From: Bugula neritina
Lineage: Eukaryota > Animalia > Bryozoa
Assembly: GCA_964035545.1 (NCBI GenBank)
Contig: CAXIUT010000291.1
Location: 15,463 to 79,462, forward strand
Length of the DNA stretch: 64,000 nucleotides
Reading direction: 5' to 3'
Part shown: piece after piece, positions 1-64,000 of the stretch
How the letters are laid out: every line of letters starts with the position of its first letter
Numbering within the stretch: the stretch's first letter is position 1
The notes under the pieces: generated by a model
Told to the model about the DNA's origin: nothing
Seen by the model: only the letters and a program-made list of their open reading frames with translations
Databases searched by the model: none
Position numbers and translations under genes: made by a program

Positions 1-537
1 CTAAAGCCAGCTTCATCAAAGTAGCGCAAGCAAATCTCACCCGCGTCTTCCTTCTCTTGTAGATAGATCATCACCTGTTGGTCTTTACGGAAGGTCTCTT
101 CGTCACGTTGCTCCTTGCTGGAAGTCCGTAGTCGTTTCCAACGGTAAAATTTTTTTCAAACAGCGTTTGTAGGTGTCATCACTGGCAGTCTTATTCGTCT
201 CTGCTTCCAACAGAGCGATAGCGCTCTTGGGCTGATGCGGATTCTTATCAAGATAATGCCGAAAACGCTCGACTTCATCAGCGGTTAAAGTCGCCGGTCG
301 CCCACTCCTCGGCAGGTCAAACAAGCCAACCACTCCCGAGGCTTCCCAGGCATCAATCCACTGGCTGATGGTATGGCTACGTACACTAAACACATCCGCT
401 AATTGTGACAGTGTATAACTTTTGTTACTGAGCTGTATGGCATGAGCACGTTGACGCGTGCGGGAGGATGGGTGATGCTGCTGTGCTTCACTCAAAGTCA
501 GCTTAACTTCTGCACTGAGACGAGAGACAAATTTCAT
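1..537 (-). CDS. IS630 transposase (OrfA plus +1 frame OrfB, partial)
   Basis: HTH OrfA 103-537; OrfB hand-translated from ~150 to the window edge contains YFDEAGF. Confidence 0.85.
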
Positions 538-618
538 TAGTTGGGGTCAGAATGTCGGTAAAATAGTGCCGATCATTATACCACCACTAATCTCTGAAAA
601 CTTCTACATCGGTACTTA
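1..618 (-). mobile_element. IS630-family insertion sequence, partial (runs off the left edge of the window)
   Basis: ORF 103-537 is an HTH-type OrfA (TISQWIDAWEASG...LFDLPRSGRP). The +1 frame after A7T4 (~146-156) reads YRWKRLR...LRYFDEAGF, the first Asp of the DDE triad. The element ends at TA 617-618, where the host gene frame resumes. Confidence 0.9.
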
Positions 619-3600
619 CAGCAGGGCGGTATCGATGCGCTAGCTCAGGACAAGCATGGCTTTCTCTGGATAGGTACAAGAAATGGATTGGTGCGCTACG
701 ATGGTAATGCCATAAAAACCTACCGTAATATTCCTGATAAACCTGAAACCCTGCAAGATGATGCCATCATCGCCCTGCACTATGGTAAAGACGGGCGATT
801 ATGGGTCGGCACAGCGGAAAATGGAGCGAGTTACTATAACTACACAACGGGGCAATTCACCCGAATTGACACCAAGGCGGCTGGTAAGCATGTCTACCGT
901 TTCTACGATGATGAATCGGGGGAGGGTATTTATGCGCAAACGACAGCTGGTCTGTTTTTTATCGACCTGAGCAATAACGCCAAACTTGTTCTGAGTGCAG
1001 AATATTCAGAGTTAGTATTGGGCCTGTATGTCAGTGCATCCGGTACGCACGCTATTCTCGAAACAGGGCAAAAGCTCACCTTAGGCCAGAACCCTGAACG
1101 ACCAGAAATATACCAAATTATCCCGAAAACGCTGATGCAATACTGGCAGGCTACGTTCTGCCCACACCTGATTAGAGAGGCAATACAGGTAGGCGGTGGT
1201 TCTGGCCTGTTCTATTGTTTGCAGGGCAACAAGGTCATCGACACCAAATTGAATGAGGTCTTATTTCAGGCCGGTATTAATCCCGGCCAGCTGGTGGTCT
1301 ATGACCTGACGGAAGATGATAACGGTGTCATCTGGATAAATAGTGGTCGGGGGTTGCTGCGGATTACGGGCGATCTGGTCTCTAAGATTAAAAGCCCCGG
1401 TTTTGATGGCCAGAGCCTGTCCGGCAATAAGCTATCAGTTCTGCTGGCCGGGCAGAAGAATACCTTGTTTGTTGGCACGCAGGAGCGGGGGCTAAGTACA
1501 CTCACGCTGGATGACTCGGGTATCAGTTATTTCAACACTCTCTATACGGCGTCTCCGGCTGAAAATAAAATTGTCCCTATTGCGCCCGCGAAACCTTGTC
1601 AGACTGACGATGACAATGGACAAGCCATGACCTGGAGTACGCTGAAAGACGCGGATGGTGATCTATGGGTAGGGAATAACGCAGGTTTGACCCGCAGGCC
1701 AGTCGGTTCAGCTACTTTTCAACACTACCACCAGCTGGGTAGTAAAGCGTTAGTCGATGTATGTGCAGTGCGGGCGTTGGCAGAGGCGGATGGCAAAATC
1801 TGGGTCGGTACACCGACAGGGTTGCTCGCCTATGATAAGCGTAGCCAGGCTGTTACCCACTATACATCTCAGCGGGGTGATGAGGGCGAGCATCATAAAG
1901 CGCTTACTGCGATGCGATCAGTGTTCTGTTGCATGATAATAAGCGTGGCAGCTTGTGGGTAGGTACTGAGCAGTCTGGGCTGAACCGGATTGATTTGAAC
2001 AGCGGTAAAATGCGTCATTTTTCTTCTATGGCTAACAACCCGGCCATGCTGTCACATGCACAGGTACATAGCCTGTATCTGGATCGGAATAACCGCCTGT
2101 GGGTAGGGACGGGGGCAGGTCTGTCGTTATGGAGTGAGGATAGTGATTCCTTTAAAACCATTCGGGCTTCTGATGAACCCGCAACATTGAGTGGTGCTGT
2201 GGTTCATACGATCTACCAGTCCGATGAGGATACCTTATGGGCCGGTACGAATAACGGCTTGAATCGGATTAAGATTAGTCAGTTCACTGTGGAAAAACGC
2301 TGGTTTGAACGTGATGGGTTACCACATCCGGCAATCTATCAATTTGTCGCTGATGATTATGGTCACTATTGGCTGAGTACGGCTAATGGTTTAAGCCGCT
2401 TTGATCCGGCACAGGATAGTTTCAGCAATTATTACCCGCAGCATGAAACTCAGGCTGATACGGTTAATGTCAATGCCTGGTACCAGGAGAAACAGGGTTT
2501 GCTCTACCTGAGTGGGACAGATGGATTTAGTGTTATCAATCCGCAAGCATTTGCTACGACTGAGAAATCATATCCTCCGCTTATTACCCGGGTTGATAGC
2601 TTAGATCGGCAGGGTGACGAGTCAAAGCTGGAGACGCACCCTGCGTTAACTCAGGTGCTGCCCTTAACCGGGGAAGAAGTGCCGACCAAGTTGACGCGTA
2701 ATGTCCGCCTCAACTTTACCTACCCGTTTTTTGGTGATAGCGATTTAGTAAAAAGCCAGTATCGTCTGTTGCCTGCTGTTGATGTTTGGTCAAAGACTTC
2801 TCCCGGTTCGCATTATGTGGACTACACCGGCCTGAAACCAGGCGCTTATGAATTTCAGCTCAAAGCGAATCTGGCTGGCAATCAGATCAGCAGCTTCCGC
2901 TTTGAGATTGAACCTTATTTTTGGGAAACGCCCTGGTTTCGGGCGCTGGCGTTGATCGCACTGTTAATATCAACCGTATTGTTCACGATTTACTGCTACC
3001 GGGTTTGGGGCAAGTTTTCCGCCGACAAAATGACACGTCAGCATTACCGCATTGTTGAACACGAACTGCGCCCGCATCTGCATGAGGCGAATAAGCAGTT
3101 GCAATCGATGCTGCAATCGCCTGGTTTGGCGATTAAAGACAAGCAAACCATTCGCTTTTCCATTATGCCGTTAATTGGCAAATCCATTGACTTTATTGCA
3201 GAACTACGGACGTTGGTGGATTTACGCCGTACCGTGAAACAACCGAAGCAGCTTTATATGCTGGAAGATGTACTGGACGAAGTGCTGCTGTTTTTCCGGG
3301 ATCAACAGCAGCGTATTGTGTTGGGTGAGGTGGAAGATATTAATGTTCTGACACATCAGGACGCAGTGTATTTACTGGTGAAAAACCTCATCTCTAATGC
3401 GATTAAGTATTCGCCGGGCGGTGAGTCGGTACAGGTAAATGTGTACTCTGAGGGCAAGACGCTGGTCGTCGAGTGTAATGATCAGGGTATCGGTATTAGT
3501 AAAGATAAGCGCAAGGTTATTTATGAGCCGTATAAGCGCTTTGCCGGGGAGTATAAAAATATTAATGGTCAGGGTATCGGTTTAGCGATTGTACGCTTTG

Positions 3601-3701
3601 TTGTTCATACTTATCAGGGCAGTATCACTATCACAGACAATCAGCCACAGGGGAGTTGTTTCATTGTCCGTCTAAAGGGAGTAGTCGTAGATGAATCATA
3701 A
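616..3701 (+). pseudogene. Beta-propeller/Y_Y_Y sensor histidine kinase, 5'-interrupted by IS630, with one frameshift near 1905-1915
   Basis: The frame is open from 616 (LQQGGIDALAQDKHGFLWIGTRNGLVRYDG). It has repeated LWVGT..GL propeller blades, YTGLKPGAYEF (Y_Y_Y), a TM helix, H-box HELR, N-box NLISNAIKYS and G-boxes DQGIGI and GQGIGL. ORFs 688-1962 and 1929-3701 join by one frameshift. Confidence 0.85.
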
Positions 3702-4476
3702 AACCAACGGAACTGTCGTATTGATTGAAGACGAGCCAGCTTCAATTCAGCGTTTGTTGCCCCTGTTGCGTAAGTACCATGAATGCTATTTTGCTACTAA
3801 TGGCGAGGGCGGGATAAATCTGTATCGTAAGGTCATGGCTAAGAACCCGCTGGTGATTTGCGATGTGAATCTGCCGGATATGCTGGGGTTTGATGTTTGC
3901 CGGGCGATTAAGGCCCACAATCCGGCGACTTATGTCATGTTATTGACCGCTTATAATGACAGTGAGCTGAGAATGGCGGGGCTGAACGCTTATGCGGATA
4001 GTTATGTCGATAAGGTGCTGAGCGATGAGGAGATTCGGCTCAAAGTCCGGAATGCCTTTAATACGGTACAGCTCAATCATGCGGTAGAACCGCCGGTTAT
4101 AACAGAGAAGTCTTCGTGCCGGTGCAAACTGGAAAATTTTGAAACTTTGGTGCGGGATCGTTTGCTGGATTATTATAAACAGCCGTTTTTTGAGCGTGAT
4201 AAGCACGGGTGTAATCTGGAAATCATGGCGGAATTTGTGCATCAGTCTCCACGTACCTTTCAGCGCAAGATGCATGCACAGGTCGGTATGCCATTTAAGA
4301 CCTTTCAATTAAAAGTTCGCTTGCAAAGAAGCCGGGAATTATTGGTGGATGAATTCAGCGTGACCCAGATTGCGGATATTCTGGAATTTTCCAGTCCATC
4401 GCACTTTTCACGTGCCTTTCGCGATGAGTATGGGATGACGCCGGGTAAGTATAAAAAGCACCAGTTGACGGTGTAA
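3691..4476 (+). CDS. Response regulator, REC plus AraC-type HTH
   Basis: IEDE, DVNLP, LLTA receiver motifs; C-terminal IADILEFSSPSHFSRAFRDEYGMTP AraC signature; overlaps the kinase stop. Confidence 0.9.
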   Translation: MNHKTNGTVVLIEDEPASIQRLLPLLRKYHECYFATNGEGGINLYRKVMAKNPLVICDVNLPDMLGFDVCRAIKAHNPATYVMLLTAYNDSELRMAGLNAYADSYVDKVLSDEEIRLKVRNAFNTVQLNHAVEPPVITEKSSCRCKLENFETLVRDRLLDYYKQPFFERDKHGCNLEIMAEFVHQSPRTFQRKMHAQVGMPFKTFQLKVRLQRSRELLVDEFSVTQIADILEFSSPSHFSRAFRDEYGMTPGKYKKHQLTV

Positions 4477-4558
4477 TCTCGATAGTTTTTGTGGTGCCTA
4501 CTTTTCAATAAATACTTGCGCTAGACTGTGAGTTTGCCCCAACGGCGGTCATCACCTC

Positions 4559-6421
4559 ATGCTGCAAAAATTCCTAACCTCCCTGGTCAAACCAGCCGAC
4601 TTCGGCCCAATAGAGCAGCCGCCCCGCAACACGTTGGCGTTCTTTAAATACTACCTCTACCCCATCCGGTATTTATTACTCATCACGCTCATCGTATCCG
4701 GTATCGCCACTGGTACCGAGTTATTGCTGTATGTCTACCTCGGCCAGATCGTTGACTGGATGAGCAGCAATGAACCCGCACAATTCTTTGAGCAGTACAC
4801 GCCTGCACTATTAACCATGCTGGTGGTCGCAATGTTTATCCGGCCCATTGCGTTATTAGCAGCACGCGGACTGATAACGTTTGCGCTGACCGTCGGTTGG
4901 GGCAATCTCATCCGCTGGCATAATCACCGTTATATGGTGCGCCAGAGCCTGACCTATTTCCAGAATGATTTTGCCGGGCGTATCGCACAGAAAGTGATGC
5001 AGACCGGGAATTCATCGCGTGAAGCGGTGTTGAATGTGGTCGATGGCTTGTGGTTACTGGTGATTTATCTGGTGGGGATTATCTGGCTGTTTATCGAGAT
5101 GGATTGGCGCTTGTTGCTGCCGGTTTTGCTGTGGGTTGTTGGGTATGTTGTGGTGATTGTGACGCGGGTGCCGCCGGTACGCGGGCGTTCGGCAGCGTTA
5201 TCGGAGGCAAATTCACAGTGGTTGGGTCAGGTGGTCGATAGCTATTCTAATATTCAGTCGGTCAAATTGTTCGCCACGCCTGAGTTAGAAGATGCACATA
5301 CCGGTAAGTATATGCAGGAACACACCAATGCGTTTTATGGCCTGATGTGGGCGATTTTCCAGATGACGGCGGCGCTGGTGGTTCTGAACACACTGTTGAT
5401 TGTGAGTACGGCGGTGGTATCTATTTATCTGTGGCAGGCGGGTGAGGTGTCGCTTGGCGCGATTACGATCGCCAACGGCATTATTATGCGGGTTAACCAG
5501 ATGTCCAGCTGGATACTGCGCACGATTACGTCGATGTTTGAGCATATTGGTACGGTGCAGAACGGGATTGAAACCATTGCGCAGGACAATGCCGTCACTG
5601 ATAAGCCTGCTGCGCCAGTCTTACAGCTGACACAGGGGGAGATTGCCTATAAGGATGTTGGTTTCGCTTATAACGCCGGCAATAGCGTGATGCGCGATTT
5701 CAATCTGTTGATTAAGCCCGGTGAGAAGATTGGCGTTGTCGGGCGTTCCGGGGCGGGTAAGTCCACGCTGGTGAATTTATTGCTGCGCTTTCATGATGTG
5801 GATGAGGGGGAGATTCTGATTGATGGTCAGAATATTGCGGCGGTAACGCAGAATAGTCTGCGTGCTGAGATTGCGATGGTGACTCAGGATACGGCGCTCT
5901 TGCATCGCTCTGTGCGCGATAATATTCGTTATGGCCGTCCGCAGGCGAGTGATACTGAGATTGAGCGTGCGGCGCGGCTGGCCGGGGTGGATCAGTTTAT
6001 TGAGCAGCTGGTTGACCCGAAGGGTAATCAGGGTTTTGATGCGCTGGTTGGGGAGCGTGGGGTCAAGCTTTCGGGCGGACAGCGCCAGCGGATTGCGATT
6101 GCGCGGGTGATTCTGAAGGATGCGCCGATTCTGATTCTGGATGAAGCGACGTCGGCGCTGGACTCCGAGGTGGAAGAGGTGATCCAGAGTCGCCTGACTA
6201 CGTTGATGGAAGGGAAGACGGTGATCGCGATTGCGCATCGTTTATCGACGATAGCGGCGATGGATCGGCTGATTGTGGTGGACGAAGGCCAGATTATCGA
6301 GCAGGGTTCACATGCGGAGTTGCTGGAGAGACAGGGTTTGTATGCAAAATTATGGGGGCGGCAATCCGGTGGCTTTCTGGGAGCGGGGCAAAACCCGCAT
6401 GAGGGGCCTGTTTCCGGATAG
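4559..6421 (+). CDS. ABC exporter, fused permease/ATP-binding protein
   Basis: N-terminal TM helices; Walker A GRSGAGKST, signature LSGGQRQR, Walker B LILDEATS, H-loop IAHRLST. Confidence 0.95.
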   Translation: MLQKFLTSLVKPADFGPIEQPPRNTLAFFKYYLYPIRYLLLITLIVSGIATGTELLLYVYLGQIVDWMSSNEPAQFFEQYTPALLTMLVVAMFIRPIALLAARGLITFALTVGWGNLIRWHNHRYMVRQSLTYFQNDFAGRIAQKVMQTGNSSREAVLNVVDGLWLLVIYLVGIIWLFIEMDWRLLLPVLLWVVGYVVVIVTRVPPVRGRSAALSEANSQWLGQVVDSYSNIQSVKLFATPELEDAHTGKYMQEHTNAFYGLMWAIFQMTAALVVLNTLLIVSTAVVSIYLWQAGEVSLGAITIANGIIMRVNQMSSWILRTITSMFEHIGTVQNGIETIAQDNAVTDKPAAPVLQLTQGEIAYKDVGFAYNAGNSVMRDFNLLIKPGEKIGVVGRSGAGKSTLVNLLLRFHDVDEGEILIDGQNIAAVTQNSLRAEIAMVTQDTALLHRSVRDNIRYGRPQASDTEIERAARLAGVDQFIEQLVDPKGNQGFDALVGERGVKLSGGQRQRIAIARVILKDAPILILDEATSALDSEVEEVIQSRLTTLMEGKTVIAIAHRLSTIAAMDRLIVVDEGQIIEQGSHAELLERQGLYAKLWGRQSGGFLGAGQNPHEGPVSG

Positions 6422-6439
6422 GCTGCGGAGTGATCGGTG

Positions 6440-6500
6440 GGGTGACAGAATGCTGTCACCCGATTGTCACCTGTCACCTGTGTTGCGTCACTAACTGACA
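6440..6500. promoter_or_regulatory. Candidate upstream activator sequence for a sigma54 enhancer-binding protein
   Basis: Inverted repeat GGGTGACAG-N4-CTGTCACCC (6440-6461) plus further TGTCACC copies at 6465 and 6472, about 110-150 bp upstream of a sigma54 promoter. Confidence 0.5.
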
Positions 6501-6558
6501 GCTTAACAAGCCTTGTTGTCTTTTCTCTGAAAAGTGCTTTTTATTTAAATTTTATGTT

Positions 6559-6571
6559 TATCAGTGGGTTA
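6559..6571 (+). promoter_or_regulatory. IHF binding site
   Basis: TATCAGTGGGTTA matches WATCAR-N4-TTR, preceded by an AT tract, between the putative enhancer and the sigma54 promoter. Confidence 0.65.
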
Positions 6572-6588
6572 TGGGTTTTTTGCGAAGT

Positions 6589-6604
6589 TGGCACGCGGGT
6601 TGCA
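6589..6604 (+). promoter_or_regulatory. Sigma54 (-24/-12) promoter
   Basis: TGGCAC-GCGGG-TTGCA is an exact match to TGGCAC-N5-TTGCW. Confidence 0.85.
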
Positions 6605-6614
6605 ATAAGGTAAA

Positions 6615-6843
6615 TAACAAAAAAACGATAACAACAAAATAAAATAACAACAATAATAAAATAAAGAAATAATAATAAAAACAAAACCATAAGCCCCGAG
6701 GCTGAGTAATACAATCCCCTGTTTACGTGTTACGAAGCCTGTTTCAGTCCTCCCCCTTACCCCGGGGGGAGTACACTGAAAAACATCCCTAATCCCCTTT
6801 GTTGTAAGCCCTTAATCAGCCTCGTTTCGCGGGGCTGCTTTTT
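6615..6843 (+). ncRNA. Putative CrcZ-like A-rich small RNA
   Basis: No ORF in the track. Several AAnAAnAA motifs in 6613-6685, a GC-rich hairpin ~6740-6785, bounded by the sigma54 promoter and an intrinsic terminator. Confidence 0.65.
6817..6843 (+). terminator. Intrinsic terminator
   Basis: CAGCCTCG...CGGGGCTG stem followed by CTTTTT. Confidence 0.7.
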
Positions 6844-6953
6844 ACCTGAATTTCCCTTTATCACCCGAAAACCCTGTATAAACGGAGGATATTATTTTCT
6901 GTTGCCCGCCGCTTGTGATAAAGTTTTGCTAAGTAATAAAAAAGACATATGTT

Positions 6954-7658
6954 ATGCAAAAATCTAATTTATTGTGCATTGGGCATCGTGGTGCTATGGG
7001 GCATGCACCGGAAAACACATTGGCTTCGATCAGTAAGGCGCTGGAACTGGGTGCGCCGTGGATTGAAGTTGATATTTATGCCGTGGATGGACAGTTGCTG
7101 GTCTTCCATGACGATCGTCTGGATAAGAAAACCAATGGCAAAGGCTATATCCAGGAGCAATCCTTTGAGTACCTACGCTCATTACAGGTGAAAAAGAGTG
7201 ATCAGCACATTCCGACGCTGGAAGAAGTGTGCGCGCTGATCGCAGGCCGGGCCGGTTTGAATGTCGAGTTAAAGGGAGCGGGCACCGCCCAACCAGTGAG
7301 TGATTTGCTGGAACGCCTGATTACCGAAGGCTGGTCGCGTGAGCAGTTTCTGGTGTCTTCGTTTAATCACCGTGAACTACTGGCGTTTCGGGAAACTAAT
7401 CCCGCGATTCGTGTTGGCCTGCTGCATTGTAGTTTACCCGTGGATGATGCCAAATCTGCTGAGGAGTTGGGAGCGTATTCGGTGAACCCCTCGCTGGAAT
7501 TCATTGACCAGCGCTATGTGGATGATGCACACCGGCGTGGTCTCAAGGTTTATGTGTATACCGTGAACCATCCCGAAGATATTGCGCGTATGCGTGACCT
7601 TGGGGTTGATGGCGTGTTTACCAATTATCCGGAACGGGTGTTACAGGCGGCGGCCTGA
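6954..7658 (+). CDS. Glycerophosphodiester phosphodiesterase
   Basis: GHRGA..APENT, IEVDI, FHDD, NVELK, YTVN, DGVFTNYP motifs. Confidence 0.93.
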   Translation: MQKSNLLCIGHRGAMGHAPENTLASISKALELGAPWIEVDIYAVDGQLLVFHDDRLDKKTNGKGYIQEQSFEYLRSLQVKKSDQHIPTLEEVCALIAGRAGLNVELKGAGTAQPVSDLLERLITEGWSREQFLVSSFNHRELLAFRETNPAIRVGLLHCSLPVDDAKSAEELGAYSVNPSLEFIDQRYVDDAHRRGLKVYVYTVNHPEDIARMRDLGVDGVFTNYPERVLQAAA

Positions 7659-7704
7659 GCCTGTGTTGTATAATGCCCTGTGCCAGCGGTGAGCGCTTGC
7701 TCAC

Positions 7705-9036
7705 TAGTACCTCGCCTTGGAGATATGATTGATAATCATGCCACCAGCGGCTTCCCGATGTAAGTCCATTGAAAAGGCTTAGCCAAGTATTTGTTGAAAT
7801 AATCGATAAAGGCTTCCACTCTTTGCTTAAGATTTTCCTGTGAGGTAAAGCTGCCTCGCCTGAGTAAGCGTCGACTGAGAATGCCAAACCAAATTTCCAC
7901 TTGATTGAGCCAGGAGCAATGCTTCGGCGTGAATACGAATCGAATGCGATGCGCTTCATCTTGCAGGAAGGCCATTCTTGATGCCATACTTTTCAGAATA
8001 CCTGATTTCCCCTTTTCCCCCAGCGGCTGGTTTAACTGACAGGCTTGCGCGACGTACTCGACCAATCCGGCTGACTTGTGTGTATTGAGCTGATCCACTA
8101 CAAATATCCACTGATCCTTAGCCGCAGTACCAACCGTACGCTTAATGTGGGCGACAAAATCAGTTTCAGTTCGGGTATCACCAACGGTTGAGTCGATCAC
8201 TTGCCCGGTCGCAATTTCGAAATTAGCGATCAGGCATTGAGTGCCATGCCGGGTATATTCAAACTCGTGCCGTTCCGGTTGCCCGGACTCCATCAGGTGG
8301 TCAGGATGGATACGTTCAATCGCTTGCATACCCGTTTTCTCATCCGTACTCACCAGGTGTATTCCTTGTTCATGGAGGGCTTCAGCCTGATGGTACAGTT
8401 TACAGATAGCATGAACAGCCTGGCGAAATTCGGGGCTATCTTCAACACCCTGATTAAGCCAGTACTGAATACGGTGGGGCTTTAAATCAGCCTGATTTTA
8501 AAAAACGCTCGATACTGCTTTTCGAGATGCTATTAACAATGCCGCGTTCTACCGCCATCCGGGCCAATTCGGCCTGTGTCCAGTGGCTTAGGTGAGTCGG
8601 CGGTTTCTCGCAAGCCAGGGCGATAATCCGACAAACCTGCTCAGCAGTAAAAGTGGGTGGGCTGCCACTGCGGGGAAGGTCACTGAGTAGGTGACGAATA
8701 CCCTGACCCAGCAACCGGGGTTTATCTTCCCAACGCGACAGTTTTGAATGGCCTTCAACCCAGCGACGACGCCACAGCCCCACAGCATTTTCATTCAAGC
8801 TAACTTGTTGGCTGATCGCTTTATTGCTGTTTCCCAAAGCCGCCAACAAAACGACCTGACTACGTTGGAATAAACTGTAAGCCGTTTTTCCACTCTTCAC
8901 AAAACTTTCCAGCAGTGCTTGCTGGCCAGAACTCAGTTCAACTACAGAAACAGGACGGGACATCGAATTAGCTACCATAACTCTCAGATGATAGAGAGAT
9001 GGGGGTTATCCATGATAGTTTCAAGGTGAGGTACTA
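7705..9036 (-). mobile_element. IS630-family insertion sequence, complete
   Basis: Imperfect terminal inverted repeats TAGTACCTCGCCTTGGAGATATGATTGATAA and TAGTACCTCACCTTGAAACTATCATGGATAA; TA at both ends (7705-7706, 9035-9036) in a CTAG context. Confidence 0.95.
7736..8978 (-). CDS. IS630 transposase, OrfA (8487-8978) and OrfB joined by a +1 shift at T6A4
   Basis: OrfA HTH ends ERFLKSG*; the +1 frame continues QADLKPHRIQYWLN into DDE motifs STDEKTG, VVDQLNTH, WLNQVEIWF. Confidence 0.9.
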
Positions 9037-9831
9037 GGTTTTCCACATCGGATCAATGCCATCAATTAGCCTAAGTAAGGCGGGCCACTCCGGGTGACGT
9101 ACTTTGGCCCCGGCCTGTGCCGCACCACCCTCAAACTGATCACGGGTATGTGCCATTACCGCTTCATCAATCAGGTTCACTTTACCGCTCGCCATCGCCT
9201 GGAGCTGCACTTCAGCGTTACGAATGAAAGCATAATGACGTACAAAGGCCCAGGTTGGTGTGGTACCCGCCGTAATCAGGCCGTGGTTCTTCAGCACCAG
9301 CGTATGATTCTCCGCCCCCAGCGCGGCCCGCACCCGGCTCTGCTCAGCCTCATTCAGCACAATACCCTCAAAATCATGATAGCCGACGCGCTGATAAAAC
9401 TGACAGCCTTCCTGTGTCACCGGAATCACTTCCGTTTGGGTCGCACACAGTGCCTGTGATACCGCTTCATGGGTATGAATAATACAGTGCAGGTCGTCCG
9501 GGCGGGCTTTGTGGATAGCTGAGTGAATCAGATAGCCCGCCTGATTCACCGGCCAGTCGCTGGCACAGCTGCTGTCGTTAATCTTATTGCCGTCAATATC
9601 AATCTTAATCAGGTCGCTGGCGCGGATTTCATCGTAACGCAGCCCAAACGGATTAATTAGCAGTGCATCGCTGTCCGGGATGCGACAGGTGATGTGGTTA
9701 TAAACCACGCTTGTCCAGCCGAAGTAATCCACCATGCGGTAACAGGCTGCGAGCTGGAGACGGGTGTCCCATTCGGTTTGGGACATGCCGTTGGGGGCGG
9801 GTGGGTATGTGATATTGAAGCGGTTATCCAT
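9034..9831 (-). CDS. Class II aldolase/adducin family protein
   Basis: YNHIT, INPFGLRYDEI, IHSAIH, IIHTH, LKNHG metal-binding His motifs. Confidence 0.92.
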   Translation of the reverse strand: MDNRFNITYPPAPNGMSQTEWDTRLQLAACYRMVDYFGWTSVVYNHITCRIPDSDALLINPFGLRYDEIRASDLIKIDIDGNKINDSSCASDWPVNQAGYLIHSAIHKARPDDLHCIIHTHEAVSQALCATQTEVIPVTQEGCQFYQRVGYHDFEGIVLNEAEQSRVRAALGAENHTLVLKNHGLITAGTTPTWAFVRHYAFIRNAEVQLQAMASGKVNLIDEAVMAHTRDQFEGGAAQAGAKVRHPEWPALLRLIDGIDPMWKT

Positions 9832-9854
9832 ATTGGTTTCCTCTGATTTTCAGT

Positions 9855-10018
9855 GCCCTTCGGCTCCGCTCAGGGAACTGAAAGGGCGGTGTCACATCTT
9901 GTCAGGTGGCTGAGCGGAGCCGAAGCCTCATGCCACCGCCTCCTCAGGGAACTGCAAGAGCGGTGTCACACCTTGTCAGGTGGCTGAGCGGAGTCGAAGC
10001 CTCATGCCACCGCCTCCT
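9855..10018. repeat. REP-like palindromic element with a 74-bp tandem duplication
   Basis: CTTCGGCTCCGCTCAG...CTGAGCGGAGCCGAAG inverted pair; the unit starting CAGGGAACTG occurs at 9871 and 9945 with a few substitutions. Confidence 0.85.
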
Positions 10019-11429
10019 GCAATAATTCCCACAGCCGTTCCACATGCGTCCGCTCGGTGCTCTCCACTCCAATCGACACCCGCACCATCCAGCGCCCGTC
10101 CAGCATAGACGGACTCATAAACGCAGCGCCCGAACTATTAATCCGGTTTACCCAGTCCAACGTGTGTTTATCCAGTGCTTCACCACTCAGCTTATTGCCA
10201 TCATCGTCTTTGGGTGTATGGCGAATACAAATAGTCTGTAAGTCCACCGGAGCCAGCACTTCCCAATCATCTGCCGCTTCGACCTGTTGTTTAAACCAGT
10301 GCGCATTTTCCAGATCACGCTGTAAACGCTGGCGAATCGCTTCCGGCCCTTCGAGGCGCAGATGGAACCATAATTTCAGCGCCCGGAAACGCCGCCCTAA
10401 CGGTATGCCCCAGTCGCGGTATTGGGTGACTTCTCCATCAGCGGTAGAGCGCAGGTAAGCCGGATTGGTGGACATAACCCGCTCCAGATGCTCAACATCT
10501 TTCACATAAAACAGCGCGGTATCCAGTATGGTGCCCATCCATTTATGTGGGTTCCATGACAGTGAGTCCGCCTGTTCTATGCCTTCCCATAGGTGGCGGC
10601 ATTCCGGTAGTAGCATAGCCGATCCCGCCATCGCCGCATCAACATGGAGCCAGATGGCTTCCGCGTTGGCGATTGCTGCGATTGCTGCGACCGGATCCAT
10701 CGCGGTGGTACCGGTTGCGCCGACGGAACAGACGATGCCCGCCGGGATATTGCCTGCTGCGCGATCCGCTTTGATCGCTGCGGCTAGTGCTTCCGGTAGC
10801 ATGGCGCGGGTGTAAGGGTCTTCGTCGATAAAACGCAGGTTGTCGTTCCCAAAGCCCGCGAGTTGTACGGCTTTGGCGATGGAGGAGTGGGCTTGTCGGG
10901 TGCTGTAAACAATGAGTGGCGCATCGAGTGCTTGCAGGCCGCTGCTGTTTTTACTGAAGTCACTGGCTTTTTCCCGCGCCAGAATCATCGCGGTCACGCA
11001 GGCGGTGGAGGCGGTATCGTGAATCGTGCCATGCCAGTTTTCACTCAGGCCGGTGAGTTGGCGCAGCCAGTCGCAGGTGACTTCCTCGACTTCAGTGAGC
11101 GAGGGGCAGCTTTCCCAGGATATACCCAGTGTGCCCATACCGGAGCTGGCGATGTCGCCGAGGACGGAAGCCAGTGAGGCGTTGGAGGGGAACCAGCCGT
11201 AGTGCATGGGGTGTTGCACCTGAGTGACGCCGGGGACGACGATGTTGTTGAGATCGCTGAGGACGCTGCTGAAGTCGTTGGCTTGTTCTGGTGGTTGAGC
11301 GGGGAGAGCGTTGCGCACTGCGCCGGGTTCGACCTGAGCGCGTACCGGTAATTCGGGGATGCGCTGGCGGTAATCGGCGATCCAGTCGATGAGTTCGTGA
11401 CCGGCTGTGCGGAAGTCTTCGGGTGTCAT
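10002..11429 (-). CDS. Aromatic-L-amino-acid decarboxylase (group II PLP-dependent)
   Basis: DFR.AGHELIDWIADY N-terminus, AHSSI, GATGT, LHVDAA, NPHKW (PLP lysine), WGIPLGRRFRALKLW. Confidence 0.9.
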   Translation of the reverse strand: MTPEDFRTAGHELIDWIADYRQRIPELPVRAQVEPGAVRNALPAQPPEQANDFSSVLSDLNNIVVPGVTQVQHPMHYGWFPSNASLASVLGDIASSGMGTLGISWESCPSLTEVEEVTCDWLRQLTGLSENWHGTIHDTASTACVTAMILAREKASDFSKNSSGLQALDAPLIVYSTRQAHSSIAKAVQLAGFGNDNLRFIDEDPYTRAMLPEALAAAIKADRAAGNIPAGIVCSVGATGTTAMDPVAAIAAIANAEAIWLHVDAAMAGSAMLLPECRHLWEGIEQADSLSWNPHKWMGTILDTALFYVKDVEHLERVMSTNPAYLRSTADGEVTQYRDWGIPLGRRFRALKLWFHLRLEGPEAIRQRLQRDLENAHWFKQQVEAADDWEVLAPVDLQTICIRHTPKDDDGNKLSGEALDKHTLDWVNRINSSGAAFMSPSMLDGRWMVRVSIGVESTERTHVERLWELLQEAVA

Positions 11430-11577
11430 GCTTGTTCCTCCCCTGATGTTTGGTTATAGCTTCAGCATAATAGGGGAGGTCGTGGTTTGTGGAAAGAGGG
11501 GGTTCTTATGTTAATCTGCTCAATCCGATAAATTCAGGTTCAGACAATGCCGTTATAGCGGTGAAAAAGGAATATTA

Positions 11578-12234
11578 ATGTTGAAACTTCACCTGTCCAT
11601 CCTGTTATGCCTTAGCGTTATGAGTACAAATCTCTCCGCAGATAGCACCACCGCCCCGGTTGACCCGCAGCAGTTATTTTACGATGTCGTATTTGAACGC
11701 CTCAGCGCAGACGGTGAACAACTGTTATGCGAACAGGAAGCTTATACCGCCTGTTATGATGTTGATAAGGCCGGTTGTATGGAGGCACAAGTAGCCCACA
11801 AGCCCGATTGCCTCGAAGCTTACCAGGCCAGTATTAAAGGAAACCCGGCGGCGAATCACACCTTCGCGTTTATGCAATGCATGAAGGAAAAACAGGTCGA
11901 AGCAGCGGGCGGCGCTGAGTCTGAAGCGGGTATTTGTACCGAAAAGGCGATGCAGACTTTTAAGTCCTCGCCGTACTCACAGCGCATTGAAACCGTGTTT
12001 TCGCTGGTGTTATCGAATCACCATATTGCTGATGATTTATGCGACCGTAAGACACTGTTTGCCTGCCCGATGGATGAGCCGGATTCGTGTAAAACCCGTA
12101 TTAATGGCAATAAAGACGAGTGTATGGCGCAGGTGAAACAGGAAATTCTGGCGATTGAGCCGCCGCTCGATCAAAGTCAGGCGGCACAAAAGTATATGTC
12201 GTGTCTGCTAATTAAAAATGATTGTAAGGAATAA
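11578..12234 (+). CDS. Secreted cysteine-rich hypothetical protein with an internal duplication
   Basis: RBS AAGGA, signal peptide, two C-x7-C-x7-C-x10-C modules. Confidence 0.75.
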   Translation: MLKLHLSILLCLSVMSTNLSADSTTAPVDPQQLFYDVVFERLSADGEQLLCEQEAYTACYDVDKAGCMEAQVAHKPDCLEAYQASIKGNPAANHTFAFMQCMKEKQVEAAGGAESEAGICTEKAMQTFKSSPYSQRIETVFSLVLSNHHIADDLCDRKTLFACPMDEPDSCKTRINGNKDECMAQVKQEILAIEPPLDQSQAAQKYMSCLLIKNDCKE

Positions 12235-12244
12235 TGGTTGGCTG

Positions 12245-12703
12245 TTAGCGGTTCGCAATCATAGCGATATTTGCATGATCATTGACAGCGAGACTTGCTA
12301 AAAAATGATCAATACCCGCCTGTGCGCATTCCATATCCTGGTGCGGGGTGCCTGAACTGAGGCCGATACCGCCGACAACTTCGCCCGCGACATTAACCGG
12401 TAAGCCGCCGCCAACAACCGACAGGGAGTTGTGAATACCAAACACCAGATTGCCAGGCTGGCAGGCGGCATTGTATTCATGTGTTGCCTTGCGTGCGGCG
12501 GCGGCAGTGTAGGCTTTTTCCTGTGCAATCACTACACTGCTGGTTTTGCCGCCATCCATACGCTCAAAGGCGATCAGGTTACCGGATTCGTCGGTGATGG
12601 CGATACACATCGGAACGCCGATTTCATTAGCTTTAGCTCTCGATCCGGCGATTAGGGTTTGAGCATCCTGTTGATCCAGTCTTTGCATGCTTATCATGAT
12701 CAT
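12245..12703 (-). CDS. GlcG/HbpS family heme-binding protein
   Basis: IAITDESGNLIAFERMDG, KAYTA, GGGLPV..GEVVGGIGLS; start chosen at 12703 after the AAGGA RBS. Confidence 0.9.
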   Translation of the reverse strand: MIMISMQRLDQQDAQTLIAGSRAKANEIGVPMCIAITDESGNLIAFERMDGGKTSSVVIAQEKAYTAAAARKATHEYNAACQPGNLVFGIHNSLSVVGGGLPVNVAGEVVGGIGLSSGTPHQDMECAQAGIDHFLASLAVNDHANIAMIANR

Positions 12704-13001
12704 ATTCCTTTGTCTGTGGCTGACTTCTTTACATATAGATAGCAAATAGCGACGGGACTGGAAAGCAAATCACCTCTGATAGGAGATAGTGTTATCCCCA
12801 CTGATAGATTCAGGGGGAAAGGTTCTATGCCTGTGTGCTTATCTCTATCGGGGGTATTTATACTTTTTGTTGGCAATTCTGGTGGAGTGGTCGTCATAAA
12901 GTTGAACTTTATGCCGATAAGTTGAACAATGCGCTCATCGTGAGCAAACCAGTGATGGTCATAACGATAAGAAAATACGAGTGTTAACGGGAGTGTTACA
13001 G

Positions 13002-13826
13002 ATGAAGTCGATTGCTGCGCTACAAATGGCGTCCGGGCCACAGGTACAGGCCAATCTTATGGAAGCTAAGCGTTTAATTCGTGAGGCGGTAGAAGGCGGT
13101 GCGGGGATGGTGGTATTGCCGGAAGTGTTTGGCATTATGGGACAGCATGATACTGATACCGTGAATGCGGCTGAAACCTTTGGTAAAGGCCCGATGCAGG
13201 ACTTTATTCGTCGTGCTGCTAAAGAATTTAAGGTCTGGATTGTGGCTGGCACGATACCTCTGTTTACGGATAATCCGAATAAATACTCTGCCAGTTCCCT
13301 ATTGTTTGCGGATAATGGCGAGACGGTAGCGCGCTATGACAAGATTCACTTATTCGATGTTAAGGTCGAAGAAGAGGATCAGGTCTATACTGAAAGTCGC
13401 ACGGTGCGGCCTGGAAAAGAAGCGACGATTGTTGATACGCCATTTGGCCGCTTGGGCATGAGCGTGTGTTACGACTTGCGTTTCCCCGAACTATACCGGT
13501 ATCTTTCCGAACAGGGGGCTGAAATTATAACCATTCCCTCAGCGTTTACCGAAGTCACCGGTATGGCGCACTGGGAACCTCTCTTGCGGGCAAGAGCCAT
13601 AGAAAACCTGTGTTATGTGGTCGCACCGGCGCAGGGCGGTTATCATGTGAATGGGCGCACGACCTGGGGTCATAGTATGGTTATCGACTATTGGGGGCGG
13701 GTTCGTGGTCAACTGGATAAAGGCGCTGGTGTGGTAATGATCGAGCCTGACCTGGATACTTTACGTGCAACACGTAATAGTTTTCCGGTGTTAGAGCATC
13801 GTTGCCCCGTTGGCACATTGAGATAA
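13002..13826 (+). CDS. Carbon-nitrogen hydrolase (Nit1-like, deaminated glutathione amidase)
   Basis: LPE, YDKIHLFD, VCYDLRFPE catalytic Glu-Lys-Cys; RARAIEN; sits upstream of tldD. Confidence 0.93.
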   Translation: MKSIAALQMASGPQVQANLMEAKRLIREAVEGGAGMVVLPEVFGIMGQHDTDTVNAAETFGKGPMQDFIRRAAKEFKVWIVAGTIPLFTDNPNKYSASSLLFADNGETVARYDKIHLFDVKVEEEDQVYTESRTVRPGKEATIVDTPFGRLGMSVCYDLRFPELYRYLSEQGAEIITIPSAFTEVTGMAHWEPLLRARAIENLCYVVAPAQGGYHVNGRTTWGHSMVIDYWGRVRGQLDKGAGVVMIEPDLDTLRATRNSFPVLEHRCPVGTLR

Positions 13827-13913
13827 ACAGCCGGGATAGCTATTTCATCCTGGCTTTAGGTGATTAGTGGAAAGTAGCGCTTTTCAGGTATCACCTCAAA
13901 ACAGGATAAAATA

Positions 13914-15377
13914 ATGCAAGAAGCAATGATTCTTGAGCCAATGAATATCGCCCGTGCCGCATTCTTTGCGCCCGGCGATCTGGATGAGCAGCATCTGGAT
14001 AAAGTATTTGCTCAACTCATGACCAGCGATACCACGCTGGCCGATTTATACTTCCAGTCCGCCCGCTATGAGGCGTGGGGGCTGGAAGAAGGTATCGTTA
14101 AAAGCGGTAGCTACAGTATCGAGCGCGGCGTGGGTGTGCGTTCAGTCTGTGGCGAACAAACCGGCTTTGCTTACAGTGATGAAATCTCTATGCCTGCGTT
14201 ACTGGATTCTGCGAAAGCGGCCAGGGCGATTAGCCGCGCCGGGCAGTCGGGCAAGGTACAAAGCTGGCAGGCACGTCAGCCATCCAAGGCTCTCTATGGC
14301 CTTGATGATCCACTCATTTCGCTGTCCGAGCAGGACAAAATCGATTTATTGCACCGTATTGACGCCAAAGCCCGCGCCGCCAGCCCACATGTACAACAGG
14401 TAATGGCGAATATGGTGGCGGTGCATGAGATTATCCTGATTGTGGATGAAGAAGGTCGCATGACTGCCGATGTGCGTCCACTGGTGCGTACCAATGTGTC
14501 GGTCATTGTGGAGAAAGATGGCCAGACTGAAAGCGCGATGTCCGGCGGCGGCGGGCGTTTTGATCTGGATTACTTCCTGGACGATGATCGCGCCGATGGC
14601 TATGCGGAAGAAGCGGTGCGTATGGCGCTGGTGAATCTGGAAGCGGAAGCAGCTCCGGCGGGTAATATGACCGTAGTGCTGGGCAATGGCTGGCCCGGTG
14701 TGTTGCTGCATGAGGCGATTGGGCACGGCTTGGAAGGTGATTTCAACCGCAAGGGCACCTCAGCATTCTCCGGGCGCATTGGTGAACAGGTCGCGTCAAA
14801 AGGTATCACCGTAGTGGACGACGGCACGCTGGAGAAGCGTCGTGGTTCTCTCAGTGTGGATGACGAGGGGACACAAACCCAATGCACCACGCTGATTGAG
14901 GATGGCATTCTCAAAGGCTATATGATGGATCGCCAGAATGCGGCGTTGATGGATACCGCATCTACCGGTAATGGGCGGCGTCAGTCGTATTCACACCTGC
15001 CAATGCCACGTATGACCAATACTTATATGCGTGCCGGTGAGCATGATCCGGAGGAGATTATCGAGTCAGTCGAAAATGGCGTATACGCGGTGAATTTCTC
15101 GGGTGGGCAGGTGGATATTACCTCCGGCAAGTTCGTATTTTCTGCGTCTGAGGCTTACCTGATTGAGAATGGTAAGAAGACCAAGCCGCTGAAAAATGCC
15201 ACGCTGATTGGTAATGGCCCGGATGTACTGACGCGGGTCAGTATGATTGGTAACGATCTGGAGCTGGATACCGGTATTGGTGTTTGCGGTAAGGCGGGGC
15301 AAAGCGTACCGGTCGGAGTAGGGCAGCCTACTTTAAAGGTGGATGGATTAACCGTTGGCGGCACGGCGACAGCCTGA
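13914..15377 (+). CDS. tldD: Metalloprotease TldD
   Basis: [45 protein letters not shown]. Confidence 0.97.
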
Positions 15378-15390
15378 CTGGAGAAGAACA

Positions 15391-16734
15391 ATGATTGAAT
15401 TGGAAAACAGGGCAGCGCTGGCGGCGGAATTTGAGGAGCTGGCGGCTGAGGTTTTGAAGTCGGCGAAGGCGAAGGGTGCAACGGCGGCGGAAGTCGGTTT
15501 TGATAAAGGCACAGGCTTATCGGTACAGGTGCGCATGGATGAGGTGGAGAAGCTACAGTACCACCGCGACCAGGGTGTGAGTCTGACCGTGTATTTTGGT
15601 AATAAAAAAGGTTATGCCTCGACCGGTGATTTATCGCGTCAGGCGTTGGAAGATACCCTGGACGCGGCATGTCGTATTGCGCGTTTTACCGCTGAGGATG
15701 AGTTTAACGGTTTGGCTGATGCTGAGTTGATGGCGACCGAGATTCCTGAGCTGGATTTGTATCATCCGTGGGCGATTACGGCGGATGAGGCGATTGAGCT
15801 GGCGCTAAAAGCCGAGTCAGTGGCGCGTGAGCATGATGCGCGCATCGTGAATAGTGATGGCGCGGGTGTAGATAGCTATGCTGGTTTAGGTTTGTACGCC
15901 AATTCGCATGGTTTTAGCGGCGTTAGCACCAGCACCAGTCACTCGCTTAGCTGTTCGGTGGTGGCACAGGATGGTGAGTCGATGCAACGTGATTACTGGT
16001 ACGACAGCTCCTGTCTGCCGGGGGCGCTGGAATCGGCGGAATCCATCGGTTTACAGGCAGCGCAGCGTACCGTGCGGCGCTTGAATGGTCAGGGTTTATC
16101 AACACGCGAAGTGCCGGTGATTTATGTGCCGGAACTGGCGCGTGGTTTAGTGGGTAGTTTGGTGAATGCGTTGAGCGGTGGCTCACAGTATCGTAAGGCA
16201 ACCTTCCTGCTGGATTCGATTGGGCAACAGGCATTTCCTGAGTTTGTGCAGTTGCATGAGCGCCCACACCTCAAACAACAGGGCGGCAGCCGGGCTTATG
16301 ATTCAGAAGGCGTAGCGACGCAGGATCGGGAGATTATCCTCGACGGTAAGATTCAGGATTATTTCCTTAGTAGTTATTCGGCGCGTAAGCTGGGCCGGCA
16401 GACTACGGGTAGTGCGGGTGGCTCCGGTAATTTGCTGCTGGATCATACCGGGGTGTCGTACGACGACATGATTAAGCAAATGGGCACTGGCTTGCTGGTG
16501 ACCGAGCTGATTGGACATGGTGGTAACCCGATTACCGGTGATTACTCACGCGGTGCGGCGGGCTTCTGGGTGGAGAATGGCGAGATTCAGTACCCGGTGG
16601 AAGAGATTACCATTGCGGGGAATCTAAAGGATATGTTCCTCGGCATTCAGGCGATTGGTGATGACGTCGATACGCGAGGGCGGGTGCAGTGTGGCTCGAT
16701 CCTGATTGATAAGATGACGGTGGCTGGGCAGTAA
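15391..16734 (+). CDS. pmbA: Metalloprotease PmbA (TldE)
   Basis: LDLYHPW, MQRDYWY, TGDYSRGAAGFWVENGEIQYPVEEITIAGNL; follows tldD. Confidence 0.96.
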   Translation: MIELENRAALAAEFEELAAEVLKSAKAKGATAAEVGFDKGTGLSVQVRMDEVEKLQYHRDQGVSLTVYFGNKKGYASTGDLSRQALEDTLDAACRIARFTAEDEFNGLADAELMATEIPELDLYHPWAITADEAIELALKAESVAREHDARIVNSDGAGVDSYAGLGLYANSHGFSGVSTSTSHSLSCSVVAQDGESMQRDYWYDSSCLPGALESAESIGLQAAQRTVRRLNGQGLSTREVPVIYVPELARGLVGSLVNALSGGSQYRKATFLLDSIGQQAFPEFVQLHERPHLKQQGGSRAYDSEGVATQDREIILDGKIQDYFLSSYSARKLGRQTTGSAGGSGNLLLDHTGVSYDDMIKQMGTGLLVTELIGHGGNPITGDYSRGAAGFWVENGEIQYPVEEITIAGNLKDMFLGIQAIGDDVDTRGRVQCGSILIDKMTVAGQ

Positions 16735-16751
16735 AGCTTTGCATAAAGCGG

Positions 16752-16780
16752 TTGCGCCTGTGGGTGGAGTTCGGTATATT
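16752..16780 (+). promoter_or_regulatory. Sigma70 promoter of the tRNA gene
   Basis: TTGCGC-N17-TATATT. Confidence 0.6.
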
Positions 16781-16796
16781 TCACGGCTTCAACATT

Positions 16797-16873
16797 AGGC
16801 GCGTAGCTCAGTTGGTTAGAGCACCACCTTGACATGGTGGGGGTCGGTGATTCGAGTTCACTCGTGCCTACCA
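16797..16873 (+). tRNA. tRNA-Val(GAC)
   Basis: Acceptor AGGCGCG/CGTGCCT, D-arm TAGCTCAGTTGGTTAGAGC, anticodon arm CCACC-TT-GAC-AT-GGTGG, TTCGA loop, encoded CCA. Confidence 0.97.
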
Positions 16874-16881
16874 AATTTAAG

Positions 16882-16920
16882 AGGCTAATCAGTAACTTAG
16901 ACGACTGGTTAGCCTTTTTT
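16882..16920 (+). terminator. Intrinsic terminator after the tRNA
   Basis: AGGCTAATCAGT...ACTGGTTAGCCT followed by a T run. Confidence 0.8.
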
Positions 16921-17093
16921 GATTTGGGTGTTTCCTTATTTTCTCCGTATTTTTTCCTTATGTATACTGGGCCAATGTTTCCAGAGGTGGTAAGCGTTAC
17001 CAGCTGGACGGGGAAGTTAGCAGCGACCAGTAAGAACATGCAGCTGAACAACTGAAATATGAAAAACAATTAACTGATGGTATCATTACCAAC

Positions 17094-17384
17094 ATGGCAA
17101 AAGCAGAGCTGATATTCAGGCGGCGGCGGGAACTGGCAGATGGCGCAATCATTGAGGGCGTAGCATGGCAGTTACCGGAACCGGTTGAAGCCTCTGAACA
17201 CCTGTATAAATATCGCCTGTTTTACGGCTATCCCGGTCAGCGGGTTATTGGATACGACAATGAACGCGGCAAGGGTGATCATAAGCATTATTATGATACA
17301 GAGTCACCCTATATGTTCAGTACACCTGAACAGGTATGGTCTGATTTCGTCGCTGATATTATCAAAGAGAGGGAAGGCAAATGA
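17094..17384 (+). CDS. DUF6516/TumE-like putative toxin
   Basis: YKYRLFYG...VIGYDNERGKGDHKH motif; ATGA overlap with the downstream HTH gene. Confidence 0.75.
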   Translation: MAKAELIFRRRRELADGAIIEGVAWQLPEPVEASEHLYKYRLFYGYPGQRVIGYDNERGKGDHKHYYDTESPYMFSTPEQVWSDFVADIIKEREGK

Positions 17385-17746
17385 GATATGCAATTATAAA
17401 AATTGAACCTGATCTTGAAACCGACCTGTTAGAGATGGGATCGGCCTTTTCTGATGCCCTGAACACAGGCACCTATCAGGGCGAACACTTCACCTTTGAG
17501 ACACCAGGCGCTTTATTTTCTGCGATCACTCCCCGGCGTTGGGATGTGCTGAACTATTTGCAGGGTAAACCGGCAATGAGTATCAGAGAGTTAGCCAAAC
17601 GGCTAAAACGGGATGTTAAAAACGTGCATGCGGACGTTACCAAGTTGAGGAATATTGGCCTGATTGAACATGATGAATCCGGTGCGGTATTGTCGCCATT
17701 TGCTGAGATTAGAACGGAATTTACGCTTAAAGGTGTGGCTGCATAA
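17381..17746 (+). CDS. HTH DNA-binding protein (HVO_A0114-like), putative antitoxin
   Basis: TPRRWDVL...SIRELAKRLKRDVKNVHADVTKL winged HTH. Confidence 0.8.
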   Translation: MRYAIIKIEPDLETDLLEMGSAFSDALNTGTYQGEHFTFETPGALFSAITPRRWDVLNYLQGKPAMSIRELAKRLKRDVKNVHADVTKLRNIGLIEHDESGAVLSPFAEIRTEFTLKGVAA

Positions 17747-17821
17747 GCATATTGCTAAGTGATGGTGCTGAAAAATGAAACTGATTTTGGTTTTTCGTGC
17801 AAAGATGATCCGGGCACTATT

Positions 17822-18166
17822 TTATTCCAGCAGCGTAATAGCTCGTGCCAATACCTCATCTGTTAATACATCTGGCACTGACTCAACCAGTCGCGCCTCT
17901 CGCGCTTTATAATCAACTGTTCTTATTTGATTACAGAGAATAGCACCCTGTGTCTCTGTTCCGGTGCCCATTAACGGCACAGCCCAATGGTTTTCTCTGG
18001 CAAAGTTGCCGCCTTGTGTAATGGGGCATAACAACACACTACCGAATCTATTGAATTCCACTGGCGAGAGAACAAAGGCTGGTCGGTAGCCGTGCTGCTC
18101 CTTTCCCAGTGCCGGATCAAATGATAATTTGATAATGTCGCCGCGCTTCGGGGTAAACCTGCTCAT
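17822..18166 (-). CDS. MazF/PemK family toxin
   Basis: RGDII.LSFDP..GKEQ.GYRPAFVLS, CPIT, QIRTVD. Confidence 0.93.
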   Translation of the reverse strand: MSRFTPKRGDIIKLSFDPALGKEQHGYRPAFVLSPVEFNRFGSVLLCPITQGGNFARENHWAVPLMGTGTETQGAILCNQIRTVDYKAREARLVESVPDVLTDEVLARAITLLE

Positions 18167-18414
18167 ATTTCTTCATTTCCGGCTAGCGGGGCATTTTCAA
18201 AGGCCGGGTCTGTGGGCAAAGTGTCGCCTTCTTCCATGCCTTCCAGCAGTTCCGCCAGTGTGTAGCGTTTGCGTGCTGGTTTCATCGTGATTTGGTCGCC
18301 ATCCATCATCAGCTCTACTTTTGAACCGGCGGACAGGTGAAGGGATGAGAGGAAGCCGGGAGGTATAGCAAGGACGACGGAGCCGCCCAGTGGTCTGAGT
18401 GTTGCATTTGCCAT
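18163..18414 (-). CDS. MazE/AbrB family antitoxin
   Basis: GGSVVLAIP, GSKVEL, RKRYTLAELL; 4-nt overlap with the toxin gene. Confidence 0.92.
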   Translation of the reverse strand: MANATLRPLGGSVVLAIPPGFLSSLHLSAGSKVELMMDGDQITMKPARKRYTLAELLEGMEEGDTLPTDPAFENAPLAGNEEI

Positions 18415-18459
18415 TTTCGTTACTCCATAACATCATTGTGTACGAAAAGACTATAGCAT

Positions 18460-18483
18460 AAAGTTAAACTTTTATTTAACTTT
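18460..18483. promoter_or_regulatory. Palindromic operator upstream of the mazEF-like pair
   Basis: AAAGTTAAA-N6-TTTAACTTT next to a minus-strand TATAGT -10 box. Confidence 0.6.
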
Positions 18484-18536
18484 GGTTAATCTTAGCGTCT
18501 CGGTTGAGTATGCTACCTGGTCGCCGGGAGGGGGCT

Positions 18537-19211
18537 TTAACGCTGATATCGACTCAGCATATTCACCATTGCACCATTACGTATCGCATAAGCCATATCA
18601 AAAACGGTTTTGTTGTCTCGTGTGCTGGCGTGAACCGGAGAACCGATACGGATTAGGTATTGCGCGGCTTTTACATGCCCAAAGCGCACCGCATGATGCA
18701 GCGGGAGCCAGCCATTGGTGGTTTTTACGTTATGCCGAGCGCCTCTGCTGTGGAGATAATGAAGTACATCCACCTTGCCTGCCGAAGCGGCGGCATGCAT
18801 CGCTGTTTCTCTGGATTGGTTCTTGAAGTTCAGATTAGCGCCCTGCTGAATTAGTTCGGCGACCTGCTTGATATGAGAATCCCGGGCAGCAAAGAACAGT
18901 GCCTGGCTCGGATGCATTTTGCCCTCTGCTTTCTGTTGTGTGTCTGCACCCGCTATGTCTTTCGCGCAGGGGACTTCCAGTTTTTGTCCAACCCGAATGG
19001 ATGAGGGGCCGTTCTTTAAAACATGGCTGTTTGTGGAATAGATCAGAGTATACAGGCTACTACGTCCATAGACGCGGGAAGCAATTATGCCCAGCGAGTC
19101 GCCCGTTTGTACCTGATAAGTGCCGCCGCATTTTGGCCCGCTAGCCTGTACATTGCCCGCTATGAAAAAAGAGGAAAGGCTATACAACGCCAATAATAAA
19201 TAACGAACCAT
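18537..19211 (-). CDS. Secreted LysM plus ankyrin-repeat protein
   Basis: Signal peptide; YQVQTGDSLGIIA...IRVGQKLEVP LysM; ankyrin repeats ETAMHAAA, WLPLHHAV. Confidence 0.85.
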   Translation of the reverse strand: MVRYLLLALYSLSSFFIAGNVQASGPKCGGTYQVQTGDSLGIIASRVYGRSSLYTLIYSTNSHVLKNGPSSIRVGQKLEVPCAKDIAGADTQQKAEGKMHPSQALFFAARDSHIKQVAELIQQGANLNFKNQSRETAMHAAASAGKVDVLHYLHSRGARHNVKTTNGWLPLHHAVRFGHVKAAQYLIRIGSPVHASTRDNKTVFDMAYAIRNGAMVNMLSRYQR

Positions 19212-19433
19212 ATGTGCCTCACATGAAAATGTGTTGATAACTCTCGCGCTGCTTTCAGTTGTTTGGGGTTCCCGTACCCGGTTAATGGTTGTTGGGAGTT
19301 TTGGTGACTATATAGGTTATCTCTGTGTAAGCAGGCAAGTTGAATGGTTATAAGTATATAATTTGCTGACCTTAGGCTTGAAATAAAGATGATTGATGGG
19401 GATGAATGCGCAAGATGTTGCGATGCATGGACA

Positions 19434-20489
19434 TTAAACCTTTCCATCACTGGACAAGAGGACGGCTATTGGCCTGCTCGCCGGGAACTGTGCGCAGATA
19501 ATTAGCATCACCACGGTGATCGGGACAGACAGGATCATCCCGGTAATCCCCCAGATTGAACCCCAGATGGCCAGCGCCAGCATAATCACCAGTCCACTCA
19601 GGTTCAGGCTTGATCCCATTAAGCGGGGTTCGATGATGTTTCCAATCGTGAATTGCAGGCCGCCCAGAAATACCAGCACGGCAAAAAATTGCCATGAGGT
19701 GTCAAATTGCACCAGAGCGAGCAGAGCCGGGAAAACAACGCCTAACATTGAGCCAATAGTCGGGATGTAATTCAGCAGGAAAATAATAAATCCCCAAAAC
19801 ACGGCGTAATCCACGCCAATCAGGGTTAAAAGCAGAAAGCTCAGTATTCCCGTCATCATGCTAACCAGCGTTTTGACGCTAAGGTAAATCCGAATTTTCT
19901 GCATGATTTCTGTGCGGACATGTTGCGCTCTGCTGAGTTTTTCGGGGTCTTTGAATAACGCTGTAAATTTCTTTTCGAACACGGTTTGTTCCGCAAACAG
20001 GAACATCAGGTAAATCATCACCAGCATCAATGTGCCGGTGACGCTACCTATCATTGATGTCGTCCAGCTGACCAGTTTTTGCAGGTTAAGCAGGTCGCTG
20101 AGTTTATCCATGTGGAACTCAGATTTAGGCGTAACTTTTGCGATTAGCCCCTGCAATTTTTCCTGGATATTTTCCTGATAATCCTGAGCATGGGTTGATA
20201 GCTCCGCAACATTTTGTGCAACCATATTGATCACCAGCATAACCAGCGTGATCATCACCAGAAAGGCTCCGGCTAAGGCGATGGGGTAAGGAATGCTAAA
20301 GTTACTGATGGGAGGTGATTGCAGGACGCGTGCAATACTGTCCAACAGATACCAAAGGATCAGCGCAAGAATCAGTGGGATCAGTAGGTTGCGGCCAATG
20401 ATTAATAGCCAGCCCACTATAATGGTAGCTAATAGTATGCTGGCGATATTCAGCGCGCTGATATTCAGGGTCTCGTTCGGGCGGTGCAT
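19434..20489 (-). CDS. AI-2E (PerM) family transporter
   Basis: Multiple TM helices; LLNYIPTIGS, GNIIEPRLMG, WGITGMILSVP. Confidence 0.93.
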   Translation of the reverse strand: MHRPNETLNISALNIASILLATIIVGWLLIIGRNLLIPLILALILWYLLDSIARVLQSPPISNFSIPYPIALAGAFLVMITLVMLVINMVAQNVAELSTHAQDYQENIQEKLQGLIAKVTPKSEFHMDKLSDLLNLQKLVSWTTSMIGSVTGTLMLVMIYLMFLFAEQTVFEKKFTALFKDPEKLSRAQHVRTEIMQKIRIYLSVKTLVSMMTGILSFLLLTLIGVDYAVFWGFIIFLLNYIPTIGSMLGVVFPALLALVQFDTSWQFFAVLVFLGGLQFTIGNIIEPRLMGSSLNLSGLVIMLALAIWGSIWGITGMILSVPITVVMLIICAQFPASRPIAVLLSSDGKV

Positions 20490-20560
20490 AGGGTCTTCCG
20501 GTGAAGGCTTTTGAGGGTAACTTTCAATTTATCGCAAAGCGGCTTAAAAATACATGATCA

Positions 20561-20632
20561 CTTCAGCTTACACAGTAACTCACATGAAAAAGCTTACACT
20601 CCGTAGAGCATGTAAGTCTTCGGCTTACACAG
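20561..20632. repeat. Dispersed GTAG-type REP-like element, copy 1 (plus a partial copy)
   Basis: TAACTCACATGAAAAAGCTTACACTCCGTAGAGCATGTAAGTCTTCGGCTTACACAG; homologous to 29543-29599 and 49688-49745. Confidence 0.8.
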
Positions 20633-20658
20633 TAGACTATGGCTTTGGGAGCAAGAAA

Positions 20659-21426
20659 ATGTCAGCTAAGCTATTTGCCTTGGAGAAAGCCGCCTTCGCC
20701 GCATGGCCTGCGCTGGAAACACAGGATATTGGTTCATGGCACCTGCGGTTTGCTAATGGCTATACTAAGCGTGCGAACTCAGCCAATTTACTGCTACACA
20801 CTGACCAGCTTGTGCCTGACACGCTGGCGGCAATCGAAGCTGAGTATCGCCAGCGTGATCTCCCGCCAATATTCCGGCTGGCTTCTTTTGCAGCTGATTG
20901 TGCTGTGGATGATAAACTGGCTGATTGTGGTTACCGGTTGAATGATGTGACTCTGGTGCAGACGCAGTCGTTATCGGATCAGCGCTTTGCCATTGATAAC
21001 GAGTTGCTGAGTATTGAACTGCTATCAGTTGAGGAGTGGTTTGAAGCGTTCCAGAGTATCTCCGGCAAGGTTGGAGGAGGGCAGGCAACACATCTTAAAA
21101 TGCTACAGGCGATTCGTGGGGAATGTGCCTTTGCTGTGCTGAAACAGGAAGGTGTGGCTGTTTGCTGTGGGTTGGCGGCCATCTCGGATGGTTATCTCGG
21201 CCTGTTTGATATTGCTACTGCCGTACACGCACGTAGACAAGGTTTGGCGACGCGTTTATGTACCGATTTGCTTTTCTGGGGGCGGCGTAAGAGGGCTGAG
21301 TCAGCTTATTTGCAGGTAACTGCACATAACCTTGCTGCGATTAATGTCTATGAAAAGCTCGGATTTAGGCGTGCTTATGAGTATTGGTATCGGGTAGGCG
21401 GCGTACCTTCGGTGCAGATAAAGTGA
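20659..21426 (+). CDS. GNAT family N-acetyltransferase
   Basis: AWPA...GYTKRANS N-terminus; ARRQGLA acetyl-CoA motif; AYLQV...N..A..VYEKLGF. Confidence 0.92.
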   Translation: MSAKLFALEKAAFAAWPALETQDIGSWHLRFANGYTKRANSANLLLHTDQLVPDTLAAIEAEYRQRDLPPIFRLASFAADCAVDDKLADCGYRLNDVTLVQTQSLSDQRFAIDNELLSIELLSVEEWFEAFQSISGKVGGGQATHLKMLQAIRGECAFAVLKQEGVAVCCGLAAISDGYLGLFDIATAVHARRQGLATRLCTDLLFWGRRKRAESAYLQVTAHNLAAINVYEKLGFRRAYEYWYRVGGVPSVQIK

Positions 21427-21471
21427 TTCGGGCTATGTATTCAGGGAGTGAAATCTATTCAGGTCTACCGA

Positions 21472-22206
21472 CTACATGCTGTGCAGGACATCGACCAATG
21501 CCTTGTTGAGTGTGGCATAACCCGTTGTGTTGAGGTGCAATAAATCCCTGCTGTATTGCGGATCGATCCTGTTGGGCTGACCAAGCAATAACTGGTAGCC
21601 GGGGAAGATAATTACGCCATCAGTTTCCTGTGCCAAAATGAATGTGTTGACGTCATTAATGGTTTCGGCCACAGCATCTGACCAGATTAACCGGCGTTCC
21701 GGTGGTACTTTACTGAGCGGAAATACTGTGCTGAGAATGACTGTGGTGCCTTGTTGTCTGGCCTTGCTGATGATTTCCTGTAAATTATTTTTGCATTGAC
21801 TGACAATGGCCGCCCGTAATACGGGCTTCAGTGGTATGACTTTAAGGTCATTGACGCAGAGTTGCAGCACAATAATGTCTGCCTCCAGCGGTGCAATGTG
21901 CTGATCATAACGCAGGCGGATTTGTGCTGAAGTCTGGTTGCCAATACCCCGGTTGATAAATTCGAAGCCGGTTGTTGCGGATTCATACGGCGCGGGCCAG
22001 CTTAGCGCTCGTGAGTCACCAAAGAAAACGACGCGTTTTTTAGCGACAGATTTAGGCGGCACTTCCTTTTGATAGGTGCTGAGTTGTAATGGATCAAGAC
22101 GCACTTGATTCACGCTGAGATACAGATTTTTGATCAATAAAAATGCGCCGATATTGGCCAGCAGGGATGCAGCTAAAATCAGGCCGGGAATAAGTTTAGT
22201 CAGCAT
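21472..22206 (-). CDS. SGNH/GDSL hydrolase with an N-terminal membrane anchor
   Basis: FFGDS, NRGIG, VND, DLLH blocks. Confidence 0.88.
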   Translation of the reverse strand: MLTKLIPGLILAASLLANIGAFLLIKNLYLSVNQVRLDPLQLSTYQKEVPPKSVAKKRVVFFGDSRALSWPAPYESATTGFEFINRGIGNQTSAQIRLRYDQHIAPLEADIIVLQLCVNDLKVIPLKPVLRAAIVSQCKNNLQEIISKARQQGTTVILSTVFPLSKVPPERRLIWSDAVAETINDVNTFILAQETDGVIIFPGYQLLLGQPNRIDPQYSRDLLHLNTTGYATLNKALVDVLHSM

Positions 22207-22268
22207 ATGCTTCGTTCTGTGATGAGATGTTACAATTTTAGCTGATTCCGTGATGATAAAGGGAAAAT

Positions 22269-22859
22269 GTGTCCGCATTAAATCAATTGCCGCTGGTGTT
22301 GGAAGCGATTTTACTGACCGCTGATAAACCCTTGTCGCTTGAGCGGCTGGAGAAGTACTTTGCGCCGGAAGAGGGTGTGAGCCGGGCGGTTATCCGTGAA
22401 GGGTTAGGGCAGCTCAAATTAAAATGTGAGGGTCGTAGCTTTGATCTCACTGAGACCGGGGCGGGCTATCGCTTGCAGACGCGGGGTGAGTTTCAACAGT
22501 GGGTAGCGCGTCACTACGAAGAGAAGCCACCGAAGTATTCCAAAGCGTTTCTGGAGACGCTGGCGTTGATCGCGTGGCGACAACCGATTACCCGGGGCGA
22601 AATCGAAGAGGTGCGTGGGGTTAGCACCAATGCAAATGTGATTAAGACCCTGTTGGAGCGTGAATGGATTCGGGTGCTGGGCCACAAAGAAGTGCCGGGT
22701 CGCCCGGAAATGTTAGGCACGACCCGCTTGTTTTTAGATTACTTTAATCTAAAGTCGCTGGATGATTTGCCTGGCCTGGCTGAGATTAAAGAGCTGGACA
22801 TGGCTAGCCTACAGCTTGATTTGTTGAAGGAGCCTCCGGCAAAGGATGGCTCTGCCTGA
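22269..22859 (+). CDS. scpB: SMC-Scp complex subunit ScpB
   Basis: LEAIL, LETLALIAWRQPITRGEIEEVRGV, PGRP...TT..FLDYFNLKSLDDLP. Confidence 0.96.
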   Translation: MSALNQLPLVLEAILLTADKPLSLERLEKYFAPEEGVSRAVIREGLGQLKLKCEGRSFDLTETGAGYRLQTRGEFQQWVARHYEEKPPKYSKAFLETLALIAWRQPITRGEIEEVRGVSTNANVIKTLLEREWIRVLGHKEVPGRPEMLGTTRLFLDYFNLKSLDDLPGLAEIKELDMASLQLDLLKEPPAKDGSA

Positions 22860-23978
22860 TTATTGCTTATGAGACAACGCCGCTCTCTGCTGTGGGCGAT
22901 AAGTATTAACCCGCTCCAGCCAGCCATCGAGTAGGCGTGCTTCGCGCCGTTCAGAGGGGGCATTCGCAATACGTGTTACCAGTGTATCGTCCGCAGCGCG
23001 CATAAACTCAGCCAGTGCGCCGGGGCCGGGCTGTACGGCTTCCATTGTGCTTAAGACCTGTAGTAACCCCCAGCCCTGGCTATTATAGCGTTCCGCCGGG
23101 TTGGCACCGGTGCCCTGAAACTGTACATAGTCGAGTAACGGGTAGAGACCACCGGGCGTTTTGAGTAGGGTTTGGTAGCTACGTTGTGCTTGCTGGCGTT
23201 TATTGGGTGGTAGTTGATTAATAAGCCCGGGCATGCTCTGGCGGAGCCGCATTGCCATAAAGTTGGCCTGTAGGTTTAACGTCTTTTGTAAGAAATTCTG
23301 CAACTCCCGTGTCTGGCTATCGTTTTGCGAACGCCGGAATGTTGTGGTATCTGACCATGGGCTGCCGTTATTGCGGCGACTGGCTAGCCATTTTGGTAGG
23401 GGTATCGCGTTGGCTGTGACGTAATTGAGGTAGGCCGGGAATGTTTCATGGTAGCGCCCGCTTTTACCCGCCGGGTACCAAATGAATTGACCAATACCGA
23501 GTGTGGTGAAGTTCTCGCGTTCGTTCCAGCGCACCAAACGTTTGGCATCACCCGTCGTTTGATTATGGTAAATACGCTGTGCAACCCAGTTCAGGTCTTT
23601 TGCCGGTTGTCTGGCTGTGTTTCCGGTAGCTGGTGTATTGACCGGTGATATAACGGGTACATTTAAAGAGGGGGGCGGTGTTAGGTGAGGGTTATATGTG
23701 ACTGCCACAGGCTGTGGTGGCCTGATAATAGGAGCGTGCGCTGCTATGCTGGTTGGTTTTTGTACTGTATGGGGTGCTGGCCTTACTGTTTGCACCGGAG
23801 TGGAAGTTACCGGCATGGATGCTGTGGGAATGGCTACTGTTTGAGGGAGACGTAGTTGGGGCGTGTAGATCGGGAAATAGCCGGGGTATACCATCGCCGT
23901 ATTCGTGTTAAACGGTACGGGTGCCACACAGGCTGTCAGCAAGCCGACAGTAATGCTCAGAGGAATCATTATTTTCAT
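22860..23978 (-). CDS. Putative lipoprotein with a Pro-rich linker and a conserved uncharacterised C-terminal domain
   Basis: LTAC lipobox; Pro/Thr-rich segment; WN..E.F..LGIGQFIWYP and LLDYV.F.G.G...ERY...GWGLLQVL motifs. Confidence 0.7.
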   Translation of the reverse strand: MKIMIPLSITVGLLTACVAPVPFNTNTAMVYPGYFPIYTPQLRLPQTVAIPTASMPVTSTPVQTVRPAPHTVQKPTSIAAHAPIIRPPQPVAVTYNPHLTPPPSLNVPVISPVNTPATGNTARQPAKDLNWVAQRIYHNQTTGDAKRLVRWNERENFTTLGIGQFIWYPAGKSGRYHETFPAYLNYVTANAIPLPKWLASRRNNGSPWSDTTTFRRSQNDSQTRELQNFLQKTLNLQANFMAMRLRQSMPGLINQLPPNKRQQAQRSYQTLLKTPGGLYPLLDYVQFQGTGANPAERYNSQGWGLLQVLSTMEAVQPGPGALAEFMRAADDTLVTRIANAPSERREARLLDGWLERVNTYRPQQRAALSHKQ

Positions 23979-24178
23979 TATTTAGCCCTATTGTAATGAT
24001 TATATTTTTTTATAATAGGCTAAATTAGTCGTACTTGCGACTGAAAAGTTCACTCCGAAGGTGGGTTTGCCCGACTTCTGTATATGAAGCCGGGCCGGGT
24101 TTTTCCGCAGCAGGACAGTCTGTTGTTGGACAGGCTCTTGGTTACCTGAACGGTTTTAGGTTTGCCGGGCTAAACACC

Positions 24179-27100
24179 TCAATCATCAGCATGCATCCAA
24201 ACCGGCTTTTTAGCAGCAGGCTTCACCGGAGCGGAGGCTTCTTTGTCTGTCGCTGGCTTTGGTTTTGCAGCAGGCTTGCTTTCAGCATTGCTGGCTACAG
24301 ATGGTGCGGATTTAACTGCCACCGGCGCTTGCGGCTCTGCTGTCGCAGGCTTTGCTGCCGGTGCTTTTGGCTCTGCTGCCGCAGATTTCGCTGCCACTGG
24401 TGCTTTCGACTCTGCTGTCGCAGGCTTTGTAGTCACTGGTGCTTTCGGCTCTGTTGCTGTCGCAGGCTTCGCTGCTACCGGTGGTGCTTTTGGCTCCGCT
24501 TTGGATGCTGCTACTGCGGGCTTTGCCACTGCTGGTTTGGGCGTTGCCTTTTTTGCAGATTGTTCAGCAGTATCTGTTGTTGTTTTTGCACCGGTTTTTG
24601 GCGAAGCCTTTGTGGCCTTGGTATCCGCGTTCTTGTCAGCAGTGTCCGCCTGTTTGCTCCTAGTTGGTGTAGGTTTGCTGGTATTTTCACCGGCTGCCGT
24701 TGTTTCAGCTTTGGCCGCAGGCTTGGTTGCAGTGGCTTCTGTTGTCGCTACCGGCTTATCCTTTGGCTTATCGCTCTGTTGCCGGGTGCTTTCGTCCGTT
24801 TTGCTGGCCGCCTTTGCCTCGGTGCTAGCCTCTGTGTTTGCTTTGGCGGAGTGCTTGTTGGATTTGGCCTTGTCACCTCTGGTTGATTTTTTGGGCGTGA
24901 TGTCAATGATCAGGGGTTCCTGATTATCGACCGGAGTAGTCGCAGTCTTGCGGCGTCCACCGCCGCGTGGCTTCCTGGTACCGGAGCGGCTCTGTGGCTT
25001 TTCCGTATTGCCAGTACTGCTACTATCGGCGACGGCTTTGGCTGGCGTAGTTGTGGTGTTTTCGTTGCTGCCACTTGTTACGACAGTCGTCGATTGAGAG
25101 TTCGCAGTTTTATCCTTAGAGGTGTTGGTGTTGCTGACAGCGTCAGGCCCGGCTGCTGCCTGAGTCTGGCTTTGAGGTTCCTGCTGCGCCGACTTAGCTG
25201 GCCTTGTTGCCTGGTTTGCTGTGGTTATATCAGCAGCTTTAGCCGGTGTACCGGTAGCCGTTTTATCTTTAGCTTCAACTTTAGTCTCAGCCGGTGCCGT
25301 GGCTTTATTTGTTGCAGTGCTTGTGCCGCTTTCTGCTGACGTGGCCTGTTTGTCAGTAGCTGACGGCTTTTCCGCAGTGTCGCTGGCCTTTGCGGCTTGA
25401 GGTTTTCTGCCCCGGCGGTTGTTTTTAGCGTCACCCGTATTTTTCTGGTTGGTCGCTACTGTTGCGCTTGGTGCCGGTAAGGTAATTTCCAGTGGTGTAG
25501 TATCGCTATTAACAGCGAGGGTATCGTTCACTACTGGCTTATCATTAGTCTTGCGTTCGCGATCATTGCGGCGTCCGCCACGGCGGTTGTTGCGTCTTTC
25601 TGTTTTATCGCTTGCTGCCTGGGTACTTTGTGTTTCCTGAACGTTTTGCTTGTTTTCAGGTGTATTAGCTTTGGGAGGCTGGCGGCGATTGTTGCGCTTA
25701 TTGCCTCTGGCTTCATTGGCATTTGTGGTGCCCTGCTGGCTTTGATTGCCATGCGTAGTGCTTTGCTGTCCTTGATTGCCATTCGCGCTATTGCTGTCGT
25801 TTTGCTTGCGTCCATTGCGGTTACGACGATTTTGCTGTTTAGCATCGCTGCCGGACGAGTCGTTGTTCTTCCTGCGATTATTTGGTTTTTGCTGATTATT
25901 GCGGCGTGCCGGGCGCTCCTTGTCGCCTGTCGCCTGTTTTTTCTTAGTTTCCTGCGCTTCTTTGACAGCAGCAATAGGCTCTTCAGTTTTGGCATTGCTG
26001 CCAAATAAACCATGTAGCAGGCGACGAATCAGTCCCGGGTTCTTTTGTACATCCAGTACTTCCGGCTTAGCTGGCTCTGGTTTTTTCTCGATATGCGGGG
26101 CAGGCTGGCTGTGAGCAACGTTTCCAACGACAGCGGCTTCCGGTGCTTTAACGGTTTTATCATCTCTATCCGCCTCGCCATTATCCAGTGGATCGGGTGG
26201 CGTAGCTATTTGGGTATAGCTGGCCCCCATGTCTTTCATTTCGTCGGTACGTAAGCGGGTAATTTCGAAGTGTGGCGTGTCCATATGTGGATTCGGAATC
26301 ACGGTCAGTTCGATATTGCGCCGTTTCTGTACGTCGGCGAGGGCGGCACGTTTCTCATTGAGCAGGAAGGTCGCCACCGGTACCGGTAACTGAGCCGTGA
26401 CCCGCCCGGTCATTTCTTTCATTGACTCTTCTTCCATCAAACGCAGGATGGAGAGTGCCAGCGAGTCGGTGTTACGAATGCTGCCGTGGCCGGTACAGCG
26501 TGGGCAGACAATCTGGCTGGATTCACCCAGTGACGGGCGCAGACGCTGGCGTGACATTTCCAGTAAGCCGAAGCGTGAAATACGTCCAACCTGTACTCTG
26601 GCGCGGTCTACCTTTAGTGCTTCCTTAAGGCGGCGCTCAACTTCGCGCTGATGTTTGCTTGGTAGCATATCAATGAAGTCGATAACAATGAGGCCACCAA
26701 GGTCACGCAGGCGTAGCTGGCGGGCGACTTCGTCCGCTGCTTCAAGGTTGGTATTGAGCGCGGTTTCCTCGATGCCTTTGCCTTTGGTGGCGCGGGCCGA
26801 GTTGATGTCGATGGAAATGAGCGCTTCGGTATGGTCAATAACAATCGCGCCGCCCGAAGGTAGATGTACCTCGCGCTGGAACGCGGTTTCGATCTGATGT
26901 TCGATCTGATAGCGGCTGAACAGTGGCGTACTGTCCTTGTACTGCTTGAGCTTGCGCAGATTATGCGGCATAACGGCCTGCATAAAGTCGTGTGCCTGTT
27001 GATAAACCTGTGGATCGTCGATCACGATCTCGCCAATATCACGCCGGAAATAGTCGCGTAATGCACGAATAATGACGTTGCTTTCCTGATACAGTAATAC

Positions 27101-27718
27101 CGGGGCTTTATGCTGTTTAGAGGCGGTTTGAATGGCGTCCCAGATAGTCTTGAGGTAGTCCAGATCCCAGCTCAGTTCTTCCAGCTCACGATCTACACCC
27201 GCTGTTCGCACGATTGCACCCATGCCATCCGGGATGTCGAGGTCAGACAGGGTTTGCTTGATATGCTGGCGATCTTCGCCTTCGATGCGGCGCGAGACGC
27301 CACCGGCGCGTGGATTATTGGGCATTAACACCAGATAACGCCCGGCGAGGCTGATGTAAGTAGTTAGGGCTGCGCCCTTATTGCCGCGCTCTTCCTTATC
27401 GACCTGAAGCAGGATTTCCTGGCCTTCGCGTAGTACATCCTTAATGCTTGGACGACTGTTGCCATCGACTTTAGCGTCGGGGTGATAGCATTCGCGTGCT
27501 ACCTCGCGGAAAGACAAAAAGCCATGACGTTGTGCGCCATAGTTTACGAAGGCGGCTTCGAGGCTTGGCTCGATACGGGTGATAACCCCTTTATAGATAT
27601 TGGCCTTTTTTTGCGCCCGAAATGGATGTTCTATGTCCAAATCATAAAGTCGTTGACCGTCGACCATTGCAACACGAATTTCTTCCGCCTGTGTCGCATT
27701 AATTAAAATTCTTTTCAT
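24179..27718 (-). CDS. rne: Ribonuclease E
   Basis: [34 protein letters not shown] Zn link, amphipathic helix [12 protein letters not shown], long Arg/Asn- and Ala/Lys/Pro-rich disordered C-terminal half. Confidence 0.98.
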
Positions 27719-28616
27719 GTAGTACTACACCACTATTGTGCAGCACCTGCTTAACCAAATTTGTTTACTGCGGAAATTAAAAATTTCCATGCTTGCGGGG
27801 CGCGGCTTTTATGCTGCTGGGTACCAGCCAGCCAAAGCCATCAGACAGAGGGCATGACGCAGGATTTTATTAACTGTTGTTTTTAATAAAATCAATTGTT
27901 TATCCGGGTTTTGTGCTGTGCCTTTCACAGCCTGACCCCCGGAGTGTCTCTGAATGCTATCCGCTACTAATACTCCGCAATGTTGCTGAATGGATTATCT
28001 CGCCAGTTCAGTCTCGCCTATTTTCGATCTGCCCTTTGTATTATTTGGCAGGTTGAGACTGATCCATATTGTCGTTAAGGGCACGGCAGCTGTGCTGTGA
28101 GGCAACTATTTGCTGCGGGAGATCTGCGCCAGCCGGGCGACAGAAAAATTGCATGCACACTTCAAGGCAAGTCCGGGTTGGTAAGTTTATGTATGTAGTG
28201 AGTCATAATGAATCAATGGACTCAGGGCTACACACAATAAAATGCTTTTTCCTTTTCAAAATAAACAAAATCTGTGATATGGCAGGGTGCTGAAATTACA
28301 CACCACACTGTACACGAATTGTCTGCGCCAGCGCTGCTCATGGGACAAGCTGATCTTGCTATATTGCGTTTACTCAGCTCGCCGCTCCAAATTCCGTATG
28401 GGAATTCAATTGAATCATCTGGAGATGCGTCCTATCATGCGTGGCTCAAAGGCGCGGCATGAAGCATTTGTTTCCCGCTCGTCTGACGTCATCAACCGTA
28501 GGGTGCAATGGTCGGGCAAAAATTCCCATCTATCCATTAACCCAAACCGAATATATCAACTTGGCTAATTGCATTCAATCTAATTGCGCCAAATAACTGT
28601 CTTTGTGGAATATTTA

Positions 28617-29573
28617 ATGGCTGTTTCCTTCCATACGGTGACCGAGCATGAGGCTGGTCAGCGAATTGATAATTTCCTGTTGAAGCATTTTAAGAAAGTG
28701 CCGAAGAGCGTCATCTACCGTATTGTACGTAAAGGTGAAGTGAGGATTGACAAAAAACGGGTTAAACCTGAGCGCAAACTGGCAATAGGTGAGGAGATTC
28801 GTATCCCGCCGGTTAAGGTGGACATTGAGGCTCCGAATCGTCAGGAGGCTCCGACAGCACTACTGGAGACGATTGAGCACGCTATTTTGCTGGAAGACGA
28901 GTACCTGATTGTGCTGAATAAACCGGCTGGCCTGGCGGTGCATGGTGGTAGCGGGGTGAAATACGGTTTGATTGAAGCCTTCCGTCAATTGCGACCTAAT
29001 CTGCCGTTTATCGAACTGGTGCATCGGCTGGATCGCGATACCAGCGGCCTGCTATTACTGGCTAAATCGCGTAAAGTGTTAAATGCGCTGCATGATTTGC
29101 TGCGCGATGGCGGCGGGATGAAGAAGCATTATCAGGCGTTGGTGGCGGGACAATGGCGTGATGGCCGCCAACATGTCACGATGGAGCTGGAGCGTGGTAA
29201 TGGTGGTGGGCGTCACAAAGTACAGGTAGTAGCGCATTCAGCTAAAACGGCGGAGAGTATTTTTACGCCTGATACCATACTGGGTGATTGCACGCTGATG
29301 GATGTGCAGATTCTCACCGGGCGCATGCATCAGATTCGGGTGCAGCTGGCGCAAATGGAACATCCGGTGCTGGGCGATGACCGTTACGGTGATTTTCCCC
29401 TGAACCGTGAATATAAGAAGCTGGGCTTAAAACGCTTGTTTTTGCATGCGGCTTCTCTGGAATTTATGCTGGAGCTGAATGGTCACAAATACCGTTTGGA
29501 GGCACCATTGCCGGATGAATTACGCCGGGTGCTGAAGCAGGCTAACTCGCATGAAAAAGCTTATACCCCGTAG
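28617..29573 (+). CDS. rluC: 23S rRNA pseudouridine synthase RluC
   Basis: S4 domain GQRIDNFL, HRLDRDTSG, TGRMHQIR, LFLHA; divergent from rne. Confidence 0.95.
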   Translation: MAVSFHTVTEHEAGQRIDNFLLKHFKKVPKSVIYRIVRKGEVRIDKKRVKPERKLAIGEEIRIPPVKVDIEAPNRQEAPTALLETIEHAILLEDEYLIVLNKPAGLAVHGGSGVKYGLIEAFRQLRPNLPFIELVHRLDRDTSGLLLLAKSRKVLNALHDLLRDGGGMKKHYQALVAGQWRDGRQHVTMELERGNGGGRHKVQVVAHSAKTAESIFTPDTILGDCTLMDVQILTGRMHQIRVQLAQMEHPVLGDDRYGDFPLNREYKKLGLKRLFLHAASLEFMLELNGHKYRLEAPLPDELRRVLKQANSHEKAYTP

Positions 29574-29599
29574 AGCATGCAAGTCTGCGACTTGCACAG
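29543..29599. repeat. Dispersed REP-like element, copy 2, overlapping the rluC 3' end
   Basis: TAACTCGCATGAAAAAGCTTATACCCCGTAGAGCATGCAAGTCTGCGACTTGCACAG. Confidence 0.8.
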
Positions 29600-29663
29600 A
29601 AACGCTCCTGAAAACGCACATAGACAGCTTATGGATACAGCTATAAAACCACACAAGATCAAA

Positions 29664-30338
29664 ATGATTAATAAGCCGTATAAGCTGCTCATTTTTGACT
29701 GGGACGGGACGCTGATGGATTCGGCGGCGCGGATTGTGAAATGTATGCAATTTGCTGCGCAGACTGTCGGTATTGCGCCGCCGGATGATGCGGCAGTGCG
29801 GAATTTGATTGGGTTGTCGCTGGAGGTAACGGTACGGCGGCTTTATCCGGAGCTGGAGCATGGGCGCTTAATACAGATGGTGGATGCGTTCCGGTGCTGG
29901 TCGCTAAGCGATGAACTGAAAATTAGTCCGTTGTTTACCGGAGCTGAAGTGGTATTACGCACGCTGGCGGCGCGGGGTTATTATCTGGCGGTGGCGACGG
30001 GTAAGTCGCGGCGCGGACTGGATAGGGATATACGGCTCGCCGGGGTGGAGGATTTGTTTCCCATTACGCGAACTGCGGATGAAACTTTCACTAAACCGCA
30101 TCCGTTAATGTTACAGGAAATATTGATTGATTATGATCTGGGCGCTAATGATGCGTTGATGGTGGGTGATACCACTTACGATTTACAGCTGGCGGCGAAT
30201 GCAAAAATGGATGCGCTGGCGGTGGGTTATGGTGTGCATGCTGCGGAGCGTTTATTAATGCATGAGCCTTGCGGCTTGCTTGAGCGGTTTGACCAGCTAC
30301 CGGAATGGCTGGAAACACGAAAGGATATAAGAAAATGA
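29664..30338 (+). CDS. HAD-IA family hydrolase (phosphoglycolate phosphatase-like)
   Basis: FDWDGTL, VATGK, KPHP, VGDTTYD. Confidence 0.93.
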   Translation: MINKPYKLLIFDWDGTLMDSAARIVKCMQFAAQTVGIAPPDDAAVRNLIGLSLEVTVRRLYPELEHGRLIQMVDAFRCWSLSDELKISPLFTGAEVVLRTLAARGYYLAVATGKSRRGLDRDIRLAGVEDLFPITRTADETFTKPHPLMLQEILIDYDLGANDALMVGDTTYDLQLAANAKMDALAVGYGVHAAERLLMHEPCGLLERFDQLPEWLETRKDIRK

Positions 30339-31280
30339 ATGAAGGACAACAGGCCGTTGAGGCATTAAAAACGATTGCACTGGAGACAGTAAAGGAACAG
30401 AAGCGGGCGCGGCGCTGGGTATATTTTTTAAGCTGTTTTTTGTGGCTTACCTGTTGGGCACGCTGTTTTTATTCTTCGGTTCGTTTGGTGGTAAGGGAGA
30501 GGCCACGACGATTGATGCGGATGAAATTACCGCGCTGGTGGATGTGAATGGTGTGATTATGGACGGGGCGGAGGCGAGTGCGGATATGCTGGTGCCCGGT
30601 TTACGTAAGGCATTTGAACATGAAAAAACCAAAGGTGTGATTATTCGGATCAATAGTCCCGGTGGTAGCCCGGTACAGGCTGGCTACATTAATGATGAAA
30701 TTCGTCGTCTGAAGGAAAAACATAAGGATATTCCGGTGTATGCGGTAGTGTCCGATATATGTGCTTCCGGTGGCTATTACATCGCGGTGGCGGCGGATGA
30801 GATTTATGCGGACAAGGCGAGCCTGGTTGGTTCTATTGGGGTGCGTATGGATAGCTTTGGCTTTACTGAGGCGATGAAGAAGTATGGGGTCGAGCGGCGA
30901 CTTTATACAGCGGGCGCGAATAAGGGCATGCTTGATCCGTTCCTGCCGGAGAATGATGCGCAGGTCGCGCATGTAGAAGATATGCTGGACGTTACCCATA
31001 GACAATTCATTAATGTGGTTAAAGAAGGCCGGGCGACCGGTTACAGGATGAGCCGGAAATCTTTAGTGGTCTGTTCTGGACAGGTGAGACGGCGGTTGAA
31101 CTCGGTTTAGTGGATGCTCTGGGGAGCGCAGGCCATGTGGCACGCGAAGTGATAAAGGCTGAGAAAATAGTCAATTTCACGGTGCAGAAAGACTTAATCC
31201 AGCGATTAGCGGATCGGGTAAGTGCGTCGCTGAAGGTGTTGATTGTGGGCGAGAGTGCGCCGCGCCCGGTTTTGTATTGA
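30335..31280 (+). CDS. S49 family peptidase (SppA-like), broken by two apparent single-base deletions
   Basis: RINSPGGS, CASGGYY, VGSIGV, K..LDPF; the frame is restored by adding one base near 30417 (TGGGT) and one near 31030 (CCGGGC). Confidence 0.88.
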
Positions 31281-31325
31281 TTTGTTGATTGATTCATTGC
31301 TGGATTCGTTTGGAAACCTATCGGT

Positions 31326-32546
31326 TTAAACCAGCCGCATGAGCAGTGTTTCGACGGGCACCTTTACGGGATGTGTTGCCGCAAAGCAATCAGCTTCTAC
31401 ATAAGGTTCATTCAACACCACCTGAAAGGCATGCGCTGCGCCGGTTTTTTGTTGGAACCAGCTGAGATGCTTACTCAGGCTTGCGCTGGCTGAGCTTTTT
31501 ACTTCCACCAGTAGCCAGGGTTGATTGTCTTTACTGATTAAAAAGTCGACTTCTTTCTGATCTTTCGTGCGTAGGTAGTGTAGCTGGTAATTGCCCCAGC
31601 CACTATCTGTCCACCAGTGTGTTGCTTTGAGTAAGTGGCTGGCGACCAGATTTTCATGGCGTGCGCCCGGGTCGTTAATTTGTGACCAATCCCATAAATA
31701 AACCTTGGGTTCCTTGCGCAGCGCGGTAGTGATATTTTGATACCAGGGGCGAATGCGAAAGCTGTAATAAAAACTGTCCAGTACTGTCATCCAGCGTCGG
31801 ATGGTATCTACACTGACATTGATGTGGTTAGCTAAGGTGCTATACCGTACAGTTTGACCACTTTGTTCGCGCAACAGGTTGGCCAATACATCCAGCTGGT
31901 CAATCGCCTGTATCTGGTTCATGTCGCGAATGTCTTCGTAGATAAGTTGTTGTTGGCGTAGTTGTTGCCAACGATTGTAAAAGCGGCTGTCGGCCTGTAC
32001 GAAGGGTTCGGGGAACCCGCCGAACTGTAATAATTGTTCCAGTGCGCCGGACGGTGGTTTTTTAGGTGCTTGTAAGAGTGTGTTGCGATCAAAGCCACCG
32101 CTGATTTCGCGCAGGCTGAGTGGATGCATGCGGTAGTGAAAGTAACGCCCCATTAAACTATCGCCGCCTTTGCGGAAAATGTCCATACGTGCGCTACCGG
32201 TGACCAGAAGTGCAAGTTGATTCTCATATAAATCAAACAGGCCTTTTAGGTAGTTCTTCCAATCGTGGTATTTGTGTAATTCATCAAAAACAGCAATGGT
32301 GCGCTGGTCTTTAAGTTTATGCACACCGAGCTGATTCAATAGTTCAGCGTCAGTACTGTTGTTGGTACTTTCCAGAATCCATTGTCGATGCTGGCGGTTG
32401 TCCCAATTATAGTAGTTACCCTTTTGTTGTGTGCTGACGGCACGTGCCATCGTGGTTTTGCCAACCTGGCGCGGGCCGGAAACAAACATCATTTGTCGTT
32501 GCTTTAACAGGTCGGTTTCGATGGTTTTGGTATAAAAGCGCTTCAT
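31326..32546 (-). CDS. AAA_14 ATPase with C-terminal DUF4143 (PD-(D/E)XK-like) domain
   Basis: GPRQVGKTT, FDELHK, VTGSA, GGFPEP, EVDFLI...LVEVK. Confidence 0.92.
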   Translation of the reverse strand: MKRFYTKTIETDLLKQRQMMFVSGPRQVGKTTMARAVSTQQKGNYYNWDNRQHRQWILESTNNSTDAELLNQLGVHKLKDQRTIAVFDELHKYHDWKNYLKGLFDLYENQLALLVTGSARMDIFRKGGDSLMGRYFHYRMHPLSLREISGGFDRNTLLQAPKKPPSGALEQLLQFGGFPEPFVQADSRFYNRWQQLRQQQLIYEDIRDMNQIQAIDQLDVLANLLREQSGQTVRYSTLANHINVSVDTIRRWMTVLDSFYYSFRIRPWYQNITTALRKEPKVYLWDWSQINDPGARHENLVASHLLKATHWWTDSGWGNYQLHYLRTKDQKEVDFLISKDNQPWLLVEVKSSASASLSKHLSWFQQKTGAAHAFQVVLNEPYVEADCFAATHPVKVPVETLLMRLV

Positions 32547-32576
32547 GGGTGGCCTGTGGTTATTGTTTCAATTAAT

Positions 32577-32646
32577 AACTATTTTACGATCCATCGTAAA
32601 AAATTCCGAACTATTTTACGATGGGCCGTAAAATAGTTCGGAATTT
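32577..32646. promoter_or_regulatory. Paired palindromes upstream of the first AAA_14 gene
   Basis: TTTTACGAT-CC-ATCGTAAAA and a perfect 20-bp-arm inverted repeat AAATTCCGAACTATTTTACG-N6-CGTAAAATAGTTCGGAATTT. Confidence 0.65.
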
Positions 32647-32684
32647 GGTGGTTTATTTTTCAGATTGTCAGTGTTAACACCGGC

Positions 32685-35600
32685 TCAAAGCTGCTCAGCC
32701 ACCTTTCGCGCTGTTGCAAAGTCTGTCTTCCCACTACCCAGCTTCGGCACCTCATCCATCAGGTGAATCGCCGCTGGTATCATCAGTGGATTCATCCCAC
32801 CATCAATCAGACGCCGCTTCACCGCTTTTGGATCGTGTTCGCCCGCCAGCAACAGAATCACCTTCTCACCTTTCTTCGCATCCGGTAGGTTAACCGCCAC
32901 GATTTCCAGCTCCGGGTCGTTCAATTGATCACGCACTTCCTGTTCTACTGCACTTAGGCTCACCATTTCGCCGCCCAGTTTGGCGAAGCGCGAATAGCGA
33001 TCCACAATAGTCAGGAAGCCATCTCTATCAATATGACCTTTGTCGCCCGACTTGTACCAACGCCGCCCATCCAATTCGACGATAACCTCAGCCGTCTTCT
33101 CCGGGTTATTCAGATAGCCCAGCATCACCTGTGGCCCGCCAATCAGAATCAGCCCGTCTTCACCGGTCGGCAGTTTTTCCAGCGTATCCGGATCAACAAT
33201 ACGGAAGCTGGTGCCGGGGACGGGTAGCCCAATCGTGCCCAGTCTGTTGGCGGGCTGGAATTTCCAGGTATCGGTTTCCAGCTGATCGGGGGCGTTAACC
33301 CCGGCTACCGGCGAGGTTTCGGTGGTGCCATAGCCTTCGAGGATCGGTTTGTTAAAGCGCTCCATAAATAATTGGCGGATGTCCTGCGGCAGCTTTTCTG
33401 CGCCCGCTACGATATAACGCAATGACTGCATCATTAGGGGGTGTACTTTTTTATTGCGGGCGTACAGGCGGAAGAAGGTGGCGGTGCCAAATAATACCGT
33501 GGCCTCGTATTTGGCCACGCCTTTGGCGATGGTAACCGCATCGGTTGGATCGGGGTGGCATACTACCGGCACACCTTCCGACAGGGGCAGTAAGACACCA
33601 GCCAGCAGGCCAAAGGCATGAAACGCAGGCAGCGTGCCCATAATCACATCATTTTCCAGCGTATTCAGCATGTCCGACACCTGGCGCGAATTCGTGGCCA
33701 GGTTGCGGTGTGAGAGCTGTACGCCTTTCGGTGCGCCCTCACTGCCACTGGAAAACAAAATGGCAGCTGTGCTTTCCATATCAACACGCCTGATATGCAA
33801 AGATTGCAGCAGAGCCGTTGGCATAATCACTACTTTCAGCAAAGTCAGCAGGCGTTGCGCTGCGCTAATGTCTTTACGCAGGTCTTCCAGATAAATCAGC
33901 GGTGTGTCCGGGTAAATTGCCGCAATATCAATATTGCGCTCCTTTAGCCGTTTCAGGAACAGGCGCGAGGTATAGATACGTTTAATCTCAGCCTGTTGTA
34001 CCGCACTCTGTAGTGCTTCGGTGCTGGCGGTATAATTCAGATTAACCACAGTTTTACCGAGCGAGAGTACCGCCATGTTGGTAATACAGCTGGCCACGCT
34101 GGTGGGTAACAAAAGGCCAATATTTTGTTCCGGGCTATGTTTTTTAATCAGTCCGGCGAAGAGCAGCGTGCCGGTGATAAAGCGGTTATTGCTTAATGGT
34201 TCGCCTTCTACATCGCTGGCCGCGAGGCGAAAACCATTGCGTTTGGCGGAGCGTAACCAGTTAACCGGCAGCGGGTCGAGTGTTTTCGAATAGGTTTCCC
34301 AGGAGCTGAAGGACAGGTCGAAAACCTGTTGTTTGAGGCGGTGGGCCGGGGTATCGGAGGGCAGTGTTTCTCCAAATGACACCATAATGTCACGCTTAAA
34401 GCCGGACTGGCGTGACTGGCGGAAGAAACCACTGGAGCGTGAGAAACGACTACCCCACAGGCCGTGTAGGTAGAAAGGGATAATAACTGCGTCAGTGCCT
34501 TTGACTGCGGTCTCGTAATCGTTACTAAAGGCGGAAAGCTGGCCGGTGCGGCTAATCGCACCTTCCGGGAACAGGCACACGGCCTCGCCGTTTTGCAGCA
34601 GTTCATTAATCTTTGCGCGCATTGCCTCCTTATTATCCGGGTTAATCCGGATAACATTAAGCATCTTCAACATCTGTTGCAGATACCAGCGCTCGTAATA
34701 GCCTTTTTCCACCACAAAATGCAGTTCACGCGGGAACGCCATTTGTACCAGCGCCCAGTCAATAAAGCTGATGTGGTTACCCATTAGCAGCATGCCACCT
34801 TCCGTTGGCAGGTTTTTAAAGCCCTGCACCTTGAGGCGGTAACGGGCTTTAAATAAACGACTGGCAACAAAGCGCAGAATCGACTGTGGCAGTTTAATAA
34901 TGGCGTAGATCGCGGTGGCGAATGCGACCAGAATCAGGAAGGCAAACATATACAGACTGTTAAAGCCGACTAGTGCCATCAAAATCGTCAGCCCCAGAAA
35001 GCTCAGCATCAGCACATTATTCAGCATATTGTATGACGCGAGGACACGGCCAAGGTGTTCTTTGGGCGCATGGTATTGCATCATCGCATTGAGCGGGATA
35101 ATGAACAGACCACCCATCACACCAAGTGCCATAAAGTTAACGGCCTGTAAAACCTTACTATCGAGCGAGGCCATTAGGATAAGGCAGATGGCAATACCGA
35201 TTGCGCCCACCGGCACCAATCCGGTTTCAATGTGATTGCGCGACAGGTAACCGGCGAGTAATGACCCGGTCATAATCCCTATGCCCGCGAAGGCCATAAT
35301 TCCCTGTAGCTCTGCTGTGCTGGTGATACCGAGGTGTTCTTTGGCGAAGGCGGGGTAGGTGGCGAGTACGACCTGTGAAATGGCCCAGAATATCGACACA
35401 CCCATAATGGTGAGCCAGATAATCTGGTGGTTCCAGACACGTTTTAAATTCGCTTTGGCGGTTTTGCCGGTGAGGTAGTCCTGGCGATCAAATGTAATGT
35501 CCGGGTTGGTGTCGCCGGTTTTTGGAATACGGTAAGCCTGCCACAATTCTAATAAGGTAAAGCCAACCAGTAACCAGCCGAGCGGGGCAACATTTTGCAG

Positions 35601-36131
35601 TACAGTGGATTTATCCGTCAGTGCGACGTCTTTCAGCATGCTTTCAAATAAGACTGAGAAGAAAAAGGTACTGATCAGGATCGAAATCATCGCGGTGGAC
35701 TGCGCCAGTGCGTTGCCCTGTGGCAGCTTAGTTTCACCAACCAGCTCGCGGATATAACCAATTTTTGCCGGGCCATAGAAGGCACTCTGCATCGCCAGTA
35801 GAAACGTCATGCCAAAGCCAAACCAAAACCAGCCCATGTAATAACTAAGCGTGATTAACAGCGTCAGAATGGTCGCGCCCCAGGCACTAAAGCGCATAAT
35901 CAGGTGTTTGGGGTATTTATCGGAGAGGTAACCCGCCGGAGTGAATAACATAATAAACGGGAGCAGAATCAACGCGTTCACTATCGCCGTTAAAACGATT
36001 TGTGTCGGACTATCGTAGATCTTGAAGATGGTATTCTGGATGATGATTTTGTGGCCGAGATCGACAAAAGCATTGAGGAATACAACGGTGATGAAGGCGA
36101 TAAAGCCCTGGATGCGTAACACCTGTAGCAT
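32685..36131 (-). CDS. aas: Acyl-[ACP]--phospholipid O-acyltransferase (MFS/LplT + PlsC + AMP-binding fusion, Aas-like)
   Basis: MFS TM helices; NHISFID and FPEG acyltransferase motifs; FSSGSEGAPKG, EGYGTTE, SGD adenylation motifs. Confidence 0.92.
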   Translation of the reverse strand: MLQVLRIQGFIAFITVVFLNAFVDLGHKIIIQNTIFKIYDSPTQIVLTAIVNALILLPFIMLFTPAGYLSDKYPKHLIMRFSAWGATILTLLITLSYYMGWFWFGFGMTFLLAMQSAFYGPAKIGYIRELVGETKLPQGNALAQSTAMISILISTFFFSVLFESMLKDVALTDKSTVLQNVAPLGWLLVGFTLLELWQAYRIPKTGDTNPDITFDRQDYLTGKTAKANLKRVWNHQIIWLTIMGVSIFWAISQVVLATYPAFAKEHLGITSTAELQGIMAFAGIGIMTGSLLAGYLSRNHIETGLVPVGAIGIAICLILMASLDSKVLQAVNFMALGVMGGLFIIPLNAMMQYHAPKEHLGRVLASYNMLNNVLMLSFLGLTILMALVGFNSLYMFAFLILVAFATAIYAIIKLPQSILRFVASRLFKARYRLKVQGFKNLPTEGGMLLMGNHISFIDWALVQMAFPRELHFVVEKGYYERWYLQQMLKMLNVIRINPDNKEAMRAKINELLQNGEAVCLFPEGAISRTGQLSAFSNDYETAVKGTDAVIIPFYLHGLWGSRFSRSSGFFRQSRQSGFKRDIMVSFGETLPSDTPAHRLKQQVFDLSFSSWETYSKTLDPLPVNWLRSAKRNGFRLAASDVEGEPLSNNRFITGTLLFAGLIKKHSPEQNIGLLLPTSVASCITNMAVLSLGKTVVNLNYTASTEALQSAVQQAEIKRIYTSRLFLKRLKERNIDIAAIYPDTPLIYLEDLRKDISAAQRLLTLLKVVIMPTALLQSLHIRRVDMESTAAILFSSGSEGAPKGVQLSHRNLATNSRQVSDMLNTLENDVIMGTLPAFHAFGLLAGVLLPLSEGVPVVCHPDPTDAVTIAKGVAKYEATVLFGTATFFRLYARNKKVHPLMMQSLRYIVAGAEKLPQDIRQLFMERFNKPILEGYGTTETSPVAGVNAPDQLETDTWKFQPANRLGTIGLPVPGTSFRIVDPDTLEKLPTGEDGLILIGGPQVMLGYLNNPEKTAEVIVELDGRRWYKSGDKGHIDRDGFLTIVDRYSRFAKLGGEMVSLSAVEQEVRDQLNDPELEIVAVNLPDAKKGEKVILLLAGEHDPKAVKRRLIDGGMNPLMIPAAIHLMDEVPKLGSGKTDFATARKVAEQL

Positions 36132-36341
36132 GATTTTCCTCCGGTTTTATTGGTTATAGCGCACAGTGGTGGCGCTGTTTTATTACTGTTGAAGTCGGAG
36201 ACTTCAATGCTTGTGGGGTGTATGCCCTACATAGCGAGTTAGTCTATGTGTCAAGATACGTGTTTTTGTGGGATTCGCCAAATTTTGTGGTGAGGTAGTG
36301 AAATACGGTACTGGTGGTAGCACAAAGACAGGTATTGTAGC

Positions 36342-36404
36342 TAAGATCAATTAATTGACTTTAGTTTTGTTGTTGCTATAGTTAAGGTCAACTAATTGAT
36401 CTTA
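36342..36404. promoter_or_regulatory. Paired palindromic boxes overlapping the promoter of the second AAA_14 gene
   Basis: TAAGATCAATTAATTGACTTTA (36342) and TAAGGTCAACTAATTGATCTTA (36383) are near reverse complements; TTGACT-N16-TATAGT lies across and between them. Confidence 0.7.
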
Positions 36405-36414
36405 TTGGCTCTCT

Positions 36415-37839
36415 ATGCTTTCAATATCCCCCAAAGAAATCGTAACCCGCTTATATTTTGATAATCCGTGGTGGGAGAGCGGTGCCGTGGAAGACCGGTA
36501 TCAACAGTACCCGAAGCGCTTTTATTTCGACCCTTTTTATCAGCTGGTTAAAGAGCGATCCATTAATAGGGCAGCTGTGTTGATGGGGCCAAGAAGGGTG
36601 GGCAAAACAGTTATGGTTTATCATGCCATTGACCAGTTAATTAGCGAAGGTATACCGCCGAAAAATATCCTGTATGTCTCACTGGAGACGCCGATCTATA
36701 CCGGTTTGTCGCTGGAAAAAATCATCAACATCTTCCAGGAGGTGTTCGCTCACCAAAGAGGGGACTCATTATTCATCGTCTTTGACGAAATTCAGTATCT
36801 TTCCGGTTGGGAAGTACATTTGAAGTCCCTGGTTGATTCTTATCCTTCTTATAAATACGTTGCGACCGGTTCTGCGGCGGCTGCCCTAAAGCTTAAAAGT
36901 GAGGAGTCGGGGGCCGGACGTTTTACGGATTTTCTACTCCCGCCCCTCACGTTCGCGGAGTACATTTTCTTTATTGAAAAACAGGAACTCTTTGTTTTAG
37001 ATGAAGAGCATGGTGGCTATGCTGCGGTTGATATTGAAGAGGCAAATCATGAGTTTATTAACTACCTTAACTATGGCGGCTACCCTGAGGCGGTATTCTC
37101 CAGTGTGATTCAGGGCGATAGCTCAAGGTACATCAAAAGCGATATTATTGATAAGGTGTTGTTGCGTGACTTGCCCAGCTTGTATGGCATAAATGATGTT
37201 CAGGAGTTGAATAAGCTATTTAATGTCATCGCATACAATACCGGTAACGAGATCTCACTGGATGCGCTGACGAAGTCTTCCGGCGTGTCGAAAAATACCA
37301 TCAAAAAGTATATGGAGTATCTGGAAGCTGCGTTTTTAATCAAAATTGTGAATCGCGTGGATGTTAACTCCCGTAAATTTAAACGAGCGACCACGTTTAA
37401 AGTTTATTTGACGAATCCCACGATGCGGGCGGCTTTGTTCGGGCCGGTGACCGGTGATCATGAAGCGATGGGCGTGTTGACTGAGACGGCGATTTTTAGT
37501 CAGTGGTTGCATAATCAACATCAAACTAATTTGCACTATGCCCGCTGGAACAGTGGGGAGGTTGATATGGTTTATGTGTCCGGTGCAAGTCAGCAGCCTG
37601 ACTGGTGCGTTGAGGTAAAGTGGTCAGACCTTCCCTGTACGGATGCAAGAAGGTTGAGGGGGATCCTCGACTTCGCACAAAAGAATAAGCTGTCAGAGGT
37701 GAAGGTGACAACGAAAACAATGCGTCAGAACAGTCTGATGGATGGCATAAAAGTAAGTTTTTGCCCCAGCGCAGTACATACCTATGCATTGGGTGCTCAT
37801 GTTCCGGGTAAAAGTGCTTTTGCAGCAGGGGCGATGTGA
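36415..37839 (+). CDS. AAA_14 ATPase with C-terminal DUF4143 domain
   Basis: NPWW, GPRRVGKT, FDEIQY, ATGSA, GGYPE, EVDMV...VEVKW. Confidence 0.92.
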   Translation: MLSISPKEIVTRLYFDNPWWESGAVEDRYQQYPKRFYFDPFYQLVKERSINRAAVLMGPRRVGKTVMVYHAIDQLISEGIPPKNILYVSLETPIYTGLSLEKIINIFQEVFAHQRGDSLFIVFDEIQYLSGWEVHLKSLVDSYPSYKYVATGSAAAALKLKSEESGAGRFTDFLLPPLTFAEYIFFIEKQELFVLDEEHGGYAAVDIEEANHEFINYLNYGGYPEAVFSSVIQGDSSRYIKSDIIDKVLLRDLPSLYGINDVQELNKLFNVIAYNTGNEISLDALTKSSGVSKNTIKKYMEYLEAAFLIKIVNRVDVNSRKFKRATTFKVYLTNPTMRAALFGPVTGDHEAMGVLTETAIFSQWLHNQHQTNLHYARWNSGEVDMVYVSGASQQPDWCVEVKWSDLPCTDARRLRGILDFAQKNKLSEVKVTTKTMRQNSLMDGIKVSFCPSAVHTYALGAHVPGKSAFAAGAM

Positions 37840-37929
37840 TTTAGCCCCCATGACACTACATGTTGTTTGCGCTTATCCGTTGGCACGGTGATAATTATCT
37901 GCCTCTAATAAATTAAGCTGAGGTGCCCC

Positions 37930-38691
37930 ATGTTTAAGCATATTCGCGAAGATGTCATGTGCGTCTTTGATCGCGATCCGGCGGCGCGCAATGTCCTTGA
38001 GATCATTACCACCAGTCCGGGTATCCACGCCATTATCTGGCACCGCCTTAATCACTGGCTGTGGGGTAAAGGCTTTAAGTGGCTGGCGCGTTTTCTATCC
38101 AATATTCCAAGGTGGTATACCGGGATTGAAATTCACCCCGGCGCGACTATCGGGCGGCGTTTCTTTATCGATCACGGGATGGGAATTGTGATCGGTGAGA
38201 CAGCGGAGATCGGCGATGATTGTTCCCTGTATCATGGCGTCACACTGGGTGGTACCAGCTGGCAGCCGGGTAAGCGCCACCCCACGCTAAAAAACAATGT
38301 GGTGGTAGGGGCCGGAGCTAAGGTATTAGGGCCGATTACCATTCACGATGGGGCGCGGGTCGGTTCTAATGCGGTGGTAGTGAAAGAGGTACCTAAAAAT
38401 ACCACGGTGGTCGGTGTGCCGGGCAAACAGGTGGTAAAGAAACCGGCTTTTGCAGATGAGCGACGCGAGGCGATGGCGGAAAAAATTGGCTTTGATGCCT
38501 ATGGTGCGACGCAGGATATGCCCGATCCGACGGCGAATGCGGTGAACCGGATGCTGGATCATATTCATTTGATGGAAGATCGGATGAATAAGATGTGCCA
38601 GGAGATTAATCGTCTGAATAGTGAGTTTGATGCCGGGCCGATGCCGAAGCTGGAAGCGGAACGTATTGTGTGCGAGGCGAGTGAACATTGA
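37930..38691 (+). CDS. cysE: Serine O-acetyltransferase
   Basis: [37 protein letters not shown]. Confidence 0.97.
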
Positions 38692-38769
38692 GAGCCGGGC
38701 GGTTTTGGGTTGGTAAATTAATAAATTAATGACTGGGTAATGGTTGAATTTACCCTGCTGGAGGATGTG

Positions 38770-39546
38770 ATGAGTGATACTGAATATACCCCACCGAAAG
38801 TTTGGGAGTGGAATGAAGCCAGTGGCGGAAAATGGGCAGGTGTGAATCGTCCGATTGCCGGGCCAACGCATGAGAAAACGCTACCGGTTGGCGCTAAGCC
38901 AATGCAGCTTTATTCATTAGGTACGCCCAATGGTATTAAGATTACAGTGATGTTGGAGGAGTTGCTGGCGTTGGGGAATGAGGGCGCTGCCTATGATCTG
39001 CATATCATCAATATTGGTAAGGGTGAGCAGTTTGGTTCGGACTTTGTGCGGCTGAATCCAAATTCAAAAATTCCGGTGCTGCTGGATACCTCGAATGCCC
39101 CCGATCAGGCTGTGTTTGAGTCCTGCGCTATTCTGAATTACCTGGCGGAGAAATTTGGTGCGTTCCTGCCGGAAAGCCCGGTTGAACGGACGGAATGTAT
39201 ATCATGGTTATTCTGGCAGGAGAGCAGTGCCTCGTTTCTCGGCGGTGGATTCGGCCACTTCTATAGCTATGCGCCGTATCCGATGGAATATCCGATTAAT
39301 CGCTATGCGATGGAAGCGAAGCGCCAGCTGGATGTGTTGGATCGGCATTTGGCGGAGCGGGATTATATGTGCGCCGGTGGTTATTCGATTGCTGATATTG
39401 CGATTTGGCCGTGGTATGGGCGTTTAGTGCTGGGTGAGATTTATGATGCGGCTGAGTTTCTTGATGTGGCGTCGTATAAAAATGTAGTGCGCTGGGCGCG
39501 GTCAATTGCGACCCGGCCAGCAGTTAAGGCCGGGGTGGCGGCTTAA
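38770..39546 (+). CDS. yghU: Glutathione-dependent disulfide-bond oxidoreductase (YghU-type GST)
   Basis: YTPPKVW, NRPIAG, LYSLGTPNG, NPNSKIP, GGGFGHFY. Confidence 0.92.
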   Translation: MSDTEYTPPKVWEWNEASGGKWAGVNRPIAGPTHEKTLPVGAKPMQLYSLGTPNGIKITVMLEELLALGNEGAAYDLHIINIGKGEQFGSDFVRLNPNSKIPVLLDTSNAPDQAVFESCAILNYLAEKFGAFLPESPVERTECISWLFWQESSASFLGGGFGHFYSYAPYPMEYPINRYAMEAKRQLDVLDRHLAERDYMCAGGYSIADIAIWPWYGRLVLGEIYDAAEFLDVASYKNVVRWARSIATRPAVKAGVAA

Positions 39547-39663
39547 GGTTAGCCTTTGCTCTCTTACCCCCACAGAGGGGGGAAGGGAGACAAGCGTTTT
39601 TAGTTTTGCAACACCCTCTCACAGAAGGTAGCTGTGGGCTTTGTGTATAAGCGCTAATAATCG

Positions 39664-42600
39664 CTATTCCACGGTCACCTGATAAGACACAGTGCCCGAA
39701 GAACCCGGATTCAGCTTATCATTCACTGTCCACGCCCAGTCCAGACTGCCATCCGGGTTTTCATTGGTGGTACATAGCGGCAGTTCGGCGGGCTTGTCGG
39801 TACATAACATGCTTCCCTGAACGATTTCGGTGAATGCGGGTATCGCGTCATTAATTACCAGTTCATTAAGCGGGCCATTACCAATATTCCGGTAGCTGAT
39901 GGTATAGCGCAGGGTTTCGCCCGGTAGAACCACATTACCATCAATATTACGTGTCACGTTCCATACTGATTTGACCAAAGCCAGTTTGCCTTCACCAGCA
40001 ACGGGGTCAGGCGTACCGACCGGGTCAACCACAGGGTCAACCGGTGGTGCTGTTGTGGTTCCGGCGAGGCTACGGGTAATATTCTGATGGATTTGGCGGT
40101 TGTTCGTGAGGCCAAGGGAGTCATCTCCGTAGCTAAAGTCACTTTGGATGTCGATAACATGCATTGCGCCCGTGGTGGCGTTAGGCGGCGAAACCACCTT
40201 AACTAATACACAAACCCGTTGCCCGGCGGTTACATTGATACTGGCGGGCATGGCGCTATCGCCATTGGCGCTGCTCAGGCGGCCATCACAGTTAGCGTCT
40301 AATAATAGCTGGCGACCCCAGTTTAAGGTGGTGGGGTTAGCGTTTTCGGCGGCAATAGTGAAGCTGACGCTGCCATCGCTTTGAGCCGTGAAGATATGCG
40401 GGTGTAAGATCGCACTGTTCGGCAGGATGGTTTGTTCATTATCCAGCTCAAATGCCGGGGGTTTAATGTCGCCAAAGTTGAGGCCGCTGACATGTGTATT
40501 GCTAACGGTGAAGGTCACAGAATTATTAGCGGTGGTGGACAGATAGCCGCTGGGATCTCTGGCATTCGCCGGGTCACAGTGTTGTGGGTTCGGCGCAGAT
40601 TCACCGGCAGCTTCATATACCTGGTAATCCCCCGGTAGTACACGAGTAAACAGATAATCGCCGTTGGCATTAGTACGGGTACTGATACAGGTGTTGCTAT
40701 TGGTATCGTACAGCACGATAGCGACACCACCGATACCGGCTTCCGTCGCATCGTTGTTTGTGTTGGCATTGCTATCGTTAAATACCCGGCCACCCACATT
40801 AAAGCCACCCGGCTCGACGGTCAGCATATAATCCTCGACCTCGCCATCGTTGGCGGCGGTCGTGTGATCCAGTCCCGCCGTGGTTGACCAGCGGAAGCGG
40901 GCAAAGGTTGGGTTAGTGATAGCATTAAGTGGTACGGTGACCGGTATAGTGATAGAGCCATCGGTATCACCATCCTGTAAATCAATGGCAATCTGTTCGC
41001 CGCTATCCGTAAAGTCTCCGTCCCCGTTGAAATCAATCCAGCCTTGCAGGTAGCCGTTTGCACCATTGACGGTGGCTGTGATGTCAGCGCTTTTACCCTG
41101 AGTTAGGGTGGGTATATTGATACCATTATCATCATTCGCACCATCGCTATCATCGCCATCGGCGTTGGGGGATGCCTGGTTGGCACTGTCCGCATCCGGT
41201 GTAGTTGAGCCGAGGTAGATGCTACTGATAATGGCGTGACTGGCTGCACCATAGGTATTGGTGTTGCTACCGTTGGGTGCTGAGCCTGACACCGGAGCGT
41301 CGCCGTAATCAGTGATAATGGTACAAACCGCAGGCACTTCGAGATTCCGACAGTAATTATTGTCATCAACACCGCCCCAGCCGAAGTTGGTGAATTGGTT
41401 AGCGGGTCGGGTTCCGGCTGAATTAGGTAACACGTTAAACGGGTCACTATTTTCGATTAGCGCTACTTGTCCCAGACAGGCTCCGGTGTTCTCAAAACTA
41501 AATACTTCCTGTTCGACCCCGGTCTGCCAGTTAAAGGCGGCTGCGTTAGAGGCTGCGAGACTGAAGGACAGATAATCGACACTGGTATCTTCGGGCGGAG
41601 CATCTTGCCGTGAGTCGAAGCTCCACGCGGTTCCGGTAATGGAACTTTGAATATCCTGTGGGATAAACTGAGAAATTCCGGTTGCCGTAGGAACACGTAT
41701 TGTCACCTGTCCGGTCGAGCTGAGGTCGGGCGACGGTACGCTATTAGGTGTCATAAAGACCCGGTAGCGCCGGTTCACATCGTCCCAGCGAATAGTGTAG
41801 TCGAGTTCGCAGCCAGCAGGCTGTACCTCGAAAACCCTTAAGCTATAATCCTCGACCTCGCCATCACTGGTTGTGGTCGTGTGATCCAGCCCCGCCGTGG
41901 TTGACCAGCGGAAGCGGGCAAAGGTCGGATTAGTGGTGGTGGAAGAGGGCGGCGTGACGTTAAAGGTAATCGTGCCATCGCTGGCGGTTGTATCGTCGGC
42001 GTTGCCATCATCCTGTAAATCGGTGGCTACCTGTTCGCCCGCCTCAAAGGTACCGTTACCATTCCAGTCAATCCAGCCCTGTAGGTAACCACCGGCACCA
42101 CTAACGGTAGCGGTAATGGTTGCCACCGTACCCTGAGTGAGGGTCGGGATACTGATACCATCGTCGTCATCCGTGCCATCGTTGTCGTCACCCTCTGCGC
42201 TGGGGCTGGCCTGATTGGCACTGTCAGCATCCGGCGCGGCGCTACCGAGGTAGGTGCTGCTCACGATATTATGACTGGCTTCACCATAACTATTGGTGCT
42301 GCTGCCATCCGGCGCTGTGCCTGATACCGGCGCATCACCATAATCCATACTACTGGTACAGGCGGCGGGTAGTTCGAGATTCTGGCAGTAGTTATTGTCA
42401 TTCGCACCGCCCCAGCCCAGATTGGTGAACTGGTTCCCCGGTCGGTTACCAACTGAATTCGGGGAGATATTAAACGGATCGCTGTCCTCGAACAGTGCTA
42501 CATCACCGAGACAGGCTCCGCCATTCTCAAAGCTGAACACTTCCTGTTCGACACCGCTCTGCCAGTTAAAAGCACTGGCTGTTGAGGCCGCGAGGCTGAA

Positions 42601-45600
42601 TGACAGGTAATCGGCCGTATTATCTTCGGTTGGTGCGTCGGCGCGTGAACTCTGACTCCAGGTGGTACCGGTGATCGGGTTTTGAATATCCTGGGCGACA
42701 AAGCGACCAGCTCCGGTGGCGGTGGGTACACGAATGGTCACCTGACCGGTCATACTGAGGTCAGGCGAAGGCGTCCGGTTCGGCGTCATAAAGACACGGT
42801 AGCGCGCATTCGCGGCATCCCAGCGAATAGTGTAGTCGAGCGCACAACTGTCGGCCTGTGCGGTCACCGTTAAGCGGTAGTCCTCGACCTCGCCATCGCT
42901 GGTTGTGGTCGTGTGATCCAGCCCCGCCGTGGTTGACCAGCGGAAGCGGGCAAAGGTCGGATTAGTGGTCGCGGAAGAGGGCGGCGTGACGTTAAAGGTA
43001 ATCGTGCCATCACTAGCGGTTGTATCGTCGGCGTTGCCATCATCCTGTAAGTCGGTGGCGACCTGTTCGCCCGCATCAAAAGCACCGTTACCATTCCAGT
43101 CAATCCAGCCCTGTAGGTAACCACCGGCACCACTCACGGTAGCGGTAATGGTTGCCACCGTACCCTGAGTTAGCGTCGGGATACTGATACCATCGTCGTC
43201 ATCCGTGCCATCGTTATCATCACCCTCTGCGCTGGGGCTGGCCTGATTGGCACTGTCAGCATCCGGCGCGGCGCTACCGAGGTAGGTGCTGCTCACGATA
43301 TTATGACTGGCTTCACCGTAACTATTGGTGCTGCTGCCATCCGGCGCTGTGCCTGATACCGGCGCATCACCATAATCCATACTACTGGTACAGGCGGCGG
43401 GTAGTTCCAGATTCTGGCAGTAGTTATTGTCATTTGCACCGCCCCAGCCCAGATTGGTGAACTGGTTACCTGGTCGGTTACCAACTGAATTCGGGGAGAT
43501 ATTAAACGGATCGCTGTCCTCGAACAGTGCTACATCACCGAGACAGGCTCCGCCATTCTCAAAGCTGAACACTTCCTGTTCAACACCGCTCTGCCAGTTA
43601 AAAGCACTGGCTGTTGAGGCTGCGAGGCTGAATGACAGGTAATCGGCCGTATTATCTTCGGTTGGCGCATCCGCCCGTGAACTCTGACTCCAGGTGGTAC
43701 CAGTGATCGGGTTTTGAATATCCTGGGCGACAAAGCGATCCGCTCCGGTGGCGGTGGGGACGCGTATGGTCACCTGACCGGTCATACTGAGGTCAGGCGA
43801 AGGCGTCCGGTTCGGCGTCATAAAGACACGGTAGCGCGCATTCGCTGCATCCCAGCGAATAGTGTAGTCGAGCGCACAACTGTCGGCCTGTGCGGTCACC
43901 GTTAAGCGGTAATCCTCGACCTCGCCATCACTGGCGGCAGTAGTACTATCCAGCCCCTGTGTCGCGGACCAGCGGAAGCGGGCAAAGGTCGGATTAGTGG
44001 TGGCGGAAGAAGGCGGCGTGACGTTAAAGGTAATCGTGCCATCGCTGGCGGTTGTATCGTCGGCGTTGCCATCATCCTGTAAATCGGTAGCGACCTGTTC
44101 GCCCGCCTCAAAAGCACCGTTACCATTCCAGTCAATCCAGCCCTGTAGGTAGCCGCCGGCACCACTAACGGTAGCGGTAATAGTAGCCACCGTATCCTGA
44201 GTTAGCGTCGGGATATTGATACCATCATCGTCATTCGTACCATCGTTGTCGTCACCCTCCGCGCTGGGGCTGGCCTGATTAGCACTGTCAGCATCCGGCG
44301 CGGCGCTACCGAGGTAGGTGCTGCTCACGATATTATGACTGGCTTCACCATAACTATTGGTGCTGCTGCCATCCGGCGCTGTGCCTGATACCGGCGCATC
44401 ACCATAATCCATGCTGCTGCTACAAGCGGCGGGTAGTTCCAGATTCTGGCAGTAGTTATTGTCATTTGCACCGCCCCAGCCCAGATTGGTGAACTGGTTA
44501 CCCGGTCGGTTACCGACTGAATTCGGGGAGATATTAAACGGATCGCTGTCCTCGAACAGTGCCACATCACCGAGACAGGCTCCGCCATTCTCAAAGCTGA
44601 ACACTTCCTGTTCGACACCGCTCTGCCAGTTAAAAGCACTGGCTGTTGAGGCCGCGAGGCTGAATGACAGGTAATCGGCCGTATTATCTTCGGTTGGTGC
44701 GTCGGCGCGTGAACTCTGGCTCCAGGTGGTACCGGTGATCGGGTTTTGAATATCCTGGGCGACAAAGCGATCCGCTCCGGTGGCGGTGGGTACACGAATG
44801 GTCACCTGACCGGTCATACTGAGGTCGGGCGAAGGCGTCCGGTTCGGCGTCATAAAGACACGGTAGCGCGCATTCGCTGCATCCCAGCGAATAGTGTAGT
44901 CGAGCGCACAACTGTCGGCCTGTGCGGTCACAGTTAAGCGGTAATCCTCGACCTCGCCATCACTGGCGGCAGTAGTACTATCCAGCCCCTGTGTCGCGGA
45001 CCAGCGGAAGCGGGCAAAGGTCGGATTAGTGGTGGTGGAAGAAGGCGGCGTGACGTTAAAGGTAATCGTGCCATCGCTGGCGGTTGTATCGTCGGCGTTG
45101 CCATCATCCTGTAAATCGGTAGCGACCTGTTCGCCCGCATCAAAGGTACCGTTACCATTCCAGTCAATCCAGCCCTGTAGGTAACCACCAGCACCACTCA
45201 CCGTAGCGGTAATAGTAGCCACCGTACCCTGAGTTAGCGTCGGGATACTGATACCATCATCATCATTCGTACCATCGTTATCATCACCCTCTGCGCTGGG
45301 GCTGGCCTGATTGGCACTGTCAGCATCCGGCGCGGCACTACCGAGATAGGTGCTACTTACGATAGTGTGACTGGCTTCACCATAACTATTAGTACTACTG
45401 CCATCCGGCGCTGTGCCTGATACCGGCGCATCACCATAATCCACGCTGCTGCTACAGGCGGCGGGTAGTTCCAGATTCTGGCAGTAGTTATTGGCGCTAA
45501 ATGCGCCCCAGCCCAAATTAGTGAACTGGTTGCCTGGTCGGTTGCCGGCTGAATTTGGGAAGACATTAAACGGATCACTGTTCTCTAGCAGTGCCACATC

Positions 45601-48600
45601 ACCGAGGCAGGCTCCGCCATTTTCGAAGCTGAACACTTCCTGTTCGACGCCGCTCTGCCAGTTAAAGGCCGCCACGTTGCTGGCCGCGAGGCTGAATGAG
45701 AGGTAATCGGCGCTGGTATCTTCGGTCGGTGCATCCGCCCGTGAACTCTGGCTCCAGGCGGTACCGGTGATCGGGTTTTGAATATCTTGTGCCACAAAGC
45801 GATCCGCTCCGGTGGCGGTGGGTACACGAATGGTCACCTGGCCGGTCATACTAAGGTCGGGTGAAGGCGTCCGGTTTGGTGTCATAAAGACACGGTAGCG
45901 CGCATTCGCTGCATCCCAGCGAATAGTGTAGTCGAGCGCACAACTGTCGGCTTGTGCGGTCACCGTTAAGCGGTAATCCTCGACCTCACCGTCACTGGCG
46001 GCAGTAGTACTATCCAGTCCCTGCGTCGCGGACCAGCGGAAGCGGGCAAAGGTCGGATTAGTGGTCGCGGAAGAGGGCGGCGTGACGTTAAAAGTAATCG
46101 TGCCATCGCTGGCGGTTGTATCGTCGGCGTTGCCATCATCCTGTAAATCGGTGGCGACCTGTTCGCCCGCCTCAAAAGCACCGTTACCATTCCAGTCAAT
46201 CCAGCCCTGTAGGTAACCACTGGCACCACTCACGGTAGCGGTAATAGTAGCCACCGTACCCTGGGTTAGGGTTGGGATACTGATACCATCATCATCATTC
46301 GTACCATCGTTGTCGTCACCGTCGGCACCGGGACTGGCCTGACTGGTGCTATCAGCATCCGGCGCAGCGCTACCGAGATAGGTGCCGCTCACGATAGTGT
46401 GACTGGCTTCACCATAACTATTAGTACTGCTGCCATCCGGCGCTGTGCCCGATACCGGCGCATCACCGTAATCCATGCTGCTGCTACAAGCGGCGGGTAG
46501 TTCGAGATTCTGACAGTAGTTATTGTCATTTGCACCGCCCCAGCCCAGATTGGTGAATTGGTTACCCGGTATTGTATTGGCTGAATTCGGGAAGACATTA
46601 AACGGATCACTGTTCGCCAGTAACGAGACATCACCGAGGCAGGCTCCGCCATTTTCGAAGCTGAATACTTCCTGCTCGACACCGGTCTGCCAGTTAAAGG
46701 CTGCCACGTTGTTGGCCGCGAGGCTGAATGAGAGGTAATCGGCCGTATTATCTTCGTTCGGTGCGTCGGTGCGTGAATTCTGACTCCAGGTGGTACCAGT
46801 GATCGGGTTTTGCAGATCCTGGGCCACAAAGCGATCAGCTCCGCTCGCGGTGGGGACGCGTATGGTTACCTGACCGGTCAGACTGAGGTCAGGCGAAGGT
46901 GTCCGGTTCGGCGTCATAAAGACACGGTAACGTGCATTCGCGGCATCCCAGCGAATAGTGTAGTCGAGCGCACAACTGGCAGCTTGTGCGATCACTGCTA
47001 AGCGGTAATCCTCCACTTCACCGTCACTGGCGGCGGTGGTGCTATCCAGCCCCTGTGTCGCGGACCAGCGGAAGCGGGCAAAGGTCGGATTAGTTGTTGC
47101 GGAAGAGGGCGGCGTGACGTTAAAGGTAATCGTGCCATCGCTGGCGGTTGTATCGTCAGCGTTGCCATCATCCTGTAAATCGGTGGCGACCTGTTCGCCC
47201 GCCTCAAAAGCACCGTTACCATTCCAGTCAATCCAGCCCTGTAGGTAACCACCGGCACCACTCACCGTAGCGGTAATAGTAGCCACCGTGCCCTGGGTTA
47301 GGGTCGGGATACTGATACCATCATCATCATTCGTACCATCGTTATCGTCACCCTCTGCGCTGGAGCTGGCCTGATTGGCACTGTCAGCATCCGGCGCGGC
47401 GCTACCGAGATAGGTGCCGCTCACGATAGTGTGACTGGCTTCACCGTAACTATTAGTACTGCTGCCATCCGGCGCTGTGCCTGATACCGGCGCATCACCG
47501 TAATCCACGCTGCTGCTACAAGCGGCGGGTAGTTCGAGATTCTGACAATAGTTATTGTCATTTGCACCGCCCCAGCCCAGATTGGTGAACTGGTTACCCG
47601 GTATTGTATTGGCTGAATTCGGGAAGACATTAAACGGATCACTGTTCGCCAGTAACGAGACATCACCGAGGCAGGCTCCGCCATTCTCGAAGCTGAATAC
47701 TTCCTGCTCGACACCGCTCTGCCAGTTAAAGGCTGCCACGTTGTTGGCCGCCAGGCTGAACGAGAGGTAATCGGCCGTATTATCTTCGTTCGGTGCGTCG
47801 GTGCGTGAATTCTGACTCCAGGTGGTACCAGTGATCGGGTTTTGCAGATCCTGGGCCACAAAGCGATCCGCTCCGCTCGCGGTGGGGACGCGTATGGTTA
47901 CCTGACCGGTCAGGCTGAGGTCAGGCGAAGGTGTCCGGTTCGGCGTCATAAAGACACGGTAACGTGCATTCGCTGCGTCCCAGCGAATAGTGTAGTCGAG
48001 TGCGCAACTGGCAGCTTGTGCGATCACTGCTAAGCGGTAATCCTCCACTTCACCGTCACTGGCGGCGGTGGTGCTATCCAGTCCCTGCGTCGCGGACCAG
48101 CGGAAGCGGGCAAAGGTCGGATTAGTGGTGGCGGAAGAGGGCGGTGTGACGTTAAAGGTAATCGTGCCATCGCTGGCGGTTGTATCGTCAGCGTTGCCAT
48201 CATCCTGTAAATCGGTGGCGACCTGTTCGCCCGCCTCAAAGGCACCGTTACCATTCCAGTCAATCCAGCCCTGTAGGTAACCACCAGCACCACTTACCGT
48301 AGCGGTAATAGTAGCCACCGTGCCCTGGGTTAGCGTCGGGATATTGATACCATCGTCATCATTCGTACCATCGTTATCGTCACCGTCGGCACCGGGACTG
48401 GCCTGACTGGTGCTATCAGCATCCGGCGCAGCGCTACCGAGATAGGTGCCGCTCACGATAGTGTGGCTGGCTTCACCGTAACTATTGGTGCTGCTGCCAT
48501 CCGGCGCTGTGCCCGATACCGGCGCATCACCGTAATCCATGCTGCTGCTACAAGCGGCGGGTAGTTCGAGATTCTGACAGTAGTTATTGTCATTTGCACC

Positions 48601-49644
48601 GCCCCAGCCCAGGTTGGTGAACTGGTTACCCGGTATTGTATTGGCTGAATTCGGGAAGACATTAAACGGATCACTGTTCGCCAGTAACGAGACATCACCG
48701 AGGCAGGCTCCGCCATTCTCGAAGCTGAATACTTCCTGCTCGACACCGGTCTGCCAGTTAAAGGCTGCCACGTTGTTGGCCGCGAGGCTGAACGAGAGGT
48801 AATCGGCCGTATTATCTTCGGTCGGTGCGTCGGTGCGTGAATTCTGGCTCCAGGTGGTACCAGTGATCGGGTTTTGCAGATCCTGTGCCACAAAGCGATC
48901 AGCTCCGCTCGCGCTGGGGACGCGTATGGTTACCTGACCGGTCAGACTGAGGTCAGGCGAAGGTGTCCGGTTCGGCGTCATAAAGACACGGTAGCGCGCA
49001 TTCGTTGCATCCCAGCGAATAGTGTAGTCGAGTGCGCAGGCATCAGCGGGAGGGGGAGGTGCGCAATTTGCAGCGCCTTCCAGGTTCGCCCGGTAATTGT
49101 TATCACCGGCCGATCCCCAGCCCAGATTGGTGAATTGATGACCGGGGCTGGTGCCGGCTGAATTTGGAAGTGTATTGAAGGGGTCATTGTCTTCGATTAA
49201 TGTTACCGCCCCCTGACAAGTTCCGCCATTTTCGAAACTGAATACTTCCTGTTCTACCCCGGCCTGCCAGCTAAAGGCCGCCGGGTTACTAACAGAGAGA
49301 CCAAAAGATAAATAATCAACGGTATTGTCTTCGTGAGGTGAATCCGCACGTGAATTCTGACTCCAGACCGTACCGGCAACTGCACTTTGGAGATCTTGTA
49401 CTATAAAACGGTCGGCCCCGGTTGCTGTGGGTACTTTTATCGTTACCTGACCGGTCATACTAAGATTAGGTGAGGGTATGCTATCGGGTACCATGAAAAC
49501 CCGATAGCGTTCATCTACTTCATCCCACCGGATAATATAATCCAGCACCGCCGCCGCTGAAGCACTTTGCGCTAATAATAAGAACAATAGTGTAGCTATA
49601 AAACGCAACGTAGAAATATTGTTGAATTTAATGAAACAAGACAT
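39664..49644 (-). CDS. 3326-aa secreted repeat protein: 9 copies of a ~165-aa beta-rich (cohesin-like?) domain alternating with 8 GEVED domains, then SdrD_B-like and DUF11-like domains
   Basis: Signal peptide ending AQSASA; repeats LDY(T/I)IRWD...GNQFTNLGWG x9; DYGDAP...WIDWNGNG...ARFR...GEVEDY x8; GRVFND.N..E.GI; PGETLRYTISYRNIG...INDAIP. Confidence 0.9.
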   Translation of the reverse strand: MSCFIKFNNISTLRFIATLLFLLLAQSASAAAVLDYIIRWDEVDERYRVFMVPDSIPSPNLSMTGQVTIKVPTATGADRFIVQDLQSAVAGTVWSQNSRADSPHEDNTVDYLSFGLSVSNPAAFSWQAGVEQEVFSFENGGTCQGAVTLIEDNDPFNTLPNSAGTSPGHQFTNLGWGSAGDNNYRANLEGAANCAPPPPADACALDYTIRWDATNARYRVFMTPNRTPSPDLSLTGQVTIRVPSASGADRFVAQDLQNPITGTTWSQNSRTDAPTEDNTADYLSFSLAANNVAAFNWQTGVEQEVFSFENGGACLGDVSLLANSDPFNVFPNSANTIPGNQFTNLGWGGANDNNYCQNLELPAACSSSMDYGDAPVSGTAPDGSSTNSYGEASHTIVSGTYLGSAAPDADSTSQASPGADGDDNDGTNDDDGINIPTLTQGTVATITATVSGAGGYLQGWIDWNGNGAFEAGEQVATDLQDDGNADDTTASDGTITFNVTPPSSATTNPTFARFRWSATQGLDSTTAASDGEVEDYRLAVIAQAASCALDYTIRWDAANARYRVFMTPNRTPSPDLSLTGQVTIRVPTASGADRFVAQDLQNPITGTTWSQNSRTDAPNEDNTADYLSFSLAANNVAAFNWQSGVEQEVFSFENGGACLGDVSLLANSDPFNVFPNSANTIPGNQFTNLGWGGANDNNYCQNLELPAACSSSVDYGDAPVSGTAPDGSSTNSYGEASHTIVSGTYLGSAAPDADSANQASSSAEGDDNDGTNDDDGISIPTLTQGTVATITATVSGAGGYLQGWIDWNGNGAFEAGEQVATDLQDDGNADDTTASDGTITFNVTPPSSATTNPTFARFRWSATQGLDSTTAASDGEVEDYRLAVIAQAASCALDYTIRWDAANARYRVFMTPNRTPSPDLSLTGQVTIRVPTASGADRFVAQDLQNPITGTTWSQNSRTDAPNEDNTADYLSFSLAANNVAAFNWQTGVEQEVFSFENGGACLGDVSLLANSDPFNVFPNSANTIPGNQFTNLGWGGANDNNYCQNLELPAACSSSMDYGDAPVSGTAPDGSSTNSYGEASHTIVSGTYLGSAAPDADSTSQASPGADGDDNDGTNDDDGISIPTLTQGTVATITATVSGASGYLQGWIDWNGNGAFEAGEQVATDLQDDGNADDTTASDGTITFNVTPPSSATTNPTFARFRWSATQGLDSTTAASDGEVEDYRLTVTAQADSCALDYTIRWDAANARYRVFMTPNRTPSPDLSMTGQVTIRVPTATGADRFVAQDIQNPITGTAWSQSSRADAPTEDTSADYLSFSLAASNVAAFNWQSGVEQEVFSFENGGACLGDVALLENSDPFNVFPNSAGNRPGNQFTNLGWGAFSANNYCQNLELPAACSSSVDYGDAPVSGTAPDGSSTNSYGEASHTIVSSTYLGSAAPDADSANQASPSAEGDDNDGTNDDDGISIPTLTQGTVATITATVSGAGGYLQGWIDWNGNGTFDAGEQVATDLQDDGNADDTTASDGTITFNVTPPSSTTTNPTFARFRWSATQGLDSTTAASDGEVEDYRLTVTAQADSCALDYTIRWDAANARYRVFMTPNRTPSPDLSMTGQVTIRVPTATGADRFVAQDIQNPITGTTWSQSSRADAPTEDNTADYLSFSLAASTASAFNWQSGVEQEVFSFENGGACLGDVALFEDSDPFNISPNSVGNRPGNQFTNLGWGGANDNNYCQNLELPAACSSSMDYGDAPVSGTAPDGSSTNSYGEASHNIVSSTYLGSAAPDADSANQASPSAEGDDNDGTNDDDGINIPTLTQDTVATITATVSGAGGYLQGWIDWNGNGAFEAGEQVATDLQDDGNADDTTASDGTITFNVTPPSSATTNPTFARFRWSATQGLDSTTAASDGEVEDYRLTVTAQADSCALDYTIRWDAANARYRVFMTPNRTPSPDLSMTGQVTIRVPTATGADRFVAQDIQNPITGTTWSQSSRADAPTEDNTADYLSFSLAASTASAFNWQSGVEQEVFSFENGGACLGDVALFEDSDPFNISPNSVGNRPGNQFTNLGWGGANDNNYCQNLELPAACTSSMDYGDAPVSGTAPDGSSTNSYGEASHNIVSSTYLGSAAPDADSANQASPSAEGDDNDGTDDDDGISIPTLTQGTVATITATVSGAGGYLQGWIDWNGNGAFDAGEQVATDLQDDGNADDTTASDGTITFNVTPPSSATTNPTFARFRWSTTAGLDHTTTTSDGEVEDYRLTVTAQADSCALDYTIRWDAANARYRVFMTPNRTPSPDLSMTGQVTIRVPTATGAGRFVAQDIQNPITGTTWSQSSRADAPTEDNTADYLSFSLAASTASAFNWQSGVEQEVFSFENGGACLGDVALFEDSDPFNISPNSVGNRPGNQFTNLGWGGANDNNYCQNLELPAACTSSMDYGDAPVSGTAPDGSSTNSYGEASHNIVSSTYLGSAAPDADSANQASPSAEGDDNDGTDDDDGISIPTLTQGTVATITATVSGAGGYLQGWIDWNGNGTFEAGEQVATDLQDDGNADDTTASDGTITFNVTPPSSTTTNPTFARFRWSTTAGLDHTTTTSDGEVEDYSLRVFEVQPAGCELDYTIRWDDVNRRYRVFMTPNSVPSPDLSSTGQVTIRVPTATGISQFIPQDIQSSITGTAWSFDSRQDAPPEDTSVDYLSFSLAASNAAAFNWQTGVEQEVFSFENTGACLGQVALIENSDPFNVLPNSAGTRPANQFTNFGWGGVDDNNYCRNLEVPAVCTIITDYGDAPVSGSAPNGSNTNTYGAASHAIISSIYLGSTTPDADSANQASPNADGDDSDGANDDNGINIPTLTQGKSADITATVNGANGYLQGWIDFNGDGDFTDSGEQIAIDLQDGDTDGSITIPVTVPLNAITNPTFARFRWSTTAGLDHTTAANDGEVEDYMLTVEPGGFNVGGRVFNDSNANTNNDATEAGIGGVAIVLYDTNSNTCISTRTNANGDYLFTRVLPGDYQVYEAAGESAPNPQHCDPANARDPSGYLSTTANNSVTFTVSNTHVSGLNFGDIKPPAFELDNEQTILPNSAILHPHIFTAQSDGSVSFTIAAENANPTTLNWGRQLLLDANCDGRLSSANGDSAMPASINVTAGQRVCVLVKVVSPPNATTGAMHVIDIQSDFSYGDDSLGLTNNRQIHQNITRSLAGTTTAPPVDPVVDPVGTPDPVAGEGKLALVKSVWNVTRNIDGNVVLPGETLRYTISYRNIGNGPLNELVINDAIPAFTEIVQGSMLCTDKPAELPLCTTNENPDGSLDWAWTVNDKLNPGSSGTVSYQVTVE
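40830..49040 (-). repeat. Tandem array with 1032-bp (344-aa) period
   Basis: GCGAATAGTGTAGTCGAG recurs at ~41790, 42825, 43855, 44887, 45919, 46951, 47983 and 49015. Confidence 0.97.
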
Positions 49645-49687
49645 GTTTACCCACTATTATATTTATAATTTAGTCTGATTATTATTA

Positions 49688-49745
49688 CAGTAACGTGTAT
49701 GAAAGGCTTACACCCCGACGGGATGTAAGTCTTCGACTTACACAG
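49688..49745. repeat. Dispersed REP-like element, copy 3
   Basis: CAGTAACGTGTATGAAAGGCTTACACCCCGACGGGATGTAAGTCTTCGACTTACACAG. Confidence 0.75.
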
Positions 49746-49794
49746 CAAGCAGTGTGACAAAATTTACAGCGGGCAAAGCCCCCACACACTTGTA

Positions 49795-50394
49795 CTACGA
49801 ACAGCTAAGCGCTGCGCCGTAATTGCCGAGGTAATTATTACTTTCCACTGTGCCCCAGCCAATATTAGTGAACTGGTTACCCGGACGCGTACCGGCTGAA
49901 TTGTCTGGCACATTAAACGGGTCATCATCATCCATCAGGCGGACATCCGACACACAACCCCCCGAATTACGGAAAGAAAATATCAGTTTTTCCTCGTCCG
50001 CCTCCCATTGGTAGAAGTTGGCGTCACCCGTTAGGCCGACATAGGAGAAGGAAATATAATCGTATTCAGGATTTTCTTCCGGTGCGTCCACACGCGCCGT
50101 TTCCACCCAGCTGGCATCGCCGACATAGTTTTGTACGTCTTCCGCCTGGAACAGGCTATCACCGGGAACCCGGATAGTTAGCTGGCCGGTAAGGCTAAGG
50201 TCGGGTTTCGGTAGTACCGTTGGTTTCATCCAGACCTCATATGTTTCGCCATCATCCGCCAGCGCCAGTTTGTACTCAAGTACCTGTTCGCTGTCGTCTG
50301 CGTTATCCGTTGCGCTGGCTGTACCTATACAACAAGCCAGTAATACACCACCAGCCAGTGGCAGTGTTTGAGGTATAAATTTGGCTATTTTCAT
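49795..50394 (-). CDS. Small secreted protein: a single stand-alone copy of the domain repeated in the 3326-aa protein
   Basis: Signal peptide; LEY...YEVWMKP..PDLSLTGQLTIRVP...RVDAPEEN..DYISF...FSFRNSGGC...DPFN...GNQFTNIGWG aligns by eye along its full length. Confidence 0.9.
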   Translation of the reverse strand: MKIAKFIPQTLPLAGGVLLACCIGTASATDNADDSEQVLEYKLALADDGETYEVWMKPTVLPKPDLSLTGQLTIRVPGDSLFQAEDVQNYVGDASWVETARVDAPEENPEYDYISFSYVGLTGDANFYQWEADEEKLIFSFRNSGGCVSDVRLMDDDDPFNVPDNSAGTRPGNQFTNIGWGTVESNNYLGNYGAALSCS

Positions 50395-50428
50395 GAATCT
50401 CTCTTATTATTTTTTATTTATGGGCTTA

Positions 50429-50486
50429 GCTATTTCTCTTCCCCCCTACGCTAACCGAAAGGGTCGTATAGGGGGGAGAGAATAGC
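50429..50486. other. Long intergenic hairpin
   Basis: GCTATTTCTCTTCCCCCCTACG...CGTATAGGGGGGAGAGAATAGC. Confidence 0.65.
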
Positions 50487-50511
50487 AATTAGTTAGGACT
50501 CATTGATTGTA

Positions 50512-53500
50512 TTAAGGAGTCACTATTTGGTCCATACCTCCGATTAGAATAAAGTTAGCTGCAAAGACACTATTATTTGGATGTAACAAGACATTAGCTA
50601 ACATAATGTTAATATCATTGTCCGCACCGGCAAATATTGTCATACCATCCATGTTGAGGTCAGTACTAAGGTAACCATGCAGTACGTAGTTGGAGTTAAA
50701 GTACGCTGCGTTACCCGGCGCTGTTAGTACATTACCCAGCACACTGTTCGCATCATTACTGACACCGTAAGCAATGGCAGTTTGATCCTGGTTAGCATCT
50801 CCGGCCCACATGAGTCTAATGCTACCCGCTTCCAGTCGCGCCGGATTCGCTGTGCTATCGCCCATTGCCTGTGTAGTTGGCAACGTGAAATCAACCATCG
50901 TGGTGGTAGCGCTCAGACTAACCGGGTTTTCCGTCATCACACCCGGATGGTTCCGGTGGCGTACGCTAACGTGGTAATCAGCATCCGCGACACCGTAGAA
51001 CGTGATAGTGTCATCACCCGTAGCCGCATTCGCCAGATCACCATCGCGTTGTACCATGACCGCGTAACTGGCTTCGATGGTCGTTGGGTCGGCCGCATTA
51101 CGCAGTTCCAGCAACACCCAATCCACGACATCATCTTCTATATAAGCCGCGTCGGCGACTACCGCCGTACTGAGGGTCTCGGTTCCATCATGACCAAAGG
51201 GTGCTTCGCCATACGGATGCGCCGTCGGTAACAGCTCGCTGGTACGTAGCGTATCATTCATTAGGCCAAGACTGCTGTCGTAGGCCCCCTGTAGATAAGT
51301 ACGCACCTGGAGCTTAACCATTGCTGCGCCGGCAAGCGGAGTCACAATGTCATTGTAGCCATCAGCCGGAGCTACATCTGTTGGCACCGCAAGGGTTTCA
51401 TCAGATTCATCACCGTTGTTAATACCATCGTTATCATAGTCCAGGCTACCATCCGGCGTTCCGTCGGTTGTTTCCGGGTCTAACGGATCGGTACCGACTA
51501 ATGCTTCGTCCGCGTCACTAACGCCGTCGCCGTCGTCATCGGTATCGGTCGCATCCGGTATTCCGTCATTATCGAAATCATTATCCATATAATCCGGAAC
51601 ACCATCACCGTCGGCATCAGGACAGGTATAACCATTCGGACATTCAGCATCGTCATCGACACCATCGCCATCCGCATCACCCGCGCCCGCTGTTTCATCA
51701 TTCGGGTCAAGGTGCGCCGGGATACCGTCGCCATCGTTGTCTTTCCAGATACCGGTTTCCACGCCACCCTGCTCGCCGCCGGTACCATCAGTACCTTCAC
51801 CGTCGCCATCAGCGTTGTCGTCGTTGTGATCCGTCGCGCCGTCACCATCGGTGTCGAGTATGTTGGATTCCAGACGATCCGGGATACCATCGTTATCGGT
51901 ATCGGTCGTACCTTCCGTTGCATCCGGCGTACCGTCACCGTCGGAGTCAGTATCCATGTAATCCGGGATACCATCGCCATCGGAGTCAGGACAGATATAG
52001 CCATTCGGACATTCAACGTCGTCGTCGATACCGTCGCCATCCGCATCACCCATACCCGCTGTTTCATCATTCGGGTCAAGGTGCGCCGGGATACCGTCGC
52101 CATCGTTGTCTTTCCAGGGGCCTTCTAACACACCGGCCTGTTCGCCGCCGGTACCATCTGTACCTTCGCTATCGCCGTCAGCATCGTTGTCGTCGAAATC
52201 GAAGTAACCATCACCATCGGTGTCGAGTATGTTGGATTCCAGTCGATCCGGAATACCGTCACCGTCTTCGTCGGTGGTGCCTTCGTCTACATCTGAGATG
52301 CCATCGTTATCGTCGTCGGTGTCGGTTATATCCGGAATGCCGTCGCCGTCACTGTCGATGAGATCCGGTGTATCCATGTAATCCGGGATACCATCACCAT
52401 CGGAGTCAGGACAGGTATAGCCATTCGGACATTCAACGTCGTCGTTGATACCATCGCCATCCGCATCACCCGCGCCAGCCGTGTTGTCATTCGGGTCAAG
52501 GTGCGCCGGGATACCATCGCCATCGTTGTCGTTCCAAACACCGGTTTCCACGCCATCCTGCTCGCCGCCGGTACCATCAGTACCTTCACCGTCGCCATCA
52601 GCGTTGTCGTCGTTGTAATCCTTCGCGCCGTCACCATCGGTGTCGAGTATGTTGGATTCCAGACGATCCGGGATACCATCGTTATCGGTATCGGTCGTAC
52701 CTTCCGTTGCATCCGGCGTACCGTCACCGTCGGAGTCAGTATCCATGTAATCCGGGATACCATCGCCATCGGAGTCAGGACAGATATAGCCATTCGGACA
52801 TTCAACGTCGTCGTCGATACCGTCGCCATCCGCATCACCCATACCCGCTGTTGCATCATTCGGGTCAAGGTGCGCCGGGATACCGTCGCCATCGTTGTCG
52901 TTCCAGATACCGGTTTCTACGCTATTCTGCTCGCCGCCGGTACCATCAGTACCTTCGCTGTCGCCATCAGCGTTGTCGTCGTTGTAATCCATCGCGTTGT
53001 CACCATCGGTGTCGAGTATGTTGGATTCCAGACGATCCGGGATACCATCGTTATCGGTATCGGTCGTACCTTCCGTTGCATCTAATATACCGTCACCGTC
53101 GGAGTCAGTATCCATGTAATCCGGGATACCATCACCATCGGAGTCAGGGCAGATGTAACCATTCGGACATTCAACGTCGTCGTCGATACCGTCGCCATCC
53201 GCATCACCCATACCCGCTGTTGCATCATTCGGGTCAAGGTGCGCCGGGATACCGTCGCCATCGTTGTCGTTCCAGGGGCCTTCTAACACACCGTCCTGTT
53301 CGCCGCCGGTACCATCCGTACCTTCGCTATCGCCGTCAGCATCGTTGTCGTCGAAATCGAAGTTACCATCACCGTCGGTGTCGAGTATGTTGGATTCCAG
53401 TCGATCCGGAATACCGTCGCCATCGGTGTCGGTGGTGCCTTCGTCTACATCTGAGATGCCATCGTTATCGTCGTCGGGGTCGGTTATATCCGGAATGCCG

Positions 53501-56500
53501 TCGCCGTCACTGTCGATGAGATCCGGTGCATCCATGTAATCCGGGACACCATCACCATCGGAGTCAGGACAGATATAGCCATTCGGACATTCAACGTCGT
53601 CGTTGATACCATCGCCATCCGCATCACCCGCGCCAGCCGTGTCGTCATTCGGGTCAAGGTGCGCCGGGATACCGTCGCCATCGTTGTCGTTCCAGGGGCC
53701 TTCTAAAACACCGTCCTGTTCGCCGTTATTGCCATTATCACCATCGTCTCCTTCAATGTCACCGTCAGCATTGCTGTCGTTGAAATCGAAGTTACCGTCA
53801 CCGTCGGTGTCGATAATGTTGGATTCAATGCGATCCGGAATACCGTCACTATCGGTGTCGGTGGTGCCTTCGTCTACATCTGAGATGCCATCGTTATCGT
53901 CGTCGGGGTCGGTTGCGTCCGGAATGCCGTCGCCGTCACTGTCGACATTAGCTCCACCCCGGAAATCAACTTCGGGGCTGTAGGCGTCAACATTAAGTAA
54001 GCCGTCGCTGCTGCCCAGCGGATCATTCACACTGCCATCAGGATCAGCATAGGTCGGCGCGGTCGCTACGGCGCTTCCGCCTTCGTCGGCGTCGGATATA
54101 CCGTCACCATCGCTGTCCGGATCCAAATAGTCGGGCGTCGTATCAGCCGTGTCGTTGGCATCGGCGTTGGCCGTGTTGGCCCCTGCGATAAAGGCGTTGT
54201 TCGATTCGCCGGTTGCAAAGCCAACGCCAGCGGTAGCGGTATCGTAGATATCAAGGATACCGTCATCGTCGCTGTCGGCGGCGTCATCGGTGCCAGCGTA
54301 AGCGACGTAATAAGTCGATGCGCGAGCTTCGGTCGCATCGCCGATACCATCATCGTCACTATCCAAGTCGAGATAGTCAGCCAGATCGTCACCAGCCGTG
54401 TTGAAGCTGTCAACGGGGGCTGTACCGATAGAGTCGGCAGCTGTATTTCCAGTTGAGATGTCAGCATCAAAGATATCCATCAGGCCATCGCCATCGGCAT
54501 CAGCAACACCGCCATTGGCAGCGGCAGCTTCAGCAGCGGAGATTGTCCCGTCGTTGTTGGTGTCGGCTGCGATTAGAGCCGCCGTTGCACCACTTTCAAC
54601 CAGGTCGCTGATTCCGTCGTTGTCACTGTCGAGATCCTCATGGTTGCTGATACCGTCACCATCGGTGTCAAGAAACCCTGCTGAACTACCAGAGCTACTA
54701 CTGCTACTACTACTGCCGCTACCACTACTCAGGCCATAGTCCTGGTCAGTAAAAGTCTCAATGACCTGACCACCAAAATTCATGTGTATCCCTGAGAGCA
54801 ATACCGTCGGCATACCGAGTAGTTCGTAGTTCCCATTCCCGTCCGTTACCAAGGCAAAAGTATCGTAATGTGATTGAATTGCACCAATCAAATCAGGCGT
54901 GGTAAAAGAAGAGACGTCTAATGAAACCGCATCATTATTGATAAACAGCTGGTCATTTGTGTAGTCAGCACGCATCAGATATGCTGATGTTATACCTGTA
55001 TCAATGTCTTCAATGTCTGTTCCGGCTATGTGCAACGTGGCATCGGTACCAGCGCTATTAGCCGTGAATGTATTGCCAGCCGAATCAAGAATAAAGGGGG
55101 GGCCTTGTACTGGATTAACAATATCAACAGCTGTACCGCTGAAGTTAGGATCGGTTATCACGAGCTGGGTAACGGGAATTGGGGCTGCGGTGGCATTAGA
55201 TAGCCACGTCCAAAGCGTACCGTCGTCTTTTAACGCGATAGCCCGCTGGGTATACGGATAGGCGCTAAAATTGTCGCTGATTTGAACGACACCCGAGCCC
55301 AAGCCCGTAAACTCAGCCACTGTGCCAGTCGAATCAACGGGTGCAGTATAGACCGTGCCATCTGCTCGGAAAGCGTAAAAACTCCCAGTCCCGCCACCAC
55401 CAGAAACCGAGACGAAGTCTTTATTCTCCGCTCCAGTGTATAGTGCTGCCGCATCTGTTCCAATGGTAGTGGAGGTCATTGGAAGGCGCATGATTCGGCC
55501 ATCATCTAACAAGAGCGCGGCATTGCCGTGGTCTGCGGTAACAGACGTGACCTTGGCGCCGGTTGGGATCCCAATAATTGGCACGGGATTACCAGCGGGG
55601 TCTCTTATCACACGACCATATAAGTTGCCATCGGTACCGATCATGAGTGCATGAGATTCAATCGAAAAGAAGGTCTCAAAGGTGATCCCATTACTGGCCG
55701 AATTGGTCCAGTCAGCCGTCGTAACTCTGTCCCTGAATCGGGTTATCGTACCGTCGGTCATGAGGACAACGTGCCCCTCTCGTCCGTCTTCAGCATAAGC
55801 GCCTGCATTCGGCCCCATTAATGCGGTAAAAATGTCACTGGCATTTATTTCGGAAGGTGCCTCTACACTATCCAGAATCCCATCGTTGTCAGCGTCGATG
55901 TCGCTGGCGTCGGGAACGCCGTCGCCGTCGGAGTCGGCTACGCTACGGAAATCAACTTCGGCGCTGTCGGCGTCAACATTAAGTAAGCCGTCGCTGCCGC
56001 CCAGCGGATCATTCACACTTCCATCAGGATCAGCATAGGTCGGCGCGGTCGCTACGGCGCTTCCGCCTTCGTCGGCGTCGGTTATGCCGTCACCATCGCT
56101 GTCCGGATCCAAATAGTCGGGCGTCGTATCAGCCGTGTCGTTGGCATCGGCGTTGGCCGTGTTGGCCCCGGCGATAAAGGCGTTGTTCGATTCGCCGGTT
56201 GCAAAGCCAACGCCAGCGGTAGCGGTATCGTAGATATCAAGGATACCATCATCGTCGCTGTCGGCCGCGTCATCGGTGCCAGCGTAAGCGACGTAATAAG
56301 TCGATGCGCGAGCTTCGGTCGCATCGCCGATACCATCATCGTCACTATCCAAGTCGAGATAGTCAGCCAGATCGTCACCAGCTGTGTTGAAGCTGTCAAC
56401 GGGGGCTGTACCGATAGAGTCGGCAGCTGTATTTCCAGTCGAGATGTCAGCATCAAAGATATCCATCAGGCCATCGCCATCGGCATCAGCAACACCGCCA

Positions 56501-59500
56501 TTGGCAGCGGCAGCTTCAGCAGCGGAGATTGTCCCGTCGTTGTTGGTGTCGGCTGCGATTAGAGCCGCCGTTGCACCACTTTCAACCAGGTCGCTGATTC
56601 CGTCGTTGTCACTGTCGAGATCCTCATGGTTGCTGATACCGTCACCATCGGTGTCAAGAAACGCTGCTGAACTACCAGAGCTGCTACTACCACTACCGCT
56701 ACCTCCGCTCAGGCCATAGTCCTGGTCGGTAAAAGTCTCAATGACCTGACCACCAAAATTCATGTGTATCCCTGAGAGCAATACCGTCGGCATACCGAGT
56801 AGTTCGTAGTTCCCATTCCCGTCCGTTACCAAGGCAAAAGTATCGTAATGTGATTGAATTGCACCAATCAAATCAGGCGTGGTAAAAGAAGAGACGTCTA
56901 ATGAAACCGCATCATTATTGATAAACAGCTGGTCATTTGTGTAGTCAGCACGCATCAGATATGCTGATGTTATACCTGTATCAATGTCTTCAATGTCTGT
57001 TCCGGCTATGTGCAACGTGGCATCGGTACCAGCGCTATTAGCCGTGAATGTATTGCCAGCCGAATCAAGAATAAAGGGGGGGCCTTGTACTGGATTAACA
57101 ATATCAACAGCTGTACCGCTGAAGTTAGGATCGGTTATCACGAGCTGGGTAACGGGAATTGGGGCTGCGGTGGCATTAGATAGCCACGTCCAAAGCGTAC
57201 CGTCGTCTTTTAACGCGATAGCCCGCTGGGTATACGGATAGGCGCTAAAATTGTCGCTGATTTGAACGACACCCGAGCCCAAGCCCGTAAACTCAGCCAC
57301 TGTGCCAGTCGAATCAACGGGTGCAGTATAGACTGTGCCATCTGCTCGGAAAGCGTAAAAACTCCCAGTCCCGCCACCACCAGAAACCGAGACGAAGTCT
57401 TTATTCTCCGTTCCAGTGTATAGTGCTGCCGCATCTGTTCCAATGGTAGTGGAGGTCATTGGAAGGCGCATGATTCGGCCATCATCTAACAAGAGCGCGG
57501 CATTGCCGTGGTCTGCGGTAACAGACGTGACCTTGGCACCGGTTGGGACCCCAATAATTGGCACGGGATTACAACTGGGTCTCTTATCACACGACCATAT
57601 AAGTTGCCATCGGTACCGATCATGAGTGCATGAGATTCAATCGAAAAGAAGGTCTCAAAGGTGATCCCATTACTGGCCGAATTGGTCCAGTCAGGCCGTC
57701 GTAACTCTGTCCCTGAATCGGGTTATCGTACCGTCGGTCATGAGGACAACGTGCCCGTCTCGTCCGTCTTCAGCATAAGCGCCTGCATTCGGCCCCATTA
57801 ATGCGGTAAAAATGTCACTGGCATTTATTTCGGAAGGTGCCTCTACACTATCCAGAATCCCATCGTTGTCAGCGTCGATGTCGCTGGCGTCGGGAACGCC
57901 GTCGCCGTCGGAGTCGGCTACGCTACGGAAATCAACTTCGGCGCTGTCGGCGTCAACATTAAGTAAGCCGTCGCTGCCGCCCAGCGGATCATTCACACTG
58001 CCATCAGGATCAGCATAGGTCGGCGCGGTCGCTACGGCGCTTCCGCCTTCGTCGGCGTCGGACACGCCGTCACCATCGCTGTCCAGATCCAAATAGTCGG
58101 GCGTCGAATCAGCCGTGTCGTTGGCATCGGCGTTGGCCATGTTGGCCCCGGCAATAAAGGCGTTGTTCGATTCACCGGTTGCAAAGCCAACTCCGGCGGT
58201 AGCGGTATCGTAGATATCAAGGATACCGTCATCGTCGCTGTCGGCGGCGTCATCGGTGCCAGCGTAGGCGACGTAGTCGGTTGAAGCGCGAGCTTCGGTC
58301 GCATCGCCGATACCGTCGTTGTCGCTATCTAGGTCGAGGTAATCAGGCGTGCCATCGGCCACCGTTTCACTATCGACCGGAGCGGTTCCAATTGATGCGG
58401 CATCTGAACTGTCTGCTTTGTCAGCATCGAACAGATCCATCAAGCCATCGCCGTCGGCGTCGGCAACGCCTGTTCCGCCATTAGCCAGATCATAGGCTAT
58501 AGCTTCAGCATCGGAGATTGTCCCGTCGTGGTTGGTGTCAGCTGCGATTTGAGCCGCCGTTGCACCACTTTCAACCAGGTCGCTGATCCCGTCGTTGTCA
58601 CTGTCCAGGTCAGCATGGTTGCTGATGCCGTCACCATCGGTGTCAAGGAAGCCTGCTGAACTAACAGAGCTGCTACTGCCGCTGCTACCGCTACCGCTGC
58701 TTAGGTCATAGTCCTGATCGGTAAAGGTCAGAAGGACCTGATCAGGAATAATATGTGCCGATGAAAGACCCAGCGTTCCTATGCCGAGTAGTTCGTAGTT
58801 CCCATTACCGTCCGTTACCACGGCCAGCGTATCTGAATGGAGTTGAATGGCACCGACCAAATCGGGCGTACTGAAAGAAGATATGGCTAGTGAAACCGTC
58901 GTCTCATCAACGAAAAGCTGGTCATTGGTGTAGTCAGCACGCAACAGAAATCGTGTGTGACCCATGTCAATGTCTTCAATGCCTGTACCGGCTATGTGCA
59001 ACGTGGCATCGGTACCAGCAAGATTAACCTCAAACGTATTACCAGCCGAATCAAGAACATACACAGTCCCGGTTGTTGTGGCCGTAACATCAACCACCGG
59101 ACCGCTGAAGTTAGTATCGGTGACCGTGAGCTGAGTAGCGGTAATTGGCTGTGAAGTAGCGGTAGGATCCCATGTGAAAACAGTACCGTCATCTTTTAAT
59201 GCGACAGCTCTACCTCTGGTAGCATCAGTAATTTTCGTAACACCCGAACCCAGGGTTGTAAACTCCTCCACTGTGCCTGTTGTAGTAGCGGGTGCTGTAT
59301 AAACCGTGCCATCTGCCCGGAAGGCATAGAAATTCCATTCACGCCACCACCAGCAACAGAGACGAACCCTGTATTATCCGCTCCGTTATACAGTGCCGCT
59401 GGTGCATTAGAGACATTGAAGGGTAGTGGAAGGCGCATCATTCGACCATCATCTAGCAAGAGCGCGGCATTTTTGTCGTCAGCGGTAACCGAAACGACCC

Positions 59501-60191
59501 TGGTGCCAGTTGGAATCCCTGTAACGACAGTGAAGCGAGCAGCATTCATTCCTATTTCATGGTAATAAAAATTTCCATCGCTACCATTCGCGAATACGTG
59601 AGCTTCATGTGAAAAGACGTCTTCAAAGGTAATCCCATTAGTGGCCGAATTAGTCCAGTCAGTAATTACAGACTGTACCACCACTCGCGTTAGCTCGCCG
59701 TTGGGCGTGCGGAAGACAATTCCTGCGGCACCGTCTTCACCATAAACGCCTGCATTCGCTCCCATTAATGCGGTAAAAATTGCATTGGCATCCGGAGCGG
59801 CCGGAGCCTCTGTACTATCCAAAATACCGTCGTTGTCAGCGTCGATGTCGCTGGCGTCGGGAACGCCGTCGCCGTCGGAGTCGGTACTATTAGCCTCTGC
59901 CGCCGGTACCAACGTTTCCAGAATACCCACATAACGCGAATGAAACCCGGAAGAAGAATCAAATAAACCACCCGCCGCTGTTAGCGACAACATCATAACG
60001 AATACAATGCCGAAAAAAGACGCTAAGATGGAGGAGAGTCCGGGCGGACTCCCGGTTCGTCGCCTTTTTCGCTCTCTTGATACTCTATTGAAAGGCGGGG
60101 ATGCCTGCTGTGGGTGAGAATATGACTGAGTGTTATCCGGGGTTGTATCGTGACCGCCCATAGGAATGTGTGATTTTTCTCGTTGGCTCAT
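50512..60191 (-). CDS. ~3200-aa surface protein split into three ORFs by frameshifts: three 660-aa modules, Asp-rich Ca-binding (TSP3-like) repeats, C-terminal beta domain plus dockerin-like module
   Basis: ORFs 59196-60191, 57691-59271 and 50512-57564 join through indels at ~59340, ~57694 and ~57572, seen by comparison with the intact repeat copy; many DxDxDGIPD motifs; C-terminal GDANQD and DLNMDG loops. Confidence 0.85.
51500..53945 (-). repeat. Six Asp/Gly-rich units of ~369 or ~420 bp, each containing ECPNGY(I/T)CPD
   Basis: CATTCGGACATTCA recurs at ~51634, 52002, 52422, 52791, 53160 and 53580. Confidence 0.9.
53960..59890 (-). repeat. Three copies of a ~1980-bp (660-aa) module; two near-identical, one divergent
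   Basis: For example 55004 vs 56984 and 55832 vs 57812 give identical shadow ORFs 1980 bp apart. Confidence 0.93.
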
Positions 60192-60561
60192 TATAACCGC
60201 CTTCTTATTTTGGGTGCTGGTTTCAATTGCTCAAAACTGAGATTAGACTGAAACAATAATTATTATTGATAGCCTATAAGTATATAGTATGGTTGCGCTC
60301 CGTTGCAAGATGGAGAAAGGATAAACGGGGAGGTAACATGAAAAAAGATGTAACGTATCGTTTGTGCCGATCCGGCTATCAATAGCATATCCCGGTCGCG
60401 CACGTAACGCGCTTCAGCAATGGGAGTAGCAAAAGCGTGCTTTAATATCCGGCCCGGGCCTCAGGCGATGGTTTGTTGTGATACACAAACCAAAAGGGTG
60501 GAAATCGTGGTCTATAAACAGCAGAATATCTTCCGCATATTAACGACAAAAGGAAGATGAC

Positions 60562-61320
60562 ATGAATCACGCTGAACAGCCAATCGCCCTGATAACCGGT
60601 GGCGCACAGGGTATTGGCTATGCCTGTGCTGAGGCTATCGCTGAAAATGGCGCACAGATTGTACTGGCTGATATTAACGCAGAAGGTGTACAAGCCGCCG
60701 CAGAAAAAATGGGTAATGATACGCTGGCGATTAGCTGTGATCTTAGTAAACCGGATCAGATCCAGCAGATGTTCGACCAAATCGAAGAACAGCGTGGCCC
60801 GGTGGGGATTTTGGTAAATAATGCCGGAGTTGCCCGTCCCGGTGATTTACTGGACACCTCGGTCGAGGATTTTATGAGCGTGATTAATCTTAACCTGTTG
60901 GGTACTTTTGTTGCATTACAACGTGCCGCGAAAGGTATGGTCGCCCATAACATTGAGGGCGCTATTGTCAACATGTCCTCAATTAACGCACAGGTTGCCA
61001 TCCCATCGATTGCGTCTTACTGTGCTTCCAAAGGTGGCGTGATGCAGCTCACTAAATCCGCCGCACTTTCTCTCGCGCCACATAACATCCGGGTAAATGC
61101 AGTGGGGCCGGGGTCGATTGATACCGCGATGCTGGCCGGGGTGAATGCGAACCCGGAAGCGATGAAAACGGTGATGTCGCGTACCCCGTTACAGCGGATT
61201 GGCTCGGCGCGGGAAGTGGGCGATGTCGTCGCGTTCCTCGCGAGTGAGAAAGCGAGCTATATTACCGGTGAGACGGTTTATGTTGATGGTGGCCGCTTGG
61301 GTATGAACTATACCTGCTGA
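60562..61320 (+). CDS. SDR family NAD-dependent oxidoreductase
   Basis: TGGAQGIG, LAD (NAD preference), NNAG, YCASK, YITGE..VDGG. Confidence 0.95.
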   Translation: MNHAEQPIALITGGAQGIGYACAEAIAENGAQIVLADINAEGVQAAAEKMGNDTLAISCDLSKPDQIQQMFDQIEEQRGPVGILVNNAGVARPGDLLDTSVEDFMSVINLNLLGTFVALQRAAKGMVAHNIEGAIVNMSSINAQVAIPSIASYCASKGGVMQLTKSAALSLAPHNIRVNAVGPGSIDTAMLAGVNANPEAMKTVMSRTPLQRIGSAREVGDVVAFLASEKASYITGETVYVDGGRLGMNYTC

Positions 61321-62404
61321 TGATCACTTTTAATCCCGATGACCATCCCCACCGCCGCTATAATCCGCTTAGCGGCGAATGGGTTTTAGTCTCACCGCAG
61401 CGTGGTAAACGCCCGTGGCAGGGGCAGGCAGAGAAGCGGGAATACGAGCAGTTTGCCAGCCATGAGGCGTCTTGTTATCTGTGTCCGCGTAATGAACGTA
61501 TGGGAGGCGCAAAAAATCCGGATTACCGGGGCTGTCATGTCTTTGCAAATGACTTCCTGCGCTACTAACGGATACGCCACCGGCAGGTAATAATACTCTG
61601 CTCCTGCATGAGCGTCATGAAGGACGATTACTGCGTAATCACAGTGTGCATGGCCTGAGTCGGGTGATTTGTTATTCAGAGAATCATAGTTTGACTTTAC
61701 CGGAGCTGACAACGACAGAAATCAGAGGGATTGTTGATACCTGGGTTGAACAGACGGTTGAACTGGGGCGTGATTATTGTTGGGTACAGGTGTTTGAAAA
61801 CAAAGGCGCGATGATGGGCTGTTCACAGCCACACCCACACGGCCAGATCTGGGCCAGCGATTTTTTACCGAACGAAATTGCCCGTAAAGATCAGCACCTG
61901 CGCGCATACTGGCAGCAACATGGGACAAACCTACTGCTGGATTACGTGAAACTGGAAGCCGAAGCGGGTGAACGTGTTGTTGTGGAAACGGCACACTGGC
62001 TGGCAGTTGTGCCTTACTGGGCGATGTGGCCGTTTGAAACCTTACTGATGCCGCGTACCACCGTCGCCCGTTTTGACCAGATGAGTGCGGAACAACGTGC
62101 GGATTTAGCCGTGGCTTTGAAGCAACTAACCACCCGCTACGATAATCTGTTTCAAACCAGCTTTCCGTATTCGATGGGCTGGCATTATGCACCATTCGGC
62201 GACGCGGCGAACACATCGGATAGCCTGAACTACTGGCAGCTCCACGCAGTGTTTTACCCACCATTATTACGCTCGGCCACAGTGCGTAAGTTTATGGTGG
62301 GTTATGAAATGCTGGCAGAGGCGCAACGCGATTTAACACCGGAGCAGGCGGCGGAGCGGCTACGGGCGGTGAGTAGTGAGCGGCACTACCTGATGGAGGT
62401 GTGA
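61320..62404 (+). CDS. galT: Galactose-1-phosphate uridylyltransferase (one frameshift near 61555)
   Basis: [41 protein letters not shown]; the frame from 61556 runs open into the 61646 ORF. Confidence 0.93.
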
Positions 62405-63557
62405 TGGTGATACACGATTTATTACAGTTAAATGCCGCTTTTCAGCAAGCCTTCCAAACCATCACTTCGCCGCACCGGGGCGGGTTAACCTAATCGGCGA
62501 ACACACCGATTATAATGATGGTTTTGTCCTGCCTTGTGCGATTAATCGCCATACACTGGCGGCGGTACAAGTGCGGTATGACAACACCGTCCGTGTCGTT
62601 GCTACGGACTACGCGCAGCAGGTCGACATGTTCCGGCTGGATCAGCCAATCACGCAGAATGAAGTACAGCCCTGGGCCAATTATGTACGTGGCGTAGTAC
62701 AGGTGATGCTGGCGCGTGGTTATGTGTTGGGTGGTATGGACATCGCGATCATCGCGATTAGCGGCAATATTCCACAGGGCGCGGGTCTGAGTTCATCCGC
62801 CTCGCTGGAAGTACTGATTGTGCAGTGTTTTAACAGCCTGTATGAGCTGGATATTTCCCGCACCGATATGGCGCTCATCGGTCAGCAGGCAGAGAACGAA
62901 TTTGTTGGCTGTATGTGTGGTGTGATGGATCAGCTGATCTCCGCCAGTGGGGTCGCCGGGCATGCGTTGATGATTGATTGTCGCAGTTTGGAAACTCAGT
63001 CGGTGGCGATACCGGATGCGCTTAATATCCTGATTATTGATTCCAATAAACCGCATGCGCACGTCGATGGTGAATACAATACCCGGCGCAAACAGTGTGA
63101 AGCGGCAGCAGCATATTTTGGTGTAACAGCGCTGCGTGATGTTGAACTGACGCAATTAGACGCTGCGACCGGTCTGGATGTGATGACCGCAAAACGCGCC
63201 CGCCATGTGGTGAGTGAGAATGCGCGTGTATTGGCGGCGGCAGAAGCACTGGAGCAGGGCGATATCGCACAGCTGTCAGCATTAATGGCCGCGTCTCATA
63301 TTTCCATGCGCGATGACTTTGAGATTACCGTGCCGGAGATTGACTGGCTGGTGGCGACGGTACAGGGCTGCGTGGGTGAGCGTGGTGGCGTACGGATGAC
63401 CGGTGGCGGATTTGGGGGCTGTGTGGTGGCGCTGTTGCCGGATGATGCGGTTGAACCGGTGAAGCGGGCGATTGATGATGCTTATGAGGCTGAGTTTGGC
63501 TTGCGGGCGACGTTTTATCTATGTGTGGCGGGTGATGGGGTAGGGGTGGTGTTGTAA
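62404..63557 (+). CDS. galK: Galactokinase (frameshift near 62450-62460)
   Basis: APGRVNLIGEHTDYNDG hand-read upstream of 62571 in the same frame; PQGAGLSSSA, CGVMDQ, RMTGGGFGG. Confidence 0.93.
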
Positions 63558-63561
63558 AGCT

Positions 63562-63652
63562 GGGCTTCAACTCCGTGGTTCTTGAGCGGAGCTGAAAGGC
63601 TCAGCCCTCGGACCGTGCTACTGAATCGCGCCCTGAGCGGAGCCGAAGGGCA
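63562..63652. repeat. REP-like element related to 9855-10018
   Basis: CCCTGAGCGGAGCCGAAGGG and degenerate TTGAGCGGAGCTGAA / CTTCAACTCCG between convergent genes. Confidence 0.7.
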
Positions 63653-63795
63653 GAACAAATCTGCTGCTTTATTGGTTTTCATGTCCGCTTCTATGTCCGG
63701 TTTAAAAAGACTGGAAAGTTTATTTGTATCAGTTGGTTGGCGCAGATTGGGACGGTTAAAGCGCCGCTTTTATGTCCGGTTTGTTGGGTGGCTGT

Positions 63796-64000
63796 CTAAG
63801 CCGTCTCCCGAATCGTCAACTGTGCCGCTAACTGAATTTGTCGCACCGGCTTATCCGGCTGTTCTATCCGATCCAGTAGCGTTTGCGCCAGCTGTTCCCC
63901 CAGCCCGAACGGATTTACCGCCAGCGTGGACAGTGGCGGCGTCCATAGTTCGGCCTCCGCTGTGTTATCGAAGCCGATAATCGCGAGGTCACTTCCGGCC
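63796..64000 (-). CDS. 3' end of a LacI-family transcriptional regulator (partial, one frameshift near 63900)
   Basis: Hand translation: GSDLAIIGFDNTAEAELWTPPLSTLAVNPFGLG/EQLAQTLLDRIEQPDKPVRQIQLAAQLTIRETA*. Confidence 0.88.
   Translation of the reverse strand, partial: AGSDLAIIGFDNTAEAELWTPPLSTLAVNPFGLGEQLAQTLLDRIEQPDKPVRQIQLAAQLTIRETA

Follow-up and report, generated by a model that had tools for sequence, protein, structure and literature searches.

A candidate cohesin/X-module-dockerin-like docking locus in a Thiolinea-like member of the Thiotrichaceae

When a 64,000-nucleotide stretch of DNA (the window) was analyzed, three adjacent genes (A, B and C) were found to carry two divergent modules resembling cohesins and X-module-dockerin dyads. 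We propose, with a probability of roughly 55 %, that the locus is a very divergent, non-cellulosomal cohesin/X-module-dockerin docking system. The host is a Thiolinea-like member of the Thiotrichaceae, a sulfur-bacterium relative. A ~165-aa domain, named CohL here, would be the socket, and the C-terminal 272 aa of gene A (CTM) would be the plug, in which an X-module-like beta-sandwich is packed on two dockerin-like Ca loops with their helices. Gene C would offer nine sockets on one secreted polypeptide, with a GEVED domain after all but the first, and gene B would be a free socket. As the only plug-bearer of the genome, gene A would encode a Ca-stiffened giant with RCC1-like and TSP3-like parts, several copies of which would be displayed, probably to build a matrix or sheath or for adhesion. 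Such plug-and-socket construction of giant surface structures is, to our knowledge, undescribed in Gram-negative filamentous bacteria.

The locus and its three genes

Genes A (50512-60191), B (49795-50394) and C (39664-49644) lie on the minus strand, co-oriented as the first-pass annotation had described, with intergenic gaps of 117 and 150 nt; all features of these genes given below are on the same strand. The flanking genes are housekeeping genes, and the long housekeeping genes of the window (RNase E and an 1148-aa Aas-like fusion) are intact. In the same window, galT and galK are frame-broken. The contig sits in a 216-Mb assembly, other windows of which read as eukaryotic, and relatives are present in sequencing runs labelled 'symbiont metagenome'. 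The system also extends beyond Gammaproteobacteria, to Bacteroidota and Chloroflexota.

An MsbA-like ABC exporter is encoded at 4559-6421, 44 kb from the locus, and no RTX or hemolysin-type family was matched when the locus proteins were searched in Pfam and NCBIfam. An RTX or type I-secreted giant adhesin was rejected, as no RTX family was recognised, the C-terminus is CTM and the neighbours are housekeeping genes. A cellulosome was likewise rejected, as neither a dockerin-borne glycoside hydrolase nor a cellulose-binding scaffoldin was found and the flanks are housekeeping; no CAZyme or CBM family was detected in genes A-C with Pfam and NCBIfam, in agreement with the earlier observation that no glycoside hydrolase is recognisable.

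Gene A encodes a giant acidic protein (Asp+Glu content 20-22 %) with 82 D-x-[DN]-x-D-G motifs. It had been described as a single ~3200-aa Ca-repeat gene with a duplicated C-terminal loop-helix module; the length (3207 aa in total) and the C-terminus were right, but the gene is present as three ORF pieces and not as one (59196-60191, 331 aa; 57691-59271, 526 aa; 50512-57564, 2350 aa). A long basic N-terminal stretch precedes a hydrophobic segment (59958-60035, read from the translation), which is presumed to be a signal peptide or signal anchor. Three large repeats of ~660 aa (1980 nt) each follow at 53908-59834, and each combines an RCC1-like module (~326 aa) with a Ser/Gly linker and an Asp-rich, TSP3-like region. 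Identity is ~98 % between repeats 2 and 3, and ~78 % between repeat 1 and either of them. The RCC1-like module may be beta-propeller-like, RCC1_2 being a lead only (ESM Atlas feature search, 0.91-0.93, low recognition). A thrombospondin-type-3-like Ca-binding repeat array was placed at 51340-53967 from the translation and motif positions; it holds six copies of a Cys-containing ECPNGY-x-CPD unit, and the TSP3_bac match of gene A (23.8 bits) is under the Pfam cut-off of 25.

When gene A was compared with its intact third large repeat, three single-base indels were located (near 59334-59337, 57694 and 57571). Break 1 (59334-59337) lacks one base that the other repeats have, and it is probably an assembly error, because a contig from one short-read run (depth 2.56) matches 58990-59500 exactly save for one extra base there. 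Breaks 2 and 3 (57571-57695) consist of an extra base at 57694/57695 and the loss of a base at 57571-57573, and a stop codon lies in between. The sole contig of that run that removes both equals repeat 3 (6 mismatches and 2 gaps); its differences are those between repeat 2 and repeat 3, and it is therefore uninformative on repeat 2. Every break is a single base in a 2-nt run, as expected of long-read consensus errors.

These breaks could also be taken as signs that the locus, in a host-associated bacterium, is decaying into pseudogenes and no longer makes a functional system. Damage in galT and galK, the eukaryotic-looking windows elsewhere in the assembly and the symbiont-labelled relatives would fit such decay. 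We regard it as very improbable, since the 10-kb gene C, gene B, RNase E and the Aas-like fusion are all intact, one of the three breaks is contradicted by an independent short-read contig, and all three have the pattern of long-read consensus errors.

Gene B encodes a signal peptide (~aa 1-29) and one CohL (aa 36-199), which bears out the earlier view of a 199-aa protein made of one ~165-aa domain. Its CohL is 43-45 % identical to the copies in gene C. The product of gene C (3326 aa) is a scaffold-like secreted protein with a signal peptide, nine CohL, eight GEVED, SdrD_B and DUF11/CLIPPER domains. Nine CohL copies were counted both with our own HMM and by an independent search of the assembly itself. 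The whole array extends over 41317-49632 (HMM coordinates), with copies 1-3 at 49057-49632, 48544-49050 and 47512-48066, copies 4-6 at 46480-47034, 45448-46014 and 44416-44982, and copies 7-9 at 43384-43950, 42352-42918 and 41317-41898. Among copies 2-8, which have a period of 1032 nt, identity is 85-99 %; copies 1 and 9 share 58-75 % identity with the other copies.

GEVED (PF20009) scored 365.4 bits in gene C against a cut-off of 24.4, in eight stretches. The eight domains (40831-48535 from Pfam and motif positions; ~175 aa each) start with a DYGDAP motif and close with a GEVED motif, and one is found after each of CohL copies 2 to 9. The number of nine copies thus agrees with the first description, but the supposed GEVED spacer is a real ~175-aa domain and is absent between copies 1 and 2, which are adjacent. 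C-terminal stalk-type domains occupy 39667-40800, namely SdrD_B (40597-40800; Pfam E-value 7.5e-16) and DUF11/CLIPPER (about 39667-39957; DUF11 at 26.1 bits, cut-off 24.6; TIGR01451), and the stretch between these two has no domain assignment. CLIPPER is an isopeptide stalk domain (10.1101/2025.04.25.650565). Domain searches of gene C revealed no recognised anchor and no CTM, and the sorting signals CHU_C, Por_Secre_tail and IPTL-CTERM are absent from all three window genes.

Folds of CohL and CTM

A total of 69 full-length CohL homologues were found with E-values from 1e-65 to 1e-37, and 516 CohL clusters were found among 1.84 billion representatives. Given these counts, CohL is, as judged from sequence, a family far above chance. 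Cys147 and Cys198 are invariant, and the motif N-S-x-x-T-N-P-G-N-Q-F-T-N-L-G-W-G is conserved. When gene B and the first gene C copy were searched in Pfam with E-values up to 10, no family was matched, Cohesin (PF00963) included, and a PDB sequence search with the CohL profile also gave no match.

The AF2 model of CohL from gene B has a pLDDT of 76, with strands above 90. When it was compared with 48,161 PDB representatives using VIA, the top 13 rows were all cohesins with Z-scores of 8.6-7.1, middling values in a range (7-8.6) that models without a true match often reach. The alignments covered 114-141 residues with an rmsd of 3.2-4.9. The leaders were 2vo8 (Z 8.6), 6kgc (8.1) and 3ul4 (7.8), and 2xdh was among the top seven; Gram-positive pilin domains appeared among the lower matches (Z ~6). 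The top rows of Foldseek were CBM3 modules and cohesins. An ESM Atlas shape search found Bacteroidota proteins of 220 and 302 aa (TM 0.64), the latter with a T9SS sorting domain, and several Pfam Cohesin-bearing clusters at TM ~0.5. A cohesin-type beta-sandwich is thus predicted for CohL, and the argument for it is the consistency of the family and not the score. This agrees with the fold proposed earlier for the repeated domain. A cadherin, Ig or lectin fold was rejected, as the structure searches were headed by cohesins instead.

The genes could also be read as encoding ordinary fibrillar adhesins or surface proteins. CohL would then be an adhesive ligand-binding tip (for a carbohydrate, host or sheath surface), and CTM would be a surface-retention or export module that binds, e.g., sheath polysaccharide or LPS; the modules would not bind each other and would be found together through their service in one surface pathway. 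A ligand-binding CohL also fits because the gene C copies precede GEVED, which is described as the invariable downstream partner of the adhesive CshA_NR2 domains at adhesin tips (PMC10952558) and follows eight of the nine copies. CBM3 and CBM2-type modules have the same fold and appear among the CohL matches, and the strongly conserved Asn/Gly/Trp-rich motif could be a sugar site. However, cohesins rank above the CBMs in the VIA search, and CTM, as described next, specifically matches X-dockerin dyads, modules that mediate protein-protein contacts. We consider the adhesin reading somewhat unlikely, also in view of the linkage and the predicted complex given below.

In the case of CTM, the first part (CTM residues 1-174; 50809-51330) is an X-module-like beta-sandwich and the second part (50515-50808) is a dockerin-like duplicated Ca-loop and helix. 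Two segments of the form D-x-N-x-D, G-x-x-N-D and helix are found in the second part at residues 175-202 and 223-248, with putative Ca-loops at 50782-50808 and 50638-50664 (from sequence) and model helices at 50725-50757 and 50587-50619 (residues 193-202 and 239-248). The Asp/Asn/Gly positions of the loops are invariant or nearly so among 39 sequences, and the loops exceed the canonical dockerin length by 4 residues. CTM would thus carry the dockerin hallmark of two tandem Ca-loop and helix segments at the C-terminus.

The predicted structure of CTM has a pLDDT of 94.8 and a pTM of 0.92. The best VIA matches in the PDB were 3kcp_A (Z 8.9, 148 aligned, XDoc part 155-310 of the chain) and 5g5d_B (Z 8.5, 150 of 156 residues). 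These dyad matches span model residues 2-270, and the next, unrelated row has a Z-score of 5.1. The Foldseek top list consisted mostly of type II XDoc chains (TM by target 0.47-0.58). In the model, the beta-sandwich X-module is packed on the dockerin-like part, which is the hallmark of type II dyads. The dockerin-like ending suspected in the first-pass annotation is thus matched by known dyads.

No match was found in Pfam for the last 279 aa of gene A with E-values up to 10, Dockerin_1 (PF00404) included, nor for CTM among PDB sequence profiles, nor for Dockerin_1 in two Thiotrichaceae genomes (G001 and G002). A 1155-aa Saprospiraceae protein (L092:525-3992) has a CTM-type X-module (hhalign 100 %, E-value 4e-47, CTM positions 4-187) and, following it, Pfam Dockerin_1 (24.0 bits against a cut-off of 22.9), which begins at a Ca loop aligned with the first CTM loop when positions are counted. 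In the ESM Atlas, 19 % of the members of a look-alike cluster have Dockerin_1. Homology of CTM with recognised dockerins is indicated through this intermediate protein.

Linkage and predicted binding

In the order of Thiothrix, CohL was found in 49 of 107 genomes and CTM in all 49 of these; the match counts of the two modules correlate (rho 0.64, not corrected for phylogeny). The modules are thus not independently distributed, as had been expected for a docking pair, and the Thiotrichales co-occurrence is to be read as a single evolutionary event, because it is essentially one clade. None of the 50 CohL-positive genomes lacks CTM. The genome-wide count suggested earlier gave nine CohL in gene C, and gene A as the sole CTM-bearing gene of the whole 216-Mb assembly. 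In 38 of 76 loci, from Pseudomonadota, Bacteroidota and Chloroflexota, no more than 10 kb separates CohL from CTM, and T. nivea and many other genomes share the order 'CTM giant, free CohL of ~200 aa, protein with CohL at its start'. Folds, domain architectures, co-occurrence and this conserved gene order are the parts of the proposal that we consider established.

Among the best 150 CohL representatives, 136 have CohL at the N-terminus and 38 contain both modules; those other than gene C carry up to seven copies. CTM ends no more than 10 aa from the C-terminus in 37 of the 38 two-module proteins, and in 12 of them CohL is fused 3-11 aa ahead of CTM. Of the CohL proteins without CTM, 64 of 89 end in CHU_C (27), Por_Secre_tail (17) or IPTL-CTERM (20). 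CohL is therefore placed as cohesins are, in tandem on a scaffold and also on surface-anchored proteins. Both the lack of CohL without CTM and the direct fusions speak against the adhesin reading. In its favour, many Bacteroidia genomes have CTM but no recognisable CohL: among 251 sampled genomes, CTM was found in 26 and CohL in one. A broader CohL profile gave marginal matches only in five CTM-rich Bacteroidia genomes, and a Pfam Cohesin search of CTM-rich Bacteroidia genomes gave no match. CTM can apparently occur without a CohL partner, because 25 of the 26 CTM-positive genomes have no recognisable CohL.

A free CohL ORF of ~200 aa is present in nearly every CohL genome, and it is 50-60 % identical across its Thiotrichaceae homologues (Thiothrix, Thiofilum). 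Being the best-conserved member, the free ~195-aa protein could be the major subunit of a self-assembling surface layer, sheath lining or fibre, to which the large CohL proteins would be joined through CohL-CohL contacts with no part for CTM. The N-terminal position of CohL in most carriers and the pilin domains among the lower structural matches would be compatible with this. The tight CohL-CTM linkage and the direct fusions are left unexplained by such a lattice, and the match list is headed by cohesins and not by pilins; we hold self-assembly to be quite improbable.

A complex of gene B CohL (residues 36-199), CTM and 2 Ca was modelled. It reached an ipSAE of 0.48 (runs 0.49, 0.45 and 0.48) against 0.00 for the best of 3 controls, with a tool verdict of 'weak support', and 0.48 lies in a band where, according to the tool, predictions fail more often than not unless there is a good prior. 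Of 78 solved complexes, 51 reach the mark, as do 2 of 108 mismatched pairs; values up to 0.60 comprise 5 of the 78 solved complexes and all 4 mismatches (of 180) that passed. The runs share at least 98 % of contacts, and partner pLDDT is at least 88. The interface expected between the two modules thus passes the mark in prediction, at the level of 'weak support', and this separation from the controls is a further point against adhesins without mutual binding.

The earlier idea of cohesin-dockerin-like docking therefore stands for both folds and for the linkage, while the binding is a predicted one. Plug-socket binding, its need for Ca and the role of the assembly are what we infer from them. 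In relatives, a socket with a surface anchor (IPTL-CTERM in Proteobacteria, T9SS C-terminal domains in Bacteroidota) would hold the assembly on the cell, proteins with both socket and plug would act as adaptors or form head-to-tail chains, and others would be plug-only giants or enzymes. Up to nine giants on one scaffold had been proposed, but the architectures of relatives suggest chains as much as a nine-armed scaffold, because most of them join both modules in one protein.

A more specific form, which we regard as doubtful, is that CohL and CTM are an undescribed non-covalent head-to-tail docking kit for surface fibres. Proteins with N-terminal CohL and C-terminal CTM (38 of 150, such as a 1095-aa T. 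nivea protein) would polymerise socket-to-plug, CohL proteins with IPTL-CTERM or T9SS ends would form a base bound to the cell, giants that carry only a plug, like gene A, would be the tips, and the free CohL of ~195 aa would cap chains or chaperone plugs. The kit would be common to filamentous bacteria of three phyla (Thiotrichaceae, Saprospiraceae/Spirosomataceae and Caldilineaceae), and the organism of the window would be reduced to a scaffold of nine sockets with a single client, which might serve to attach it to a eukaryotic host.

Comparison with known systems

The docking system proposed here is closest to the type II cohesin/XDoc pairs of cellulosomes, in which the CipA XDoc of Clostridium thermocellum pairs with SdbA, OlpB or ScaC cohesins, and which include the ScaA XDoc of Acetivibrio cellulolyticus. 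PDB entries 2b59, 3kcp, 5g5d, 5k39 and 4u3s belong to this group. The top structural matches of CTM, and the only strong ones, are type II XDoc, and like them the CTM model has a beta-sandwich packed on a duplicated Ca-loop/helix. As in cellulosomes, CohL is a predicted cohesin-type beta-sandwich, and the candidate sockets are found in tandem on a scaffold and on surface-anchored proteins. In contrast, there is no detectable sequence similarity, the Ca loops exceed those of type II XDoc by 4 residues, and CTM has 272 aa against ~160. The hosts also differ, being Gram-negative bacteria and Chloroflexota. CohL proteins have IPTL-CTERM or T9SS domains as anchors instead of SLH or sortase, and the cargo would be a giant Ca-repeat protein instead of a glycoside hydrolase. 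CohL proteins with T9SS or IPTL-CTERM ends have the layout of anchoring scaffoldins; through these ends, 64 of the 89 CohL proteins without CTM resemble the T9SS- or IPTL-CTERM-sorted surface proteins of Bacteroidota and Proteobacteria, unlike the three window genes.

Non-cellulosomal cohesins and dockerins are a second comparison. The GH33/GH84 cohesins and X82-dockerins of Clostridium perfringens (PDB 2vo8, 2w1n and 2o4e) belong to this group, as does a cohesin of Archaeoglobus fulgidus (2xdh), and such modules are reportedly covered by the survey 'Noncellulosomal cohesin- and dockerin-like modules in the three domains of life'. They share with the present locus, as proposed, the assembly of secreted proteins unrelated to cellulose, and the top match of CohL, 2vo8, is among them. 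However, they are recognised by Pfam Cohesin and Dockerin_1, whereas CohL and CTM are not. We know of no counterpart in these systems to the 199-aa free socket, the nine-socket GEVED scaffold and the socket-plus-plug proteins.

Finally, gene C is like the CshA-type fibrillar adhesins in having a beta-sandwich followed by GEVED, with the stalk domains SdrD_B and DUF11/CLIPPER in the same protein. It differs from them in that CohL has no CshA_NR2 or other Pfam match, the CohL-GEVED unit is repeated eight times along the protein and not placed once at the tip, and CohL is genomically tied to a dockerin-like module.

Gene layout at the locus

Genes A, B and C were all found on the minus strand with intergenic gaps of 117 and 150 nt, in agreement with the co-orientation described in the first-pass annotation, and are flanked by housekeeping genes. 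TldD, which is encoded in the window, shares 96% identity with the protein of a Thiolinea sp. MAG and 83% with that of T. nivea, which identifies the bacterium as a Thiolinea-like member of the Thiotrichaceae. Relatives of the stretch (90-99% identity) were present in 2016 runs that carry the label 'symbiont metagenome', including one labelled as RNA-Seq, and the bacterium may live on or inside a eukaryotic host. Two AAA_14/DUF4143 ATPase genes (31326-32546 and 36415-37839) lie on either side of a gene for a 1148-aa Aas-like fusion of an MFS transporter, an acyltransferase and an AMP-binding enzyme (32685-36131).

Gene C (39664-49644, minus strand) is a single intact ORF of 3326 aa with a signal peptide. 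Nine copies of the ~165-aa CohL domain were counted both by a whole-assembly search and with a purpose-built HMM, the same number as had been read from the sequence earlier. Eight Pfam GEVED domains (PF20009, 365 bits) were also found, and SdrD_B and DUF11/CLIPPER domains lie at the C-terminal end. GEVED had been described as spacers between the CohL copies; its presence was confirmed, but it is a true domain of ~175 aa and none lies between copies 1 and 2. As copies 2-8 (41317-48066 region) are 85-99% identical with a period of 1032 nt, the array is young. The copy number of nine hinges on the assembly, and mis-assembly or cell-to-cell variation could affect it. Gene B (49795-50394, minus strand; 199 aa) consists of a signal peptide and one CohL copy, which shares 43-45% identity with the copies in gene C.

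Gene A (50512-60191, minus strand) is divided into three ORFs of 331, 526 and 2350 aa. Three large repeats of ~660 aa are followed by thrombospondin-type-3-like (TSP3) repeats and then by the last 272 aa, here called CTM. Each large repeat contains an RCC1-like module and an Asp-rich region. The ~326-aa module (54736-55713 and the two sister repeats) had no Pfam match; its resemblance to RCC1_2 beta-propeller clusters comes from a feature search of the ESM Atlas (scores of 0.91-0.93 at low recognition) and serves as a lead only. In total, 82 D-x-[DN]-x-D-G motifs were counted and acidic residues make up 20-22%. An RTX/T1SS adhesin was also considered and dropped, as neither such repeats nor such genes were found. 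Likewise, the cellulosome was dropped since CAZymes are absent from the locus, consistent with the earlier statement that no glycoside hydrolase was recognisable.

Each of the three frame breaks in gene A is a single base within a 2-nt run. A contig from the short-read run X1 equals the window over 58990-59500 except for one added base at 59334, which abolishes break 1 (at a low depth of 2.56). The contig that abolishes breaks 2 and 3 equals the third large repeat and thus says nothing about these breaks in the second, so that one of the three breaks was resolved by this check. The genes galT and galK (61320-63557) are also each in two frames with single-base breaks; the N-terminus of galT lies in a different frame upstream of the 61646 ORF and the start of galK in a different frame upstream of 62571, which points to indel errors of long reads or to decay of the genes. 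In contrast, the reading frame is unbroken in gene C and in several long genes. The T. nivea gene for a protein that combines two CohL domains with TSP3 repeats and CTM (L001:10650-12688) is broken into two ORFs (443 and 235 aa) precisely where CTM begins, thus the interruption of such genes is also seen in a finished isolate genome. For gene A, we consider long-read indel error a likelier cause than decay. A locus in decay, to which the broken frames could be ascribed, has to be set against the intact gene C and the resolved break 1, and was judged highly improbable.

Folds of CohL and CTM

When gene B and one gene C copy were searched, CohL had no match in Pfam or NCBIfam (E-values up to 10) or among PDB sequences, and the two profiles A1 (CohL) and A2 gave chance matches only against all PDB sequences (E 0.1-0.6). 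Full-length homologues (69 proteins of ~194 aa, 43-61% identity) have the source names Thiothrix, Thiofilum or Thiotrichaceae, and some carry the NCBI name 'cadherin'. Among 1.84 billion representatives, CohL was found in 516 clusters, where its one to seven copies mostly follow the signal peptide directly. Two Cys residues and an Asn/Gly/Trp-rich motif are invariant.

The AF2 model of CohL has a pLDDT of 76, with strands above 90. When it was compared with 48,161 PDB representatives by the structural search VIA, cohesins occupied the first 13 places (Z 8.6-7.1 over 114-141 aligned residues), Z values that models without a true match also often reach. Foldseek gave CBM3 modules and cohesins as weak top matches, and an ESM Atlas shape search gave small Bacteroidota proteins at TM 0.64, some with a T9SS sorting domain, together with several clusters labelled Pfam Cohesin at TM ~0.5. 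It is the convergence of the three structural searches on one family, rather than the Z values, from which we concluded that CohL has a cohesin-like fold. The first-pass annotation had named a cadherin fold of the gene B product as a competing outcome; this identity was dropped, as no cadherin model matched and the fold differs.

CTM also had no match in Pfam or NCBIfam at E-values up to 10, nor did its profile among PDB sequences. Its model (pLDDT 94.8, pTM 0.92) strongly matched only type II X-module-dockerin dyads (3kcp_A, Z 8.9; 5g5d_B, Z 8.5; next match Z 5.1), over model residues 2-270 and almost all of the 156-residue dyad, and Foldseek agreed. The C-terminal docking module proposed from the sequence is therefore recovered in the model, as an X-module with a dockerin-like part. 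The C-terminal third of CTM contains two segments of Ca-loop and helix, with loops four residues longer than those of canonical dockerins.

A Saprospiraceae protein of 1155 aa with G8 and a CEMIP beta-helix (L092:525-3992) contains the X-module of CTM, at an hhalign probability of 100% (E 4e-47), followed by Pfam Dockerin_1 above cut-off, which by our own position count starts at the loop aligned with the first CTM loop. This natural intermediate ties CTM to true dockerins. In addition, 19% of the members of an ESM Atlas cluster resembling CTM have Dockerin_1. In another Bacteroidota locus (L090:378-3971), CTM ends a fungalysin-type M36 protease that also has a MAM-like domain. CTM or the X-module with Dockerin_1 at enzyme C-termini may recruit enzymes in Bacteroidota much as in the cellulosome. 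The CohL/CTM family evades all sequence models while the folds persist.

Linkage of CohL and CTM across genomes

The 216-Mb assembly of the window (321 contigs) contains one CTM and ten CohL copies, all at this locus. Among the top 150 CohL representatives, 38 have CTM as well, and in 37 of the 38 it forms the very C-terminus; in 12 of these two-module proteins the fusion is direct, with CohL 3-11 residues ahead of CTM. A scan of one genome per species gave at least 591 CTM loci, in Thiotrichaceae, Bacteroidota (Saprospiraceae, Spirosomataceae, Lewinellaceae and others) and Caldilineaceae, and CohL lies within 10 kb of CTM in 38 of 76 kept loci, across all three phyla. The order of a CTM-ending giant, a free CohL of ~200 aa and a CohL-starting protein is repeated in T. 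nivea and many other genomes, and the triad in the window is a variant of it. Among 89 CohL proteins without CTM, most end in CHU_C (27), IPTL-CTERM (20) or Por_Secre_tail (17); with such surface-sorting C-termini, their layout matches that of anchoring scaffoldins.

Within the order of Thiothrix, CohL was found in 49 and CTM in 51 of 107 genomes, with CTM present in every one of the 49; the two genomes with CTM only are small (2.1 and 2.6 Mb). This co-occurrence counts as about one event because the genomes form essentially one clade. When 251 evenly sampled Bacteroidia genomes were searched, CTM was found in 26, some with dozens of candidates and with enzymes such as an M36 protease among the carriers. 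Co-occurrence, proposed earlier as a test, held for every CohL genome of the Thiothrix order; of the 26 Bacteroidia genomes with CTM, CohL was recognisable in only 1 and missing in 25. With profiles A1 and A4, a single clear match and two marginal ones were obtained in Bacteroidia, so that the broader profile A4 left the gap unfilled, and Pfam Cohesin was absent from the five CTM-rich Bacteroidia genomes searched. One of the marginal matches is a 253-aa protein (L089:710-1471, minus strand) that carries the T9SS signal Por_Secre_tail and is encoded directly downstream of a 392-aa CTM gene. Its N-terminal domain is weakly similar to CohL (A4, hhalign probability 74%, E 2.8e-5), and the protein is, on this sequence match, a suggestive candidate for the 'missing' socket.

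Thus, CohL depends on CTM, whereas CTM does not need a recognisable CohL; either further sockets exist or CTM has its own function. Both modules could also act independently within adhesins, with CohL binding a ligand and paired with GEVED as in the CshA adhesins, in which a ligand-binding domain is paired with GEVED (PMC10952558). The GEVED domains of gene C and the CTM-only genomes are compatible with such independence, while the fusions and the invariable presence of CTM beside CohL in the Thiothrix order favour pairing; we regard independent action as rather unlikely.

Proposed docking and comparison with known systems

The gene B CohL (residues 36-199) was co-folded with CTM and two Ca, alongside three controls. 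The ipSAE was 0.48 (runs 0.49, 0.45 and 0.48), which the method grades as 'weak support', and the best control reached 0.00; contact agreement between runs was at least 98% and partner pLDDT at least 88. The pair passed the mark, as do 51 of the 78 solved complexes and 2 mismatched pairs out of 108. Scores of 0.60 or lower belong to just 5 of those 78 complexes, yet to all 4 passing mismatches (of 180). The predicted complex was read as mild support for pairing because the folds and the linkage raise the prior. Beside such pairing, self-assembly of CohL as a structural subunit appeared improbable.

In the docking that we favour, gene A would use its X-dockerin-like plug to bind Sec-exported CohL modules, which serve as the sockets. 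As many as nine copies of this Ca-stiffened giant would be collected on gene C, and gene B would supply an unattached socket with the function of a cap, a chaperone or a competitor. Among relatives, proteins with socket and anchor, socket and plug, or plug only could build anchored chains. The folds, architectures and linkage were established by the analysis; the binding, its Ca dependence and stoichiometry, the surface location and the role (adhesion, matrix or sheath) are inferred. If the binding is true, names would become available for two large families whose proteins are now called 'hypothetical' or, wrongly, 'cadherin' or 'hemagglutinin', and a testable model would be available for the mounting of giant surface proteins in Thiothrix-type bacteria, possibly extending to sheath, holdfast or host attachment. 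Protein engineering would likewise gain additional orthogonal plug-socket pairs.

In Gram-positive anaerobes, cellulosomes are, by the textbook account, assembled through cohesin-dockerin docking. Beyond cellulosomes it is known chiefly from sequence surveys and a few structures, and non-cellulosomal modules are already a known idea; non-cellulosomal structures of C. perfringens and A. fulgidus were among our structural matches. Within the literature library that was searched, no paper joined cohesin or dockerin to Thiothrix, Thiotrichaceae, Saprospiraceae, Haliscomenobacter or Caldilineaceae, in line with the earlier remark that no characterised system was known in Gammaproteobacteria. Compared with known systems, the hosts of CohL and CTM are filament-forming Gram-negative bacteria and Chloroflexota, T9SS or IPTL-CTERM signals replace the SLH and sortase anchors of cellulosomes, the cargo consists of giant non-enzymatic surface proteins, and socket and plug are often in one chain.

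Follow-up and report, generated by a model that had tools for sequence, protein, structure and literature searches.

Organization of the Locus

The window (the whole stretch of DNA analyzed here, 64,000 nucleotides in length) carries three genes arranged head-to-tail on the minus strand, encoding a giant protein with a C-terminal tail, a 199-aa protein, and a scaffold protein in which one domain is repeated nine times (Table 1). The 199-aa protein is a stand-alone, or free, copy of the repeated domain. Its gene is separated by 117 nt from the stop codon of the 2350-aa tail ORF upstream, in agreement with the initial annotation, which had placed it directly downstream of the tail-bearing gene, and by 150 nt from the nine-repeat gene that follows. 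Around the three genes are unrelated housekeeping genes encoding a fused MFS-transporter/acyltransferase/AMP-binding enzyme, AAA ATPases, a GST, an SDR, and enzymes of the Leloir pathway, so that the unit is a three-gene island.

The contig is bacterial and most like the relatives of Thiothrix, although the assembly in which it lies has the size of a eukaryotic genome; a symbiont or associate of the sequenced organism is the probable source of the window. A symbiont-metagenome sequencing run contains sequences nearly identical to parts of the stretch. Within the 216-Mb assembly (321 contigs), from which counts of bacterial genes are lower bounds, there are exactly ten copies of the domain, namely the nine scaffold repeats and the free copy, and one tail gene.

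Table 1. Features of the three-gene island and their positions in the window
Feature	Position	Strand	Basis
Stand-alone gene, ATG ORF, 199 aa	49795..50394	-	ORF and translation
Signal peptide, aa 1-28	50311..50394	-	Probable signal-peptidase I site Ala-Ser-Ala, read by eye
Cohesin-like domain, aa 37-199	49798..50286	-	Alignments, AlphaFold2 model, structure searches
GC-rich hairpin and T-rich run, terminator-like, 10 nt past the stop of the stand-alone gene	49769..49785	-	
Scaffold protein, 3326 aa	39664..49644	-	Translation, Pfam, NCBIfam
Scaffold repeats, first three	49057-49557, 48544-49044, 47512-48012	-	
Scaffold repeats, middle three	46480-46980, 45448-45948, 44416-44916	-	
Scaffold repeats, last three	43384-43884, 42352-42852, 41317-41817	-	
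Giant upstream protein, main ORF 2350 aa	50512..57564	-	~620-aa repeats, Ca-binding TSP3-like repeats, C-terminal XDoc-like tail
X-module-like β-sandwich of the tail, tail residues 1-~164	50827..51318	-	pLDDT mostly >95; aligns with the X module of the CipA XDoc
Dockerin-like part of the tail, duplicated D-x-N-x-D loop and helix	50515..50826	-	Model and duplication test

The scaffold protein consists of a signal peptide and nine cohesin-like domains that alternate with eight GEVED domains, and it has no tail. The GEVED domains were recognized as eight stretches (PF20009, E 1.9e-111), and Pfam and NCBIfam models identify SdrD_B-like and DUF11-type modules at the C terminus. In a maximum-likelihood tree of 71 domains the nine repeats form one clade, indicating recent amplification. 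A scaffold unit, made up of a domain and its GEVED linker, is 344 aa (1032 nt) long. Between window positions 41300 and 49050, seven of the nine units are mutually 90-99% identical, and the copy number of the assembled scaffold may therefore be inexact.

The reading of the giant tail gene extends over three frames, as ORFs 60191..59196, 59271..57691, and 57564..50512 of the minus strand. The first two share 55-78% identity with the ~620-aa repeats found in the main ORF, and the breaks between frames, which fall inside these repeats, may be either an assembly error in long repeats or real decay. At the start of the ORF at 60191..59196 are an extended charged run and a single hydrophobic segment. 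The Pfam model TSP3_bac gave a weak match in the 2350-aa ORF.

The Product of the Stand-alone Gene

The 199-aa product comprises a Sec-type signal peptide and one domain of ~163 aa, and nothing else. Residues 37-199 align with each of the nine scaffold repeats at 42-46% identity over 163 columns without large gaps, and BLASTP of the protein against scaffold repeat 2 gave 44% identity over 165 residues (E 8e-48). The end-to-end alignment of the mature protein with all nine repeats that had been noted in the initial annotation was thus recovered, as was every motif block named there. The two cysteines described as conserved and as a possible disulfide correspond to Cys-114 and Cys-165 in domain numbering and are invariant in 56 members of the family.

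The initial annotation saw no clear lipobox in the protein. The sequence L-L-A-C at residues 18-21 does fit a loose lipobox pattern, but its cysteine is not conserved. Six orthologues that we inspected lack this signal-peptide cysteine and have plain Ala-x-Ala sites instead. A lipoprotein reading of the window copy was considered and dropped for that reason.

A terminator-like hairpin follows the stand-alone gene (Table 1), and stable hairpins (z ≤ -2.5 relative to shuffled sequences) are found after 17 of its 38 orthologues. The hairpin hints, if only weakly, that the free copy may be made in excess over the product of the downstream gene. Between the free copy and the scaffold gene, at window positions 49687-49750, contigs from the source run pile up on ~60 nt at 88-95% identity and continue into unlike sequence, as they would for a dispersed short repeat; searches of the genome and the window found no other copies of this stretch. 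One symbiont-metagenome run, stored as contigs and regarded as RNA by guess only, has two short contigs on the stretch, at 49745-50031 and 50594-950.

A Domain Family outside Curated Sequence Models

Pfam and NCBIfam gave no match for the 199-aa protein and, at E ≤ 10, none for any of the 56 family members. The Cohesin model PF00963 likewise matched neither the 199-aa protein (E ≤ 10) nor any of the 56. A profile search of PDB sequences with the domain returned one row, at chance level, and the profile built from the family matched no well-characterized family. The proposal that the domain is an unnamed, bounded unit is upheld, with limits of ~163 aa that are set by the stand-alone copy.

A word-based protein search retrieved 69 homologues, nearly all of 158-223 aa, from Thiothrix, Thiofilum, and uncultured Thiotrichaceae, labeled either "hypothetical" or "cadherin." The latter name, which NCBI and UniProt give to orthologues, was rejected, as no cadherin model matches the protein or any of the 56 members. 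In T. nivea, cadherin domains are found in a different gene of the same cluster, and the label looks like a transfer from this neighboring multi-domain gene.

When 1.84 billion cluster representatives were searched exhaustively with a profile, 661 matched at E ≤ 1e-3, of which 510 were at E ≤ 1e-10. Architectures were counted in the best 151 of the 661. In 137 of these 151 representatives no other module stands between the signal peptide and the domain, and 21 are of stand-alone size; single-copy and multi-copy members are found across the family. Family members include T9SS proteins of Saprospiraceae and other Bacteroidota.

Free and embedded copies have one residue in common, in at least 90% of the copies, at 30 alignment columns, about half of them in one C-terminal loop block. 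This pattern of conservation suggests that free and embedded copies bind the same ligand.

Free Copies as a Separate Lineage

The maximum-likelihood tree of 71 domains included 15 free copies, among them that of the window. All 15 lie on one side of a single split with a support of 100/100, and all embedded copies lie on the other. The free copy is 55-63% identical to its orthologues across three GTDB families, and in 48 of the 49 domain-bearing genomes of the Thiothrix order the best match is an ORF of stand-alone size. The free copy is old and has been kept as a lineage of its own.

These data bear on whether the free copy could simply be a decaying fragment of a multi-domain gene, with no function of its own. 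Frame breaks do occur in neighboring genes, in this and in other assemblies. However, the stand-alone gene has its own signal peptide, an intact frame, and a fixed place in the cluster (see below), and both its identity to distant orthologues and its fully supported separation from every embedded copy argue against decay. We regard this explanation as extremely improbable.

Predicted Fold of the Domain

An AlphaFold2 model of the domain was built on 56 sequences (pLDDT 86.5, pTM 0.85). The modeled chain forms a sandwich of eight main strands with short bridges, followed by a long loop region of lower confidence at residues ~121-155. The predicted model has the topology of a cohesin, a flattened β-sandwich of about 140-170 residues.

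When the model was compared with 48,161 PDB chains in the VIA wide search, cohesins occupied ranks 1-15, with root mean square deviations of 3.0-3.9 Å over 116-138 residues and Z-scores of 7.2-8.9, values that even at their highest come close to those described by the tool as common among models that lack a clear match. The weight of the match to the cohesin fold, as judged from the model, lies in the uniformity of the match list and not in the Z-scores alone. Foldseek, which is independent of the VIA wide search, also returned mostly cohesins as its best rows in the PDB (2vo8, E 3.4e-3), followed by CBM3 and CBM2 (E ~1e-2), with no row reaching E 1e-3. A shape search of the ESM Atlas gave two clusters of unnamed and T9SS proteins of Bacteroidota as the top matches (TM 0.73-0.75). 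These top Bacteroidota matches are probably true relatives of the domain. Clusters with members matched by the PF00963 Cohesin model were found further down (TM 0.55-0.58). Language-model features of the domain lean toward cohesin clusters with a score of 0.83, which we take as a lead only.

The same searches supply the strongest rival to a cohesin-like role. Below the cohesins in the VIA wide list are CBM2, chitin- and cellulose-binding modules, and pilin domains of Gram-positive bacteria (Z 5.7-7.0), and CBM2, CBM3, and chitin-binding modules share the fold. The domain could thus be a carbohydrate-binding module or lectin with a CBM2/CBM3-like jelly roll that fixes giant surface proteins to a polysaccharide of the sheath, capsule, or host surface, in which case the free copy would be a soluble glycan binder and the tail would have some other partner. 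The most conserved block of the domain is the long loop region (pLDDT 68-76), which is not evidently the β-sheet face through which cohesins bind; it is borne on loops and has many aromatic, Asn, and Gly residues, features common to many sugar sites. Multivalent tandem copies would in addition suit avidity for a polymer. Nevertheless, every CBM ranks below the cohesins in both structure searches, and the tail and the gene order described below are hard to place in such a scheme. We consider a glycan-binding role rather unlikely.

The pilin domains, at Z 6-7, raise a second alternative, namely that the domain is a structural or homotypic module, such as a pilin-like or Ig-like spacer that associates with itself, and that the free copy is the abundant subunit of a surface layer or fiber and has no partnership with the tail. 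A small gene with a hairpin ahead of larger genes recalls the genes of major subunits, and almost all genomes of the clade have retained the free copy. The pilin matches, however, are weaker than those to cohesins and cover multi-domain chains, the hairpin follows only 17 of the 38 orthologues, and a structural subunit would leave unexplained both the XDoc-like tail and the polarity of the architectures. This possibility appears to us distinctly improbable.

Predicted Fold of the Tail

The tail model comprises the last 268 residues of the upstream protein and was built on 64 tails from related loci (pLDDT 90.8, pTM 0.90). A β-sandwich is followed by two loop-helix units, with helices at tail residues 189-198 and 235-245, each preceded by a loop. 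In the predicted model the X module is packed on the dockerin-like part so that the two form one unit.

Only two of the 48,161 chains in the VIA wide search matched the tail at Z ≥ 5, and both are the type II XDoc dyad of Clostridium thermocellum CipA. The tail aligned with 3kcp_A (residues 158-310) and with 5g5d_B at Z 8.4 over 150 of ~156 residues, whereas the next row had a Z-score of 4.8, and the XDoc matches extend to tail residue 263-265. In the Foldseek search of the tail, ranks 1-4 were all type II XDoc chains (best E 9e-4).

A duplicated loop-helix segment is a hallmark of dockerins. The tail contains an internal duplication with 13 of 31 positions identical in an ungapped alignment; its score of 65 was reached by none of 1000 shuffled sequences (20.9 ± 4.1). 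The D-x-N-x-D motif is kept, with the conserved acidic residue that comes after it placed about four residues beyond its position in the canonical 12-residue loop.

By sequence, none of the 64 tails matched the Pfam Dockerin_1 model (PF00404) at E ≤ 10, a scan of the tail with Pfam and NCBIfam models found nothing relevant, and a profile search of PDB sequences gave rows at chance level only. In comparisons of features, the look-alikes of the tail are "hemagglutinin"-type proteins of Bacteroidota, and in one such cluster 19% of the members carry Dockerin_1.

Two independent models, one of the domain and one of the tail, thus appear to indicate the two partners of one known docking system, neither being a member of it by sequence. 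The idea that domain and tail are partners gains support because the domain model matches cohesins and the tail model matches the XDoc dyad. Sequence models give no link to true cohesins and dockerins, and the resemblance may have arisen by convergence.

Architecture and Gene Order in Relatives

Of the best 151 cluster representatives, 37 have the tail, always at the extreme C terminus and always after the domain. The remaining 114 lack a tail, a proportion that would suit a domain with a glycan ligand. On the other hand, a glycan binder predicts neither the polarity of these proteins, domain first and tail last, nor the adjacency of tail genes to domain genes that we observe in two phyla.

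Gene order was examined in a sample of 46 loci from Thiothrix, Thiolinea, Thiofilum, and related MAGs. In the relatives of Thiothrix the cluster begins with the gene for a giant tail protein, followed by the free copy and by a protein composed of a signal peptide, the domain, TSP3 repeats, and the tail. These are often followed by a protein with a signal peptide, two domains, and the tail, and then by a domain protein without a tail, which in T. nivea has a weak match to IPTL-CTERM. Some natural proteins consist only of signal peptide, domain, and tail, as does one of 463 aa (locus L030). In T. nivea the gene for a domain-domain-tail protein (L011:10611-12685) is split into ORFs of 443 and 235 aa, with the change of frame at the start of the tail.

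The sample contained 39 free-copy genes, and adjacency on the upstream side was scored where at least 1.5 kb of upstream sequence was present. In 29 of the 35 loci scored, a tail-ending ORF is present within 1 kb on this side of the free copy, which bears out the suggestion of the initial annotation that stand-alone copies follow genes ending in this module. Adjacency on the downstream side is tighter still (38/38 versus 29/35), an ORF with the domain at its start being found no more than 500 nt downstream of each of the 38 free copies scored. In six loci the cluster opens with the free copy, which has no tail gene upstream, and to describe it as a partner of the upstream tail only would therefore be too narrow.

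Similar pairs occur in Bacteroidota. One genome has two separate loci in which 124-134 nt separate a tail-ending gene from a domain-first gene downstream of it, and a third pair of this kind is found in a Saprospiraceae genome. A Saprospiraceae genome also has, at loci L059-L061 (G108:C537:17604-24195), four tandem genes of 292-307 aa that encode little beyond an XDoc-like tail. By their predicted content these tail-only proteins may be free-standing plugs, the mirror image of a free-standing socket.

Co-occurrence of Domain and Tail

Among 107 species genomes of the Thiothrix order, 49 have both domain and tail, two have the tail only, and 56 have neither; these genomes are one clade, and their co-occurrence was counted as a single event. 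Numbers of domain and tail matches per genome are correlated (Spearman 0.63), a value that is descriptive only. In a sample of 201 genomes of the Bacteroidota order concerned, the domain was found in two and the tail or its β module in 49. Both domain-bearing genomes have full tails, for which the probability by chance is ~0.06, and the Saprospiraceae genome with domain proteins has seven tail matches. We regard the Bacteroidota gene pairs described above as more telling than this count.

No match to Pfam Cohesin or Dockerin_1 was found in four genomes of Thiothrix relatives, each of which has 4-24 tail matches. The XDoc-like tails of these genomes are therefore without a canonical partner there, and this again speaks against a domain that binds glycans, under which the XDoc-like tail would face genomes with no canonical cohesin. 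The Saprospiraceae genome G108, with a divergent domain and tail, also has 16 matches to Pfam Cohesin and eight to Dockerin_1, and two docking systems may coexist in it.

Proposed Role of the Free Copy

We propose, as a suggestion whose chances of being right or wrong we judge to be evenly balanced, that the 199-aa protein is a monovalent free cohesin-like member of a non-cellulosomal cohesin/XDoc-like system for surface assembly. The domain would be the socket and the tail, an X module plus a dockerin-like part, would be the plug of a protein-protein docking pair. Binding of the tail by the domain would require Ca2+. Proteins that begin with the domain, end with the tail, or do both would be joined outside the cell into surface assemblies. 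The nine-socket scaffold could take up as many as nine copies of the giant tail-bearing protein, and in Thiothrix the two-ended proteins could chain between an anchored base and a tail-only tip. Against the proposal count the single tail gene found for ten domains in this assembly, a gene moreover spread over three frames, and the six loci with no tail gene ahead of the free copy.

In such an assembly the free copy, a socket with neither tail nor anchor, would be able only to occupy a tail. For this reason it may act as a cap or competitor, as an escort that shuttles a tail-bearing protein during export, or as a regulator of assembly. The initial annotation had likewise read the protein as a putative monovalent cap, chaperone, or adaptor for the tail, an interpretation that is partly upheld. 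In producers of cellulosomes, monovalent free scaffoldins have been proposed to be shuttles, stabilizers, or regulators (PMC5590126).

More tentatively, the domain-first/tail-last proteins could be self-linking monomers that form head-to-tail chains or fibers outside the cell, terminated by the free copy. The IPTL-CTERM protein or the scaffold protein would be the base of such a fiber, the giant tail-only protein would be its tip, and the free copy would be a dedicated chain terminator that sets fiber length. If so, bacterial surface fibers would have a new mode of construction, common to filamentous sulfur bacteria and some Bacteroidota, which may serve attachment to a host. We hold this extension to be conceivable but doubtful.

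Cellulose-degrading Firmicutes are the best-known setting for the pairing of cohesins with dockerins, and surveys of such pairs depend on sequence models. Such surveys would miss the present family, which has at least 661 clusters and occurs in Gram-negative filamentous sulfur oxidizers, including an apparent animal-associated symbiont, and in some Bacteroidota. In a literature search we found no paper linking Thiothrix with cohesin and dockerin, and a search for Thiothrix and cadherin gave irrelevant papers only. If the proposed pairing is true, it would explain how very large adhesive surface structures are assembled in these bacteria, it would provide a name and a testable function for proteins now labeled "cadherin" or "hypothetical," and it would offer protein engineering a new orthogonal plug-and-socket pair. 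The free copy, one domain of 163 residues, is the simplest reagent for tests of these ideas.

Comparison with Known Docking Systems

Among cohesins of non-cellulosomal origin are the best structural matches of the domain. These are modules of Clostridium perfringens glycoside hydrolases (2vo8, 2jh2, 2w1n) and of Archaeoglobus fulgidus (2xdh), with 2vo8 at Z 8.9, and they belong to pairs that also act outside cellulose degradation. Unlike the present family, the C. perfringens and A. fulgidus modules are matched by Pfam models. CBM2 and CBM3 have the same general β jelly roll as the domain and score below the cohesins.

As a free protein, the window copy resembles the monovalent free scaffoldins ScaW1 and ScaW2 of Pseudobacteroides cellulosolvens in being a secreted single socket with no anchor and no plug, and it resembles the autonomous cohesin of Ruminococcus flavefaciens (PDB 4n2o), a structural match to the domain at Z 7.3. 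It differs from the monovalent free scaffoldins in being unrelated to them in sequence. Whereas scaffoldins of this kind are variable, the free copy is a single-copy core gene with a fixed position in its cluster, present in 48 of 49 genomes.

The closest parallel for the system as a whole is the type II cohesin/XDoc pair of C. thermocellum CipA (PDB 3kcp, 5g5d, and 2b59). The tail model aligns with the whole of the XDoc dyad, the domain model has the jelly-roll shape of a cohesin, and in both systems sockets come first and the XDoc comes last. The CipA scaffold carries nine sockets, as does the scaffold of the window. The differences are nevertheless considerable. The Pfam models Cohesin and Dockerin_1 match neither the domain nor the tail; the organisms that carry the system belong to the Gram-negative sulfur bacteria and the Bacteroidota instead of the cellulolytic Firmicutes; and the cargo consists of giant Ca-binding repeat proteins and not of enzymes. 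The D-x-N-x-D loops of the tail appear to be about four residues longer than the 12-residue loops of canonical dockerins, and the domain, unlike the CipA cohesins, has a conserved pair of cysteines capable of forming a disulfide and a long conserved loop block. Taking the two models with these likenesses and differences, we suggest that docking of the cohesin/XDoc type may take a new, sequence-divergent form at this locus, in which the free copy would be the monovalent member.

What the first reader, a model, noticed from the sequence alone, without database searches (positions are those of the whole stretch)
50512..51321. C-terminal X-module plus dockerin-like duplication with elongated Ca loops
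Seen: a ~170-aa beta-rich segment (KLQVRTYLQGAY...DWVLLELR...VRHRNH) followed by two similar segments, DANQDQTAIAYGVSND-ANSVLGNVL..PGN and DLNMDGMTIFAGADND-INIMLANVL..PNN. Each has D1-x-N3-x-D5 with the closing Asp at position 16 rather than the canonical 12, followed by an amphipathic helix. Known: dockerins are duplicated Ca-loop plus helix units, and atypical types with insertions exist. Inference: a divergent dockerin type, possibly also acting as an export or anchoring tag, since no RTX nonapeptides, autotransporter barrel or PEP-CTERM are visible.
Basis: partly seen in the sequence, partly recalled or inferred. Interest (0 to 1): 0.7.

Follow-up and report, generated by a model that had tools for sequence, protein, structure and literature searches.

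The report
Divergent X-dockerin-like docking module
The last 265 residues of a giant secreted calcium-binding protein from a Thiothrix-like sulfur bacterium are predicted to fold like the X-module plus dockerin unit that holds cellulosomes together, and this unannotated but widespread module always travels with a second unknown 165-residue domain that may be its receptor.

Summary
Window 50512-51321 (minus strand) encodes the C-terminus of a giant TSP3-repeat protein. No Pfam, NCBIfam or PDB sequence match exists. HMMER finds 8805 cluster representatives (E<=0.001); in 140 of the best 150 the module ends within 12 residues of the C-terminus. An alignment-based AlphaFold2 model (pLDDT 96.3) has solved type II X-dockerin units as its only strong structural matches: eight entries at Z 7.9-9.2, with 146-149 of about 156 residues aligned, against 5.3 for the next fold. 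The two Ca-loop/helix units are a true duplication (hhalign E 7e-19). D1, N3, D5 and an acidic residue at position 16 are conserved in both.

Classic cohesins are absent from these genomes. Instead, a 165-aa domain co-occurs with the full-length module in every genome set searched, in two phyla. It is present as the adjacent small gene and as nine copies in the next giant gene, is syntenic elsewhere, and is fused to the module in 36 of 150 proteins. Complex prediction gives only weak support (0.49; best control 0.28). Ca binding, docking and the partner are inferred. A first-reader note on this same window (s1-437818) proposed the same system.

The parts
50512..57564 (-). Open frame of 2350 codons plus stop. 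It is the C-terminal part of a giant secreted TSP3-repeat (Asp-rich, Ca-binding type) protein. The gene really starts at about 60191 but is broken into three frames.
   Evidence: (TSP3_bac E 2.5e-07).
50809..51324 (-). X-module-like part of the C-terminal module (residues 3-174 of window:50515-51330:-). An N-terminal strand and a long loop (LQGAY...LP..HPY) are followed by an Ig/transthyretin-like beta-sandwich. Nearly invariant residues are W71, E75, R77, Q94, D96, G97 and H125-R-N-H128.
   Evidence: Weak Y_Y_Y (Ig-like) hits in 22 of 126 members.
50530..50808 (-). Dockerin-like part (residues 175-267): two ~46-residue units, each a 16-residue putative Ca loop plus a helix.
50752..50799 (-). 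Putative Ca loop 1, DANQDQTAIAYGVSND (residues 178-193). The helix follows at 193-202.
50614..50661 (-). Putative Ca loop 2, DLNMDGMTIFAGADND (residues 224-239). The helix follows at 239-248.
49795..50394 (-). Small secreted protein (199 aa): a Sec signal peptide plus one copy of an unannotated 165-aa domain (motif NPGNQFTNLGWG, conserved Cys pair). It is the candidate receptor of the module.
39664..49644 (-). 3326-aa secreted protein with a signal peptide. It holds nine copies of the 165-aa domain (period 1032 bp) interleaved with GEVED domains, and has an SdrD_B/DUF11-type C-terminus. It is a candidate multi-site scaffold.

Best explanation
The last ~265 residues form one rigid two-part module. 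An Ig-like beta-sandwich, equivalent to a cellulosomal X-module, is packed against a duplicated loop-helix domain, equivalent to a type II dockerin. The two putative Ca-binding loops are 16 residues long instead of 12.

The module is the common C-terminal end of many large Sec-exported surface proteins in Thiothrix-like Gammaproteobacteria and some Bacteroidota. It most likely works as a Ca-dependent protein-protein docking plug. The likeliest socket is not a classic cohesin. It is the unannotated 165-aa domain encoded immediately downstream, as a small secreted protein and as nine copies in the next giant protein.

If so, this three-gene unit would hang the TSP3-repeat giant on a multi-site scaffold, as enzymes hang on a scaffoldin.

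Shown: the family, the internal duplication, the conserved ligand pattern, the predicted fold, the co-occurrence, the synteny and the fusions. Inferred: Ca binding, docking, and the identity of the partner.
For: Fold: model pLDDT 96.3. XDoc entries are the only strong matches, covering nearly the whole XDoc unit (Z 7.9-9.2 against 5.3 for the next fold). In the ESM Atlas the model has TM 0.83-0.86 to Bacteroidota clusters, and TM 0.71-0.72 to clusters whose members carry Pfam Cohesin or Dockerin_1.

Motif: duplication E 7e-19. D1/N3/D5/D16 are conserved in both loops.

Module behaviour: in 140 of the 150 best hits the module ends within 12 residues of the C-terminus. There are 6-25 copies per Thiothrix/Thiofilum genome, each at the end of a large ORF. 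Sec signal peptides are present on members.

Partner:
- The same 31 of 61 relatives of Thiothrix caldifontis have both domains.
- In a 301-genome sample of Gammaproteobacteria, the 165-aa domain is in exactly the 3 genomes that have the full-length module.
- In a 301-genome sample of Bacteroidota, it is in only 2 genomes. These are the two with the best full-length module hits, and the genes are adjacent there.
- The gene order (module-ending gene, then small 165-aa protein, then a gene starting with the 165-aa domain) recurs in G001, G003, G004, G010 and G320. G337 has a shorter form of the order without the small protein: module-ending gene, then a gene that starts with the 165-aa domain.
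- 36 of 150 module proteins also contain the 165-aa domain, and in 8 it is fused directly to the module.

Complex prediction gave weak support: ipSAE 0.49 in three runs, best of 3 controls 0.28. The runs agree in at least 98% of contacts, and the partner's pLDDT is at least 87. The mark was reached by 51 of 78 solved complexes and 2 of 108 mismatched pairs. At 0.60 or under, however, it was reached by only 5 of those 78 solved complexes and by all 4 mismatches that passed.
Against: - There is no sequence-level match to Dockerin_1 or EF-hand models. Profile against two real gammaproteobacterial dockerins is not significant (probability below 10%).
- The 165-aa domain shows no profile similarity to cohesins (hhalign probability 0.2%), and I could not determine its fold.
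- The complex score is in the range where passes are more often wrong than right unless the guess was already likely.
- Co-occurrence in related genomes is partly phylogenetic inertia.
- 41 of 43 Bacteroidota genomes with divergent or partial forms of the module lack a detectable 165-aa domain.
- The beta-sandwich part carries nearly invariant polar residues (E75, R77, D96, HRNH 125-128) and occurs without the dockerin-like part in many Bacteroidota proteins. It may therefore have a function of its own that this model does not explain.
- In this genome the gene is interrupted by frame breaks upstream.
Confidence: 0.55

Rival explanations
1. The module anchors the protein to a non-protein component of the cell surface, such as sheath or capsule polysaccharide or LPS. 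On this reading it is a Ca-dependent lectin or 'hemagglutinin'-type binding module, and the 165-aa domain is simply another passenger domain of the same surface proteins.
For: One Flavobacteriales member is named 'hemagglutinin protein' by NCBI. The beta-sandwich part has a nearly invariant polar cluster that would suit a ligand site. The beta-sandwich occurs alone in many Bacteroidota proteins. Most Bacteroidota genomes with the module lack the 165-aa domain.
Against: The name has no model behind it: there is no NCBIfam or Pfam hit. The only strong structural match is a protein-protein docking unit. The tight cross-phylum adjacency and fusion with the 165-aa domain is not explained.
Confidence: 0.2
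2. The module is a C-terminal sorting or export signal. A dedicated outer-membrane secretion or attachment machinery would recognise it, as with the T9SS C-terminal domain or PEP-CTERM. It would not be a docking plug.
For: The module is at the extreme C-terminus in 140 of 150 proteins. There are many cargo proteins of unrelated architecture per genome.
Against: Dockerins show the same C-terminal, many-per-genome pattern. There is no match to any known sorting-signal model in NCBIfam or Pfam. No secretion or sortase-like gene sits in the conserved cassette or next to it in the window. At 265 well-folded residues with Ca-type loops, it is much larger than known sorting tags. Some proteins are signal peptide plus module only (P0055, P0092).
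Confidence: 0.15
3. The module is only a Ca-dependent folding cap or stabiliser for long Asp-rich repeat proteins and has no specific partner.
For: It follows Ca-binding TSP3 repeats here. Putative Ca loops are present.
Against: It ends proteins of many other architectures: cadherin, beta-helix, SdrD_B, FN3, CAP. It also exists alone behind a signal peptide. Neither fact fits a mere cap for repeats. The linkage to the 165-aa domain is unexplained.
Confidence: 0.1

Closest known systems
Type II X-module-dockerin (XDoc) units of cellulosomal scaffoldins: Clostridium thermocellum CipA/CipB and Acetivibrio cellulolyticus ScaA (PDB 2b59, 3kcp, 4fl4, 5g5d, 5m0y, 5k39, 4u3s, 4wi0)
   Same: An Ig-like beta-sandwich is packed rigidly against a duplicated Ca-loop/helix domain at the C-terminus of a large secreted modular protein. 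146-149 of ~156 XDoc residues superpose on the model (Z 7.9-9.2). The module is present on many proteins per genome, and some carrier proteins also hold several copies of the putative receptor domain, like scaffoldins.
   Different: - 16-20% identity, and no hit to Pfam Dockerin_1.
- 265 residues instead of ~156.
- An N-terminal extension of about 60 residues.
- Loops of 16 rather than 12 residues, with a conserved G-P-x-N-D insertion.
- Hosts are Gram-negative, aerobic or sulfur-oxidising, and non-cellulolytic.
- No Pfam cohesin was found in the five genomes searched for it (G000-G004).
- The carrier proteins are adhesin-like, not glycoside hydrolases.
- The beta-sandwich is far more conserved than a spacer would need to be.
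Non-cellulosomal dockerin- and cohesin-like modules scattered through bacteria and archaea. One example is the dockerin-like and cohesin-like ORFs noted in Saccharophagus degradans (PMC2386152). Another is the highly divergent ruminococcal cellulosome modules found only by structure prediction (PMC13463774, abstract).
   Same: Dockerin-type modules occur outside classical cellulosomes, and their divergence can defeat sequence models.
   Different: Those cases are recognisable as Dockerin_1 or Cohesin by sequence or by fold, and pair with cohesins. Here the classic cohesin is absent, and gammaproteobacterial genomes that do have a Pfam cohesin lack this module (0 of 11).
EF-hand / F-hand Ca-binding loop pairs
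   Same: Acidic or amide side chains at loop positions 1, 3 and 5, an acidic residue at the start of the exiting helix, and two loops that each contribute a short strand.
   Different: The loop is four residues longer than the canonical one. No EF-hand model matches this region.

Membership tests
Dockerin (Pfam PF00404 Dockerin_1) | Significant match to the family's sequence model | tested here: not met
   hmmscan at E<=1 gives no hit for the window's C-terminus. Only 1 of 126 relatives hits, at E 0.043. hhalign against two real dockerins gives probability below 10%.
Dockerin (Pfam PF00404 Dockerin_1) | Tandem duplication of a Ca-loop plus helix segment | tested here: met
   Unit 1 against unit 2 gives hhalign probability 99.1%, E 7e-19. 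Helices at 193-202 and 239-248 follow the loops. The units are ~46 residues long rather than ~22.
Dockerin (Pfam PF00404 Dockerin_1) | 12-residue EF-hand-like loop with ligands at positions 1, 3, 5, 9 and 12 | tested here: not met
   Positions 1, 3 and 5 are conserved, but the closing acidic residue is at position 16, after a conserved I-x-x-G-P-x-N insertion.
Dockerin (Pfam PF00404 Dockerin_1) | Binds Ca2+ and needs it to fold | not testable with these tools
   Only the ligand pattern is seen.
Type II X-dockerin unit | Ig-like X-module immediately N-terminal of the dockerin and packed against it as one rigid unit | tested here: met
   A predicted model, not an experimental structure. The whole XDoc unit superposes (146-149 of ~156 residues, rmsd 3.4-4.1, Z 7.9-9.2), well above the next fold at 5.3.
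Type II X-dockerin unit | Partner is a cohesin module in the same organism | tested here: not met
   Pfam Cohesin finds nothing in G000-G004. The candidate partner domain has no profile similarity to cohesins, and its fold is unknown.
Known C-terminal sorting or secretion signals (T9SS CTD, PEP-CTERM and relatives, RTX/T1SS target domains, autotransporter barrel) | Match to the curated NCBIfam or Pfam models of these signals | tested here: not met
   NCBIfam gives 0 families at E<=1. Pfam gives 0 for the window's module; among 126 relatives Por_Secre_tail hits 1 at E 0.066. Members have N-terminal Sec signal peptides, which argues against T1SS.

The most novel reading that the evidence does not exclude
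This would be a cohesin-independent docking system. An X-dockerin-like plug with 16-residue Ca loops pairs with a new 165-aa receptor domain. Together they build cellulosome-style assemblies of giant Ca-binding adhesins on a nine-site scaffold plus a free single-site protein. The system would occur on sulfur-oxidising Thiotrichaceae, and the plug-socket cassette would have moved between Gammaproteobacteria and Bacteroidota.
Probability: 0.4. Interest if true: 0.8.

Novelty: new variant of a known kind. Interest (0 to 1): 0.62.

Why it matters
Cohesin-dockerin pairing is the textbook example of modular extracellular protein assembly and a workhorse of synthetic biology. It is known almost only from anaerobic cellulolytic Firmicutes.

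This module has thousands of database representatives, no Pfam or NCBIfam model, and only 'hypothetical' or borrowed names. It would extend the X-dockerin architecture to Gram-negative, non-cellulolytic bacteria.

It also comes with a concrete, testable candidate for a new kind of socket. That would give a new orthogonal plug-socket pair, and a handle on how filamentous sulfur bacteria and symbionts build their surface matrix or attach to hosts.

Tried and rejected
- Single-sequence AlphaFold2 gave an unusable model (pLDDT 34).
- Sequence and profile searches of the module against PDB found nothing meaningful.
- The search for related loci with the alignment failed for lack of a conserved 7-10-column stretch. 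The single protein worked.
- A weak Pfam Cohesin hit in the neighbouring giant protein (E 0.0026, 18.4 bits against a cutoff of 24.1) lies between the 165-aa copies and next to a GEVED domain. Whole-genome search with the Cohesin model found nothing, so I dropped it.
- The idea that the 165-aa domain is a sequence-detectable cohesin is rejected (hhalign probability 0.2%).
- The idea that the small protein is a lipoprotein anchor is rejected. The window copy has an L-L-A-C stretch, but the orthologues have plain signal-peptidase-I sites.
- The NCBI name 'cadherin' for the small protein has no model support. True cadherin domains occur in other carriers of the module.
- T1SS export is rejected because members have Sec signal peptides.
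- Literature searches found no description of the module.
Full report
WHAT IS THERE

The finding lies on the minus strand. It is the C-terminal 269 codons of an open frame running 57564..50512 (2350 codons). The body of that frame is Asp-rich. It has three long repeats, then Cys-containing units of about 110 residues of the thrombospondin type 3 kind (Pfam TSP3_bac E 2.5e-07).

The gene is really longer. The frame 59271..57691 carries the same repeat and ends in '...RFRDRVTTA*'. That sequence continues, after a frame change, into the start of the main frame. Compared with the internal repeat copy there is one extra C near 57694 and one missing G near 57568, so about 115 bases are out of frame. 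A third frame, 60191..59196, supplies an N-terminus with a basic stretch and a hydrophobic segment.

The assembly has 216 Mb in 321 contigs. The window is a bacterial contig within it, and its closest relatives are Thiothrix, Thiofilum and related Gammaproteobacteria.

The last 272 residues (window:50515-51330:-) match nothing in Pfam, NCBIfam or the PDB by sequence. They do match 8805 representatives of 50%-identity clusters at E<=0.001, and 1121 at E<=1e-30. In 140 of the best 150, the match ends within 12 residues of the protein's C-terminus, in proteins of 250 to 6200 residues.

An alignment of 126 members (A2) shows conserved blocks:
- LQGAY, M..D.LR and LP..QPY
- VDWVLVELR, QRDGD and YYV..RHRNHLGV
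- then two similar units, WAGD.N.D...IA.GP.ND....L..VL....N and TD.NMDG.T.F.GP.ND.N.L..NVL.HP.N

Profile against profile, the two units align at probability 99.1%, E 7e-19. Positions 1, 3 and 5 of each loop, and the acidic residue at position 16, are conserved in nearly all members. G12 and N15 are also nearly invariant.

THE FOLD

A single-sequence prediction failed (pLDDT 34). With alignment A2, AlphaFold2 gives pLDDT 96.3 and pTM 0.93. The model has:
- a first strand and a long loop;
- a beta-sandwich up to about residue 174;
- two loop/short-strand/helix units, with helices at 193-202 and 239-248.

Foldseek's best PDB matches are type II X-dockerin chains (8 of the 11 best rows, probability 0.97-1.00, E 1.5e-03 to 1.4e-02). 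An independent alignment against 48,161 representative chains puts 3kcp_A (CipA X-dockerin, residues 155-310) at Z 9.1, rmsd 3.4 with 147 residues aligned, and 5g5d_B at Z 8.3. The next fold is at 5.4. A second look lists eight XDoc entries at Z 7.9-9.2, each with 146-149 of about 156 residues aligned across model residues 2-269, and then drops to 5.3. So both domains and their mutual packing resemble the XDoc unit.

In the ESM Atlas the model matches Bacteroidota clusters at TM 0.83-0.86 (rmsd 1.5-2.5 over ~250 residues). It matches clusters in which 11-84% of members carry Pfam Cohesin or Dockerin_1 at TM 0.71-0.72.

This is a predicted model. The tool's own caution is that Z around 8-9 can be a common arrangement. 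Here the match stands well above the background and covers a whole two-domain unit.

WHAT IT IS NOT

- The Dockerin_1 model does not see it. There are 0 hits for the window, and 1 of 126 relatives hits at E 0.043.
- Profile against two genuine gammaproteobacterial dockerins is not significant. Those alignments do, however, place a four-residue gap exactly inside the loop.
- No sorting-signal, RTX or autotransporter model matches.
- Several complete members start with ordinary Sec signal peptides. Two are signal peptide plus module only (P0055, P0092). This speaks against type I secretion.
- The flanking genes in the window are housekeeping genes, not secretion genes.

DISTRIBUTION

Thiothrix, Thiofilum and related genomes have 6-25 copies, each at the end of a large ORF. 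Thirty-one of 61 relatives of Thiothrix caldifontis have the module. Only 3 of 301 sampled Gammaproteobacteria have the full module.

Named carriers are called after their other domains: cadherin domain-containing, SdrD B-like, or beta-helix repeat proteins. The family also occurs in Bacteroidota, including Spirosoma, Runella, Saprospiraceae and Flavobacteriales. There it is called 'hypothetical' or, once, 'hemagglutinin protein', and it is again C-terminal. In a sample of 301 Bacteroidota genomes, 43 have it, often in divergent form or as the beta-sandwich alone.

A CANDIDATE SOCKET

Directly downstream lies a 199-aa secreted protein (50394..49795). Its 165-aa domain recurs nine times in the next gene, a 3326-aa secreted protein (49644..39664). 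There the copies have a 1032-bp period and are interleaved with GEVED domains, and the first copy follows the signal peptide directly. This domain has no Pfam, NCBIfam or PDB match.

It tracks the module closely:
- The same 31 of 61 Thiothrix relatives have both.
- In the Gammaproteobacteria sample it is in exactly the three genomes with the full module. It is absent from the one genome that has only the beta-sandwich part.
- In the Bacteroidota sample it is in only two genomes, G337 (Spirosoma foliorum) and G540. These are the two with the best full-length module matches, and the genes are adjacent there.
- The order 'gene ending in the module, then small 165-aa protein, then gene beginning with the 165-aa domain' recurs in G001, G003, G004, G010 and G320. 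G337 shows the order without the small protein: a module-ending gene followed by a gene that begins with the 165-aa domain.
- Of the 150 best module proteins, 36 also contain the domain. In 8 it is fused directly in front of the module, and in many it sits at the N-terminus.

Classic cohesins are not involved. Pfam Cohesin finds nothing in the window's assembly or the four related genomes searched (G000-G004). The 11 of 301 sampled Gammaproteobacteria that do have cohesins lack the module.

The 165-aa domain has no profile similarity to cohesins (probability 0.2%).

A complex prediction of the module with the small protein and two Ca ions gave weak support. The details are:
- ipSAE was 0.49 in all three runs; the best of three controls was 0.28.
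- The runs agree in at least 98% of contacts, and the partner's pLDDT is at least 87.
- The mark was reached by 51 of 78 solved complexes and 2 of 108 mismatched pairs.
- At 0.60 or under, however, it was reached by only 5 of those 78 solved complexes and by all 4 mismatches that passed.

HOW IT MOST LIKELY WORKS

Shown:
- a conserved, duplicated, Ca-loop-like C-terminal module with a predicted XDoc fold;
- Sec-type export of its carriers;
- tight genomic coupling to a second unknown domain.

Inferred:
- The loops bind Ca.
- The module docks its carrier onto the 165-aa domain.
- Proteins with several such domains act as scaffolds.
- Proteins with an N-terminal 165-aa domain and a C-terminal module could chain head to tail.
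- The free small protein could cap or compete.

In this window the system is minimal. There is one plug, the only copy found in the assembly, and ten sockets.

I put the docking reading at about 0.55. Within that, the 165-aa domain as partner is at roughly 0.45 overall.

Rivals are a glycan-binding anchor (0.2), a sorting signal (0.15) and a mere folding cap (0.1).

One unexplained feature weighs against a pure 'spacer' X-module. The beta-sandwich carries nearly invariant polar residues (E75, R77, Q94, D96, H125-R-N-H128) and occurs alone in many Bacteroidota proteins.

COMPARISON AND NOVELTY

The module works like, and is predicted to look like, a type II X-dockerin. It fails sequence membership, has 16-residue loops and about 100 extra residues, sits in Gram-negative non-cellulolytic bacteria on adhesin-like carriers, and lacks a cohesin partner.

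Dockerin-like modules outside cellulosomes are known (PMC2386152). Structure prediction has recently uncovered highly divergent ones (PMC13463774, abstract). I found no description of this family. I file it as a new variant of a known kind.

A first-reader note on this same window (s1-437818) proposed the same system.

Noticed in passing
window 57565-57700 and 59196-59271: The giant gene is split into three frames. Relative to its own internal repeat copy there is one extra C near 57694 and one missing G near 57568, which puts a TGA in frame between them. A further frame change lies where ORFs 59196..60191 and 57691..59271 overlap. These may be assembly errors or gene decay.
   Followed up: partly
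whole window / G000: The assembly is 216 Mb in 321 contigs, but this contig (C300) is bacterial and closest to Thiothrix/Thiofilum. It is therefore a symbiont, epibiont or contaminant contig inside a eukaryote-sized assembly.
   Followed up: partly
window 50940-51120 (residues 71-128 of the module): There is a nearly invariant polar cluster in the beta-sandwich: W71, E75, R77, Q94, D96, G97 and H125-R-N-H128. It is conserved also in Bacteroidota members and in proteins that have the sandwich without the dockerin-like part. It looks like a ligand or metal site, or a buried network. No explanation so far.
   Followed up: no
window 39664-49644: The 3326-aa protein has a 1032-bp repeat period. Each unit is a 165-aa domain plus a GEVED domain. 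The C-terminus has SdrD_B and DUF11/DUF7927-type domains. A sub-threshold Pfam Cohesin hit (E 0.0026) lies at residues 1463-1510, between copies.
   Followed up: partly
window 31326-32546 and 36415-37839: Two paralogous AAA_14 + DUF4143 ATPase genes flank a fused MFS-acyltransferase-AMP-binding gene (32685-36131).
   Followed up: no
G290:C1:1614514-1615032 and 1626340-1626858: A gammaproteobacterial genome has two identical-scoring copies of the beta-sandwich part only (profile positions 24-181). It has no dockerin-like part and no 165-aa domain.
   Followed up: no
P0108, P0278, P0281, P0282; P0072; P0320: Short carriers of the module combine it with CAP (PF00188), sulfatase (PF00884) or subtilase (PF00082) domains. 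So some cargo proteins are enzymes or CAP-type proteins rather than adhesins.
   Followed up: no
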